IMG/VR virus record: IMGVR_UViG_3300030059_002116
Span: 1 to 37,791 of that record
Length of the DNA stretch: 37,791 nucleotides
Direction: 5' to 3' (one strand)
DNA from: a virus
Taxonomy: Duplodnaviria > Caudoviricetes
This document shows, one piece after another, positions 1 to 37,791 of the stretch (position 1 is its first letter; each line of letters opens with the position of its first letter). Below the pieces are notes generated by a model. That model was not told the DNA's origin, searched no databases, and saw only the letters and a list, made by a program, of their open reading frames with translations. Made by a program: the position numbers and the translations under genes.

Positions 1-300
1 TTAAATCTAACTATTAAAGATGGAAAAGTAGTAACAGAAGCCCCTGCAGGAGCTGAAACAATAGAAGAAGAAGTAAAACGTACCCAAAACTCAGGGTTGC
101 TAAGTAGTAATGTTACCTCTCCTCCTGTTGTTGCCCCTGTAGCAAGTAACATTACACCACGACCCCCTGTTATTCCACCTATACCACGAGCACCTGTACC
201 TCCTCAAACACAAAACAGGTTTGCCTCGTTGTTCCCTAATGATTCTTTAGGAAATGCAATATCACAACAACCCTCAGCTGGAATAATGGGATTAGTATAA
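1..300 (+). CDS. C-terminal part of a large virion/internal (ejection-type) protein, 5'-truncated by the window
   Basis: Frame 1 is open from base 1 to TAA at 298-300. It has a Pro-rich linker and an 'FASLFPND...GIMGLV' tail, and lies directly before the lysozyme. Function is inferred from position. Confidence 0.55.
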   Translation, partial: LNLTIKDGKVVTEAPAGAETIEEEVKRTQNSGLLSSNVTSPPVVAPVASNITPRPPVIPPIPRAPVPPQTQNRFASLFPNDSLGNAISQQPSAGIMGLV

Positions 301-767
301 TGAAACAAGAATTAATTGAACAGTTACGAACAGAGTTAGAAGCTGATGAAGGTAGCAAGGGTAAAATTTATCTTGATCATTTAGGTCTACCAACTTTTGG
401 AATTGGACATCTGGTTACTGAATGGGATCCAGAGTACAACTGGGAGGTAGGAACTTTAGTTACTAAAGTACGATGCAAAGAGGCATTTGAAAAGGATGTA
501 TCTTCTGTTTTAGCAGATTGCGTAAAGTTACATGATAACTTTAATGATTTACCTGATGAGGTACAATTGATATTAGCTAATATGATGTTTAACTTGGGTT
601 ATCCTAGATTATCTAAATTCAAGAAAATGCACGGAGCCATCAAAGAGTCTGATTGGTTAGAGGCTTCTTTGCAAATGGAAGATTCTAAGTGGTACAATCA
701 AGTACCCAATAGGGCGGAGCGTTTGGTTGACCGAATGGCACAACAACAAACCTTTCCTCATGGGTAA
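300..767 (+). CDS. Phage lysozyme/endolysin (T4-lysozyme-like, GH24)
   Basis: Catalytic E-x8-D-x5-T motif 'DEGSKGKIYLDHLGLPTFGIGH', plus 'NMMFNLG' and 'SKWYNQVPNRA'. Confidence 0.9.
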   Translation: MKQELIEQLRTELEADEGSKGKIYLDHLGLPTFGIGHLVTEWDPEYNWEVGTLVTKVRCKEAFEKDVSSVLADCVKLHDNFNDLPDEVQLILANMMFNLGYPRLSKFKKMHGAIKESDWLEASLQMEDSKWYNQVPNRAERLVDRMAQQQTFPHG

Positions 768-772
768 AAGTC

Positions 773-1513
773 ATGGATCCCTTAACCATATCAATAGCCG
801 TAGGTGTTGCTAGTAAAGCATTTAGTGCCATTAAATCTGGTTTTGCAATGGGAAGAGACATAGAACAAATGTCTGGTGATATTGGTAGATGGATGGGGGC
901 TGTGAGTGATGTAGATAATGCAGAAAAACAAGCCAAAAACCCTCCCCTGTTTGGTAAATTGTTTAATGCAGGTTCTATCGAAGAAGCAGCGATGGCTGCC
1001 TACGCTGGAAAAAAGAAACTTGAGGAACAAAGATATGAACTCAAGATGTTTCTGAATCTAACTCATGGTCCTCAAGCGTATGATGAACTTCTTGCTATGG
1101 AAGGACAGATAAGAAAACAAAGACAAGAAACCATATACAAGCAACAAAAGATGCGTCAGCAAGTTTTAGGCGTAATAGGTTGGATTGTCTTGTTTATTGT
1201 TATTATATTGTTATTTGCAACAGTCGCAGTTATTTGGAATAAAAGAGCTAATGCTAAAGATTACACGCGTCAGCAAAAAATACAAAAAGGCATAATTGTT
1301 CTTCCTACTATGACCACATGCCGATTAAAAAAGCGTAAAGTGTATAAAGATAAATTGGCTTGTATATATCAAGGAGCCCAAAAAACATTTACATTAGATT
1401 TTACAGACTTAGCAAATGGCTGTCCTCGTAAATACAAATGTGTGCTAGATCCAAATGGCAAAGAACCATCAATTGATTCTGTTATGGAGAGTTTAAGGAG
1501 TATTGCTAAATAA
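773..1513 (+). CDS. Hypothetical membrane protein with C-terminal Cys-rich domain
   Basis: 246-aa ORF starting 'MDPLTI', with one TM helix (VLGVIGWIVLFIVIILLFATVAVIW) and four Cys in the C-terminal part. Confidence 0.65.
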   Translation: MDPLTISIAVGVASKAFSAIKSGFAMGRDIEQMSGDIGRWMGAVSDVDNAEKQAKNPPLFGKLFNAGSIEEAAMAAYAGKKKLEEQRYELKMFLNLTHGPQAYDELLAMEGQIRKQRQETIYKQQKMRQQVLGVIGWIVLFIVIILLFATVAVIWNKRANAKDYTRQQKIQKGIIVLPTMTTCRLKKRKVYKDKLACIYQGAQKTFTLDFTDLANGCPRKYKCVLDPNGKEPSIDSVMESLRSIAK

Positions 1514-2942
1514 TCCAATCACGATAGTTCTCAGCAAGAACCTGACTAGCTATATCTATTTTGTTTCTAAGAGCAATTAATATTTTATCATCAACCGTGT
1601 TTTCAGCGATAATATCAACATAGGTTACTTTACTTGTTTGACCGATTCTATGAGCTCTATCCTCGCTTTGTAACCGAACTTCTAAGTCATAGCTGTTGCT
1701 ATAATATATGACGGTAGTGGCTTGTGTTAAAGTTAAACCATAACCTCCTGTTCTAGGTTGCCCTACAAAAAACTTTACAGGATTGTTAGGGTCTTGAAAC
1801 TCCTTAACTACTCGTTGTCTTGAATCACTTGGTGTATCACCGTAGTAAGAACGAACACTCTCTTCACCATAAATAGAAGCTATCTTATCAGTTATGCTAA
1901 TAATGTCATGTGTATAGTTTGCCCATATGATAACGCTCCCACCAACTTCGTCAAGCACAGAAACTAACTCTGGCATTTTATTAGTAGGGAAAGTTTTTAA
2001 TGTTCCATCATCTAGCTTTACATGTCCCGAACAAACCTGTTGCAATCTAAGAAGTTGAGTAAGAACAGTTGTGGGAGTTACCGAACCATCTTCCATCATA
2101 GCTAATGCAAAAGTTTTTAAACTATCATACACTAAGCGTTGTTCTTTTGTTAATTCGACAACACGCTTTAGATAAACTTTACTTGGTAAATCCAAACAAT
2201 CTTCTTTGCGTACCCTATAACTAAACTTTTCTAATATTTGGTTTAACTCATCTAAACGTCTATAACCTACAATTTGGTTAAAGCTATGAGCTCCAAGAAC
2301 TCTACGTTTTATAATAGCATAATCATTCTGAAAGCTGTAAAAACTTTGGTGACCTAACAAATTATCATTCAAAAATTCACATTGGGTATATAAATCCATA
2401 GGACTTTTTGTAACTGGAGACCCTGTAAGTATTCTACGATATTTAGCTGACTTTCCTAATTTAACTATAGTCTTAGTGCGTTTAGCATCTTTACTTTTTA
2501 TAGTTGTACTTTCATCTATGACCATCATACTTGGCACGGCTTGCAAAAACTTTTCAGCCATAGCACTACCTTTTTTGGTACTAAAGGCTTCGACATTCAT
2601 AATGAATATTTTTAAGTTATCATTAGTTTGAAACAACTTTTTTTGTAAAGTTAACTGTTTTATACTTTGACTAGGGTTCCACAATACTGTGTCAGCTATA
2701 ACATGGTCAGGCATATGTGTTGGCAGTTCGCCTTGCTCCCAGTTTCGGTATACGCCTTTTGGTGCGACAATTAAACACCCCTCAAGTTTTCCTTGGTCAT
2801 AGAGTATACACATGTTGTCAATTAATACTTTTGACTTGCCTGTCCCCATGTCCATAAACAAAGCGTATTCTTCTTTATCCCAACTTTTTTTCAAAGCTGT
2901 GAGCTGATGTTCATAAGGTTGTAACTTAAATTTATATTTCAT
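1506..2942 (-). CDS. SNF2-family (SF2) DNA helicase
   Basis: Walker A 'MDMGTGKS', 'VIDEST', 'LTGSPV', 'TGGYGLTL', motif VI 'QSEDRAHRIGQ'. It is the only major gene on the - strand. Confidence 0.92.
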   Translation of the reverse strand: MKYKFKLQPYEHQLTALKKSWDKEEYALFMDMGTGKSKVLIDNMCILYDQGKLEGCLIVAPKGVYRNWEQGELPTHMPDHVIADTVLWNPSQSIKQLTLQKKLFQTNDNLKIFIMNVEAFSTKKGSAMAEKFLQAVPSMMVIDESTTIKSKDAKRTKTIVKLGKSAKYRRILTGSPVTKSPMDLYTQCEFLNDNLLGHQSFYSFQNDYAIIKRRVLGAHSFNQIVGYRRLDELNQILEKFSYRVRKEDCLDLPSKVYLKRVVELTKEQRLVYDSLKTFALAMMEDGSVTPTTVLTQLLRLQQVCSGHVKLDDGTLKTFPTNKMPELVSVLDEVGGSVIIWANYTHDIISITDKIASIYGEESVRSYYGDTPSDSRQRVVKEFQDPNNPVKFFVGQPRTGGYGLTLTQATTVIYYSNSYDLEVRLQSEDRAHRIGQTSKVTYVDIIAENTVDDKILIALRNKIDIASQVLAENYRDWII

Positions 2943-3029
2943 GATTTTACTTTCTACTTTCTACTTTGTATAATAGTAGCATTTTGCAATAGTTACACTA
3001 TATTTTTTGTCTTCATTTTTCATACGAGG

Positions 3030-3114
3030 CGGACATAATAGTCGATATTAAGATATTGTATATTCTAATATCTGATAAACAACTTTGATAACATTTTGCA
3101 TTTACTACTATATA
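3030..3114 (-). repeat. Copy 1 of an ~85-bp dispersed non-coding element (inverted relative to the copy at 23489-23570)
   Basis: The reverse complement aligns with 23489-23570 in blocks TATATAGTA, CAAAATGTT, TCAGATAT, AATATACAATATCTTA, TATTAT, TCCG with conserved spacing. Confidence 0.8.
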
Positions 3115-3176
3115 CAAAAGTGTATTATAAATTTGTGGTATAACCCACACATAGAAAGCCAACGGGAGAGAAAGCC

Positions 3177-3506
3177 GTGACAGTATACATTACTCAAGAA
3201 GTGCGTGGTCGCGATATTACAGAAGCTGCTGAATATGGTGATTTGCAAATACTAGTTCCTGCAAAGGAGCAGGTCGCTTTTAGTACACAACCAACAGTAA
3301 GACGTATTACTCGTGCCTTACGAAACTTTAATGATAAAGATTATTTACTTATGTCTGGAGACCCTGTGTGTATAGGTATAGCCTGTGCTATCGCAGCTTC
3401 TAATAATATGGGTAGGTTTAACTTATTAAAGTGGGATAGGTTAGAGGAAACGTATTACCCACTAAAAGTGGATATTTACCAAAAGGAGACAAAGCATGGA
3501 CTTTGA
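3177..3506 (+). CDS. Conserved hypothetical phage protein, first gene of the replication operon
   Basis: GTG start after GGGAG; 'DYLLMSGDP...LLKWDR'; coupled to the next gene. Confidence 0.7.
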   Translation: MTVYITQEVRGRDITEAAEYGDLQILVPAKEQVAFSTQPTVRRITRALRNFNDKDYLLMSGDPVCIGIACAIAASNNMGRFNLLKWDRLEETYYPLKVDIYQKETKHGL

Positions 3507-4041
3507 AAAAGCGGCTAGTGAATTGACTGGCGTAGACGAAAAGGGTATTAGTTTAGTATCTTCATTGTGCAAACAACAAATAGTGCTTGAAGATAGAGTT
3601 AAAGACCTAAAAGCAGACCTAAAACAATCAGAAGCAGACTTACGAATACTATCCACCGATACTCTTCCAGCAGCGATGCAAGAGTATGGGGTTAACAAAA
3701 TCTCCATGGATGATGGTAGTGAAATAATTATTTCTGATTTTATAAACGTATCTATAAAGGTAGACAACCGTGAAGATGCGTTTGCTTGGTTAGTAGAAAA
3801 TGGTTTTGGAAGTTTAATTAAAAATCATGTGACTGCACAGTTTGGTAGAAACCAAGATAACCTAGCAAAAGACTTACTTGCAGAGTTGCAAGGAAAGGGT
3901 TTTACCACAACTAATAGAGTTTGGGTTGAACCACAAACGCTTAAATCCTGGGCGAAGGAGCAGTTAGGAAAAGGTAACAATTTACCTCACGACTGCATGG
4001 ATATATATAATGGTGTAATAGCTAAAATTAGGAGAAAGTAA
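3496..4041 (+). CDS. Hypothetical replication-module protein (coiled-coil N-terminus)
   Basis: AAGGAG RBS; 181 aa; 'AFAWLVENGFGSLIK...VEPQTLKSW' type protein, usually found next to phage SSB genes. Confidence 0.7.
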   Translation: MDFEKAASELTGVDEKGISLVSSLCKQQIVLEDRVKDLKADLKQSEADLRILSTDTLPAAMQEYGVNKISMDDGSEIIISDFINVSIKVDNREDAFAWLVENGFGSLIKNHVTAQFGRNQDNLAKDLLAELQGKGFTTTNRVWVEPQTLKSWAKEQLGKGNNLPHDCMDIYNGVIAKIRRK

Positions 4042-4042
4042 C

Positions 4043-4852
4043 ATGGCTAAAGAAGTTGTTGAAAAACAAAATACAGAACTACAATTAATGAGTTTTGAAG
4101 ATGCGTCGGGTATGGGATTCAGTGAAGCAAGTACCGAAGATATGTCCATACCTTTTATAAGAATACTTGATAAAGGTTCACCACAAGTTAATAAACGTGA
4201 CGGTGCTCATGTTGAAGGTGCTGAAGCTGGAAGCATATATAATACTGTTTCTAATGAAGCCTATGATGGTGAGAAAGGTGTGCTAGTTGTACCTTGTTAC
4301 TTTAATCGTAGGTATATTGAGTGGAAGCCTCGTGATTTAGGTGGAGGATATATGGGGAGCTATTTACCTACCGACCCCATTGTAGCAACGACTAACAAAA
4401 ACGATAAAAATGCAGACGTGTTACCTAATGGAAATACTTTAGTTAATACAGCACAACATTTTGTATTGTTAGTTGATCAGAAAGCTGAATCGTTTTCAAG
4501 AGCATTAATCACAATGTCTAGCACACAGTTAAAAAAGTCTAGAAGGTGGTTAACACAAATGAATGCTTTAACAGCTATGGGTAAAAGTGGTCCGTACACT
4601 CTACCCATGATGTCGCATAGTTACACTTTAGGAACTGTTCCAGAGCAAAATGATATGGGTTCTTGGTTTGGCTGGGTTATCAATAAGCACTTGACTATTG
4701 ACCTCGGTAAATCCTTTGAACGACATTTGTTTGAAGCTGGAGTAGCTTTTGCACAGTCCGTACAAGCTGGGGAAGTGGAAGTTAAACAATCCAACCCCGA
4801 ACAGTCTACTGTAAATAATGGAACAGAAGTAAAAGACGACGTTCCATTTTAA
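4043..4852 (+). CDS. Putative single-stranded DNA-binding protein
   Basis: Acidic/aromatic C-terminal tail 'KDDVPF', 'IPFIRIL..SPQV' start, and position upstream of the primase. Confidence 0.7.
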   Translation: MAKEVVEKQNTELQLMSFEDASGMGFSEASTEDMSIPFIRILDKGSPQVNKRDGAHVEGAEAGSIYNTVSNEAYDGEKGVLVVPCYFNRRYIEWKPRDLGGGYMGSYLPTDPIVATTNKNDKNADVLPNGNTLVNTAQHFVLLVDQKAESFSRALITMSSTQLKKSRRWLTQMNALTAMGKSGPYTLPMMSHSYTLGTVPEQNDMGSWFGWVINKHLTIDLGKSFERHLFEAGVAFAQSVQAGEVEVKQSNPEQSTVNNGTEVKDDVPF

Positions 4853-4858
4853 TCAGGG

Positions 4859-4961
4859 GTGGGTGTTGATCTACCCACAACTGCGAGGGTCATAATTTAC
4901 GCATTTATGAGTCTAACCGTTTCTAGCTTTTGCAAAGGCTGGCTATAGGGTTATGACCCTC
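4859..4961 (+). promoter_or_regulatory. Structured intergenic leader between SSB and primase
   Basis: Hairpin GTGGGT..ACCCAC, then a perfect 11-bp inverted repeat GAGGGTCATAA (4885-4895)/TTATGACCCTC (4951-4961) enclosing an inner hairpin. Confidence 0.5.
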
Positions 4962-4982
4962 ATCTTATTTACAGGAGAAAGC

Positions 4983-6500
4983 ATGAATATATCAGAACAA
5001 TTTTTAAGTTTATTCACAGGAAACCAACGAGCACACGGTATTGTTGATCTGAGTGATGGCTTTAAAGGTCGCAAGAAAAAAGCCCTTTACAAAATAATGA
5101 AGTCGCCCCCTACAAAAGAGTTATGGGAAAAACATTTAGAAGGTGAGCAAGGTCTAGGTATTATACCCATAAGGGATGATAATACTTGTGTGTGGGGAGC
5201 AATTGATGTTGATAACTACGAAGTAGACCACAAGAAAATAGTAACCCGATTAGCTGAAGCCAAAATAATTGGTTGGGTAGGAAGAAGTAAATCAGGGGGT
5301 GCTCATATATATTTCTTTTTTAAAGAGCCTTTACAAGCAAGTTTTATACAAACGAAGCTAACCGAAATCGCAGCTGGACTAGGATTGGCGGATAGCGAAA
5401 TATTTCCAAAACAAGCCGAAATACTTGTTGACAGAGGGGATACTGGAAATGCTTTAAATATGCCTTACTATAAAGGAGAATACAGCACTCGTAGCGTTTA
5501 CGACTTTAAGTGTAATACTTTAACCCCTGAAACTTTTGTTAAGAAAGCTCAGAAGTATCGAATTAGCCTTTCAGAGTTTGAAGAATACCAAATAGTAAAA
5601 GTAGAAAACAAGGTACTTCCTGAGGGTCCACCTTGTTTACAACAGTTATGCAGTATTGGGTTTGCTGAAGGCTCACGAAACAATGCTTTGTTTAATCTAG
5701 GCGTTTACTCAAGAATGTTTGACCCTGATGGCTGGGAGTCGTTAGTGCAACGATATAATGTAGATTATGTAAGCCCTCCTTTGTCACACAACGAAGTGGG
5801 TGCTGTCATTAAACAGTTGCAACGCAAAGATTATTTTTACAAATGTGACGACCAACCTATTAAACCTTATTGTAATAAAGATGTGTGCCTTACTCGTAAG
5901 CATGGTGTAGGTCCATCAGGTGTACAAAATGACATGTCGGCTTTAACTAAAATAGATGGTGACCCACCTATATGGATTCTTAATGTGGATGGTAGCCGTG
6001 TGGAATTAAGTACGGATGGATTGATAAGTCAAACACGCTTTCAAAGAGATTGTGTGTCACAGATTAATAAACTCCCTGCTACTGTTAATCAAAGAGCGTG
6101 GCAGACTAGAATACAAATGTTATTGGACAATCTAACCATTGTGGAAGTACCACCTGATGCTACCTTAAAAGGTGAGTTTGAAGACTTACTCCATTCTTTT
6201 TGTAGCGAAAGAGCTAAAGGTGCTGAGCGTGAAGATATTTTACAAGGTGTAGCCGTCTGGCTTGAGCAACGAGTATTCTTTCAAGTCAAGGATATTAAAA
6301 AGCATCTGTCTGTAAATGATTTTAACCATTACTCTTCTAGTAGAATAACTTTACGATTACAAAATCAACACGCTGAAAAAATGTTTTGGAGGGTAAAAGG
6401 CAAAGGCGTTCATGTTTGGTCTTTGCCACAGGATTATTTTCAAGGCGATGAGGAAACATTAGATCTACCCGATCTGCCACAAGAAAGGAATGTAATATGA
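4983..6500 (+). CDS. DNA primase (AEP-like primase with PriCT-type domain)
   Basis: 'WGAIDVD' (DxD), 'RSKSGGAHIYFF' (SxH), 'GSRNNALFNLG' PriCT-like. Start moved to ATG 4983 after an AGGAG RBS. Confidence 0.8.
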   Translation: MNISEQFLSLFTGNQRAHGIVDLSDGFKGRKKKALYKIMKSPPTKELWEKHLEGEQGLGIIPIRDDNTCVWGAIDVDNYEVDHKKIVTRLAEAKIIGWVGRSKSGGAHIYFFFKEPLQASFIQTKLTEIAAGLGLADSEIFPKQAEILVDRGDTGNALNMPYYKGEYSTRSVYDFKCNTLTPETFVKKAQKYRISLSEFEEYQIVKVENKVLPEGPPCLQQLCSIGFAEGSRNNALFNLGVYSRMFDPDGWESLVQRYNVDYVSPPLSHNEVGAVIKQLQRKDYFYKCDDQPIKPYCNKDVCLTRKHGVGPSGVQNDMSALTKIDGDPPIWILNVDGSRVELSTDGLISQTRFQRDCVSQINKLPATVNQRAWQTRIQMLLDNLTIVEVPPDATLKGEFEDLLHSFCSERAKGAEREDILQGVAVWLEQRVFFQVKDIKKHLSVNDFNHYSSSRITLRLQNQHAEKMFWRVKGKGVHVWSLPQDYFQGDEETLDLPDLPQERNVI

Positions 6501-6799
6501 CGTATAGCTTTTATGACAAATACTACCACTCTATAACAAAATGGCACGAAGAACGAAACCTTATAGATGGAAGCACTGATAAAGATCAAGTATTGAAGTT
6601 AATGCAAGAAGTGGGTGAATTGTCTGACTCTGTGTGCAAGGGCAAAGATATAAAAGATGACATAGGGGATATATTAGTTGTTCTAATTAATATATGTTTA
6701 AGAAACGACACTAACTTTCCAGATTGCATGGAAGTTGCGTATAACGAAATTAAAGATAGAAAAGGCACAATGAAAGAGGGGGTATTCATTAAATGTTAA
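6497..6799 (+). CDS. MazG-like nucleotide pyrophosphohydrolase
   Basis: 'KLMQEVGEL...DDIGDILVVL' ExxE/DxxD helices and 'AYNEIKDRKG'. Confidence 0.85.
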   Translation: MTYSFYDKYYHSITKWHEERNLIDGSTDKDQVLKLMQEVGELSDSVCKGKDIKDDIGDILVVLINICLRNDTNFPDCMEVAYNEIKDRKGTMKEGVFIKC

Positions 6800-7029
6800 A
6801 AGCTGATGGATTGGATAAAGCTATATTGGGAGTAGGCATTAGATGCGGTCAAGAAGACATATTAGTATATAGCTATGGTAAGTGTGTTGAGATATTTATG
6901 AAGAAGGATAAAATGTCTCACGAAGAGGCTATAGACTGGATGGAATATAATGTGGTTGGAGCATGGGTTGGCGATCATACTCCTATATTCGTTCGTCAAA
7001 TAGAAGAAGATGAGTTAATGTTGCTATGA
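6793..7029 (+). CDS. Conserved hypothetical phage protein
   Basis: 'MLKADGLDKAILG...EEAIDWMEYNVVGAWVG..TP', a common small phage protein; overlaps both neighbours. Confidence 0.75.
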   Translation: MLKADGLDKAILGVGIRCGQEDILVYSYGKCVEIFMKKDKMSHEEAIDWMEYNVVGAWVGDHTPIFVRQIEEDELMLL

Positions 7030-8546
7030 AAATTGTAGTTGGTCCTCCAGGAACAGGAAAAACGACCAAACTATTAAACCTTGTTGAGTCATATATAGCT
7101 TCAGGGGTGTCCCCCGACCGAATAGGATACTTTGCATTTACAAGAAGAGCAGCGACAGAAGCTATAGAAAGAGCATGTATAAAGTTTAAACTAACAAAGA
7201 GAGATTTACCTTTTTTCCGTACTCTCCACAGTTTAGCTTTTATGCAGATAGGTATAAATCATACACAAATAATGACTCAATCTAAATATAAAGATGTTTC
7301 TGATTGGTTAAAAATAGGAAACTTTTTTGGTTCTAATGATAGTCAAGAGCAAGGTCCATTTAAAGACTTTGGTTATGGCGATAAGTTTTTAGAAATTATT
7401 AACATTGCTAGGATTATGCAACAGCCTTTGCGTCAAGTTTACAATTTATCTAACGTACCACTTAAAACAGATTGGGCGAGGGTGGACTATGTAAACAGAG
7501 GGTTATTAAGATGGAAAGAAGTAAACGAGCTATTTGATTATACTGATATGCTTGAAACCTTTTGTGCAAGAAAGTTAGCTCCGAAACTTGAAGTGGTTTT
7601 TATTGATGAAGCCCAAGACTTGTCACCTATCCAATGGCAAATGGTTCACCTATTAGAAAAAAATTGTAAAGAGATTTATGTGGCAGGAGATGATGACCAA
7701 GCCATATTTAGATATGCAGGAGCTGATGTAGATTACTTTATAAATCTAGGAGGTGATGTTACAATACTAAATCAAAGTTATAGGATTCCCTCTACTCATC
7801 ATGAGTTAAGTCAAAAAGTTATTGAACGAGTGGTTGGTCGTAGACCAAAACAGTTTAATCCAAGAGATGATATAGGAAGTATTCAGTGGCATAGACACAG
7901 TGAAGAGGTGGATCTTTCAGAGCAGGATTGGTTATTACTAAGCCGAACAACACGAGGGGCTAGACAAATAGAAGAAGAAGTTCGTAGGCGTGGTCATTTA
8001 TATACTTATAATGGAAGTAAATCTATAGATGGTAAGATGCTTGATGCTGTTCGGTATTGGGAAAACTTACGGCAAGGTCACCGATTGACTGGAGACCAAG
8101 TAAGGATAGTCTATAAGCAAATGGTACTAGGCGAGCAAGTGGAGTATGGTCACAAAACCTTACCGAAAGGTGTTGACGGTGATTATTATACATTACAAGA
8201 TCTACAAGACTTTCATGGTTTACTGCACAGTCTACCTTGGGATCTAGGTCTGGGTAAAATACCAGAGAATGATCGTAGATATATAAAAGCCTGTTTAAGA
8301 AAAGGTGAATCATTAACAACGGAGCCACGCATACGGATCTCCACTATACATTCTGCTAAAGGAGCTCAAGCAACAAATGTAATGATGCTTACTGATACTA
8401 TGCGAAGAACATATTCTATGTGGCGAAAGTTTGAAAACGAACATTATGATGAAGCAAGGGTCTTTTATGTGGGGCTTACAAGAGCGTTGTCCAACCTCCA
8501 CCTAATTCATCCTATGTATTCAAGGGGATACCAAATCCCAGCCTAA
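7026..8546 (+). CDS. UvrD/Rep-like SF1 DNA helicase
   Basis: 'GPPGTGKT', 'FIDEAQD', 'AGDDDQAIF', 'STIHSAKG', 'FYVGLTRA'. Confidence 0.93.
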   Translation: MKIVVGPPGTGKTTKLLNLVESYIASGVSPDRIGYFAFTRRAATEAIERACIKFKLTKRDLPFFRTLHSLAFMQIGINHTQIMTQSKYKDVSDWLKIGNFFGSNDSQEQGPFKDFGYGDKFLEIINIARIMQQPLRQVYNLSNVPLKTDWARVDYVNRGLLRWKEVNELFDYTDMLETFCARKLAPKLEVVFIDEAQDLSPIQWQMVHLLEKNCKEIYVAGDDDQAIFRYAGADVDYFINLGGDVTILNQSYRIPSTHHELSQKVIERVVGRRPKQFNPRDDIGSIQWHRHSEEVDLSEQDWLLLSRTTRGARQIEEEVRRRGHLYTYNGSKSIDGKMLDAVRYWENLRQGHRLTGDQVRIVYKQMVLGEQVEYGHKTLPKGVDGDYYTLQDLQDFHGLLHSLPWDLGLGKIPENDRRYIKACLRKGESLTTEPRIRISTIHSAKGAQATNVMMLTDTMRRTYSMWRKFENEHYDEARVFYVGLTRALSNLHLIHPMYSRGYQIPA

Positions 8547-8634
8547 GTGGTCCAAACGAGTAAGTTACACTATACTTCCACAGCCCATTACTTAATATAT
8601 AAACATAACGTAAACAAACCATAGAGAGGCTTAT

Positions 8635-8967
8635 ATGGAACAACTACAACAATACGCTACTAAGGATTTACTTATCAAGATAAATACTAAGGCTTACAGA
8701 CGTAAATCCAATCGACAGTTAGACCCTAAATGGTTAAGTAATATACCAGATAAATTGTCTGACTTAGGGGGTGCTGACTTTGCACACTTGCAAGGTCATG
8801 TACGATATCCCCTTGTACAAGCGTTTTTACACAATGATGTAGAAATGCGTTGTGCTTTTGCCACCCCCGAGGGTGACCACTTCTATATAGATGTATCCTT
8901 TGCAGAGTACAAATCGTTACCTACAGTGGATTTATCTGATGCTAATGCCAACAACCAACTCTCATAG
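8635..8967 (+). CDS. Hypothetical protein
   Basis: 110-aa ORF with GAGAGG RBS after an AT-rich gap. Confidence 0.6.
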   Translation: MEQLQQYATKDLLIKINTKAYRRKSNRQLDPKWLSNIPDKLSDLGGADFAHLQGHVRYPLVQAFLHNDVEMRCAFATPEGDHFYIDVSFAEYKSLPTVDLSDANANNQLS

Positions 8968-8981
8968 AAAGGAGATATATC

Positions 8982-10013
8982 ATGGCACACGAAGTAGAAA
9001 CTATGGCTTATGCAGGACAAGTTCCTTGGCATGGGTTAGGTAATAAAGTTGAGGGCGACCTTACCCCTCAAGAAATGTTAGTAAAGGCAGGTCTTGACTG
9101 GACAGTTAGCAAACGTCCGTTTTACTATGCCAACAAGCCAAACACATGGGATTTAAATGACCCTCGTGGCGAGGCTTCACTGTTAAAAGCAGACAACCAC
9201 TATGCTATTGTTCGTGACACAGATCAACGTGTTCTTTCGCATTGTGGCGAAGGCTTTGTACCTTTTCAAAACCATGAAACAATGTCGTTTTTCAAAAAGT
9301 TTACCGATGCAGGAAATATGTCTATGGATACTGCAGGAAGTTTATCTGATGGTGAACGTGTATGGGGTCTGGCTAAAATTAAAAAAGGTTTTACATTAGC
9401 TGGAGGCGATGAAATAGAAGGTTACTTGCTTATGGCTAACAGTCACAAGGTAGGCACTGCTATGACAGTTATGTTTACCCCTATCCGTGTCGTTTGTAAT
9501 AACACTATTACATTAGCCTTAAACTCAGAGGGCATGACAGGCAAGTTCAGAATACTGCATTTACAAATGTTGGATCAAGACATTATGAAATCTGCAGAGG
9601 AAGCTCTAGGTATCAGTGGTCAACAAATGGAACAGTTCAAAGAGCAGTCCGAGTTTCTTGCCAATACAAGAGCAACACCAGATGCAGTGGATAACTTCAT
9701 TGCTGAAATGCTACAGCCTAAACTTCTTATAGAACGTGCCAAGCGAGATTCCAAGTTGCTTGTGCCTTTGCATGATGAGTTTAGCAAGAGCAGTTTAGCT
9801 ATAAGAGATGCCATTGACCTTAGTCCAGGAGCAACTATGCAATCTGCGAAAGGTACTTGGTGGGGTGTTTTGAATGGTGTTACCTATGTTATGGATCACC
9901 AGAAAAAGGCTAAGTCCAGCGACCATGCCCTTACATCTGCATGGTTTGGTAATGGTGCAATGACCAAACGTAAAGCACTGACTAAAGTATTGGAATACGC
10001 TAAAGTATCCTAA
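8982..10013 (+). CDS. DUF932-family phage/plasmid protein
   Basis: 'MAHEVETMAYAGQVPWHGLG', 'YLLMANSH', 'TPIRVVCNNT', 'TWWGVLNGVT'. Confidence 0.85.
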   Translation: MAHEVETMAYAGQVPWHGLGNKVEGDLTPQEMLVKAGLDWTVSKRPFYYANKPNTWDLNDPRGEASLLKADNHYAIVRDTDQRVLSHCGEGFVPFQNHETMSFFKKFTDAGNMSMDTAGSLSDGERVWGLAKIKKGFTLAGGDEIEGYLLMANSHKVGTAMTVMFTPIRVVCNNTITLALNSEGMTGKFRILHLQMLDQDIMKSAEEALGISGQQMEQFKEQSEFLANTRATPDAVDNFIAEMLQPKLLIERAKRDSKLLVPLHDEFSKSSLAIRDAIDLSPGATMQSAKGTWWGVLNGVTYVMDHQKKAKSSDHALTSAWFGNGAMTKRKALTKVLEYAKVS

Positions 10014-10021
10014 CAAAATAT

Positions 10022-10052
10022 AGAGTGCTCGTTCTTGTAACGAGCACTTTTT
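10022..10052 (+). terminator. Rho-independent terminator
   Basis: Stem AGTGCTCGTT/AACGAGCACT followed by a T-run, right after the stop codon. Confidence 0.8.
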
Positions 10053-10054
10053 AC

Positions 10055-10082
10055 TTGTAAATTCACTACATATAGTTAAAAT
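10055..10082 (+). promoter_or_regulatory. Putative sigma70-type promoter for the DNA-modification operon
   Basis: TTGTAA-16 bp-TAAAAT upstream of an AGAAAGGAG RBS. Confidence 0.45.
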
Positions 10083-10110
10083 TAGTTATACTTATAGAAA
10101 GGAGTATGTC

Positions 10111-10743
10111 ATGAAGACTTATGTTGTATTAGAAAATAGTTATGGGAGCCGATATAATAGCCCCTATACTTTTTTTGTTTTTCCATCCTTACAAGCTACT
10201 AAAGACTGTAAAGAAATTAACGAGTTTAGTTTAGTCTATAGCACTGTAGAGCAATTACAAAAAACATACAAACCCCAAGAATTGTATTCTATAATGAGTT
10301 CAATAAAGACGACCTTTGCACCTGCTCGTGATGGCTATGAAGACGAGTATCATCAGTTCTTTATATTCGTTCAAAACAACGCAAAGAAATATAAAGCACC
10401 TAAAGAGGACTTAAATTGGTCTGCCGTCCGGTCAGCCCTCCAAGCACACCTTACGCAAAAAGTGCAACCCAAACGAAAGATTACACCTTCAGTTAAGATA
10501 CTGTCCGACATAGTTATGAAAGCTGTTTCTTCTTCTAGTTATAAAGACGAAGCTGTAATAACGGTGAACAAAGGTAATCCTTACACATATGGTAGTAACC
10601 GATACCATAACTTTGAAGCTATTGCCTCTTCAAAAACAGTAGCTGAAGCTCTGGTAAAAATGAAAAAACTTATTCCTGGAGGGAATAGGGTAGATATAAA
10701 ATTAGCGATACAACGAGATGCTATATACATAGGGGACAGGTAA
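10111..10743 (+). CDS. Hypothetical protein, possible C-terminal DNA-binding domain
   Basis: AGAAAGGAG RBS; basic C-terminal 'NPYTYGSNRYHNFE...KTVAEAL' domain; first gene of the modification operon. Confidence 0.65.
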   Translation: MKTYVVLENSYGSRYNSPYTFFVFPSLQATKDCKEINEFSLVYSTVEQLQKTYKPQELYSIMSSIKTTFAPARDGYEDEYHQFFIFVQNNAKKYKAPKEDLNWSAVRSALQAHLTQKVQPKRKITPSVKILSDIVMKAVSSSSYKDEAVITVNKGNPYTYGSNRYHNFEAIASSKTVAEALVKMKKLIPGGNRVDIKLAIQRDAIYIGDR

Positions 10744-10744
10744 T

Positions 10745-11692
10745 ATGAATATTAATAAAGCAGATGAGCTAGAGCCAATTGAGCGTTTCTTTTATTGGAT
10801 AAATGAAAGGCACGCTATATATCAAAAACGAATACAAGGCTTTGCTCCCCCTTGGACAGATGATTCTATTCTACAAAGCTATAAATTTACAAACCCATTC
10901 CGTGAAAATGATAAAGTTACCATATGGATGCGACAGAACTGGACGAAGCCAAATGGCAATCGACCAATGGGTGAAATTTTGTTTAACTGCTGTTTGTTTC
11001 GTATGGTGGGAACTATAGAATTTGCTGATGAGCATAAGTGGGTTTATGAAGACTATGGCTGGTCTGTTGAAAGAACCAAAGAAACAATATCTGCTCGGTT
11101 AGAGAAAAAATTGCGGACCTTTACTGGAGCGTATATAATAACTAATCAAGGTTTAAAGTTACCCAAAGGAGAAGTTGTAGTTGACCATTTCCTCAAACCA
11201 ATATGGGAAAATAAAGAAAGGCTTGCAGAGGTTGCGACCAAAACTAACTCGTTACAAGAAGTACACCGTGCGATGCTTGCCTATAAAGGGTGGGGTGGAG
11301 GGGGCTTTATGTCTTACGAAGTGGTTACCGATCTCAATCACACAAACGTATTGGACACGGCGACAGACCGTTTTACTTGGGCAAACGCTGGTCCAGGGGC
11401 AAAACGAGGACTAAACCGAATACACGAAAAATTGTTAACACAAGCCATGAGCCAACACCAAGCTAATACTCAAATGCAAAACTTATTACAAAAATCATCA
11501 CAGTATTTGTTAAGTCATGTCCCAATAGAAGAAGTTGATATGCGAACTATTGAGCACAGCCTTTGTGAATGGGATAAATGGGAACGAGTTAGATTAGAAC
11601 AAGGTACACCTCGTAGTAAGTACGATCCTGTGCAAGCCTTTAAAGATAAAGAGTTTTTAGAGACAGGGAGTGTTGGCAATGTTGTGTCTTAA
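10745..11692 (+). CDS. 5-hydroxymethyl-dU DNA kinase family protein (aGPT-Pplase1 / HhH-glycosylase-like helical fold)
   Basis: Family signature 'FFYWINERHAIY.KR..G..PPWTDDSILQSYKFTNPFRENDKVT', 'GGFMSYEVVTD', 'GPGAKRGL', 'IEHSLCEWDK'. Confidence 0.8.
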   Translation: MNINKADELEPIERFFYWINERHAIYQKRIQGFAPPWTDDSILQSYKFTNPFRENDKVTIWMRQNWTKPNGNRPMGEILFNCCLFRMVGTIEFADEHKWVYEDYGWSVERTKETISARLEKKLRTFTGAYIITNQGLKLPKGEVVVDHFLKPIWENKERLAEVATKTNSLQEVHRAMLAYKGWGGGGFMSYEVVTDLNHTNVLDTATDRFTWANAGPGAKRGLNRIHEKLLTQAMSQHQANTQMQNLLQKSSQYLLSHVPIEEVDMRTIEHSLCEWDKWERVRLEQGTPRSKYDPVQAFKDKEFLETGSVGNVVS

Positions 11693-12011
11693 ATGTAAAA
11701 AAGGAAAAACAGTTGTTGAAGATAGTAGACTGTTAGTTTATACTGATCACTTTAATAAGTTTATAAGTGGAACAACACGACGTAAAAGAGTGTGTTTGGT
11801 TTGCAATCATAGTTTCAGAACAGTAGAAATAGAACAAGGGGAACAATACCTACCCAAAGAACTTCCCCCTAAACCTGGATCTCGTTTGGCTAGTACACGA
11901 AAGAAACAAATTAAAATAAGTGGGCTTAATACTAAAGACGTAGATGAGTTAACAGACGAAGAGTTAGAAGAAGCAATATACAACGGAACATTAAACTTTG
12001 AGGAGGGATAA
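11679..12011 (+). CDS. NrdR-N-terminus-like zinc-ribbon protein
   Basis: 'CLKC...TVVEDSR...RRKRVCLVCNHSFRTVE' matches the NrdR Zn ribbon; no ATP-cone follows. Confidence 0.7.
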   Translation: MLCLKCKKGKTVVEDSRLLVYTDHFNKFISGTTRRKRVCLVCNHSFRTVEIEQGEQYLPKELPPKPGSRLASTRKKQIKISGLNTKDVDELTDEELEEAIYNGTLNFEEG

Positions 12012-12812
12012 ATGATACCAATATATATATTAACTAGAGGAAGAGTAAGTAAACAAACCACATGGGAGAGTATAGGAGTACACGCTCAAAACTCAGAGCA
12101 TACTGTGTTGGTATGTCCTACTGAAGAAGTGTCTAGGCATCAACATTTTAACAGAAGAGCATTGGATCGTGGAGACGTAAAGGGTGCTCCTAATGTTAGG
12201 CAATGGATACTAGAACATGCAAAGGAAAAGGACTATGATAAAATTATTGTTTTGGATGACGATCTTATATTTGGTCGCAGAGCACACCCTGACTTACCAT
12301 CTTTAAGAAAAACAACTAAGAACGAGATGTATGAATTGTGGGATAGAATGGAAGCTCTGTTAGATGGCTTTGTGCATGTTGGGGTTAGTCCACGCCAGAT
12401 GAATGATAAACATTTTCCACATGTGTTCAAAAAGTGTATGCGACAAAACGCTTTGCATGGGCTACGACCTAAGGATATACTCCGCACAGATTTAAAATAT
12501 AATGATGTAGAGTTAATGGAGGATTACCATATGACATTAGGTTTGTTTGGTATAGGTCAAGCTAACGCAGTTATTACTGATTGGACATGGGATCAGCGTG
12601 GTGCAAGTGGAGCTCCCGGAGGTTGCAGTCTTTACCGTGATGCTGCATTACAAGAGGAGGCTAGTAAAAAGTTGGAAAGTAAGTACCCTGACTTTGTCAA
12701 GTCTTTACAAAAAGAAACTAAAACAGGATGGGAAGGAATGAAAACACGATGGGATGTACGAGTACAATGGCGAAAAGCTGCGAAACAAGGAGGCTGTGAA
12801 TATGGAGTATAA
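12012..12812 (+). CDS. GT-A fold DNA-base glycosyltransferase-like protein (TET/JBP-associated TAGT/GREB1-like)
   Basis: 'IYILTRGR' start, 'RQWIL', DxD motif 'IIVLDDDL', 'MEDYHMTL', 'PGGCS.YR'. Confidence 0.7.
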   Translation: MIPIYILTRGRVSKQTTWESIGVHAQNSEHTVLVCPTEEVSRHQHFNRRALDRGDVKGAPNVRQWILEHAKEKDYDKIIVLDDDLIFGRRAHPDLPSLRKTTKNEMYELWDRMEALLDGFVHVGVSPRQMNDKHFPHVFKKCMRQNALHGLRPKDILRTDLKYNDVELMEDYHMTLGLFGIGQANAVITDWTWDQRGASGAPGGCSLYRDAALQEEASKKLESKYPDFVKSLQKETKTGWEGMKTRWDVRVQWRKAAKQGGCEYGV

Positions 12813-13797
12813 ACAAGAGCCCCCTAACGCTATTCAAATAGAATTAGCTGAGGGCTGTAATCTAGCCTGTTCTTTTTGTGGTATACAAGCTATACGAGAG
12901 AATGGGGCTGACGGTCCAAAGAAGGTAAGAGGCAAAGGCTCTGGTCCATATAAGTTTCTTAGTATGGAAGTAGCTGAACGCATTGCCGATTCTATAGTGG
13001 AAGCCAAATGGAACAGTAGGTTAGAGTTTGCTATGCACGGTGAGCCAACGATGCACCCCCATTATCACGATATGATAAAGTTGTTTAGAAATAAATTACC
13101 TAAAGCCTCTATTATGATGACAAGTAATGGTGGTGGTCTTTTACTAGGCGACGGCTTAAACGCTAACATCAACAAACTGATGGACTCAGGTTTAAATGTT
13201 TTGTTTTTAGATAACTATGATGGAATAAAAATAGTAGATAAAATACAAGCTAAATATGAAGGTCCTCATGAGGTAATACAATATCCCCATGATAAGAGAG
13301 GCAACCCACACAAACGAAGAAAGCCTAATGAGCATCATATTGTAGTCGGAGCAGATTTAACTTTAGCTAGTGATGGAACACATGCACAAGTTAGTAATCA
13401 TGCCGGATCGGCTTTCCCACTTAACGATAAGCAAGAGGGCAAACGATGTGCCAAACCCTTCAGGGAGCTCAGCTTAAGATGGAATGGTAAGGTTGCTCTT
13501 TGTTGTAATGACTGGACAGGTTGGTACAAGTGTGGGGATGTAATGGAGGAAAAAATAAATGAAATCTGGACTAATGACTTGTTTCTTGGTGCAAGAACAA
13601 GATTATATCACGGTTCACGTGACTTCGGACCGTGTCGTGGCTGTGATAACGCTACTATTCGTAATGGGCTTTTGCCTGACCGAATGGGCAAAGTGGAGAT
13701 GCCGAAGCCAACAATTCAAACAGATAAACATATTGAAGAAGCGTTAAAAGGTGGCACTTACACAAAACAAGTCAAGCCTATATTTGACTTTATTTAA
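12802..13797 (+). CDS. Radical SAM protein with SPASM/twitch domain
   Basis: CxxxCxxC 'CNLACSFC', 'HGEP', C-terminal 'CAKPF...CCNDW...PCRGC'. Start at ATG 12802 after AAGGAGG. Confidence 0.88.
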   Translation: MEYKQEPPNAIQIELAEGCNLACSFCGIQAIRENGADGPKKVRGKGSGPYKFLSMEVAERIADSIVEAKWNSRLEFAMHGEPTMHPHYHDMIKLFRNKLPKASIMMTSNGGGLLLGDGLNANINKLMDSGLNVLFLDNYDGIKIVDKIQAKYEGPHEVIQYPHDKRGNPHKRRKPNEHHIVVGADLTLASDGTHAQVSNHAGSAFPLNDKQEGKRCAKPFRELSLRWNGKVALCCNDWTGWYKCGDVMEEKINEIWTNDLFLGARTRLYHGSRDFGPCRGCDNATIRNGLLPDRMGKVEMPKPTIQTDKHIEEALKGGTYTKQVKPIFDFI

Positions 13798-13899
13798 GGC
13801 TTGTTCGCGTGTTAGAAACTTGCTTTTTGTAAGTTTGTAGGGCATAAATAATTCAAGCTGTTAAAACAGCTTAAAAACAACCCATAGAAAGGGGAAGCA

Positions 13900-14910
13900 A
13901 TGGCTTTATATGGAAAGACTATGCGTAGTGACCACAGCTTTTGTTGTGTTAACGTCAGTGACGCATTATATTTAATAAAACAATCTATTGAAGAAAACGG
14001 TGTACGAGTTGAAACTAGGAATGGACCAGCTTTAGAGTTTCCTAACCCTTGTATCATTACATACAACAACCCAAAAGAAAGGGTACTGTTTTACCCTGAG
14101 CGTGATGCCAACCCCATCTTCCATTTTATGGAAAGTATGTGGATGCTTGATGGGCGTAATGATTTATATTTTATAAAATATTTCAATAAACAAATGGAAC
14201 AATACAGTAATGACAAGCATACGGTGTCAGGTGCTTATGGTTATCGATGGCGAAGGTACTTTGCAAGAGACCAATTTGAAACAGTAATACATCGTTTAAG
14301 AAAGTATCCTAACGATCGTAGGACTGTCTTGAGTATGTGGGATGCAGTGCATGACCTACGGAAGGACAATGAGTCTAGGGATTTACCTTGCAATACTCAC
14401 ATTTATTTTTACATACGAAACAATATGCTGGATATGACAGTGTGCAATCGTAGTAATGATTTGATATGGGGAGCTTGTGGAGCTAATGCTGTGCATATGA
14501 GTTTCTTACAAGAGTATATTGCTACAATGGTTGGTGTAGAAGTGGGAACATATACTCAGTTTTCTAACAATCTACACGCTTATGATTTTACTTTAAAAAA
14601 GCTAGAAGGTATGCAACCTGACTATGATTCTTATGCCTCTAGAAATTTTACCACCTTACCTCCGTTGATTGATGATATTAAAACATTTGATAATGAATTA
14701 ACTTTGTGGTTACAACACCGAGCAGTGTCTAAGGATTGGACAAACTCTATATTCGCTAATGTTGCTCAGCCTATGCTACAAACATGGAATGCTTGGAAAG
14801 ACAAAGACTGGAAAAAAGCATATGCTAATGCTGAACGGATAGGTTCAGATGATTGGTGCGTAGCAACTTTAGAATGGTTAAACCGTAGAAAGGATTTATT
14901 TAATGGATAG
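13900..14910 (+). CDS. Thymidylate-synthase homologue, probably dUMP hydroxymethylase
   Basis: Catalytic 'DLPCN', 'NRSNDLIWGACGAN' (Asn at the dUMP-specificity position), 'NNLHAY'. Divergent from canonical ThyA and embedded in a modification cluster. Confidence 0.8.
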   Translation: MALYGKTMRSDHSFCCVNVSDALYLIKQSIEENGVRVETRNGPALEFPNPCIITYNNPKERVLFYPERDANPIFHFMESMWMLDGRNDLYFIKYFNKQMEQYSNDKHTVSGAYGYRWRRYFARDQFETVIHRLRKYPNDRRTVLSMWDAVHDLRKDNESRDLPCNTHIYFYIRNNMLDMTVCNRSNDLIWGACGANAVHMSFLQEYIATMVGVEVGTYTQFSNNLHAYDFTLKKLEGMQPDYDSYASRNFTTLPPLIDDIKTFDNELTLWLQHRAVSKDWTNSIFANVAQPMLQTWNAWKDKDWKKAYANAERIGSDDWCVATLEWLNRRKDLFNG

Positions 14911-15202
14911 GGGATATAGCCTTATAATAGAACAAGTTAAGGACTTAGCAAATGAAGATGTAATAGAATTACATAAAGCCGAACTGTCGTACGGCGACAG
15001 TTGGAAAAAGCGAGGGGGTGTCGGTGCGTTTATGATGCTTGCTCGTAAATGGGATAGGCTTCAGAACCAAGTGGATGGACACAGTTATGATATATTTAAA
15101 GCTATCTCAGAAGACCAACGCCCCGAAGGCATACTAGATGATATACGTGATTTGCGTAGATATCTGTTGTTGGTTGAGGCAGAAATGATAGGTGATGACT
15201 GA
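14903..15202 (+). CDS. Nucleotide-modification-associated all-alpha protein (Nmad1/DUF1599-like)
   Basis: 'SYGDSWKKRG..GAFMMLARKWDRL...DDIRDLRRYLLL'. Confidence 0.65.
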   Translation: MDRGYSLIIEQVKDLANEDVIELHKAELSYGDSWKKRGGVGAFMMLARKWDRLQNQVDGHSYDIFKAISEDQRPEGILDDIRDLRRYLLLVEAEMIGDD

Positions 15203-15359
15203 TCTAGACACAGAAGTAAAAGCCGTTTGCGAAGACTGTCAAAAGGAACAAATAGTTACTTTTCGTAAACTTAAAAATAAATGGGTTATCTGCAGTTGCG
15301 GACAGCCAATGATTATAAAGGTACAAAATGCAATTCCCCCTATTCACACCACCGACTGA
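15195..15359 (+). CDS. Small Zn-ribbon protein (54 aa; not in the ORF track)
   Basis: MTDLDTEVKAVCEDCQKEQIVTFRKLKNKWVICSCGQPM...; CxxC and CxC pairs; fills the gap before the polymerase. Confidence 0.55.
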   Translation: MTDLDTEVKAVCEDCQKEQIVTFRKLKNKWVICSCGQPMIIKVQNAIPPIHTTD

Positions 15360-17247
15360 GTGGGTTATGCCTGACGGCTACCCTGATTTAAGAGAAGCAA
15401 AAGAAATAGCTATTGACCTTGAAACACGTGATCCAAACCTTTTAACAATGGGCTCTGGGTGGGCTAGGGGTGATGGCGAAATAATAGGAGTTGCCGTAGC
15501 AACACACAGCGAATCATGGTACTTTCCTATACGCCACCAGAATGGCACTAACCTTGACCCTGATCAGACGATGAGGTGGGTTAAAGACTTATGTAGCATA
15601 AACCGTGACTATATTATGCACAACGCCATGTATGACGCTGGTTGGCTCTGGCAAGAAGGTATTGATATAAAAGGTCGCATGATTGACACAATGGTTGTCG
15701 GTGCTTTGCTTGATGAAAACAGGTTTAGCTATGCTCTTAACTCTTTGGGTCGTGATTATCTTGGTGAGCGTAAGAATGAAAAAGATTTACAAGAAGCTGC
15801 GAGGCAGTTTGGTGTCAATGCTAAAAGTGAAATGTATAAACTCCCTGCTCATTTTGTAGGAGCTTACGCTGAACAAGATGCAGCTTTGACAATGAAGCTA
15901 TGGCAGTTATTTAAAGGTCTAATTATCAAAGAAGATATTGCCGACATATTTGAATTAGAAACAAATGTTCTACAAGTCGTACTTGCTATGCGAAAAAAGG
16001 GTGTACGAGTGGACTTACCAAAAGCACAAGAGCTTAAAGAGAGGCTTGAAAAGCAAGAGATAGAAGTTTTAAAATCAGTGGGAGGTGAGGGTATTGATAT
16101 CTGGGCTGCTCGTAGTATTGCAAAAGCCTTTGATGCTGTTGATTTAAGATACCCAACTACTGAAAAGTCTAAGCAACCAAGTTTCACTAAAAACTTTTTA
16201 GCCAATCACGAGCACGCTTTGCCTCGTGCCGTCGTTAGGGCAAGAGAACTTAATAAGGCTCGTACAACTTTTATAGATACTATACTCAAGCACCAACATA
16301 AAGGTAGGATATTTGCTGAAGCCCATCCACTTCGCAGTGATGAGGGTGGGACAGTTACAGGTCGATTTAGCTACAGTAACCCCAACCTTCAACAAGTCCC
16401 TGCTCGTAACGCTGAAATAGGTCCGTTAATTCGTGGTTTGTTTTTACCTGAAGAAGGTGAGTTATGGGGGGCGTTTGATTACAGTAGCCAAGAGCCTCGT
16501 TTAGTTGTTCATTATGCAGGATTATTAGACTTTAAAGGTGCAATGGACTTCGTTGAGCAATACCAAAAGGACAAGCATACTGACTTCCACCAGATGGCAG
16601 CTGATATTGTGGGAGTGCCTCGTAAGCAAGCTAAAGATATTAATTTAGGTTTGTTCTATGGCATGGGTAAGAATAAACTTGCTGAGCAGTTGGGTCTTGA
16701 ACTAGAAGATGCCAAAGACTTATTCGCCGAGTATCATGGCAAAGTTCCTTTTGTCCAGCAGTTAGCTGATTATGCTACAGCTCGAGCAAGTAAAAAAGGT
16801 GTTATAAGAACGCTATTGGGACGTAGATGTAGGTTTGATAAATGGGAGCCTAACGCTTATGGAACATTCAAACCATTACCCTATCAAGAAGCATACAATG
16901 AACACGGACCAGCGATTCGTAGATGCTTTACTTATAAGGCATTGAACAAATTAATTCAAGGGAGTGCTGCTGACCAAACAAAAGCTGCGATGGTAGCTCT
17001 CCACAAAGAAGGCATAGTGCCAATGATACAAGTTCATGATGAATTAGATGTGTCTGTACAAAGTGAAGCTCAAGCAAAAAGGATACAAGAAGTTATGGAA
17101 AACTGTGTGGAAATGAAAGTACCTAGCGTTGTTGATGCTGAGTTTGGTTTGAGCTGGGGCATGGCAAAGAAAACATTTAGTGATAAACCGTGGACAAGAG
17201 GAAAAGCAGATGGACACAGCAAGCAACAAACGAACAACAAACTTTAA
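15328..17247 (+). CDS. Family A DNA polymerase with 3'-5' exonuclease
   Basis: Exo 'IAIDLET', 'HNAMYD', 'YAEQD'; motif A 'FDYSSQEPR', motif B 'RKQAKDINLGLFYG', motif C 'QVHDEL'. Confidence 0.95.
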   Translation: MQFPLFTPPTEWVMPDGYPDLREAKEIAIDLETRDPNLLTMGSGWARGDGEIIGVAVATHSESWYFPIRHQNGTNLDPDQTMRWVKDLCSINRDYIMHNAMYDAGWLWQEGIDIKGRMIDTMVVGALLDENRFSYALNSLGRDYLGERKNEKDLQEAARQFGVNAKSEMYKLPAHFVGAYAEQDAALTMKLWQLFKGLIIKEDIADIFELETNVLQVVLAMRKKGVRVDLPKAQELKERLEKQEIEVLKSVGGEGIDIWAARSIAKAFDAVDLRYPTTEKSKQPSFTKNFLANHEHALPRAVVRARELNKARTTFIDTILKHQHKGRIFAEAHPLRSDEGGTVTGRFSYSNPNLQQVPARNAEIGPLIRGLFLPEEGELWGAFDYSSQEPRLVVHYAGLLDFKGAMDFVEQYQKDKHTDFHQMAADIVGVPRKQAKDINLGLFYGMGKNKLAEQLGLELEDAKDLFAEYHGKVPFVQQLADYATARASKKGVIRTLLGRRCRFDKWEPNAYGTFKPLPYQEAYNEHGPAIRRCFTYKALNKLIQGSAADQTKAAMVALHKEGIVPMIQVHDELDVSVQSEAQAKRIQEVMENCVEMKVPSVVDAEFGLSWGMAKKTFSDKPWTRGKADGHSKQQTNNKL

Positions 17248-17737
17248 AAGCCTGGATACTATTTATGATGCACAGTTTCTTATGCGATATCATACCGTTC
17301 CAATACAAGGATTGAGGCAGACAGTGGGAGCACATTCATACGCAGTAGCTATACTTATTGACCAACTTTGGGAAAATGTACCGAAGCAGTTAATCATGGC
17401 AGCTCTATACCACGATGTTCCTGAGATGGTCTTAGGCGATATTCCTGCTACAGCGAAATGGGATTATCCTGAAGTCAAACGAGCCTTTGAAAAAGCAGAA
17501 GCAAAGGTGATGGAAGACCTTGGATTGACTTTTATACTTAGCCCAAAAGACAAAGCTCGTTTAAAGATGGCAGACATGTTAGAATTAGTTCTCTATTGTG
17601 AAAAGCACGCTGACGCAAACACTCAAATGAAAATAATTATGAACACTGGAGTCCAGTATTTGTTTAGCAATTTCAGTGAGTTGAAGGACTTTGAGCCTGT
17701 GAAAGAAGTTTTACGGAATCGCAATTTGAGTAACTAG
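17210..17737 (+). CDS. HD-domain 5'-deoxynucleotidase (YfbR-like)
   Basis: 'RYHT...QTVGAHSY', 'ALYHDVPE..LGDIP', 'LKMADMLE'. Confidence 0.85.
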   Translation: MDTASNKRTTNFKSLDTIYDAQFLMRYHTVPIQGLRQTVGAHSYAVAILIDQLWENVPKQLIMAALYHDVPEMVLGDIPATAKWDYPEVKRAFEKAEAKVMEDLGLTFILSPKDKARLKMADMLELVLYCEKHADANTQMKIIMNTGVQYLFSNFSELKDFEPVKEVLRNRNLSN

Positions 17738-17814
17738 ACCAATTATTATTTGTTTCTTGCTGTAAACCCCTATATAAGTAAAGTATACACAAACCATACA
17801 CAGAAAGGTATGTT

Positions 17815-18087
17815 ATGAATATTATTACTAACACATGGCAAGATTACGAGGAGGAAACTCTTAGGTATACTATAGGTTACACCGTCACCGAGTTCAAGGG
17901 GCGTGGTAGTTATGAAACTCGTAAGTTCAAAACACTAGCAAAAGCTCAGCATTTCTATAGGTTGCATAAGACAGCCTTTCCTAATGCTAGGATTATTATT
18001 TATGCAGTATGTCAGCCCCCTAATCGTCAGCTTACGGTAAGCCTTCCAGTAAGCGATAATAATTGGGAGATGCAAAAAGTTATATGA
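17815..18087 (+). CDS. Hypothetical protein
   Basis: Own promoter-like sequence (TTGCTG-16-TAAAGT) and CAGAAAGG RBS. Confidence 0.6.
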   Translation: MNIITNTWQDYEEETLRYTIGYTVTEFKGRGSYETRKFKTLAKAQHFYRLHKTAFPNARIIIYAVCQPPNRQLTVSLPVSDNNWEMQKVI

Positions 18088-18548
18088 ACATATTCTGGTT
18101 AGCAAACGCCCCCAAAAAAATTGCAGAGCATCATTGTGACAAACATATTGTTAAGATGCCCTTAGAAATGACACAGATGTTATGCACTGTTCACGACAGG
18201 TATGATAATGACAGCCCCTACAAACCTGTCCACCAAAAGCATCCCTGCACTCTGTGGATAGGTGCTTCAATAGAAAACTATGTACTAGCGTGGAAAGTAG
18301 GTGAACAGTTATTTAAAGAATACACATATAGATATGGCAAAGTTCACAAGTCACAATCTATATTGTATTCCTTGCGTTGTCCCCCAACAAACTTAACAAC
18401 TCAAGGACTTACTACTCGACCTCAGGCAATGCCTGATATATATAAACAACCAGATACAATACAAGCCTATCGCAGTTACTATTTAGGTGAGAAAATGTAT
18501 ATGGCTAAGTGGACAAAACGTAACCAACCTTATTGGAGTATAATATAA
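18084..18548 (+). CDS. Pyrimidine-dimer DNA glycosylase/DenV-like family protein
   Basis: 'MNIFWL...HCDKHIVKMPLE..QML', 'HPCTLW', 'EYTYRYGKVHKS', 'PQAMPD...YRSYY'. Confidence 0.7.
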   Translation: MNIFWLANAPKKIAEHHCDKHIVKMPLEMTQMLCTVHDRYDNDSPYKPVHQKHPCTLWIGASIENYVLAWKVGEQLFKEYTYRYGKVHKSQSILYSLRCPPTNLTTQGLTTRPQAMPDIYKQPDTIQAYRSYYLGEKMYMAKWTKRNQPYWSII

Positions 18549-18549
18549 T

Positions 18550-18822
18550 ATGAAAGAACTAGAGCCTAGATGGTCTATCTATGAAATAGAAGAGGGCTTT
18601 GTGTTAATTAATGATAACTTATCACACACAAAGCCTCGTATGTTTTCTAGCATGGAACATGCGACAAAATGGATACTGAGTTTTTACGAAACTGTAACAG
18701 AGCGAGACCGATTGACCATTCGTCAAGGGGACAGTGATAAAAAAGAGGGTATGACAACCCAAACAAACCTTCGTCATCCTTATGATAGAGATGATGATTA
18801 CTGGGATAAACAAGGAGGATAA
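18550..18822 (+). CDS. Hypothetical protein
   Basis: 90-aa ORF abutting both neighbours in the operon. Confidence 0.55.
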   Translation: MKELEPRWSIYEIEEGFVLINDNLSHTKPRMFSSMEHATKWILSFYETVTERDRLTIRQGDSDKKEGMTTQTNLRHPYDRDDDYWDKQGG

Positions 18823-18823
18823 T

Positions 18824-19147
18824 ATGACTATCGATATTTCAAAAGAAGAACTAATGGAAGCCATCCACAAATATGACAGCATTGGAGACATAGTTAAACA
18901 TCTTGGGATAAGTCGTGCTTCTCTTTTTAAAATCTGCATGAGTAACTATGTTAAATCTTTACCAGATGGTAGGAAACACAGAACAGATTTTAAAAGTGAG
19001 CGAGCTCGGGACATATTTCAATCTCGACATTTCGAGGGGATGACTATGCGAGCGATAGCTAAAAAGCACGGCATAAGTAGACAGAGGGTCTTTCACATAC
19101 TAAAAACTCAGTATGATAAGTCAAGACTTGCAACTGAAACTTCCTAA
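18824..19147 (+). CDS. Helix-turn-helix DNA-binding protein (two HTH motifs)
   Basis: 'SIGDIVKHLGISRASL' and 'MTMRAIAKKHGISRQRVFHIL'; AAGGAGG RBS. Confidence 0.7.
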   Translation: MTIDISKEELMEAIHKYDSIGDIVKHLGISRASLFKICMSNYVKSLPDGRKHRTDFKSERARDIFQSRHFEGMTMRAIAKKHGISRQRVFHILKTQYDKSRLATETS

Positions 19148-19191
19148 GTTATACTTATAATATAGTAAAAAGTTCACAGAAAGGAACGTGT

Positions 19192-19458
19192 ATGGAAAAT
19201 TTAAATAAAATAATCCCAACCGTTGAGCAAACGGCTAAAAAACGAGTAGGCAATCCAATGGGTCCTTTGCACCTTGCAAGGGAAGTCATGGAGTTGAGTA
19301 CTAAAATTGCCGTATTATCAGATGACTACGCCTTTCAGTATGCCTTTATGGAGTATGTAAAGCAAAAAGACAGAGCCTTGTATAATGAGGCTATGTTAAC
19401 TGCCGAGGCAATGCTTAGAATACAAGGATTAAACGTACCAGAAAGGGATGAGTACTAA
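19192..19458 (+). CDS. Hypothetical protein
   Basis: Promoter TTGCAA-16-TATACT (19128-19155) and CAGAAAGG RBS. Confidence 0.6.
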   Translation: MENLNKIIPTVEQTAKKRVGNPMGPLHLAREVMELSTKIAVLSDDYAFQYAFMEYVKQKDRALYNEAMLTAEAMLRIQGLNVPERDEY

Positions 19459-19521
19459 AGAATACTTTTTAATTGCTTAGAGGTTAGTTTTTAGTACAAT
19501 TAGTTTGTAAGTTAGCTTGCA

Positions 19522-19680
19522 CCAAAAGAAAAGGTTAGTAGCTGGGATATTAGTGACGCTACTGTAATAGAACCACTTCAACTCCGACGGGAGTTGCCTG
19601 TATGTATCCTTTCTTTTGGAACTATTTATTGGGAGCCAGATCCCAGCCGATGTAAAGGATAGATTGTTCTGGCTCTTAAT
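19522..19680 (+). ncRNA. Candidate structured RNA 1 (multi-stem with loop-loop pseudoknot)
   Basis: Four stems plus GCTGGGAT (19541-48)/ATCCCAGC (19640-47) complementarity; G-U pairs favour the + strand; upstream promoter TTGCTT-16-TACAAT (19473-19500). Confidence 0.5.
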
Positions 19681-19702
19681 TTTATTAACGAGGGGGAGTT
19701 AA

Positions 19703-19900
19703 ATGACCTACCAGATTTATTTGCGAATACGGGATTTGTTTCTTGAGTTTCAAAAATTCAAAAACACCAAGAAACTCCGTGAGTTAAAAAAAGATATTTT
19801 AGACAACGGCTACAAGATAATTGAGTTTCTTCCCAAGGCAGGAGAAGATGCTGTTGTTCAACATGTCAACAATAACAAGATATACATAGTGAGGTGGTGA
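19703..19900 (+). CDS. Hypothetical protein
   Basis: 65-aa ORF with GAGGGGGAG RBS, between the two structured elements. Confidence 0.5.
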   Translation: MTYQIYLRIRDLFLEFQKFKNTKKLRELKKDILDNGYKIIEFLPKAGEDAVVQHVNNNKIYIVRW

Positions 19901-19930
19901 AATGGATTATTTAATTGCTTTCGCGATTGA

Positions 19931-20139
19931 TATGTTGGCTCAGATAATAGTCAACATACCTTTGACATAGGGGGAACTCAGCTCCTTTGTCTAGTACAAG
20001 TGCGTCGGTGAGTGGCGTGGCTTCAAAGCTGTAGATGTCTGTTATGTAGATACCCTTATCAATTTAATTGATTTGCATGACAGGGCAAGATTTAGAGTTC
20101 CTTAAACATTAGTAAATTTAATCTACGGAACACTCACGA
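19931..20139 (+). ncRNA. Candidate structured RNA 2 (nested stems with kissing loops)
   Basis: Stems 20008-14/20131-37, 20029-36/20121-28 and 20039-51/20071-83 (G-U rich); loop GAACTC (19974-79) complements loop GAGTTC (20095-100). Confidence 0.5.
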
Positions 20140-20214
20140 TAATTATTTTATTGTTACGACCCCCAAAATTGCTATAATTTAAGTATAAACAAACTTCACA
20201 GAAAGGAAGTATTC

Positions 20215-20436
20215 ATGAGCTTAGAAATTATGGATTGTTGTATTTGCAAAAAGCAAATAGAGCCACAGCGTACTGAATCAGGTGAAATATACTGGACGCA
20301 AGGAAACGATGCTCTTCCCATACATGATGGCAGATGTTGCAATAAATGTAATGAAAATATTGTTGTACCTGCTCGCCTTGTTGATATATCAATGAGCACT
20401 GGAAAAATTTACAAAAAACCTAAGGAGGACAAATAA
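20215..20436 (+). CDS. Small Zn-finger protein
   Basis: 'CCIC...GNDALP..GRCCNKCN..VVPAR'; promoter TTGTTA-16-TATAAT (20151-20178). Confidence 0.7.
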   Translation: MSLEIMDCCICKKQIEPQRTESGEIYWTQGNDALPIHDGRCCNKCNENIVVPARLVDISMSTGKIYKKPKEDK

Positions 20437-20666
20437 TGGCAAAATTACAAAATAGTCATTTAGTAGATAATGACGACATCAACCTTCACACTGAGAATAT
20501 ACTTCGTAAAATAAAAGTATGGTTGCGAGACGAAGTTAATAGCGTAAGAGATAATCCTCTCTCTGAAGATGATGATAGTAGGGAGTCGGCAATTCTTCAA
20601 GGTAGGTATGAATGTGCTGAAGGGTTACAAGACCAAATTAAAAAATGGGAGAGAGAAGATGGGTAA
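20436..20666 (+). CDS. Hypothetical protein
   Basis: AAGGAGG RBS; TAATG coupling. Confidence 0.6.
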   Translation: MAKLQNSHLVDNDDINLHTENILRKIKVWLRDEVNSVRDNPLSEDDDSRESAILQGRYECAEGLQDQIKKWEREDG

Positions 20667-20859
20667 ATACAATTCAGACAGCATTGATGAATGTTGTGAA
20701 GAAATAACTGGTCATACTAACTGGGCGTATGCAGACAAATCTGATTACGAAAAGATAATGAGCCAAAGAAATGGGGATCATCCCAACAGTGATAGAATAC
20801 ATTCTATTGTTGTGTTTTATAATGATGAAATGGAGGACGAACCCTATGACGGAGTATAA
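20659..20859 (+). CDS. Hypothetical acidic protein
   Basis: Start re-assigned to ATG 20659 (MGKYNSD...), overlapping the previous stop. Confidence 0.55.
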   Translation: MGKYNSDSIDECCEEITGHTNWAYADKSDYEKIMSQRNGDHPNSDRIHSIVVFYNDEMEDEPYDGV

Positions 20860-21196
20860 TAATGCGTGGATGGTAGAGTTTTGGTCGGTAAAAGACAAGG
20901 TATGGGAAATAATGGTTTCCTATCCATCTACAAAACTTGTGAGTTTAAATAACCAAGTGCCTCAGCCTCTCGGCGATGTTCACGATCTAGACATAGGCGA
21001 AGTAAGAGCCTCCCATGCCAAAAGGATTTACGAAAGGCTAGGACTTGCACGCTACCGAGTTCGGTATGGACATGCCACATATTTAGATGGGCAGTTTGGA
21101 AAGCAGGACAAATATGTTTTTGAGTACGATCGTACCGAAGTAAAAGCCGAGATACCTTATAATAGGCAAGCTCCGCCTGGAGCAGCTCTCTCATGA
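20846..21196 (+). CDS. Hypothetical protein
   Basis: Start re-assigned to ATG 20846 after GGAGG. Confidence 0.55.
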   Translation: MTEYNNAWMVEFWSVKDKVWEIMVSYPSTKLVSLNNQVPQPLGDVHDLDIGEVRASHAKRIYERLGLARYRVRYGHATYLDGQFGKQDKYVFEYDRTEVKAEIPYNRQAPPGAALS

Positions 21197-21405
21197 GTGT
21201 GCTTGAAATGAAAGTGGTCGGAGGCAAACGGACCTATCGCAACCGATCCGTTCGTGAGAAATTAATTAACGATATAGCCAAGATGGATAGCTCTTCTATC
21301 CGTAAAAATATAGATCGTTACGCAGAAATACCTTTTCGTCGCCAGCGAGACGCTTTGATGTTTGAGCTGTACACTGAGGAATTGCAACGGAGGGAAGCCC
21401 AATGA
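21193..21405 (+). CDS. Hypothetical protein
   Basis: ATGA overlap with the previous gene. Confidence 0.55.
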   Translation: MSVLEMKVVGGKRTYRNRSVREKLINDIAKMDSSSIRKNIDRYAEIPFRRQRDALMFELYTEELQRREAQ

Positions 21406-21526
21406 TTATATTATCCGTAATATTTTTTCTACTTGTCGTTTGGTTGATTAAATAGATTACTTTTTACTACATTTAGTAAAATCGCACTATATAATAAAAG
21501 TAAGTAAACAACTAAAGGAGTGATAA

Positions 21527-21736
21527 ATGCAAAAAGAGTGGGTTATTATACGATGGACCACTGCCCAATTCATGAGTGGTAATAAAGTGGGTGATATAAC
21601 TATTTACCCTGATTACGATGATGGTTTTGTGTGGGGTTCTGCAGCGTATGAAGTACTTGATTATTTCACAGGTACTTATCATGAAGTCAAGCGTTACGCT
21701 TTGAAATATAAAAGGGAGGAAGTAAATGCAACTTAG
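21527..21736 (+). CDS. Hypothetical protein
   Basis: AAAGGAG RBS after an AT-rich promoter-like gap. Confidence 0.6.
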   Translation: MQKEWVIIRWTTAQFMSGNKVGDITIYPDYDDGFVWGSAAYEVLDYFTGTYHEVKRYALKYKREEVNAT

Positions 21737-21911
21737 AATAGAAAAATGTGTAATTGATTTATATTGGGAGTACGACCGTATGTCAAGCAGTGGTCAAGCT
21801 ACTTTAGATCGGTTAGCTAAAATGGTCGGTGTGCCAACAGAAGCCAATATGGATAAAAAGTTTGACCACCTGTCTAAAGATCAACTGCTCAAAGAACTGG
21901 AGGAGTTGTAA
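21726..21911 (+). CDS. Hypothetical protein
   Basis: GGAGG RBS; 'DLYWEYDRMSSSGQATLD'. Confidence 0.6.
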   Translation: MQLRIEKCVIDLYWEYDRMSSSGQATLDRLAKMVGVPTEANMDKKFDHLSKDQLLKELEEL

Positions 21912-22168
21912 TGAATTACCCTGTAGAAGCAGAAGATATCATTGATTCAGTACCTCAAGTTAAAGATGCAGTCTTTGCCGTATATAACCATGGATTCATG
22001 GAAGGTATAAAAGAGGGTAAACGATTAGCATTAAAAGATACTAAAGGTCCAGAGTTTACAGTCATACGCAGTCTTGAAGATCAGATAAAAACATTGTTAG
22101 ATCGTAACTCAGTTCTTGCTAACATGTATAACAAGAGCATATCTAGCAAAAAACTGGAGGTGTCGTAA
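21911..22168 (+). CDS. Hypothetical protein
   Basis: TAATG coupling, GGAGGAG RBS. Confidence 0.6.
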   Translation: MNYPVEAEDIIDSVPQVKDAVFAVYNHGFMEGIKEGKRLALKDTKGPEFTVIRSLEDQIKTLLDRNSVLANMYNKSISSKKLEVS

Positions 22169-22515
22169 TGGCTAAATCACTATATTGTCCCCAATGCAAC
22201 GAGGAGTATTGGGGGACTAAACAAAGTCTTGCATACCACCCTGTCTGTGGAGGGTGTGGTTATGATAAACTAGGCAAGCCCGATCCAACTGTTTTTGATT
22301 TAGTAACGGACCCAAGTATGCGATACTTATGGAAGGTTACTTATCCGGATAGTGAAGTGGAGTACATGGTTACAAAAGATAGGGTTACTATGATGAGCGA
22401 AAAGAATAGGCTAAACAAAGTTCATAAGCCTTTCGTAGTAAAAGTTGAAATACTTGATTTTGCAAAAGTCTTAGATATAGACCGTGAATATTTAACAGCA
22501 GTAGTGGGGGATTGA
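22168..22515 (+). CDS. Hypothetical Zn-ribbon protein
   Basis: 'CPQC...CGGC'; GGAGG RBS; TAATG coupling. Confidence 0.6.
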   Translation: MAKSLYCPQCNEEYWGTKQSLAYHPVCGGCGYDKLGKPDPTVFDLVTDPSMRYLWKVTYPDSEVEYMVTKDRVTMMSEKNRLNKVHKPFVVKVEILDFAKVLDIDREYLTAVVGD

Positions 22516-22706
22516 CAATGATTAACTACCGTATCCATTCTGAAGATGGTGTGTGGGTTCTAACGCATCGCCGAAAACTAAATCCATTAGGCTTTTTCTC
22601 ATCACGTGAGCAAGCCCAACAACGACTAGACTATGAGATCTTAAAAGATGAACACGAAAGATCTCTAGCAAAAGAGGACTATAATAGTCGTCTCCTGCAG
22701 AGCTAA
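22512..22706 (+). CDS. Hypothetical protein
   Basis: Overlaps the previous stop; 64 aa. Confidence 0.5.
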   Translation: MTMINYRIHSEDGVWVLTHRRKLNPLGFFSSREQAQQRLDYEILKDEHERSLAKEDYNSRLLQS

Positions 22707-22799
22707 AACCTTATCACACGAGGTTAAAAAACTAGCCTAAGACGTTGTATTTGCTACTATTAATTATAAAGTAAATACAACATCTTAAAGGAGTTCTAA

Positions 22800-22988
22800 A
22801 TGTCCAATCAATGCGTAATCTGTGAAGAAAAAACAGAAACCAACCATCTCATACTAGGCAGTCAATGGCTAGAATTCTGTCTACCTTGTGGTCATAAGGA
22901 ACAGTTGACCAACCAACAAACTGGAGAAACAAAAACTCTCGTAGAAGTTTTTAATGAAAATCGTAAACCAACAGAAAGGATCGGCTAA
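22800..22988 (+). CDS. Small Zn-finger protein
   Basis: 'CVIC...CLPC'; AAAGGAG RBS; promoter TTGTAT-16-TAAAGT. Confidence 0.6.
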   Translation: MSNQCVICEEKTETNHLILGSQWLEFCLPCGHKEQLTNQQTGETKTLVEVFNENRKPTERIG

Positions 22989-23362
22989 TGAACCATGAAT
23001 TCAATAATTTAGGTATCACCTATCATGAGTACTTCAGTAATGTTTTACACGTCTGGGCATACAAAAACGGTAGACGCTCAGGGCTAGGTCCCTTCTTAGA
23101 CAGGCGTGCAGTTTGGCACACCGACTTTCCAGTTTGTCATTATCAATGTTCTGAGGACGGTCGTGCTTTTACAACGGTAGCCGATTTAAGAACAGAAAGC
23201 CTCATTTGTACTTACTCATACTGTGACGGTCACCGTAATGTGTGCAAATCAATCATGCTTCACCATGAAGAAATACCTTTAATAGAAAAAGACTTGGAAA
23301 ATATCTTTTGGCACCTCGTCAAAGATGACAACTTTGGCTTTGAAAAGGAGGAAAGCAAATGA
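22988..23362 (+). CDS. Hypothetical protein
   Basis: AGAAAGGA RBS; TAATG coupling. Confidence 0.55.
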   Translation: MNHEFNNLGITYHEYFSNVLHVWAYKNGRRSGLGPFLDRRAVWHTDFPVCHYQCSEDGRAFTTVADLRTESLICTYSYCDGHRNVCKSIMLHHEEIPLIEKDLENIFWHLVKDDNFGFEKEESK

Positions 23363-23488
23363 AAATAGCACTCTATATTCTCGTAGAGTTGTGGGCTATC
23401 ATATATCTTATGTGTGTAGCCTTCACTCTCGCTTATTTCGCAGCTCACCTTGCTGGAGTATCCACCAACCTCTAACCATGAACTCTGC

Positions 23489-23570
23489 TATATAGTAACG
23501 ATTTCAAAATGTTGTCGTTATTATATTTCAGATATCCCAATATACAATATCTTAGTATCTATTATTTCCG
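23489..23570 (+). repeat. Copy 2 of the ~85-bp dispersed non-coding element, just upstream of terS
   Basis: Collinear match to the reverse complement of 3030-3114, including the exact 16-mer AATATACAATATCTTA. Confidence 0.8.
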
Positions 23571-23652
23571 TATCGCGAAGAGTTAAACTTGCGGAAAACT
23601 TTAGGAGTCGATTTCATTTGCCATCCCTATTAGTCAGAGTTATTGTATCGTT

Positions 23653-24210
23653 ATGGCAAAAGCGAAAGTAACACATAAGAAACTTCTTGACATAGTGGCT
23701 AATCCAAAGGTAGATTTTGGAATCACAGTTATGCAAGAAAAGTTTGCAAAGATATACGCAACCGAAGAGGTAACACAGACTGAAGCTGCTTTGAGGGCTG
23801 GGTACGCAGAGTCTAATGCCCATGCTATCGCAAGCCGAATGTTAAACGGACGAGACTATCCTGCAGTTTTGGAAAGAGTCCATCTGATAAAAACAGAGCT
23901 ACAAACTAAATACGAGGTGACTTTTGAAAGCCACGTCAGGAAGTTAGCTCAGATTCGCGATGAGTCATTGCAGAATGGAAATTACGCCTCAGCCGTCGCT
24001 GCTGAAAAAGCAAGAGGACAAGCAGGTGGTCTATACATTGATAGAAAAGAGATATTAATGGGTAAGATTGACCAGATGGATAAGAAGGAAGTAATGGCAG
24101 AGATACTAAGAATACAACAAGACTTCCCAGCCTTGATAAATGCGACTAAAGGTGCGATAGATGTTGAGTCTGTTGAAATACACCCGAGCAGTAAAGATGC
24201 AAAAGACTAA
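23653..24210 (+). CDS. terS: Terminase small subunit
   Basis: 'QEKFAKIY....TQTEAALRAGYAESNAHAIASRML' HTH typical of TerS; 'AVAAEKARGQAGGLYIDR'. Confidence 0.8.
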   Translation: MAKAKVTHKKLLDIVANPKVDFGITVMQEKFAKIYATEEVTQTEAALRAGYAESNAHAIASRMLNGRDYPAVLERVHLIKTELQTKYEVTFESHVRKLAQIRDESLQNGNYASAVAAEKARGQAGGLYIDRKEILMGKIDQMDKKEVMAEILRIQQDFPALINATKGAIDVESVEIHPSSKDAKD

Positions 24211-24283
24211 AAACAGCTACCTCCATTGTTGTAAACCCTTATAATAAAACTAAGTTAAATTTTAATTATTAAGGAGTTACTAA

Positions 24284-24538
24284 ATGAATTACTACCAAAA
24301 CTTGCAAGAGCAAGAGCATAATGATTTTAATTACACCAGCGAAGCAGATTGGGACAAAGAAGACGCAAGGATAATAGGCGAGCAAAATACAAATTATCCT
24401 TGGATTTGTTCAGGTCGTGATGTTTGGTATCCCAATCCTTATTGGGGCAAGTACGACCAGTCGGGCAACCCTTTACGAAAAGAGTACCCCTTTGCGAATG
24501 TTCCTCACCCAGAAAGTTATGATGGGGAGGAATCATAA
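24284..24538 (+). CDS. Hypothetical protein
   Basis: AAGGAG RBS; 'WICSGRDVWYPNPYW...PHPE'. Confidence 0.65.
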   Translation: MNYYQNLQEQEHNDFNYTSEADWDKEDARIIGEQNTNYPWICSGRDVWYPNPYWGKYDQSGNPLRKEYPFANVPHPESYDGEES

Positions 24539-24996
24539 TGGCAACAAGAGCATGTTATAAGTTTGAGACTTTTCCAGGAGGTGATATTACCCCATCGTCT
24601 CACAATACAGTTATTGTCTACAGGCATTGGGACGGCTACCCCTCAGGAGCCCAAGATCACTTGCACTGTATTCTTAATCACAAGCACCCCCTCGCTACTG
24701 AACAAGCCTTACATTTTATGGAGTGTAACAACAGAGGATCAGGAAAGGCAACTACTGAAGAGACCGATCATGTGCATGATGATTGCGATTACTTTTATCA
24801 TTTAGCGTGGTTTCCATCTAACCGTGAAAGGATCCCCAAGCCACAGATAACAGTTTGGAAAAGCACACGATACGATAAGCACATAGAAGGTGACTGGGCA
24901 GTTTTGTTCAAAGGCTCGTTTGACCACTTTATGATTACTGATTTTAAGTATTATCATGACTTCATGTGTCCTGTAAATGCAGAGGAATATGTATGA
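24538..24996 (+). CDS. Hypothetical protein ('MATRA...YRHWDGYP' family)
   Basis: Common small phage protein motif 'Y.HWDGYP'; GGAGG RBS; TAATG coupling. Confidence 0.65.
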   Translation: MATRACYKFETFPGGDITPSSHNTVIVYRHWDGYPSGAQDHLHCILNHKHPLATEQALHFMECNNRGSGKATTEETDHVHDDCDYFYHLAWFPSNRERIPKPQITVWKSTRYDKHIEGDWAVLFKGSFDHFMITDFKYYHDFMCPVNAEEYV

Positions 24997-25409
24997 AACC
25001 TGAAACCCAGTTTTGGAATCTAATAAAAAAGCATACTCAGTCGTATGTTCATTGGTCACGTCTGGAGTCCTTAGCGTCTCCAGGAGTGCCTGATCTTAAT
25101 GGTTGTTATGAATCAAAAGAGATCTGGATTGAACTCAAGGTTTTAACAACAAGAACTGACAAGTCTTTCCCTAAATGGCGTCCCCTCCAAATAGCATGGC
25201 AGACCTCAAGAACGAGGGTTGGTGGATGCGTTTGGAACTTGGTTCATCATCCTTCGTCCGCTTCTATATTAATTATGGATGGAAAGCACCTTGCACCGAG
25301 ATTGATGGACCGTGATCCGATCTGGGATGGACGTCGGTTATTGAGCGAGATGGATGGAGATGGATGGAAAGCTCTTCTTGATCAAATGTGCTCGGGGCGA
25401 GTCTATTAG
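24993..25409 (+). CDS. PD-(D/E)xK nuclease, Holliday-junction-resolvase/VRR-NUC-like
   Basis: 'MKPETQFW...RLES...PGVPDL...WIELK...RPLQIAW'. Confidence 0.8.
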   Translation: MKPETQFWNLIKKHTQSYVHWSRLESLASPGVPDLNGCYESKEIWIELKVLTTRTDKSFPKWRPLQIAWQTSRTRVGGCVWNLVHHPSSASILIMDGKHLAPRLMDRDPIWDGRRLLSEMDGDGWKALLDQMCSGRVY

Positions 25410-25494
25410 ACTCTGGAAAAAGTCCAAATTGTTCAATGTTAATCGGCAAGTCTAACTTGTTCAAAAACCATCGGCGAGTCTATTTGACTCTGGA
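25349..25494 (+). repeat. Repeat cluster: (GATGGATGGA)x2, then A-B-B-A degenerate repeats
   Basis: GGCGAGTCTATT[A/T]GACTCTGGA at 25396 and 25473 (21/22 identical); AAGTC[C/T]AA[A/C]TTGTTCAA at 25420 and 25448. Confidence 0.75.
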
Positions 25495-25530
25495 CGAAAT
25501 AAATAAATCATCATTAAGAGTAAATAGGGG

Positions 25531-25559
25531 TTTACATCAGCGAAAATAGCTGCTATTCT
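25531..25559 (+). promoter_or_regulatory. Strong sigma70-type promoter (cassette 1)
   Basis: TAGGGG-TTTACA-17 bp-(TGc)TATTCT, extended -10. Confidence 0.65.
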
Positions 25560-25616
25560 ATATAAGTAATAAGGCACTTAAGTCTTTTACACACTCCGCA
25601 GAAAGGGAGATATCAA

Positions 25617-26090
25617 ATGGCTAAAACAGCTAAAAAAGAGCAAGCAACTCAGGCTCCAACAGTTGCATCCTACTCAGGCATTACAGCGTTATCAGCTGAA
25701 CGTATCAAGGGTCGTGAAGGTGTCAAGGCGTCGGACATTATCGCATTTATCCAAGAGTTCGCAGGTGGCAATCCAAACAATGTCGGTATTCGTTTGGTTG
25801 GTGGTGTTGATATCAAGGCTGAGCTTCCATTTCCTTGGGAAGCCAAGAAGTCAATGTATCACGAAAATGGTGTTAAGAAAACTGAAAAGCGTGCGAGGGT
25901 CATGTGGGCTTTAATCTATTGCCAATCAAATGATGAAACATATACTCTTCAGGCTTGTGATCTTGACCATAAGATAATCAAGGCTAAACAATATCACGGT
26001 CTACTTGACGCACTTAATGGCGGACAGTCACCTTCCAAAGCATCATGGGGTAAAAACTTCGTTGAGCTCTTCGTTATCCCTAAGGCTTAA
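25617..26090 (+). CDS. Hypothetical protein, probable remote paralogue of 26773-27285
   Basis: Own promoter, AGAAAGGGAG RBS and terminator; shares ordered motifs with the next cassette protein. Confidence 0.75.
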   Translation: MAKTAKKEQATQAPTVASYSGITALSAERIKGREGVKASDIIAFIQEFAGGNPNNVGIRLVGGVDIKAELPFPWEAKKSMYHENGVKKTEKRARVMWALIYCQSNDETYTLQACDLDHKIIKAKQYHGLLDALNGGQSPSKASWGKNFVELFVIPKA

Positions 26091-26102
26091 CACTCATCAC
26101 TC

Positions 26103-26132
26103 GGGGCGAGGGCTTATGTCTTCGTCCCTTTC
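26103..26132 (+). terminator. Rho-independent terminator (cassette 1)
   Basis: GGGGCGAGGGC-ttat-GTCTTCGTCCC (G-U pairs), then T-rich. Confidence 0.65.
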
Positions 26133-26144
26133 ATTTACCTGTTT

Positions 26145-26275
26145 ACTTAACATGTTAAGTTTCGTTCCCTGACGGGATTTTTTTCCCCTGACGGGGGATG
26201 GATGGAGATGGATGGAGATGGATGGAACATGAATCAATTAGACTCAGGAACATATATATACATATATACATATAC
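26145..26275. repeat. Palindrome and short-repeat region
   Basis: 16-bp palindrome ACTTAACATGTTAAGT, two CCCTGACGGG hairpins, (GATGGATGGA)x3 at 26197-26226, CATATATA repeats. Confidence 0.75.
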
Positions 26276-26408
26276 AATAACCATTATCAAATCACACATA
26301 TTGGTTGAATCAATAAGAGTCATTAAATATAAATTAATCTTAATGATAACTTCTTCGTTGTGTCTTTTTTGTAAACAGTTAAATTAAAGTTATTAACAAC
26401 AACAACTA

Positions 26409-26606
26409 ATGGAGTTTAAAATGCAAGTAATGGGAGTAATAATGTTTTTAATGGGTGGATTTGCTGTCGCAAGTGGTTACTTAATATTAAAGTATGCAAC
26501 GGTAGATATTATGGCTGCGACGGTTATATGTGGTTTTATCGCTAGCTTGGGAATGTTACTATTAATAGCAGGACTATATACTATATATATACATAGGCTT
26601 AAATAA
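26409..26606 (+). CDS. Small membrane protein (2 TM)
   Basis: Two hydrophobic helices; the start may be ATG 26421 after GGAG. Confidence 0.55.
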   Translation: MEFKMQVMGVIMFLMGGFAVASGYLILKYATVDIMAATVICGFIASLGMLLLIAGLYTIYIHRLK

Positions 26607-26681
26607 TGGCGTTGTTAGCAGTGTTATTATTTTTAATATTAATGTTATTTAAATTAATTTAACTTTATTTGTATTTAGGGG

Positions 26682-26710
26682 TTTACAAGTAAAACTAGTT
26701 GTGATATAAA
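26682..26710 (+). promoter_or_regulatory. Strong sigma70-type promoter (cassette 2)
   Basis: TAGGGG-TTTACA-17 bp-(TGa)TATAAA; same -35 context as 25531. Confidence 0.65.
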
Positions 26711-26772
26711 TAGGTGTGGCGTTGTGCCACTTAATATAAACTTAACAAGTTAACAAACCAAAGGGGTTTAAA

Positions 26773-27285
26773 ATGCAAACACAAACAACAAGTTACACAC
26801 CAACAGTAACTATAAAAAACAGTCACCAACAAGCTACCAACCTAGTAGCGTTTATCAAGGCTAATGGTGGTATAGGTAAATGGTCATTACTATTAAATGC
26901 TAACGCAATGGTTACTGTAAAAGGTAAAACAGTATTTTTCGGTGGTGGCAATATGCACCAAGCAATGTTCCCAACTAGTGGCAAGTTAGGTCATAGGGGT
27001 CAAATATTATGGTCATGTGTTAATGGTTTAACTTTGCCAAGTAGTCATGTTAAAAAGCAACCGTTGCCAATTAGTACAACAGTGCCAACAACGCTTGTAC
27101 CTATCCCGCTAAGTGCAATCCAACAAGCTCACGCTAACAGTGGCAGTAGCATACTAAGTATTGGCAACGCATTACATGCAAATCAAAACGCAGTCAACGC
27201 AATCCTAATAGGTAACTTTGCATATAGTAGTAGCAAGGGTAGCATGTTAGGCAATACGTACGGTACGCTCGTACCTAACGCTTAA
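26773..27285 (+). CDS. Hypothetical protein with no Asp/Glu, encoded by a GA-free transcript
   Basis: 170-aa ORF with its own promoter, AAGGGG RBS and terminator; no GA dinucleotide in the gene. Confidence 0.75.
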   Translation: MQTQTTSYTPTVTIKNSHQQATNLVAFIKANGGIGKWSLLLNANAMVTVKGKTVFFGGGNMHQAMFPTSGKLGHRGQILWSCVNGLTLPSSHVKKQPLPISTTVPTTLVPIPLSAIQQAHANSGSSILSIGNALHANQNAVNAILIGNFAYSSSKGSMLGNTYGTLVPNA

Positions 27286-27291
27286 CTAATT

Positions 27292-27326
27292 ACTAGCTAG
27301 GGGTTGAGGTACCCCTAGCTAGTTTC
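27292..27326 (+). terminator. Terminator hairpin (cassette 2)
   Basis: Perfect 13-bp stem ACTAGCTAGGGGT/ACCCCTAGCTAGT, loop TGAGGT, short T tail. Confidence 0.75.
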
Positions 27327-27517
27327 TACTACTGTTAACATGTTAATGATTCGGTCACCCCCCTAGACAGAGAGGACGTGTACATGCACAGCACCTTGTA
27401 CAGGTTTTCCACAAATCATTACCCCTCAGATAATTATTTTTTTACCCCCACCCCCTTTTTTGAAACAATGATGATTGTCCTCTTGCCCTTTTAAATTTTT
27501 TATAATATTTTAAAATT

Positions 27518-28987
27518 ATGGATGGAACACCTTTAAACGTACCTGAAGAAGTATTGCGTAAATACGCTAAGTTATTAGAGAAGCAGCAACAGATTGTGTC
27601 GGCTGACGGAGCTCGCGAAGATTTCTTACAATACACAAAAGCCGTTTGGGCAGATTTCATTGAGGGTCGCCACCATAAGATTATGGCAGAAAAATTTAAC
27701 CGTGTAGCACGAGGCGAGCTTAAACGTCTTATTATTAATATGCCTCCTAGACATACGAAGTCAGAATTTGCTAGTTACTTATTACCGAGTTGGCTAATGG
27801 GAAGAAACCCAAAGTTAAAGATAATACAGGCAACGCACACTGGCGAACTGGCAGTTCGTTTTGGTAGAAAAGCAAGAAACCTTATGAACCATGCCGATTA
27901 TAAACGAGTATTCCCTGATGTCAAAATACGATCGGACAGTAGTGCTGCTGGAAGATGGGAAACCGACAAAGGTGGAGAATACTTTGCGGCTGGTGTTGGA
28001 GGAGCGATTACTGGACGTGGTGCCGATTTAATGATTATTGATGACCCCCACTCGGAGCAAGATGCGATGAGCCCTGCTGCGTTAGACAATGCTTATGAGT
28101 GGTATACTTCTGGACCTCGACAAAGGCTTCAGCCTGGAGGTTCTATTGTAATTGTTATGACGCGATGGTCGGAGATTGATTTAACAGGTAAATTGTTAAA
28201 ACAACAGGCACGAGATGTATTGGCTGATAAATGGGAAGTTGTTGAGTTTCCAGCGATAATGCCAGATGATACGGTGTTATGGGGTGAGTTTTGGAAGAAG
28301 GAAGAATTATTAACGGTTAAGGCTTCATTGTCTATAGGTAAGTGGGAAGCTCAGTGGCAGCAAAATCCGACGAGTGAAACCACAGCGATTCTAAAACGTG
28401 ACTGGTGGAAAAAGTGGGAAAAGAAAGAGTTACCTAATTTAACGTACATTATGCAAAGTTACGACACAGCTTTTGGAAAACAGGAAACGGCAGATTATAG
28501 TGCGATAACCACATGGGGCGTTTTTTACCCAGAAGAGGGTGGACCAGCCAATATTATAATGTGTGATGCCCGACGAGGAAGATGGGAATTCCCAGAGTTA
28601 AAGCGTATAGCAAAAGAAGAATATGAGTATTGGGATCCGGAATGTGTAATTATTGAAGCGAAAGCGAGTGGTACTCCATTGACGCAAGAGCTACGGACTA
28701 TGGGCATTCCAGTACAAAATTATAGTCCAAGTCGAGGTAACGATAAATTTACTCGTGTGAATTCAGTTGCACCCTTAATGGAAAGTGGTTTAGTATGGGC
28801 TCCAGATACTCGTTGGGCAGAAGATGTTATCGAAGAGTGTGCCGCATTCCCAGTTGGGGAAAACGATGACTTTGTTGATACTGTAACACAAGCCTTACGA
28901 AGATTTCGTGAAGGTGGCTTTATAACGACTCCAGAGGATTATAATGACGAGACGATACGAGGACCAAGAGCAAGAGTTTACTATTAA
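27518..28987 (+). CDS. terL: Terminase large subunit
   Basis: 'MPPRHTKS' Walker A, 'IIDDPH' Walker B, nuclease 'SYDTA...DYSA', 'IEAKASG', 'NDDFVD'. Confidence 0.95.
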   Translation: MDGTPLNVPEEVLRKYAKLLEKQQQIVSADGAREDFLQYTKAVWADFIEGRHHKIMAEKFNRVARGELKRLIINMPPRHTKSEFASYLLPSWLMGRNPKLKIIQATHTGELAVRFGRKARNLMNHADYKRVFPDVKIRSDSSAAGRWETDKGGEYFAAGVGGAITGRGADLMIIDDPHSEQDAMSPAALDNAYEWYTSGPRQRLQPGGSIVIVMTRWSEIDLTGKLLKQQARDVLADKWEVVEFPAIMPDDTVLWGEFWKKEELLTVKASLSIGKWEAQWQQNPTSETTAILKRDWWKKWEKKELPNLTYIMQSYDTAFGKQETADYSAITTWGVFYPEEGGPANIIMCDARRGRWEFPELKRIAKEEYEYWDPECVIIEAKASGTPLTQELRTMGIPVQNYSPSRGNDKFTRVNSVAPLMESGLVWAPDTRWAEDVIEECAAFPVGENDDFVDTVTQALRRFREGGFITTPEDYNDETIRGPRARVYY

Positions 28988-29121
28988 TCAAGAATCAGTT
29001 AAGGTAATGTTAGAAGTAGGTAAATTATTGTTTGAGGACGCACCCACGGAGAAACAAATAATAAACACTTTAGCAGAGATAAACCGTAGTCGATTTAAAG
29101 TAATAGAAGGTGGTAAAGCAG

Positions 29122-31608
29122 ATGGCGAAAAAACCTCAAGCCTACGATAATATAGATCGTAATTTTACTCTGGTGGGGCAACCTCTAGAGGGCGATCCTT
29201 TAGAAATTGAACTTCCACCAGAGCCCACAGAACTAACAACCGAAGGTATGGAAGTAACACCAATGGAAGATGGTGGAGTCGAAATAGGTGACCCAGAACA
29301 AGACTCCATGAACTCTGAGGTAGACTTTTCCTCAAACTTAGCTGAAGTATTAGAGGATGATGTTTTAGCTGGAATCAGTAGTATGGTTTTAGAAAAAGCT
29401 GAGGAAGATATATCTGGTCGTAAAGATTGGATGGATGCCTATAGTGACGGTCTAAAATTATTAGGTTTAAACTATGACCAACGTACGGAGCCTTTTGAAG
29501 GAGCGACTGGAGTAATCCATCCTTTGTTAAATGAAGCCGTTGTGCAATTTCAAAGCCAAGCGTACAAAGAATTATTACCCCCAAGTGGACCAGTTAGAAC
29601 GCAGATACTGGGTGATGCTACGCCAGCCTTAGAAAAACAGTCTGAGCGTATAAAAGATTATATGAATTACACCATAATGCACACAATGGAAGAGTATGAT
29701 GCTGAGTTTGACCAGATGTTATACTACTTGGGATTAGGTGGTAGTGCTTTCAAAAAAGTTTATGTTGATCCGCAGCTTGGCAGACAAGTAAGTAAGTTTA
29801 TAGAAGCAAAAGATTTGTTAGTTCCTTACAACGCTACTGATTTAATGTCGGCAGATCGTGTGACGCAGATGATTTCTATGAATTCCAATGAGCTACGCAA
29901 GCTACAGGTCAGTGGTTTTTACCGAGACGTTGAAATTACTGGTGGTGCTGGCAATATTGATGAAGTTACTGAGACAAAAGAATCAATCACAGGTATAGAA
30001 CGCACAGGTGAGGGTGATGAAGTTACTTTATATGAGTCCCATTGTTACCTTGACCTTGAACAATTCCCCGATACTGATGAAAGTGGTGAGGAAACAGGCA
30101 TAAAATTACCATATATTGTTACCGTGGATGATGATTCAGGCGAAGTTTTATCCGTTTACCGTAATTATGATCCAGAAGACAGCTTTAAAAGTAAACGACA
30201 GTTTTTTGTTCACTACATGTTTAGTCCTGGACTTGGATTCTATGGAAATGGGTTAATTCATTTACTAGGAAACCTTTCAAGAACAGCAACGGCTGTTTTA
30301 CGACAACTTGTCGACTCTGGAACGTTGGCTAATATGCCAGCTGGATTTAAAGCTCGTGGTTTACGAATACAAGATGGTGATGAGCCAATACAGCCAGGAG
30401 AATGGCGAGATGTTGATGTGGTAGGAACTGATTTAAAAGGTTCCTTACTTCCGTTACCTTATAAAGAGCCTAGTGCTACCTTATTTCAGTTGTTAGGATT
30501 TGTTGTTCAAGCTGCTCAAAAGTTTGTAGGAACAACGGATATGGGAACAGGCAATGTAAGCAACGCTGAAGTTCCAGTGGGTACAACTATTGCCATGCTA
30601 GAGCGTGGAAGCCGTATTATAAGTGCTGTTCACAAACGCTTGTACAATAGTATGAAGCAAGAGTTTAAATTGATGGCAGAGATTATAGCACAAGAGGGTG
30701 GCGAGTACCCTTTTGCGAATGAATCGGCAGAAAAGGGACAAAAGGCTAAAGATTTTGATGGTCGTATTGATATTGTCCCTGTGGCTAATCCAAATATGTT
30801 TAGTATGGCACAACGAGTAAGTCTTGCTCAAGAACAGTTAAAGTTAGCCCAAACTAAACCCGAGTTACACAATCTTTATGAAGCATATCGACGTATGTAT
30901 TCTGCTCTTGGTGTTGACAATATTGAGCAAGTGCTGCCTCCTCCTGCAGAGCCAACGCCAACAGCACCCTCTATAGAAAATGGTAAAGTTATGCAAGCTC
31001 TTTCAGGACAAGCACAGTTAAAAGCCTTTCCTGAACAAAACCATGAAGCCCATATAGCAACTCACCTTGCTTACATGGGAAGCGTAGTTGCTAAAGGCAA
31101 TCCAGGCATAATACAGATTTTGCAAACGCATATATTTGAACATATTAGTTTACAAGCTCAAGCTATGGCACAACAAGAGATGCAAGAGCAACCACAAGAG
31201 CAATCAGAGATGCCCGAAACAATGGGTCAAGCCATGCCTGAAGATATGCCTCAAGCAATGGGTCAAGCTACCCCTCCTGTTGATGCAAAATTATTGGCTA
31301 ACAAGGTTGCTGAGATTGAAGCAAAACTTATTTCTGAGTATGTTGAAAAAGAAAAGCAAATAATGCAAGCGGACCAAAAAGATCCGCTAGTTGATTTAAA
31401 AGCCCAAGAGATACAAATAAAACAACAGGAAGCACAACAGGAAGCTCAGAATGATCAACAGCGATTAAAGTTAGATCAACAAAAACTGCAAGAGCAAACG
31501 GCAATACAACAACAACGTATAAACAGCACTGAAGATATTGCACAACTGAGAGCAAACATAGCTTTACAAAGACAGCAACAAAACACTAATAGGAAACCTG
31601 GACAGTAA
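29122..31608 (+). CDS. Portal protein
   Basis: Follows terL; 'HPLLNEAVVQFQ', 'GSAFKKVY', 'GFYGNGLIH', 'GFKARGLRI', Q-rich coiled-coil tail. Confidence 0.88.
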   Translation: MAKKPQAYDNIDRNFTLVGQPLEGDPLEIELPPEPTELTTEGMEVTPMEDGGVEIGDPEQDSMNSEVDFSSNLAEVLEDDVLAGISSMVLEKAEEDISGRKDWMDAYSDGLKLLGLNYDQRTEPFEGATGVIHPLLNEAVVQFQSQAYKELLPPSGPVRTQILGDATPALEKQSERIKDYMNYTIMHTMEEYDAEFDQMLYYLGLGGSAFKKVYVDPQLGRQVSKFIEAKDLLVPYNATDLMSADRVTQMISMNSNELRKLQVSGFYRDVEITGGAGNIDEVTETKESITGIERTGEGDEVTLYESHCYLDLEQFPDTDESGEETGIKLPYIVTVDDDSGEVLSVYRNYDPEDSFKSKRQFFVHYMFSPGLGFYGNGLIHLLGNLSRTATAVLRQLVDSGTLANMPAGFKARGLRIQDGDEPIQPGEWRDVDVVGTDLKGSLLPLPYKEPSATLFQLLGFVVQAAQKFVGTTDMGTGNVSNAEVPVGTTIAMLERGSRIISAVHKRLYNSMKQEFKLMAEIIAQEGGEYPFANESAEKGQKAKDFDGRIDIVPVANPNMFSMAQRVSLAQEQLKLAQTKPELHNLYEAYRRMYSALGVDNIEQVLPPPAEPTPTAPSIENGKVMQALSGQAQLKAFPEQNHEAHIATHLAYMGSVVAKGNPGIIQILQTHIFEHISLQAQAMAQQEMQEQPQEQSEMPETMGQAMPEDMPQAMGQATPPVDAKLLANKVAEIEAKLISEYVEKEKQIMQADQKDPLVDLKAQEIQIKQQEAQQEAQNDQQRLKLDQQKLQEQTAIQQQRINSTEDIAQLRANIALQRQQQNTNRKPGQ

Positions 31609-32168
31609 TGGCATATGATCCTTCCGATTTTGGGCAAAATACCCCTGAAGAGTCCGCAGCAGGAATAGCAAATGCGATAGCTGGCTCTAGAGGGCAAGAC
31701 CAAACTTACACAACAAAAGATTTTCAAGACGACAGCAGAGATGATGGTCCAGCCCCTGTTACTGATATGATTGATAGAACTCCGCCTGATAAGAATAATG
31801 GAATACTGAGTATTTTCCAAAATATGATTGGGTATAAACCTAACTTATCAATGTCCAAAAATATGTATAATATGATGGTTCCTGGTCAAAATACTCCTTT
31901 TGGTGCTTTGACTTATCTTAGTCCTGCTTTGGGTGTCAGTAGGGCTGCTCAATTGGGTCTAAGTTTAGCAAATAGAGGGATAGGTGAACTTATTGGTCCT
32001 GCAAAAACGCAAGCTGAAATAGATGCTACCCCTGTTTACGATATGGCAAATCAACCTTCGGGACCTCCAACGAACATGGGAATAGAAAACAGCTACCAAG
32101 TAGCTGGTCTTCCATCTATTTCTATGCAATCCTTACCTCAATTATATGGCGATAACTTTTACGAATAG
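31608..32168 (+). CDS. Hypothetical (probable virion) protein
   Basis: TAATG coupling to the portal gene; 186 aa. Confidence 0.6.
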   Translation: MAYDPSDFGQNTPEESAAGIANAIAGSRGQDQTYTTKDFQDDSRDDGPAPVTDMIDRTPPDKNNGILSIFQNMIGYKPNLSMSKNMYNMMVPGQNTPFGALTYLSPALGVSRAAQLGLSLANRGIGELIGPAKTQAEIDATPVYDMANQPSGPPTNMGIENSYQVAGLPSISMQSLPQLYGDNFYE

Positions 32169-32177
32169 GAGATTAAA

Positions 32178-32561
32178 ATGGCAGATGACGATAGAGTAAA
32201 AAGTCTAAAAGCACAAAAGAAAGAATTAGACCCAAGCAATCCTGATCATATGGAAATAAAAGAAATACTGGAAGCTGAATTATTTCAGTTAACAGGAAAG
32301 CCTTTCAATATGGGTGGTATGGTCCGAGGTTATAATATGGGTGGTATGGCTGGTGGATATAACATGGGCGGTATGGCTGGTGGATATAACATGGGAGGCA
32401 TGATGAACAATAGAGTAATGCCCACTAATAAAATGACTGGCAGAAGATTTATGAAAGGTGGTATGGCTTACAATAAACCTGAAAAAATGAATATGGGTGG
32501 CGAAGTTTCTCGTGGAGGACGTAAGTCTATGCAAGGCATAAAATTCAGAGGTCTAAAATAA
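32178..32561 (+). CDS. Small protein with tandem (Y/F)NMGGM repeats
   Basis: AGGAG RBS; 27-bp coding tandem repeat at ~32304-32403; ends 'GIKFRGLK'. Confidence 0.7.
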   Translation: MADDDRVKSLKAQKKELDPSNPDHMEIKEILEAELFQLTGKPFNMGGMVRGYNMGGMAGGYNMGGMAGGYNMGGMMNNRVMPTNKMTGRRFMKGGMAYNKPEKMNMGGEVSRGGRKSMQGIKFRGLK

Positions 32562-32729
32562 ATGTCAAAACTTAGTATCATTGAAGTTAAAGCTCAGATA
32601 GACACACATGAAGCTGTGTGTGCCGAGAGGTGGAAAGAAACGATACTAAGAATAAAACGTATTGAGCATATTATGATTGCAACTTCTGGAACAGCCATTG
32701 TTTTACTTATAGGCTTATTAATACGATGA
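32562..32729 (+). CDS. Small membrane-anchored protein (55 aa; not in the ORF track)
   Basis: MSKLSIIEVKAQIDTHEAVCAERWKETILRIKRIEHIMIATSGTAIVLLIGLLIR; ATGA overlap with the next gene. Confidence 0.65.
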   Translation: MSKLSIIEVKAQIDTHEAVCAERWKETILRIKRIEHIMIATSGTAIVLLIGLLIR

Positions 32730-33037
32730 AAAAGACCTTACAAAATGATAGCAAATATAATGAATATGATCTTGATGGCGACGGTGTCGTTACTGATGAG
32801 GAATTAGAAACTGCTAAAATGATGAAGGAAACAGAGACTTTATTAAGAAAACAACTTGCCCAACTAAGAATGGCACGAGCGACGCTAATTGCTATGGGTT
32901 TATTTACTTTAGCTATGTTTTTAATTGATGTCGAGAGGGTTAATGCTTTATCAGATATTAGCAATTTATTTTATTTATCTGGGGCTGGTATCGTTGGTGC
33001 TTATATGGGTACAACTGCTTGGATGAGTAAGAAGTGA
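32726..33037 (+). CDS. Membrane protein with EF-hand-like loop (holin-like)
   Basis: 'YDLDGDGVVTDEE' DxDxDG motif plus two TM helices. Confidence 0.65.
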   Translation: MKKTLQNDSKYNEYDLDGDGVVTDEELETAKMMKETETLLRKQLAQLRMARATLIAMGLFTLAMFLIDVERVNALSDISNLFYLSGAGIVGAYMGTTAWMSKK

Positions 33038-33231
33038 CAGCATTTATGCTTGTCTGTTTCTTAGGTCTTAAAATGGAAGGAAGTATTTATTTTAAAAACG
33101 TGAATGATTGTTTGTCCTATAAGAACCGATTGCACAATCAAATAATTATGAAGGGCGAAAAAGAAGAACTGTATCAATGTATGTGTAAACTAATACCAAC
33201 CGTAGACCCAAAGGAAGTGAGAATATACTAA
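33034..33231 (+). CDS. Hypothetical Cys-containing protein
   Basis: GTGA overlap; hydrophobic N-terminus; four Cys. Confidence 0.55.
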   Translation: MTAFMLVCFLGLKMEGSIYFKNVNDCLSYKNRLHNQIIMKGEKEELYQCMCKLIPTVDPKEVRIY

Positions 33232-33395
33232 TGAAAACACATTATAAAAGAAATGGAGCAATCCATAAGGGTAAGTCTCATAAGATGAAAGACGGTACTT
33301 TACACACAGGTACTTCACATACAGCTAAAAGTGAAAAGTTATTTCATTTAAAAGAGTTAAGTAAAACAACTCAAAGTAAAATTAAAAAAACATAG
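33231..33395 (+). CDS. Small basic His-rich protein (54 aa; not in the ORF track)
   Basis: MKTHYKRNGAIHKGKSHKMKDGTLHTGTSHTAKSEKLFH...; TAATG coupling. Confidence 0.6.
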   Translation: MKTHYKRNGAIHKGKSHKMKDGTLHTGTSHTAKSEKLFHLKELSKTTQSKIKKT

Positions 33396-33404
33396 GAGGA
33401 CAAA

Positions 33405-33800
33405 ATGTTAACAGCATTAATTGGTCCAGTGTCAAATCTTCTTGGTAAGTTTATAGAAGACAAGGATATGAAAAACAAATTAGCCCATGAAGTTGCTACT
33501 ATGGCAGAGAGCCACGCACAAGAACTTGCTAAAGGGCAAATAGAAATAAATAAAGCGGAGGCACAACATAAATCTATATTCGTGGCAGGTTGGCGACCGT
33601 TTATCGGATGGACTTGTGGGATAGCTTTATGTTGGCATTTTGTGTTACAACCGATTACAATTTTTGTATGTGCTTATCTAGCTCTTCAAATACCAGAGTT
33701 GCCTACTTTTGATATGGGTAGTTTAATGACTGTTTTGATGGGGATGCTTGGTTTAGGTGGCTTAAGAACATATGAGAAACAAAAAGGTTTAACAAAATAG
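33405..33800 (+). CDS. Holin (3TM, GTA-holin-like)
   Basis: 'QIEINKAEA...FVAGWRPFIGW...LMGMLGLGGLRTYEK'. Confidence 0.85.
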   Translation: MLTALIGPVSNLLGKFIEDKDMKNKLAHEVATMAESHAQELAKGQIEINKAEAQHKSIFVAGWRPFIGWTCGIALCWHFVLQPITIFVCAYLALQIPELPTFDMGSLMTVLMGMLGLGGLRTYEKQKGLTK

Positions 33801-33813
33801 GATAAAATGCAAG

Positions 33814-34002
33814 ATGCAGCTTTACATTATTGAAAAACTCAGTAATATATTAAAACAACGAAAAGAAAATCTACAGACTCAAATAACAAACGGTATTGTA
33901 GAAGACTTTATTGCATTCAAGGAACTGCGAGGAAGATTTGCAGAAATTGAATATTTACAACAGGAATTAAAAGACCTGCAAAAAAAGGTGGAAAATGAGT
34001 AA
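33814..34002 (+). CDS. Hypothetical coiled-coil protein preceding GroES
   Basis: 62 aa; overlaps the GroES start. Confidence 0.6.
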   Translation: MQLYIIEKLSNILKQRKENLQTQITNGIVEDFIAFKELRGRFAEIEYLQQELKDLQKKVENE

Positions 34003-34411
34003 ACTAATAGTCCCTAGGCGATTTGCCAGTACTCCCCAAGACTCCCAAGAAAAAGAAACCCAAGACGTACCTATTTTAGAAAAGTTACCAGAACCAACAG
34101 GTTGGAGAATATTAGTTCTTCCATACCGAGGAAAAGGTAAAACTGAAGGAGGCGTTTTTATACCTGATGCAGCAGTAGAAAGAGAAGCTCTTGCTACTGT
34201 TTGTGCTTTAGTCCTTAAAGTGGGACCTCTTGCATACAAAGATACCGATAAATTTGGCGAAAGTGGTGCATGGTGTAAAGAACAAGACTGGGTTATATTT
34301 GGTCGATATGCAGGAAGCCGTTTTAAAATAGAAGGTGGCGAAGTAAGACTTCTAAACGATGATGAAGTATTAGCTCGTATTAATGATCCAGCAGACATAT
34401 TACATATATAG
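33995..34411 (+). CDS. groES: Phage-encoded co-chaperonin GroES
   Basis: 'PTGWRILV...KTEGGVFIP...VLKVGP...VIFGRYAG...EVRLLNDDEVLA'. Confidence 0.88.
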   Translation: MSKLIVPRRFASTPQDSQEKETQDVPILEKLPEPTGWRILVLPYRGKGKTEGGVFIPDAAVEREALATVCALVLKVGPLAYKDTDKFGESGAWCKEQDWVIFGRYAGSRFKIEGGEVRLLNDDEVLARINDPADILHI

Positions 34412-34420
34412 GGGAAGAAC

Positions 34421-35302
34421 ATGGCAGACACACAAGAAAAAATTGAAGACGAAATTGAAGTTGAATTAGAAAATGATGAAGATCAGTCTATCGAGCAAAA
34501 GGCTGATTCCAAGGCTAACGAAGATGAAGATAGTCTTGAGGGGTACGGCAAAAAAGTAAAAGAGCGTATCGAGCGGATGACTTGGAAATTAAGAGAGTCT
34601 GAAAGAAGAGAAAAAGCAGCCACGGAGTATGCCCAAGCTCTACAAAAAACTAATGAAGATTTAACTGAGAGAACTAAAAAAGTAGATGAATCATACATAA
34701 AAGAGTATGATAATAGGGTACTTGGTGAAGAAGAAACCTTAAAAAGAAACTTACAAGATGCAATAAATAATGGTGATGTTGAGGCACAGGTGAATACTCA
34801 AAAGAGTATAGCTCGACTTGCAGTAGAATCTGAACGTTTGAGTGTTGTGAAAGCAGAAAACGAAAATCGTGTTAATCAACAAAAAGCTGCTGAAGAGGCT
34901 AAGAAGAATGCTCCTCCGCAACAAAAAGCTGCACCAGATCCAAGAGCAGAGAAGTGGGCTTCCCAAAATTCGTGGTTCGGCGATAACGAGCCTATGACGT
35001 TAACAGCTTTTAGTATACACAAAAAATTAGTTGAAGAAGAAGGATACAGCCCTAACTCAGATGACTATTATGCTGAGATAGATAACAGAATGAGGACAGA
35101 GTTCCCACACAAATTTGAAAAAGCTCCTCAAAAAGGGACTAATCAAAGACCTCCAGTAGCAGGGGTTTCACGTTCTAGTGGAACTGTTTCTAAAGGAAAA
35201 ATCAAACTTTCAAAATCACAGGTTGCTATTGCTGACAAACTTGGTGTAAGCTACGAAGCGTATGCAAAGCAACTTATGAATTTGCAACAACGTGAAGGAT
35301 AA
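34421..35302 (+). CDS. Putative capsid scaffolding protein
   Basis: Acidic coiled coil with C-terminal 'LSKSQVAIADKLGVSYEAYAK'; lies upstream of the capsid genes. Confidence 0.65.
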   Translation: MADTQEKIEDEIEVELENDEDQSIEQKADSKANEDEDSLEGYGKKVKERIERMTWKLRESERREKAATEYAQALQKTNEDLTERTKKVDESYIKEYDNRVLGEEETLKRNLQDAINNGDVEAQVNTQKSIARLAVESERLSVVKAENENRVNQQKAAEEAKKNAPPQQKAAPDPRAEKWASQNSWFGDNEPMTLTAFSIHKKLVEEEGYSPNSDDYYAEIDNRMRTEFPHKFEKAPQKGTNQRPPVAGVSRSSGTVSKGKIKLSKSQVAIADKLGVSYEAYAKQLMNLQQREG

Positions 35303-35307
35303 ACCAA

Positions 35308-35766
35308 ATGGCTGACCGTATATCACGCACCACAAAGACTCGTGAAAAACAAACACGCAGGAAACCGTGGACCCCACCGTCAACACTAGACGCTCCTCCT
35401 CCCCCAGAAGGTTATACTCATCGTTGGATCCGTGAATCAATCATGGGATTTGATGATAAGAAAAATCTATCTGCAAGGCTCCGCGAAGGCTTTGAATTAG
35501 TTCGTGCAGACGAGTACCCCGATTTTGAAGCTCCTACAGTTCAGGATGGAAAACATTCTGGCGTTATAGGGGTGGGTGGCTTAATACTCGCAAGGTTCCC
35601 CCTAGAGTCGAAAGCTGAACGACAAGCACATTTTAAAGGTCTTACTAGAGATCAACAACAAGCTGTCGACAACGATATGATGAGGGAGCAACACCCTAGT
35701 ATGCCTATTCTGAAACCAGAAAGGCAAAGTCGTGTAACTTTCGGTGGTAAAAATGCCTCCGATTAA
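35308..35766 (+). CDS. Conserved head-module hypothetical protein
   Basis: 'HRWIRES...LREGFELVRADEYPD...GVGGLILAR'. Confidence 0.7.
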   Translation: MADRISRTTKTREKQTRRKPWTPPSTLDAPPPPEGYTHRWIRESIMGFDDKKNLSARLREGFELVRADEYPDFEAPTVQDGKHSGVIGVGGLILARFPLESKAERQAHFKGLTRDQQQAVDNDMMREQHPSMPILKPERQSRVTFGGKNASD

Positions 35767-35788
35767 CTTTTAGAGAAGGAAATAAGAA

Positions 35789-36409
35789 ATGGCAAATAAT
35801 ATAGATGCCCCTTTCGGACTTCGTCCTTATAACCTCTTGGGTTCTGCACCAAACAACAGTGGATTAACTCCTTACAAGGTACAAGTATCAGCAACGGCTG
35901 GATCATCAAGTCTCATCCATCAAGGTGACATGGTTATCCCGTTGACTAATGGACTTGTAGATGTTAGTGCTGCTGATGGAGGAAGTGTAGCAATTTTAGG
36001 CGTTATGGCGGGATGTGAGTACATCGATCTTACAGGAAAACCTGTATATAACAACTACTATCCTGGAACAGCAGCCATAAAATCTGGTACAGAAGCTTCT
36101 GTATTTATTTATGACAACCCTTTTCAGGTCTACGAAATCCAAGGTGACGCTACTTTAACAAATATAGCTACCGCTCAAGCATTGGTTCATTCCAACGCTG
36201 AAGGTGCTGGTTTTGCCTCTACTACTGGAAACAGTTTTATCTCCACTGGAGAACTTTCTGTTACCTCAGCAGGAGCAACAACTGCTACTGATAATTTCCG
36301 TATCATTGGTCTTAAAGACAGTTTCAATGACATAGATGTTGCATCAGCAGGAGTTCGTTTTTTAGTTAGGTTAACTTTACCTTTTCATCTTGATACAACT
36401 GGTCTATAA
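35789..36409 (+). CDS. Putative minor capsid/decoration protein
   Basis: 'MANNIDAPFGLRP', Ala/Gly/Thr-rich beta protein directly before the MCP. Confidence 0.65.
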   Translation: MANNIDAPFGLRPYNLLGSAPNNSGLTPYKVQVSATAGSSSLIHQGDMVIPLTNGLVDVSAADGGSVAILGVMAGCEYIDLTGKPVYNNYYPGTAAIKSGTEASVFIYDNPFQVYEIQGDATLTNIATAQALVHSNAEGAGFASTTGNSFISTGELSVTSAGATTATDNFRIIGLKDSFNDIDVASAGVRFLVRLTLPFHLDTTGL

Positions 36410-36421
36410 GGAGATATTGAT

Positions 36422-37330
36422 ATGGCTATTGCAAGATCCCAACTCCTTAAAGAATTAGAGCCTGGATTAAACGCTCTATTTGGTTTGGAGTACGATAGGT
36501 ATGATAACGAACATACCGAAATATATGAGACTGAAACTTCAGACAGAGCGTTTGAAGAAGAAGTAATGCTGTCTGGCTTTGGAACAGCACCTGAAAAAGC
36601 AGAGGGTGCTGCCGTTTCTTTTGATTTGGCAAATGAGTCTTTCACTGCAAGGTATACACATGAAACAATCGCATTAGCGTTTGCGATTACTGAGGAAGCT
36701 GTAGAGGATAACCTTTATGACAAACTTAGTTCTCGTTACACTCGTGCGTTAGCTCGTTCTATGTCTAATACTAAGCAAGTAAAAGCCGCTTCTGTTTTAA
36801 ACAATGCGTTCGACAGTAACTTTACGTTTGGTGATGGTAAGGAGCTTTGTGCTACTGATCATCCGACATCGGCAGGTGGTAACTTTAAAAACGAGTTAAC
36901 TAACTCCGCTGACTTAAACGAAACTTCCTTAGAACAGGCATTAATTGATATAGCAGCTTTTATTGACGAAAGAGGACTTAAAATTGCTCTTAAAGGAACG
37001 AAGATGATTATCCCACCAGCACTACAGTTTGTTGCTGAAAGGTTAATGAAGACTACTCTTCGTCCTGGAACAGCAGATAATGACATAAACGCAATGAGCA
37101 ACATGGGAATGTTACCTCAAGGGTATGTTATTAACCACTTCTTAACTGATACAGATGCGTTTTTCATTAAAACTGATGCCCCTAATGGCTTCAAACATTT
37201 TGAAAGAGCTTCTATTGCTACAAGTATGGAAGGTGACTTTGATACAGGCAACGTAAGATATAAGGCTCGTGAGCGTTATAGCTTTGGTGTTTCAGACCCA
37301 AGATGTGTGTTTGGATCTCCGGGAGTTTAA
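36422..37330 (+). CDS. Major capsid protein (HK97 fold)
   Basis: 'MAIARSQLLKELEPGLNALFGLEY...YKARERYSFGVSDPR'; strong RBS; terminator downstream. Confidence 0.9.
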   Translation: MAIARSQLLKELEPGLNALFGLEYDRYDNEHTEIYETETSDRAFEEEVMLSGFGTAPEKAEGAAVSFDLANESFTARYTHETIALAFAITEEAVEDNLYDKLSSRYTRALARSMSNTKQVKAASVLNNAFDSNFTFGDGKELCATDHPTSAGGNFKNELTNSADLNETSLEQALIDIAAFIDERGLKIALKGTKMIIPPALQFVAERLMKTTLRPGTADNDINAMSNMGMLPQGYVINHFLTDTDAFFIKTDAPNGFKHFERASIATSMEGDFDTGNVRYKARERYSFGVSDPRCVFGSPGV

Positions 37331-37350
37331 TTAAAAACTAATACTCTTTA

Positions 37351-37380
37351 AAAGGTGACACTTGCGTGTCACCTTTTTTT
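37351..37380 (+). terminator. Rho-independent terminator after the MCP
   Basis: AAAGGTGACAC-ttgc-GTGTCACCTTT followed by a T-run. Confidence 0.88.
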
Positions 37381-37446
37381 GTGTATACTGAAATAACCTA
37401 ACAGTCATACTATGTGACTGACATTTGCCAAGATAGGAGATTTTAT

Positions 37447-37791
37447 ATGGCTAATACAACTTTTAAGGGTAATGTCCGATCTGAAAACGGAGTTACTGTA
37501 TTTAATACTGCCACTGATACAGGCATAGAAACAAACAAAGCTACAATAGATTCAAGTGGAAACACCTCATTTAGTGGTACTCTTGGTGTTACCGGAGCAG
37601 CTACTTTATCAAGCACTTTAGGAGTAGCTGGTGCTTTAACAAGATTAACACCAGAAAACATTATAGATTGGGATTACATTTCATGTCCAACTCCTATTGT
37701 TGGAACGCTCACAGGAGCAGGTGGTGCTGATGGAGTTATGGCTGACGGTGAATTATTCAGTATGCTTTTTCCTGGAAAAAACGGTCAAGTA
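37447..37791 (+). CDS. Virion structural protein, 3'-truncated
   Basis: AGGAG RBS; MANTTFKGNVRSENG... open to the window end; Thr/Gly-rich. Confidence 0.7.
   Translation, partial: MANTTFKGNVRSENGVTVFNTATDTGIETNKATIDSSGNTSFSGTLGVTGAATLSSTLGVAGALTRLTPENIIDWDYISCPTPIVGTLTGAGGADGVMADGELFSMLFPGKNGQV

Follow-up and report, generated by a model that had tools for sequence, protein, structure and literature searches.

In the published accounts consulted of thymidine hypermodification (PMC5889632, PMC8989533), the amino-acid and amine routes all begin with a DNA kinase, and the locus analysed here raises the question of which base is made by a phage cluster in which a glycosyltransferase (GT) and a radical SAM enzyme stand beside a thymidylate-synthase (TS) homologue. 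The window, which is the whole stretch of DNA analysed (37,791 nt; IMGVR_UViG_3300030059_002116, positions 1 to 37,791), represents a ~63% complete genome. Its major capsid protein is 73–74% identical to those of HTVC023P and DSL-LC04, indicating HTVC023P-type pelagiphage kinship, and by this similarity the source is an uncultured relative of marine Pelagibacter phages; the first-pass annotation of the DNA had supposed a marine phage lineage.

The open reading frames named in that annotation were recovered where it placed them, all on the plus strand and abutting or overlapping one another. The GT-radical SAM-TS order recurred in 21 of the 24 loci retrieved with the GT, the remaining 3 stopping at or inside the GT, so the arrangement is not due to chance. 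Ahead of the core lies a basic protein (pI 9.5) whose local family HMM matched PhiJL001 gp18 (E 2.6e-12) and M6 gp49 (E 3.5e-6), both of which precede the modification genes of their own phages. Two genes had been left out of the first-pass annotation, the HD nucleotidase after PolA and the zinc-ribbon gene; the latter had a counterpart in 1 of the 24 related loci and is variable, outside the core. Promoter and terminator scans gave chance-level results only.

Table 1. Genes of the modification cluster and associated genes in the window
Feature	Position	Strand	Basis
MazG-like pyrophosphatase, outside cluster	6497..6799	+	profile match
Basic accessory protein (210 aa), homologous to PhiJL001 gp18 and M6 gp49	10111..10743	+	local family HMM
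aGPT-Pplase1 (PF18723), stand-alone	10745..11692	+	Pfam E 4.7e-49
Small NrdR-like zinc-ribbon protein	11670..12011	+	PF22811, 27.7 bits (cut-off 27.2)
TAGT-family GT-A glycosyltransferase	12012..12812	+	PF20691 E 2e-13
BtrN-like twitch radical SAM enzyme	12754..13797	+	radical SAM and SPASM/twitch profiles, fold
TS homologue, M6/YuA/JL001 dUMP hydroxymethylase group	13900..14910	+	PF00303 E 6e-21
99-aa acidic accessory protein	14903..15202	+	53% identity to Pam3_54
Family A DNA polymerase (PolA)	15328..17247	+	51–55% identity to HTVC023P-type polymerases
HD/YfbR-like 5'-deoxynucleotidase	17180..17737	+	PF12917 E 1.4e-9; 39% identity to M6 gp59

Pplase1 and the search for a DNA kinase

The first gene of the core had been taken for an hmU kinase, a reading that we abandon: the protein matched PF18723 alone among Pfam families (167.7 bits against a cut-off of 25, residues 13–286), contains no Walker A motif, and shares 33% identity with M6 gp55, a member of the same family, not with gp54. 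PF18723 takes its Pfam name from a helical domain; the kinase of M6 is a different protein, gp54, which belongs to PF18748. The labels of M6 gp51 and gp55 in Table 3 of Lee 2018 are reversed relative to Lee 2022 and Pfam, and we follow the latter two.

The top match of the predicted Pplase1 model was PUGT, the PaMx11 glycinyltransferase (8z2m; Z 10.8, rmsd 4.3, 228 aligned residues), with the next rows within ~1. PUGT has the catalytic motif E243, T244 and C247 in an HhH-like fold (PMC11472151). The E-x-x-x-C motif and HhH-like fold of the amino-acid:DNA transferases (ADDT) both appear in the Pplase1 model, as E270-H-S-L-C274 with His or Asn replacing Thr; Cys274 was present in 64/64 sequences and E270 in 47/64. 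The ADDT (Pplase2) profile PF18724 itself scored 16.2 bits, below its cut-off of 26.2. Judged by sequence and predicted model, Pplase1 is the orthologue of M6 gp55, with a helical HhH/ADDT-like transferase fold and an invariant Cys274, and a paralogue of the amino-acid:DNA transferases that retains the catalytic cysteine. Foldseek did not recover relatives of Pplase1. For this protein, as for the GT, the 99-aa family and two GT-B families, sequence searches of the PDB gave no significant match.

Neither the kinase family PF18748 nor PF18724 was matched above cut-off in the window or in any of 19 relatives at least 90% complete, while M6, the positive control, was matched (gp54 by PF18748); given the ~63% completeness of the window, these absences rest on the relatives. 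Homologues of M6 gp51–54 and kinase-like Walker A proteins were likewise missing from all six frames of 6 near-complete genomes. Four relatives encode a 150-aa protein with a Walker-A-like string, which was set aside because its residues vary and M6 gp54 gave no match to it. PF18747 and PF18751 had no match in 23 records, negatives that count for little because the searches had no phage positive control. The kinase-plus-ADDT pair of the M6/ViI-type pathway, which proceeds via 5-PmdU, was therefore not found. The first-pass statement that the window holds no recognisable amino-acid:DNA transferase or PLP enzyme stands for matches over cut-off, but it needs a caveat because Pplase1 is itself an ADDT paralogue with a catalytic cysteine.

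TS homologue, glycosyltransferase and radical SAM enzyme

The TS homologue shares 42–43% identity with M6 gp58, YuA and PhiJL001 gp24 and, as had been proposed, carries the dUMP-type Asn (Asn196) alongside the catalytic Cys164. The TS fold, both residues and the kinship with the M6 gp58 group are those of a dUMP hydroxymethylase, suggesting 5-hmdUMP as the product, although Asn marks dUMP specificity and does not tell hydroxymethylase from methylase. The specificity column held Asn in 79 of 82 TS sequences; of the other three, one comes from a truncated gene, one is an Asp-type TS that is unrelated, and one is T4 gp42. A search of 6 near-complete relatives turned up no dCMP deaminase. The 99-aa protein, whose homologue Pam3_54 belongs to an M6-type cluster, represents a conserved accessory family that follows TS or HD in hmU clusters. 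It had been called Nmad1-like (DUF1599), a label that does not hold: it matches no Pfam family, 0/12 family members matched PF07659 at E 1, and a PF07659 search that picked up 2 controls was empty in the window. From its position it is possibly a nucleotide-pool hydrolase. The HD protein, homologous to M6 gp59 and JL001 gp25, likely controls the nucleotide pool, and the MazG-like protein, missing from most relatives, may deplete dTTP/dUTP.

The GT assignment was borne out, with 51.1 bits to the TAGT family PF20691 (cut-off 27.5), a phrog_842 match at E 3e-38 and 28% identity to PhiJL001 gp22. Among 46 sequences the conserved motifs were D82-D83-D84, E170-D171 and G203-G204-C205, the acidic DDD and ED at 96–98%. 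According to a preprint (Pyle et al.), the GT-A enzymes that modify phage DNA are similar to the base-J glucosyltransferase. Family and context suggest that this enzyme moves a sugar onto a hydroxymethylpyrimidine in DNA. The TAGT of T6 is believed to extend an existing glucose by a second one (PMC13390438), so the family does not give the acceptor of a lone TAGT.

The radical SAM enzyme, which probably starts at 12805 behind an upstream AGGAGG, contains a CX3CX2C motif (C35/C39/C42), four auxiliary cysteines (C232/C250/C294/C297) and an extra C251, and its SPASM/twitch domains were confirmed. These features, with one four-cysteine auxiliary cluster, and the predicted fold are those of a BtrN-like twitch enzyme: BtrN was matched by fold at E 8e-16 (TM 0.82 by target), by profile at E 6e-15 (18–20% identity), and by structural comparison at Z 22.8 (rmsd 2.2, 208 aligned residues; next row 15.6), ahead of viperin (Z 12.1) and spore photoproduct lyase (SPL; Z 6.1). 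A common fold shows no function. An SPL-like enzyme of the M6 gp53 type was rejected on the same comparison and because tblastn with gp53 had no match in the window. C251 was conserved in 142 of the 146 representatives having a residue at this position, where BtrN has Phe; a CC motif is common at this place in SPASM domains, so C251 is not diagnostic. The alignments that might have equated C251 with Cys223 of EpeE, the proposed hydrogen donor there (PMC8326336), did not reach EpeE.

Among the matches listed in the radical SAM survey, 78/81 loci had a GT within 3 kb (29/31 clusters when grouped at 70% identity); 79/81 had TS within 10 kb (30/31 clusters) and 71/81 had Pplase1. Among those listed in the Pplase1 survey, 73 of 75 TS-bearing loci had a GT and none had the M6 enzymes; a radical SAM gene was present in 19 loci, all with a GT, and 54 GT loci had none. 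The two surveys took the best 80 of 182 and the best 80 of 573 matches, with many contigs common to both, and the GT counting profiles were derived from the loci counted. Pairwise-identity correlations of 0.61–0.77 between genes reflect kinship and give no sign of a co-evolution peculiar to radical SAM and GT. The radical SAM partners are of three kinds, TAGT, T4 AGT-like and T4 BGT-like; hhalign probabilities were low for the GT-B families (T4 BGT 13%, T4 AGT 2%), so these labels rest on Atlas features (0.97–0.98) and are leads only. Fusions joined the radical SAM domain to TAGT (P0132, which is L110, P0123 and P0129), to an AGT-like GT-B (P0121) and to a weak GT4-like domain (P0150), and none to TS or Pplase1 among 8 long homologues scanned. 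In other loci the slot holds further sugar-tailoring genes (FkbM methyltransferase, sulfotransferase, nucleotidyltransferase-cupin). FkbM (12 loci) and radical SAM (19) did not overlap among the matches listed in the Pplase1 survey; they occur together in L075 and L216 and are thus not mutually exclusive. Taking fold, GT linkage and fusions together, we infer that the radical SAM enzyme acts on a sugar or cyclitol carbon.

A proposed route to glycosyl-hmU and its alternatives

We consider it fairly likely that the cluster makes a base-J-like glycosyl-hmU, independently of a kinase, with a sugar altered by radical chemistry. The TS homologue would convert dUMP to 5-hmdUMP, host kinases would raise it to hmdUTP, and PolA would incorporate hmU in place of thymine; dTTP would be kept down by the HD protein and the small accessory proteins. 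Drawing on an NDP-sugar, the TAGT would then glycosylate hmU in DNA at its 5-hydroxymethyl oxygen, replacing, given the gene content, both the kinase and the amino-acid transferase of M6-type phages. The radical SAM enzyme would abstract hydrogen from a sugar carbon, and Cys251, in place of the Phe of the dehydrogenase BtrN, would permit hydrogen return and hence epimerisation, the alternative being a keto sugar. As its substrate we slightly favour the NDP-sugar donor, with the DNA-bound sugar nearly as likely; the preference comes from its pairing with transferases of both the alpha and the beta type. The modification would likely shield the DNA against host nucleases. Context, fusions and the BtrN fold thus agree with the base-J-like, radical SAM-tailored glycosyl-hmU foreseen in the first-pass annotation. 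Its hmU kinase and phospho-glycosylated form find no support in the window or in the 19 near-complete relatives.

The weakest step concerns Pplase1, whose Cys274 may attack C6 of a flipped hmU, the most likely outcome being a return of unglycosylated hmU to thymine. Pplases occurred only in hypermodifying phages, SPO1 having none (PMC5889632), and hypermodifying phages end with T or the hypermodified base. We regard this step as rather doubtful, since a hydroxyl without phosphate is a poor leaving group and the scheme contains no reductant. The combined proposal, in which a sugar already on hmU in dsDNA is epimerised or oxidised by the radical SAM enzyme to give a remodelled base J in widespread uncultured phages, and an orphan Pplase1 reverts leftover hmU to T without a kinase, is unlikely as a whole.

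Pplase1 might instead act first, Cys274 adding an amino acid, polyol or sugar to hmU, with the TAGT glycosylating the adduct and the radical SAM enzyme tailoring linker or sugar. The invariant cysteine, E270 in 47 of 64 sequences and the PUGT-like fold are in keeping with this, as is SP10, a maker of glutamyl-thymine in which Pplase1 is present and Pplase2 was not detected (PMC5889632), fitting Pplase1 as a transferase; the T6 TAGT, moreover, is believed to extend a sugar. We nevertheless judge it quite unlikely, as no kinase supplies a leaving group, gp55 is dispensable for the M6 adduct (PMC8989533), and the GT slot is often AGT-/BGT-like, T4 relatives of which act directly on the hydroxymethyl group.

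A distinctly unlikely reading keeps the glycosyl-hmU and lets the radical SAM enzyme work on the base or on free nucleotides, by hydroxymethyl oxidation or deoxygenation or in a viperin-like manner. It could draw on the basic character of the family (median pI 8.7), the TS so often nearby, the viperin Z score and a weak PADLOC pVip match (E 1e-5) to the N-terminal part, profile positions 2–79 of 257; it is opposed by the Pplase1 survey, in which every listed radical SAM locus has a GT while many GT loci lack the radical SAM gene, by fusions to GTs and not to TS or Pplase1, and by the 7 Z units that separate BtrN from other folds. We hold it improbable that the TS is an ordinary dTMP maker and that the product of GT and radical SAM is a glycan destined for virion proteins or the host surface: Asn196 is shared with ordinary TS, and some distant loci (L073, L074, L099 and L104) have heptose-type genes close by and no Pplase1, but the TS is closest to M6/YuA/JL001, the TAGT, AGT and BGT relatives are DNA transferases, and in nearly all loci the genes lie between Pplase1, TS and PolA. 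The earlier variant, hmU phosphorylated by a kinase and the phosphate then glycosylated, is highly improbable: phosphate-containing glycosylated thymidines occur in SP-15, YerA41 and Carin-5 (PMC12686479), the window is incomplete and an AAA_28/dNK-like gene adjoins Pplase1 in IME392, but the supposed kinase gene has no P-loop, PF18748 is absent from all 19 near-complete relatives, and PF18747 and PF18751 are absent too, in searches without a phage positive control.

Relation to known systems

The putative glycosyl-hmU cluster shares with M6, PaMx11, ViI, PhiW-14 and SP10 an Asn-type TS, aGPT-Pplase1, an HD nucleotidase, a gp49-like gene and a PolA neighbour (PMC5889632, PMC8989533). It differs from the M6 type in having a GT and no P-loop 5-HMUDK, ADDT, PLP or flavin enzyme, and a BtrN/twitch-type radical SAM enzyme where M6 gp53 is SPL-like. 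The cluster points to a second, sugar-based branch from hmU, with interchangeable GTs and optional tailoring enzymes, in abundant HTVC023P-related marine phages; both branches retain Pplase1, so that hmU itself is its probable substrate.

HTVC023P-type pelagiphages, of the same lineage, carry the same core of TS, aG/PT-PPlase1, 5'-deoxynucleotidase and glucosyltransferase as annotation only; the main text of that paper does not contain the words "radical SAM", and its passages on the cluster neither remark on the missing kinase nor give a base (PMC9599517). The core also occurs in cultured phages: PhiJL001, Ralstonia RSL1 and Escherichia IME392 have Pplase1, a GT and an Asn-type TS, and no PF18748 kinase or ADDT over cut-off. 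RSL1 has three GTs by annotation, along with an APS kinase and a sulfotransferase; in IME392 the GT is BGT-like and a PIG-L deacetylase is present. No homologue of the radical SAM enzyme was found in these three (the profile search of JL001, IME392 and M6, which had no positive control, was empty) and no close one in cultured phages among 50,697 records; viral loci were found with an alignment query, not with a single sequence. We found no published base analysis of the three phages. Iyer et al. 2013 reportedly may already predict a TS plus TAGT route to glycosyl-hmU. The core without the radical SAM gene is already known; of its pairing with a radical SAM enzyme we found no published description.

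Sugar-bearing thymidines occur in the DNA of SP-15, YerA41, Carin-5 and Pbunavirus (PMC12686479, PMC13697223, PMC12191111), as long linkers through phosphate or as tetritol or pentose adducts, from other gene sets and not as a direct TAGT-made hmU glycoside. Bulky thymidine sugars could bias sequencing against such phages. The likeness to base J of kinetoplastids (JBP and JGT) lies in the predicted O-glycosyl-hmU product and a GT-A enzyme of a JGT-like family; base J obtains hmU through a dioxygenase, whereas here a TS homologue would supply it before replication and the sugar would be altered further. Pfam scans of 30 ORFs and PHROGs scans of 50 in the ~63% complete window showed no JBP/TET dioxygenase. 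If the proposal holds, base-J-like DNA is common in phages. BtrN, the butirosin twitch radical SAM dehydrogenase, remains the best fold and sequence match, with the same CX3CX2C motif and four aligned auxiliary cysteines; the phage enzyme departs from it in low identity, Cys251 for Phe, basic insertions and its tie to DNA glycosyltransferases in viruses, and would represent an almost wholly viral radical SAM family that performs sugar chemistry for DNA.

A six-gene cluster in a relative of marine phages

The cluster is a genuine feature of the window: six co-directional ORFs occupy the whole of 10745-15202, in the order PF18723 (Pplase1), zinc ribbon, TAGT-family glycosyltransferase (GT), radical SAM with SPASM, thymidylate synthase (TS) homologue and 99-aa protein. 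PolA and an HD nucleotidase come next. The GT-radical SAM-TS order recurs in 21 of the 24 IMG/VR loci retrieved with the GT, the remaining three stopping at or within the GT. The window spans an entire record of 37,791 bases and is ~63% complete as a genome; in it a Pfam/PHROGs scan found a replication module (SNF2 helicase, primase, UvrD and PolA) together with terminase, portal and capsid genes. Sequence identity to HTVC023P, 023Pt_psg01 and DSL-LC04 is 73-74% for the capsid protein, and PolA is 51-55% identical to HTVC023P-type polymerases, which makes this phage a relative of the HTVC023P-type marine phages.

Features of the window and of the compared loci
Feature	Location	Remark
SNF2 helicase	1506-2942 (-)	Opposite to the replication module
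Hairpin and T run	10022-10050	12 pairs; after DUF932 gene, just upstream of cluster
Whole cluster	10745-15202 (+)	Six ORFs
Pplase1	10745-11692 (+)	PF18723
Weak PF18724 match	11243-11578	Within Pplase1
GT	12012-12812 (+)	TAGT
Radical SAM	12754-13797 (+)	With SPASM
TS homologue	13900-14910 (+)	Cys164, Asn196
PolA	15328-17247
HD nucleotidase	17180-17737
phrog_624 protein	18063-18548
GroES-like co-chaperonin	33995-34411	Among head genes
Cytidylyltransferase-like/cupin fusion	L068:8123-8992	Also in L066, L069, L071
Tandem Pplase1 paralogues	L077:7486-9218	Ahead of GT and radical SAM
Methyltransferase before Pplase1 and TS	L212:7162-8001	Also in L214
RSL1 ORF229-238	L219:240-9336	Ralstonia phage
IME392 locus	L134:6292-12607	Coliphage

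Several features lie outside the cluster. The SNF2 helicase gene has the same orientation in close relatives as in the window and is co-directional with the replication module in two loci (L028 and L029). In many relatives the HD gene is likewise followed by the phrog_624 protein, and a stretch from one relative scored weakly against a pyrimidine-dimer glycosylase family. The dinucleotide CG is depleted across the whole window (observed/expected 0.68; other dinucleotides 0.89-1.10), and the hairpin comes from a scan whose counts were at chance level.

Pplase1, the TS homologue and the kinase and transferase families

The first-pass annotation called the first gene an hmU kinase, which does not hold: the protein belongs to PF18723 and matches M6 gp55 (33% identity), whereas the M6 kinase is gp54, a P-loop kinase (Lee et al. 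2022, PMC8989533) assigned to PF18748. In M6, gp51 is assigned to PF18724 and gp55 to PF18723, the latter reported as dispensable in the same study. M6 gp51-54 as queries found no match in the window. The PF18748 profile matched one of 36 records (M6) and none of the 19 relatives whose completeness was 90% or more, L073 not being among the records. In the aGPT-Pplase2 search, the PF18724 profile exceeded its cut-off in M6 alone, in agreement with the first-pass annotation, which recognised no amino-acid:DNA transferase (ADDT), and weak PF18724 matches fell on Pplase1 genes. In a six-frame reading of six near-complete relatives, neither M6 gp51-54 nor two dCMP deaminases gave a phmmer match below E 0.3, and UvrD was the sole clear Walker A protein.

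The Pplase1 model (pLDDT 92) most closely matched the PaMx11 glycinyltransferase PUGT (8z2m; Z 10.8, modest for a helical protein; rmsd 4.3, 228 aligned), followed by a queuine salvage enzyme and HhH glycosylases. PUGT relies on E243, T244 and C247 (PMC11472151), and Pplase1 carries the motif E270-H-S-L-C274, its Cys present in 64 of 64 sequences. Given this fold match and motif, Pplase1 is a paralogue of the transferases and probably active.

The TS homologue is nearest to the YuA/M6/JL001 group (42-43%) and, as first described, has the dUMP-type Asn, which 79 of 82 aligned TS sequences share at this position. The Asn at this specificity column sets dUMP as the substrate, and from its kinship the enzyme is predicted to hydroxymethylate it. 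In phage SH-Ab 15599, hmdUTP has been proposed as a product of host kinases (PMC13458397).

Glycosyltransferase and radical SAM enzyme

The GT scored over the cut-off of the TAGT profile with conserved acidic motifs, bearing out its description as a TAGT-like GT-A enzyme. Phage GT-A DNA transferases structurally match the trypanosome base-J glucosyltransferase (Pyle et al. preprint), but T6 TAGT is thought to attach a second glucose (PMC13390438), which weakens the simple reading of TAGT.

The radical SAM survey covered 81 loci, namely the window and the best 80 of 182. In 78 of them a GT lay within 3 kb: GT-A alone in 51, GT-A together with an AGT-like enzyme in 12, an AGT-like enzyme alone in 9 and a BGT-like enzyme alone in 6, with the AGT-like and BGT-like GT-B labels taken from Atlas features. 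The exceptions were L067, which begins at the radical SAM gene, L074, with an adjacent weak GT1 match, and L084, which ends just past the radical SAM gene with no GT found. After clustering at 70% identity, 29 of 31 clusters retained the pairing. In an overlapping, hence not independent, Pplase1 survey (best 80 of 573 loci), 75 loci had a TS, 73 of these a GT and 19 also a radical SAM; none of the 75 carried any M6 enzyme. Fusions join the radical SAM to TAGT (P0132 (= L110), P0123 and P0129), to an AGT-like GT-B (P0121) and, weakly, to a GT4-like domain (P0150). By these co-occurrence counts and fusions the radical SAM is an optional add-on to the GT; the same holds in other loci for FkbM methyltransferases, a sulfotransferase and a nucleotidyltransferase-cupin.

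The cytidylyltransferase-like/cupin fusion of L066, L068, L069 and L071, lying between Pplase1 and an AGT-like GT, suggests a phage-made nucleotide sugar. Four larger phages (L073, L074, L099 and L104) have radical SAM and GT without Pplase1, the TS several kb off; neighbours include UDG, a GT9-like gene, DUF2284 and, in some, a PfkB kinase or adenylosuccinate-synthetase-like gene. The methyltransferase loci, with no GT detected, are a possible methyl-hmU variant.

The radical SAM had 1,028 homologues at E <= 0.001, with 281 representatives at a threshold of 1e-30; only three loci were found in 185,579 prokaryote genomes, each in a MAG and each carrying this cluster, and no close homologue among 50,697 phage records. 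BtrN ranked first by Foldseek (E 8e-16), VIA (Z 22.8; next row 15.6) and profile (E 6e-15). Spore photoproduct lyase, which serves as the model for M6 gp53 (PMC8989533), reached Z 6.1. Four auxiliary cysteines of the window enzyme align with BtrN. C251, where BtrN has Phe, is conserved in all 120 near homologues and in 142 of 146 representatives. In radical SAM epimerases a spare Cys acts as H donor (PMC8326336); C251 is a candidate equivalent. Because the enzyme weakly matched a pVip model, some of the "viperins" that the Pyle et al. preprint counted beside ThyS-linked GTs may belong to this family. Inteins split two family members (P0122 and P0146), in one case with an HNH domain, and in P0192 fusion of the radical SAM to a C-terminal domain with a weak PIG-L-like motif (E 6e-5 pairwise against the IME392 protein; no Pfam match) hints at amino sugars.

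Proposed pathway and known systems

What is directly observed is the gene content with its families, motifs and folds, the co-occurrence and the fusions, and the lack of kinase and ADDT among relatives. The cluster is a variant of thymidine hypermodification whose anatomy is well supported and whose chemistry is predicted from the genes. The originally proposed glycosylated, radical-SAM-tailored hmU is partly supported, without the kinase. The TS homologue would make hmdUMP, the GT would O-glycosylate hmU in DNA, and the radical SAM would alter the sugar by radical chemistry, with epimerisation favoured on account of C251 and the donor sugar slightly favoured over the DNA-bound sugar as substrate. 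Epimerases beside GTs have been speculated to act on the nucleotide sugar (Burke et al., PMC8256090). The modification would protect DNA from nucleases.

Since Pplase1 is common to the kinase and GT branches, its substrate is probably hmU. Pplases are described as occurring in hypermodifying phages only, SPO1 having none (PMC5889632), and hypermodifying phages finish with T or a modified base (PMC8989533). We tentatively propose that Pplase1 would convert hmU to T; SP10, carrying Pplase1 only, speaks for a possible transferase role.

Among the open-access main texts searched, we found no publication that links radical SAM and glycosyltransferase to hypermodification in phages, nor any account of base J in a phage or of an activity assigned to Pplase1. 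Sugar-bearing thymidines have been measured in SP-15, YerA41, Carin-5 and Pbunaviruses (PMC12686479, PMC13697223, PMC12191111), and Pplase1 without kinase was noted in RP13, EP_H11 and a related coliphage (PMC13697223). The cultured jumbo phage RSL1 encodes Pplase1 and an Asn-type TS together with NDP-sugar genes, a sulfotransferase, an APS kinase and three genes annotated as glucosyltransferases, of which one was confirmed as TAGT. It has no HMUDK or ADDT and is a candidate for sulfated glycosyl-hmU. The cultured IME392, with a PIG-L de-N-acetylase, BGT-like GT, Pplase1, AAA_28/dNK-like gene, Asn-type TS and HD nucleotidase, is a candidate for amino-sugar thymidine. Neither kinase nor ADDT was found in PhiJL001, RSL1 or IME392, while the Pam3 positive control matched; all three cultured phages carry Pplase1, GT and Asn-TS, as in the window. 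In HTVC023P-type phages, Wittmers et al. (PMC9599517) noted TS, PPlase1, 5'-deoxynucleotidase and glucosyltransferase; the main text of that paper makes no mention of radical SAM.

Follow-up and report, generated by a model that had tools for sequence, protein, structure and literature searches.

A GA-free phage gene and its ordinary twin beside a predicted thymine-modification cluster

How does the RNA polymerase of the host start on heavily modified phage DNA? A marine Caudoviricetes record of 37,791 nt (IMG/VR IMGVR_UViG_3300030059_002116; the whole stretch is hereinafter the window) raises this question through a gene wholly devoid of the step GA, for which we propose a testable answer with a named protein. 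The gene and its signals are arranged as follows.

26676..26712, + strand: predicted sigma70-type promoter of the GA-free gene, GGGGTTTACA, with TG-n-TATAAA
26704..27306, + strand: GA-free run of 603 nt, comprising leader, ORF and first terminator arm
26773..27285, + strand: GA-free gene, 170 aa, pI 10.3, without Asp or Glu; apparent recoded twin of 25617-26090
27293..27325, + strand: terminator-like hairpin, predicted from sequence, with the closing GA in its loop; hairpins occur in homologues too

The original prediction of a GA-free gene proves stronger than first stated. Scanning the whole window, we found a second-longest GA-free run of only 131 nt, whereas about 42 GA would be expected over these 603 nt (window-wide chance ~1e-15). 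The run is bounded by the GA at 26703, in the extended -10, and that at 27306, in the terminator loop; the ORF inside it retains 16 TC, so that in the window's own copy GA alone is missing. The promoter, recognized by eye (TTTACA at 26682-26687, a 17 nt spacer and TG-n-TATAAA at 26705-26710), was skipped by the consensus scan because its hexamer lacks the final T. On the gene strand this zone is the sole long GA-free run in the window and in 7 of the 8 other long carrier records, two GA interrupting it in the eighth (G020); the longest runs in control records are 327 nt (L315) and 320 nt (L351). Three trivial causes were rejected: amino-acid composition, since 11–17 silent GA are expected per gene; UV damage, since coding-strand AA, AG and GG are not avoided; and artefact, since contigs from independent runs cover the GA-free run and pN is far below pS.

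The purge extends across the homologues, with 96 of 109 distinct genes wholly free of GA, none carrying more than two, and 82 of the 109 lacking both GA and TC. The genes are under purifying selection (pN 0.015–0.13 against pS 0.22–0.63 in 11 pairs). In most loci the purged zone runs from upstream of the -35 to about 80 nt beyond the stop, reaching 1.0–1.1 kb in L186-L197, and 61 of 92 homologous promoter cores contain neither GA nor TC. Since the purge usually includes promoter and terminator, selection acts in most relatives at the level of double-stranded DNA and not of mRNA. Of 93 leaders, 12 keep GGAG as ribosome site despite its GA, and the cost per site is therefore graded. TC-rich copies arose through 7 changes, at least 6 on well-supported branches, on a tree from a quick search into which 96 of 155 loci (those with complete, distinct proteins) were entered. 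Silent GA is absent from all seven TC-rich genes tested, where 3.7–5.2 each would be expected under twin-like codon bias. As coding-strand TC has thus been regained in several lineages and silent GA has not, the data support the view, already taken in the original prediction, that TC on the template strand matters most. A precedent for a GA/TC-purged gene was not found in print, in a search of mostly open-access papers.

While the earlier view of this gene captured the GA purge, it overlooked the TC avoidance in most relatives and the relation to a neighboring gene, the two relevant features being:

25511..25560, + strand: promoter assigned to the twin; a TC-N5-GA palindrome precedes the -35, and the -10 region contains TC
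25617..26090, + strand: ordinary, TC-rich twin gene of 157 aa, 16 of them Asp/Glu

As judged by profile comparison (hhalign 52.6%, E 1.4e-4) and by the bridging proteins P0076 and P0078, the GA-free gene is a distant paralogue of 25617-26090; BLASTP between the two proteins gives no match, only profiles and bridging proteins connecting them. The DNA encoding P0076 and P0074 was looked for and not found. None of 34 twin promoter cores is free of GA/TC, and the TC-N5-GA palindrome occupies a fixed place in 31 of 32 twin promoters. Neither twin matches a Pfam or PHROGs family, and 25617-26090 has no match in the phage collection. Structure models (pLDDT 77 for the GA-free protein, 88 for the twin) returned nothing significant in BFVD or by VIA-align, nor did the twin's model by Foldseek against the PDB, an absence that does not establish a new fold. 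Winged-helix comparison peaked at Z 4.1 (rmsd 3.6, 91 aligned) and 3.8 (rmsd 4.7, 93 aligned), below a trustworthy level, and the ESM Atlas leads (0.80 for the GA-free protein; a weak one to Pam3 gp34, 0.90, for the twin) were left unused.

A modification cluster, as originally predicted, lies in the same genome:

10745..11692, + strand: HMUDK_hel (aGPT-Pplase1) helical-domain protein, Pfam PF18723 E 4.7e-49, without P-loop
12012..12812, + strand: TAGT glycosyltransferase, PF20691 E 2e-13, phrog_842
12754..13797, + strand: radical SAM/SPASM enzyme, by domain scan
13900..14910, + strand: thymidylate-synthase homologue, likely a dUMP hydroxymethylase
14903..15202, + strand: small conserved cluster gene, which we take to be 'Nmad'; adjoins the synthase in long carriers, without Pfam hit
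17180..17737, + strand: HD/YfbR-like 5'-deoxynucleotidase, by domain scan

The hydroxymethylase assignment follows from the Asn after RSND in the 13900 translation, which we presume to be the diagnostic active-site residue. The former 'kinase' label for 10745 has to be withdrawn: a Walker A motif was searched for and is absent, leaving the helical domain only. When 38 proteins of the window and 46 of G016 were scanned against Pfam, there was likewise no P-loop 5-hmdU DNA kinase and no RNA polymerase; for an amino acid:DNA transferase (aGPT-Pplase2), the one match, to ADDT inside 10745, stayed below threshold (E 0.0089). Both kinase and amino-acid transferase serve the characterised pathway (PMC8989533). 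The window's candidate for a glucosyltransferase acting on hmU is its TAGT-family protein.

The carriers are uncultured, with GC of 37–49%; terminase and capsid are related to those of HTVC023P/027P (terL 62% and capsid 70% identity to HTVC027P). The purged gene is linked to the cluster: the window and 7 of 8 long carriers have all of it, and the remaining record is cut in polA. The predicted co-occurrence was borne out: every one of the five carriers with a completeness of 90% or more has the dUMP-type synthase, and either twin is found in 0 of 160 control loci from other clades, a contrast of essentially one clade with others and not of many independent gains. Synthase and HMUDK_hel are both missing from 25 control records, 5 of them near complete. 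The cluster search left out ten metagenome records, and three cultured relatives were covered over their first 50 kb only. The genome-wide junction GA/TC ratio is 0.66–0.87 in six cluster phages against 0.89–1.00 in three cluster-less relatives. Four other T-modifying phages, Pa-C, Ab19, Epa5 and phiJL001, show no context-free gene, phiJL001 having HMUDK_hel, TAGT and synthase and yet lacking it.

The cassettes are flanked by further elements:

25340..25370, + strand: GA-dense tract within the 3' end of ORF 24993-25409
26196..26226, + strand: (GATGGATGGA)3 tract, 3' of the twin's terminator
26409..26606, + strand: ORF for a small hydrophobic protein of 65 aa, with few TC and GA
26606..26662, + strand: hydrophobic ORF, 18 aa, with neither GA nor TC
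27335..27410, no strand assigned: right edge of the zone, marked by a TTAACATGTTAA palindrome, a C-run and a conserved motif; candidate genome end

Ranked by GA density over 30-nt segments of the whole window, the tract at 26196 comes first and that at 25340 third, and GATGGATG occurs 8 times against 0.71 expected. A tract after the twin with at least 7 GA per 30 nt recurs in 24 of 38 cassettes (background 2.7%), and 25 of the 38 have a dense tract ahead of the promoter of the twin. The original prediction took such tracts for roadblocks; their conservation stands, but their repeat unit is specifically GATG and they might serve as binding sites, which weakens the roadblock. The same holds for base J as a simple roadblock, since its termination acts via a JBP3/PP1 reader complex. 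A gene similar to the 65-aa ORF sits within the purged zone in L186-L197, and the C-run recurs at the right edge in 132 of 155 loci.

We posit that the phage may decorate T in 5'-TC-3' with a bulky group, hindering the host RNA polymerase, and that 26773-27285 would be a step-purged duplicate transcribed first, a proposal on which our judgement is evenly divided. The synthase would supply hmU in place of T, the TAGT and radical SAM enzymes would subsequently attach a sugar at TC sites and shape it, and the decorated template T would slow the polymerase. On incoming virion DNA the undecorated starter copy would be the first that the host polymerase could read, and its basic, possibly DNA-binding product might stand in for the twin until undecorated DNA has been newly made; its likeliest task would be to aid the host polymerase at decorated phage promoters, for instance the TC-N5-GA promoter of the twin. 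Later on, the twin, with acidic residues and at full strength, would replace the starter, and the GA-dense tracts might insulate the cassettes as dense marks or binding sites. Neither homology nor fold points to the starter function proposed for the protein. In bolder form, and only as a tentative suggestion, hypermodification might be an epigenetic lock that silences the virion DNA, the product of the unlocked gene, written in an 18-amino-acid alphabet, opening the rest by reading modified TC-N5-GA sites or refitting the host RNA polymerase.

The precedents are mixed. Known T modifications favor TG or TC (PMC6449724), a phage T-dioxygenase prefers NTC (PMC13229309), and caged or phosphorylated hmU stops E. 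coli RNA polymerase in vitro (PMC6457204). Against the starter proposal, glucosyl-hmC templates are still transcribed (PMC11550810), one characterised system prefers TG over TC (PMC13458397), coding-strand TC is rapidly regained on and off in lineages sharing the same cluster, and many further genes combine a host-type promoter with an ordinary GA content. The bootstrap idea of the original prediction gains from DNA-level selection, strand bias, co-occurrence and the conservation of the GA-dense tracts, but is weakened by glucosyl-hmC transcription and by the four T-modifying phages lacking the gene.

Alternatively, a host enzyme, either a Brig1-like glycosylase or a modification-dependent nuclease, might attack the phage's self-made TC modification, the purged gene surviving to encode a counter-defence. 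We consider this unlikely, although it accounts for purging on both strands, for the linkage to the cluster and for a self-contained unit of promoter, gene and terminator; host-dependent pressure could also explain the lineage-wise return of TC, and Brig1 abasic sites, proposed to impede transcription (PMC11078745), would likewise favor a clean template strand. However, the remaining genome would suffer damage in the meantime, the product resembles no Pfam or PHROGs family, and the fixed TC/GA sites in the twin's promoter, together with the conserved GA tracts, look wanted.

Quite improbable is an enzyme attacking TC in ordinary DNA, such as a DddA-like deaminase or DarT-like ADP-ribosyltransferase, the gene being the antidote and the cluster link shared ancestry. 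Every GA context is purged, and a four-base motif such as TNTC, an example for a DarT-like enzyme, is therefore too narrow. DddA does act on 5'-TC in double-stranded DNA (PMC10442228), the mild genome-wide GA/TC depletion and the avoidance in sister phages of AGA, GGA and TGA, with CGA spared, fit such an attack, and template lesions would matter most; but cluster-less relatives show neither gene nor depletion, bottom-strand TC-dense tracts are conserved, and no TC-specific anti-phage deaminase was among the matches listed by a literature search.

Very improbable, in our view, is that the zone is the first-entering genome end, kept plain for entry or packaging, its product and the small membrane proteins serving DNA transfer or superinfection exclusion. 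Contigs end 94–139 nt past the stop of the GA-free gene in 14 of 110 cases, small hydrophobic genes lie within the zone, and contig depth, which is not copy number, is about 1.4–1.9x higher over ~24.5–27.4 kb in several runs. Yet contig ends reveal no sharp left end, the strand bias tracks transcription, and the higher-depth region includes the TC-rich twin, which does not fit amplification bias as the source of the step either. A genome end can be compatible with the starter reading. Finally, a GA-less transcript escaping a GA-cutting RNase or CmdT-like ADP-ribosylation (in single-stranded RNA, CmdT modifies the A of GA steps, and translation is blocked; PMC11618068), and encoding an antidote, is disfavoured to the point of being barely credible: while only GA is missing in the window itself, 82 of 109 genes also lack TC, untranscribed promoter DNA is purged, and GGAG is kept in some ribosome sites, the place at which CmdT should do most harm.

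For the aGPT-Pplase1, TAGT and radical SAM enzymes, a set not yet characterised, the starter proposal predicts from sequence that modification has a TC context. If the lock holds, purged dinucleotides would reveal modification contexts from sequence alone, and abundant marine phages would use their own hypermodification as an epigenetic lock; if the rivals do, the gene would mark a TC-directed host defence and its antidote. The twin pair amounts to a natural experiment in which a single fold, kept under purifying selection in more than 100 gene variants, occurs both with Asp/Glu and lacking them.

HTVC023P-type pelagiphages of clades V, VIII and IX (Wittmers et al. 2022, PMC9599517) likewise carry thymidylate synthase and aG/PT-PPlase1 near PolA, where these genes lie in the window and long carriers, with deoxynucleotidase and glucosyltransferase nearby as here; the accessible text mentions no GA/TC-free gene, twin pair or modification context. 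CmdTAC (PMC11618068) shares the GA target but acts on RNA only and cannot explain the TC loss or promoter purge. M6, ViI, phiW-14 and SH-Ab 15599 resemble our proposal in hmU precursor, post-replicative decoration and TG/TC preference (PMC6449724, PMC8989533, PMC13458397), but rely on a P-loop kinase together with a transferase for amino acids or amines, neither found here; the relatives tested lack a context-free gene. Base J of kinetoplastids is, like the mark proposed here, a glycosylated hmU tied to transcription boundaries, but acts via JBP3/PP1 on Pol II, whereas the polymerase here is bacterial. The first-step-transfer DNA of T5 and BF23 is shaped by avoidance of longer host sites. As proposed for the present zone, it is an early and possibly terminal region (PMC10644984). 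In the window phage, what is avoided is a two-base step, within a single gene that gives up two amino acids for it and has an unpurged twin nearby.

The window contains a 603-nt stretch (26704–27306) with zero GA as compared to about 42 expected, its second-longest GA-free run being 131 nt; the GA-free gene originally predicted here is thus confirmed. The 170-aa ORF within this stretch lacks Asp and Glu. It is a real gene, as its homologues are alignable with conserved positions, their pN (0.015–0.13) lies far below pS (0.22–0.63; 11 pairs), and a folded model is predicted for its protein (pLDDT 77).

26773–27285 (+): GA-free ("purged") gene
25617–26090 (+): its twin, an ordinary gene of 157 aa

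Control loci from other clades have GA-free runs of 271–327 nt (L315:3932–4258, L351:6464–6783, L278:7316–7586). Several small genes show partial avoidance of silent GA (ratio to expectation at codon junctions 0.26–0.45), with TC mostly less affected:

8635–8967: small gene of the window, and relatives
17815–18087: likewise
19192–19458: likewise

Three scans for homologues of the purged gene recovered 155 loci with 109 distinct complete genes, 82 of which have neither GA nor TC. A further 10 have no GA and 1–3 TC, 4 no GA and more than 3 TC, 12 have 1–2 GA and more than 3 TC, and one has 1–2 GA and 1–3 TC. Silent recoding alone leads to an expectation of 11–17 GA and 16–25 TC per purged gene; all other dinucleotides are retained. 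As TC is the complement of GA, in most purged copies neither strand has the step, and by this sequence pattern selection acts on double-stranded DNA. The purged zone usually extends from 5′ of the −35 to about 80 nt beyond the stop, with 61 of 92 promoter cores free of GA and TC; in L186–L197 it extends over 1.0–1.1 kb and takes in a small gene for a membrane protein.

TC-rich copies, including that of the window, make up 14 of the 96 proteins in a tree from a quick search, in which this state needs 7 changes, at least 6 of them on well-supported branches. Silent GA is 0 in seven TC-rich genes, as against 3.7–5.2 expected per gene under the twin's codon bias, or, by our own arithmetic, about 15 in total when scaled to the extent of TC return. 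Of the 12 residual GA listed, 11 fall in Asp or Glu codons. Judged from these sequences, the template strand counts for more than the coding strand, which upholds the earlier argument that coding-strand GA matters as template-strand TC.

The window is part of a podovirus-like marine genome encoding PolA, helicases, primase, terminases, portal and capsid, its terL being 62% identical to that of Pelagibacter phage HTVC027P. The putative T-modification cluster and an HD nucleotidase lie among the replication genes:

10745: HMUDK_hel
12012: TAGT
12754: radical SAM/SPASM
13900: thymidylate-synthase homologue
17180: HD nucleotidase

The cluster itself is already known, since the synthase and aG/PT-PPlase1 pair is reported, in the part of the source available, from HTVC023P-type clades V, VIII and IX (Wittmers et al., PMC9599517). 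The proposed kinase at 10745 is not borne out: it is a helical domain only, without Walker A, the characterised 5-HMUDK-type kinase being described as a P-loop protein (PMC8989533). No kinase, amino-acid transferase or RNA polymerase was detected among 38 proteins of the window and 46 of G016, a 98% complete relative. An HTH protein (18782–19147) with a sigma70 region 4-like match is a candidate phage transcription regulator. A 27-nt tandem repeat (32307–32402) in ORF 32178 codes for GYNMGGMAG units, and a (C/T)AGAAAGG ribosome-site motif, 3′ of AT-rich promoter-like stretches, is common to many early and middle genes:

8620, 8965, 10095, 13885, 17800, 19175, 20200, 25600: motif sites

The predicted co-occurrence of purged gene and cluster is borne out as a contrast of one clade against others. 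The synthase is present in 14 of 29 carrier records, the 15 without it being fragments (16–73% complete), and, once G055 and G056 are added, in all 5 carriers at least 90% complete; all five cluster genes occur in the window as well as in 7 of 8 long carrier records. Neither twin nor a 400-nt GA-free run occurs in the 160 control terL loci recovered with two cultured relatives, 70 of which reach at least 2.5 kb upstream. Both marker genes (synthase and HMUDK_hel) are absent from 25 control records, 5 of them near complete. Junction GA and TC ratios are 0.66–0.87 in six cluster phages versus 0.89–1.00 in three without it.

Sister phages in which another gene separates HMUDK_hel from the synthase have the twin and, in the sequence covered, no purged copy. 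In L182 (8963–9979) and L183 (8962–9963), the place of TAGT and radical SAM is taken by a 335-aa gene that matches no family and is a candidate new DNA-modifying enzyme. Sister-phage genes downstream avoid AGA, GGA and TGA, setting C in front of Asp/Glu codons, in 4 of the 7 genes tested; TC on the coding strand is unchanged. The same coding-strand avoidance, with Asp/Glu kept behind C (CGA), marks their tandem genes, each of which has a copy of a repeated promoter-like motif; the pattern suggests a template context TCH.

L182/L206:11053–12311: tandem genes
L207:8084–9576: tandem genes
L209:8356–9209: tandem genes

The twin lies upstream of the purged gene in nearly all loci long enough to show that region. 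The two are linked by a weak profile match (52.6%, E 1.4e-4) and by P0076 and P0078, Asp/Glu-poor proteins intermediate between the families. Fold searches with predicted models of both twins give overlapping weak lists (Z at most 4.1), several rows of which we take, as a lead only, to be winged-helix-type domains. The cassettes have a −35 motif in common. All 34 twin promoter cores contain GA or TC; TC occurs in the −10 region of 32/32, and TC-N5-GA, with variable middle bases, at a fixed place in 31/32. The twin avoids silent GA partially (junction ratio 0.37 versus 0.00 in the purged gene and mostly 0.6–1.3 elsewhere), for which high expression could also account. Of 38 cassettes, 24 have a tract with at least 7 GA per 30 nt (2.7% of background windows) downstream of the twin's stop, and 25 have one upstream of the twin's promoter. 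The spacers in these tracts are mostly TG, making them GATG repeats with variants; either role, roadblock or binding site, would suit them equally.

A TTAACATGTTAA palindrome, with CCCT(G/A)-type motifs after it, lies 3′ of both terminators (26147–26158 and 27335–27346) and, in 16 of 155 loci, additionally upstream of the purged gene, which is then flanked by an inverted repeat. The gene at 24993–25409 (PHROG 2165 "DNA helicase"), presumably encoding a nuclease, has more GA (junction ratio 1.47) and TC (1.23) than expected. In G019, G004, L187, L195 and L196 this gene and the twin stand in the opposite order.

Downstream contig ends fall 94–139 nt beyond the purged gene's stop in 14 of 110 cases (about 2 per equal interval further out), and contig depth, which is not a copy number, is about 1.4–1.9x that of the flanks over roughly 24.5–27.4 kb in several runs; together these point tentatively to a terminal repeat. 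Long assemblies often break off at the gene or next to it (the ends of G055:C1, L124, L118, G006). G055 has an overlap of about 370 nt inside it, and G056 repeats its own start near 59 kb.

Should the modified base be T, a GA/TC pair offers a single candidate, the T preceding C. We regard it as an evenly balanced proposition that the phage would modify its own T at TC, that this would hinder the host polymerase, and that the purged gene would serve as a starter copy. That its product might open the remaining genome to transcription is more doubtful. The fast return of TC in lineages sharing the same cluster (G016, G020 and the window) counts against the starter-copy proposition. Evasion of an enzyme attacking the phage's modified base, as described for Brig1 (PMC11078745), is unlikely; a host enzyme directed at TC, of the kind reported for DddA, is less probable again, and a role in entry slightly more remote. 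Evasion at the mRNA level is the least credible, as TC is also lost, promoter DNA is purged and GGAG is retained in 12 of 93 leaders, a pattern for which CmdT (PMC11618068, as far as its available text describes it) or another mRNA-targeting enzyme cannot account.

The literature searched, which covers few subscription journals, yielded no precedent for such a GA/TC-free gene. A context-free stretch is absent from the T-modifying phages Pa-C, Ab19, Epa5 and phiJL001, which argues against the necessity of the purged gene; phiJL001 shares three cluster genes with the window (HMUDK_hel, TAGT and synthase; L198–L199), yet has none. Its codon junctions are strongly depleted genome-wide (TA 0.15, TT 0.39). 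For base J, transcription is described as ended via a reader complex. Known T decorations are reported to prefer TG/TC (PMC6449724), one system favoring TG over TC (PMC13458397), and the preference given for a phage T-dioxygenase is NTC (PMC13229309).

Follow-up and report, generated by a model that had tools for sequence, protein, structure and literature searches.

A GA-free gene beside its ordinary twin in a marine phage lineage carrying a DNA-modification gene cluster

The window, i.e., the whole stretch of DNA that was analysed, comprises the 37,791 nucleotides of the IMG/VR record IMGVR_UViG_3300030059_002116 (Duplodnaviria; Caudoviricetes), which is 63% complete and encodes PolA, primase, terminase, portal, and capsid genes. 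Between terS and terL lies a transcription unit whose coding strand has lost the dinucleotide GA (hereafter, purged), and 700 nt upstream of the purged gene lies a paralogue of ordinary composition with its own promoter, leader, and terminator in the same layout. The features of this region are as follows:

25531..25559, + strand: putative sigma70-like promoter of the ordinary paralogue, with the same flanking layout and with GA and TC present
25617..26090, + strand: ordinary paralogue, 157 aa, with 16 Asp/Glu, 21 GA, and 36 TC; AlphaFold pLDDT 90.4
26103..26128, + strand: terminator-like hairpin of the ordinary paralogue
26606..26662, + strand: 18-aa hydrophobic ORF overlapping the upstream region of the next promoter; 0 GA, 0 TC
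26682..26710, + strand: putative sigma70-like promoter of the purged unit (−35 box 26682–26687, 17-nt spacer, −10 box 26705–26710 without its last T)
26713..26766, + strand: 5′ leader with a short hairpin (26713–26730) and a GA-free ribosome-binding site (26761–26766)
26773..27285, + strand: GA-free purged paralogue, 170 aa, no Asp/Glu; AlphaFold pLDDT 81.9
27293..27322, + strand: terminator-like hairpin with 11-bp arms, the first GA (27306) in its loop, and a weak T tail
27358..27407, + strand: conserved motif (C-run plus a GA-rich, GTAC-containing part), bordering the purged zone on its right side in homologues
27518..28987, + strand: terminase large subunit (terL), directly 3′ of the purged unit wherever a record spans the site

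On the + strand, GA occurs at 26703 and then at 27306, and this gap of 603 nt compares with 131 and 117 nt for the two GA gaps of the window that follow it in length. From 26705 to 27305, GA is found 0 times against 41.6 expected from composition, AG 39 times against 41.6, and TC 16 times against 30.0; with 118 G and a window-wide probability of 0.32 that A follows G, the probability of no GA is ~1e-20. The ORF at 26773–27285 encodes a protein without D or E (P ~2e-11 at genome frequencies), its single R codon is AGG, none of its 17 Gly codons is GGA, and it stops with TAA; furthermore, none of its 72 A-starting codons is preceded by a G-ending codon, despite the presence of 21 such codons. 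Shuffling its codons gave a mean of 8.9 GA with zero GA in 0/100,000 shuffles, and back-translation of the protein with genome codon usage gave a mean of 14.0 GA with zero GA in 0/20,000 trials. Chance and composition are thus ruled out as the cause of the gap. Avoidance of UV photoproducts is ruled out by the abundance of template-strand TT (AA on the coding strand; 85 against 74.8 expected), and an amino-acid or tRNA cause by the codon junctions and the Gly codons; no tRNA genes were detected in 18 stretches of six relatives. An earlier sequence-only reading of this DNA had claimed the absence of GA from the promoter to the terminator loop, together with the absence of D, E, and GGA, the sole AGG, and the TAA stop, and all of these were confirmed; the codon-aware shuffle that it had proposed is the one given above, and equally long gaps elsewhere, which it had named as evidence against itself, are absent from the window for GA. 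The GA-free gene is present on contigs from four sequencing runs, one of which is possibly the source sample, with few differences at most and no GA created. The window stretch, whole or in part, was found in 20 runs from seven studies, i.e., the lineage is spread across marine metagenomes, and no RNA dataset is among the listed runs that carry it.

The last GA before the purged unit (26703) is located in the promoter spacer. The promoter is absent from the consensus scan list because its −10 box lacks a T; the same layout is found 5′ of homologues. The ordinary paralogue has a GA-containing ribosome-binding site at the position that corresponds to the GA-free site of the purged leader, and in homologues a hairpin follows the stop codon at the corresponding place. 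An ORF of 16–22 aa similar to the hydrophobic ORF at 26606–26662 is found in 13/13 other loci shown and is free of GA and TC in 12 of them. Farther upstream, a 58-aa membrane ORF is also purged in five of the 14 loci shown (L029, L084, L098, L100, and L108), and its counterpart in the window (26409–26606) carries seven GA.

Homologue scans yielded 115 loci with 85 distinct coding sequences (CDS), including that of the window. Eight protein homologues with 41–83% aligned identity have one acidic residue in total, and six more distant full-length homologues (P0013-16, P0019, and P0024) have none; homologues that lack D and E thus extend to ~25–45% identity, which answers the question of the sequence-only reading as to whether homologues share this property. 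The purge generally concerns both strands: 67 of the 85 CDS lack GA as well as TC (pooled, 1 GA against 2404 expected and 10 TC against 1880 expected). In the other 18, including the window, TC has been regained (pooled, 297 against 538 expected), while GA stands at 14 against 605 expected and all 14 GA sit in Asp/Glu codons; each of these 18 CDS has 0 synonymous GA against 10–14.5 expected and 8–30 TC against 12–24 expected. In a tree built from the 77 complete CDS, with partial CDS, N-containing CDS, and the window's own duplicate excluded, the TC state changed seven times, and five of these changes are forced by strong branches. The strand specificity asserted in the sequence-only reading therefore holds for the window, but not for the 67 CDS purged on both strands; its claim of selection on the nucleic acid at the cost of two amino acids is supported by the D/E-free homologues and by the absence of synonymous and junction GA. 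GA on one strand is TC on the other, so that the target is a site in duplex DNA, and the 67 CDS without either dinucleotide place the constraint on DNA and not on mRNA. The strictest constraint is on template-strand TC, the site that is never regained. Among near-identical proteins (e.g., L066/L067 against L003/L068), coding-strand TC switches between 0 and 20–30 sites, i.e., almost all-or-none, possibly as a result of a changed host or mark. Among 80 terL loci and three cultured phages, five loci (terL identity 73–76%) have an upstream GA gap that holds a distant member of the family; two other long gaps (GA in L150 and TT in L175) were set aside as skewed or repetitive sequence.

These counts bear on the proposal that the mRNA escapes a GA-specific ribonuclease, or that its translation escapes a loss of tRNA-Asp/Glu. 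Some mRNAs escape sequence-specific toxins, e.g., ghoT under MqsR and ACA-less genes under MazF, and the likeness is that the absence of a short motif keeps one unit expressed; moreover, in the window only the mRNA-sense GA is missing. Here, however, the purge acts on duplex DNA, promoter included: TC is also gone in 67/85 homologues, the purge reaches past the −35 box into promoter DNA that is not transcribed, the junctions and Gly codons exclude a codon-only cause, and the purged gene co-occurs with DNA-modification genes. Escape of mRNA or translation is therefore largely refuted and is regarded as extremely improbable.

The thymidine-modification cluster with which the purged gene co-occurs consists of a dUMP hydroxymethylase, aGPT-Pplase1, and a glycosyltransferase; in the window, these and the associated genes are the following:

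10745..11692, + strand: aGPT-Pplase clade 1 protein (PF18723, HMUDK_hel); PF18723 E 5e-49, M6 gp55 E 1e-38
12012..12812, + strand: TET-associated-type (TAGT) glycosyltransferase (PF20691)
12754..13797, + strand: radical SAM/SPASM protein
13900..14910, + strand: thymidylate-synthase-like protein; M6 gp58 E 1e-78, nearest to the Yuavirus/PhiJL001 dUMP hydroxymethylases (43%)
17180..17737, + strand: HD-domain nucleotidase, a homologue of M6 gp59

The assignment of the PF18723 protein as a 5-hmdU kinase was dropped; it is a homologue of M6 gp55 and not of the kinase gp54. Among 23 records, several of them near complete, no phmmer match below E 0.3 was found to the P-loop 5-hmdU kinase (M6 gp54), and no match at E ≤ 1 to the clade-2 aGPT-Pplase amino acid:DNA transferase (M6 gp51). 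Both aGPT-Pplase1 and the synthase are present in 16/23 records, to which one fragment that starts past the cluster is added to give 17 records of the modifying lineage. The ordinary paralogue is found in 17/17 of these, and 15 also carry a copy with 0–3 GA beside terL; of the remaining two, G081 has a partly purged ORF that is unmatched by the family profile and G082 ends before the site. By contrast, 6/6 controls without the cluster have neither copy and no gap. The controls are three IMG/VR records spanning PolA to terL and three cultured phages, each represented by its first 50 kb; aGPT-Pplase1 is missing from the complete records of these phages as well. Most records were found via the purged gene itself and the controls are more distant (terL identity 56–64%), so that the co-occurrence is partly kinship; among seven records picked by aGPT-Pplase1 alone, six span the site and five of these have a purged family copy. 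Genome-wide, TC at codon junctions stands at 0.61–0.84 of expectation in the 17 records against 0.96–1.02 in the six controls, and TG is not depleted. In clades without the TAGT enzyme, the same slot is occupied by another gene, which passes the Pfam cut-off as a GT-B glycosyltransferase in 2/5, matches weakly in 1/5, and has no assignment in 2/5. Between aGPT-Pplase1 and the synthase, G030 (34910–35932) and G073 (20546–21517) encode proteins of 340 and 323 aa in this slot, which are candidate new DNA-modifying enzymes. Two further ORFs (10111–10743 and 14903–15202) accompany the cluster in relatives, and the former is weakly similar to PhiJL001 gp18. Neither the ordinary paralogue at 25617–26090 nor the link to the modification cluster was recognised in the sequence-only reading.

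Thymidine hypermodification based on 5-hmdU is known from Pseudomonas phages M6 and PaMx11, Salmonella phage ViI, and Delftia phage phiW-14 (PMC8989533; PMC5889632; PMC6449724). The window shares with this pathway homologues of the dUMP hydroxymethylase, aGPT-Pplase1, and HD nucleotidase next to PolA. TC is one of the two contexts, TG and TC, proposed for the 5-hmdU-derived modifications of M6, ViI, and phiW-14 (PMC6449724). Unlike M6, the window lineage is devoid of the P-loop kinase and of the clade-2 transferase and has a glycosyltransferase instead, and M6 has no purged gene. Because the kinase linked with TG/TC is absent from all 23 records, the TC context is here read from the purge itself. 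A second point of comparison is provided by the pelagiphage clades of the HTVC023P type. According to the accessible text of Wittmers et al. (2022), a cluster of TS and aG/PT-PPlase1, with a nucleotidase and a glucosyltransferase, occurs in three such clades, and these share the gene order and cluster with the window (TS and aG/PT-PPlase1 near PolA), while that text mentions no dinucleotide-free gene or paralogue pair in them (PMC9599517). By terL, the nearest cultured phages are Pelagibacter phages HTVC027P/HTVC023P, with 56.0–61.9% identity (PolA ~51%; the primase and capsid module are related as well), and the gammaproteobacterial phage DSL-LC04, which is as close (61%); the cultured members of the HTVC023P type have neither the cluster nor the gene nor the gap. 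Base J of kinetoplastids is glucosylated 5-hmU and has a role in stopping transcription. The likeness to base J lies in a predicted sugar on 5-hmU placed by a TAGT-type glycosyltransferase (PF20691); the differences are a precursor made at the nucleotide level, dense marking of a dinucleotide, and a gene that avoids the mark, and the chemistry in the window is predicted. Phage genomes avoid restriction sites, and the first-step-transfer region of T5 is poor in them. The purge resembles this avoidance in being a selection against a DNA motif that is strongest where a region may act first, and differs from it in the two-base motif, total local removal, the loss of two amino acids, and the retention of an unpurged twin; furthermore, the motif is apparently the phage's own mark, and the genome-wide depletion of TC is only mild.

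We consider it quite likely that the purge represents avoidance of the phage's own DNA mark. Of the two mechanisms put forward in the sequence-only reading, that of a template strand that must lack TC is indirectly supported by the modification cluster, the co-occurrence, the return of coding-strand TC in 18/85 CDS, and the 0 synonymous GA, while that of a ribonuclease acting on mRNA is opposed by the 67/85 CDS that also lack TC. Alternatively, the modified base may be the G or A of GA (a deazaguanine- or adenine-type modification), so that the coding strand must stay clear, in agreement with coding-strand GA as the site never regained. One of the motifs modified in phage CAjan is reportedly GA. 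That CAjan modifies G at two motifs is described in the available portion of the report (PMC7544227). The cluster that co-occurs with the purge is, however, of the pyrimidine type; PF01702 (TGT; a model that may miss DpdA) and PF01227 (GTP cyclohydrolase I) were each found in 0/5 near-complete relatives, and neither the TGT family nor GTP cyclohydrolase I is represented among 63 ORFs of the window. A modified purine is regarded as highly improbable.

The borders of the purge fit a transcription unit. Each genome has a single purged zone adjoining terL. For the 71 CDS that have a −35 box and sufficient flanking sequence, the median distance from this box back to the nearest preceding GA is 85 nt, and the GA is within 15 nt of the box in 1/71; downstream, the first GA appears 7–23 nt past the start of the C-run in 59/67 CDS, and the purged zone extends ~25–40 nt beyond the terminator hairpin up to the conserved motif. 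Single GA sites are tolerated in the promoters, leaders, and CDS of homologues. The motif at 27358–27407 is a possible genome end or packaging site, which would suit the idea that 0.6–1 kb by the packaging site or genome end stays unmodified for terminase loading or first-step ejection and that the gene was recoded on account of its location there. The tie of the right border to the motif (59/67) is in line with this idea, as are the purge of both strands in 67/85 CDS, that of the upstream membrane ORFs in 5/14 loci shown, and the 12/103 contigs that end 100–150 nt past the stop codon against 0–5 in other 50-nt bins, a count in which some contigs recur between collections. It accounts poorly for the repeated reappearance of TC, which is limited to the coding strand, for a left border that follows the promoter, and for the retention of the ordinary twin, for which position alone would give no reason; contig depths display neither the doubling of a terminal repeat nor a pile of ends, and motif scans for further genome ends covered 3 and 10 loci, which are too few. 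A constraint of the DNA end is quite unlikely, and transcription is likely to be the reason for the purge. The record G071 starts and ends inside the purged unit, with ~370 nt repeated (1–370 and 59234–59603), as either an assembly overlap or a terminal repeat.

In the parts available, the papers on hypermodification treat the mark as protection from nucleases and describe no modification-free gene (PMC8989533; PMC5889632; PMC6449724). Survival of the purged fragment when a modification-dependent nuclease of the host cuts modified DNA, with an inhibitor as its product, would be consistent with the purge of both strands in most homologues, and such nucleases acting against hypermodified phage DNA exist (cited in PMC8989533). 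This reading is opposed by the 18 CDS that carry 8–30 TC on one strand, by the inability of a cut genome to replicate further, and by the lack of a fold link of the protein to a known inhibitor, and is considered very unlikely.

The ordinary paralogue aligns to the GA-free family with an hhalign E of 9.7e-5 (probability 58%) and is hit by a profile search, and bridging sequences, e.g., the purged copy of G083, match both groups (E 1e-11 and 2e-7). A tree of 16 pairs splits into two clades, with an ordinary and a purged group inside each, and its long branches meet; either one or two duplications are compatible with it. In most records the ordinary twin is GA-poor (rank 32/34 ORFs in the window) and TC-rich (rank 3/34), and may therefore be partly purged on the template strand. 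Both copies are basic or neutral with confident AlphaFold models (81.9 and 90.4). Nothing clear was found for either in Pfam, PHROGs, NCBIfam, or PDB sequences, Foldseek gave no match for the purged copy (PDB and BFVD) or the twin (PDB), and no relative of the family was found in cultured phages or GTDB genomes. A VIA structure search with the twin reached a best Z of 4.1, with none ≥ 5 among 48,161 chains; several weak matches align residues ~76–154 of the twin (e.g., 9f27, Z 2.6, and 2ma3, Z 3.1), most of which we take to be winged-helix domains. In the ESM Atlas, the purged copy reached 0.80 at best without a lead and the twin 0.90 to Pam3_Gp34 clusters, a link that is not borne out by the Pfam scan or the fold. 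Because of the absence of carboxylates and the few invariant polar residues, a DNA- or protein-binding role is likelier than that of an enzyme, and the purged protein probably binds DNA or polymerase and thereby assists the reading of the remaining genome.

A mechanism may be proposed on this basis. At replication, 5-hydroxymethyluracil would replace T, and 5-hmU at TC would afterwards be glycosylated to give a bulky, sugar-bearing mark that, on the template strand, would slow or stop the host RNA polymerase. When fully modified virion DNA enters the cell, the host sigma70 enzyme would read the purged unit well, so that its product would be made first; this small basic protein, with a C-terminal half weakly similar to a winged helix, would open the rest of the genome, and the ordinary twin, which keeps Asp/Glu, would take over, especially from fresh DNA that is not yet glycosylated. 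Studies of other polymerases and marks, in the portions of the reports available, are consistent with such a block: once 5-hmU was phosphorylated, the output of the Escherichia coli polymerase fell to 10% of that obtained with 5-hmU itself in the template (PMC6457204), T7 polymerase is inhibited more strongly by bulky or charged groups when these are on the template strand, and at promoters bacterial polymerase is blocked by the bulky ones (PMC11550810). The reading of the purged unit by host polymerase as the first step from modified virion DNA is slightly favoured. The full proposal, in which a gene with an 18-amino-acid alphabet serves as the bootstrap of a chemically masked genome and its product makes all other genes readable, the full-alphabet twin among them, is tentative and falls somewhat short of an even chance. 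An opposite timing is also conceivable, in which most units fall silent as progeny DNA is glycosylated and the purged copy still makes a protein needed at the packaging stage. The evidence for a purge at the level of transcription fits this late role equally, and the unit lies between terS and terL. Against it, the DNA that arrives in the virion has to be read as well, which makes an early role hard to avoid, and both copies have host-type promoters, which are typical of early units; a late survivor is accordingly unlikely.

Unpurged cases weigh against the best reading. G086, which is 100% complete, carries aGPT-Pplase1, the synthase, and both paralogues, and neither is purged (34314–36151); its terL-side copy has 12 D/E, 17 GA, and 24 TC, and L352 and L353 are alike. 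The copy of G089 (35548–36935) is partly purged, with 8 D/E, 9 GA, and 19 TC. With a distant ordinary copy as query, 15 loci were found, 11 of which span the second copy, and this copy is purged in seven (1 GA, 0 TC), unpurged in three, and partly purged in one. Throughout this lineage the gene is duplicated, and the copies of the G086 and G089 types imply that the purge is graded and not obligatory, as would be expected, in an after-the-fact reading, if the penalty varies with the mark or with the polymerase of the host. M6 and PhiJL001, which modify T or carry a similar cluster, show no dinucleotide gap, and tblastn gave no match to the family in them. G086 and G089 are natural controls for the mechanism. 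In G081, a 221-aa ORF before terL (38357–39022) has 7 D/E, 8 GA, and 2 TC and no match to the family profile, and is perhaps a very diverged or an unrelated purged gene.

A targeted literature search, with most subscription journals outside it, retrieved only papers on the chemistry and the lineage and no description of a purged gene; we know of no described system in which a gene has been rewritten to avoid the modification of its own genome while an ordinary twin is kept. The purged twin is real and conserved, and probably of a new kind. It bears on how phages with bulky DNA modifications have their first genes transcribed by the host enzyme, may allow the modified motif of uncultured phages (here, TC) to be deduced from sequence alone, and offers a natural family of folded proteins that lack Asp as well as Glu and can each be compared with an ordinary twin. 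If the bootstrap proposal is true, purged units should be general in hypermodifying phages and their modification motifs readable from sequence; should the protein assist polymerase on modified DNA or remove the mark, it would provide a new activity for sequencing or expressing modified DNA. Finally, short tandem repeats (GGAT-type and AT-rich) are located at 26180–26290, just after the terminator of the ordinary twin; such repeats are common at this place in relatives and are a frequent point of assembly breaks.
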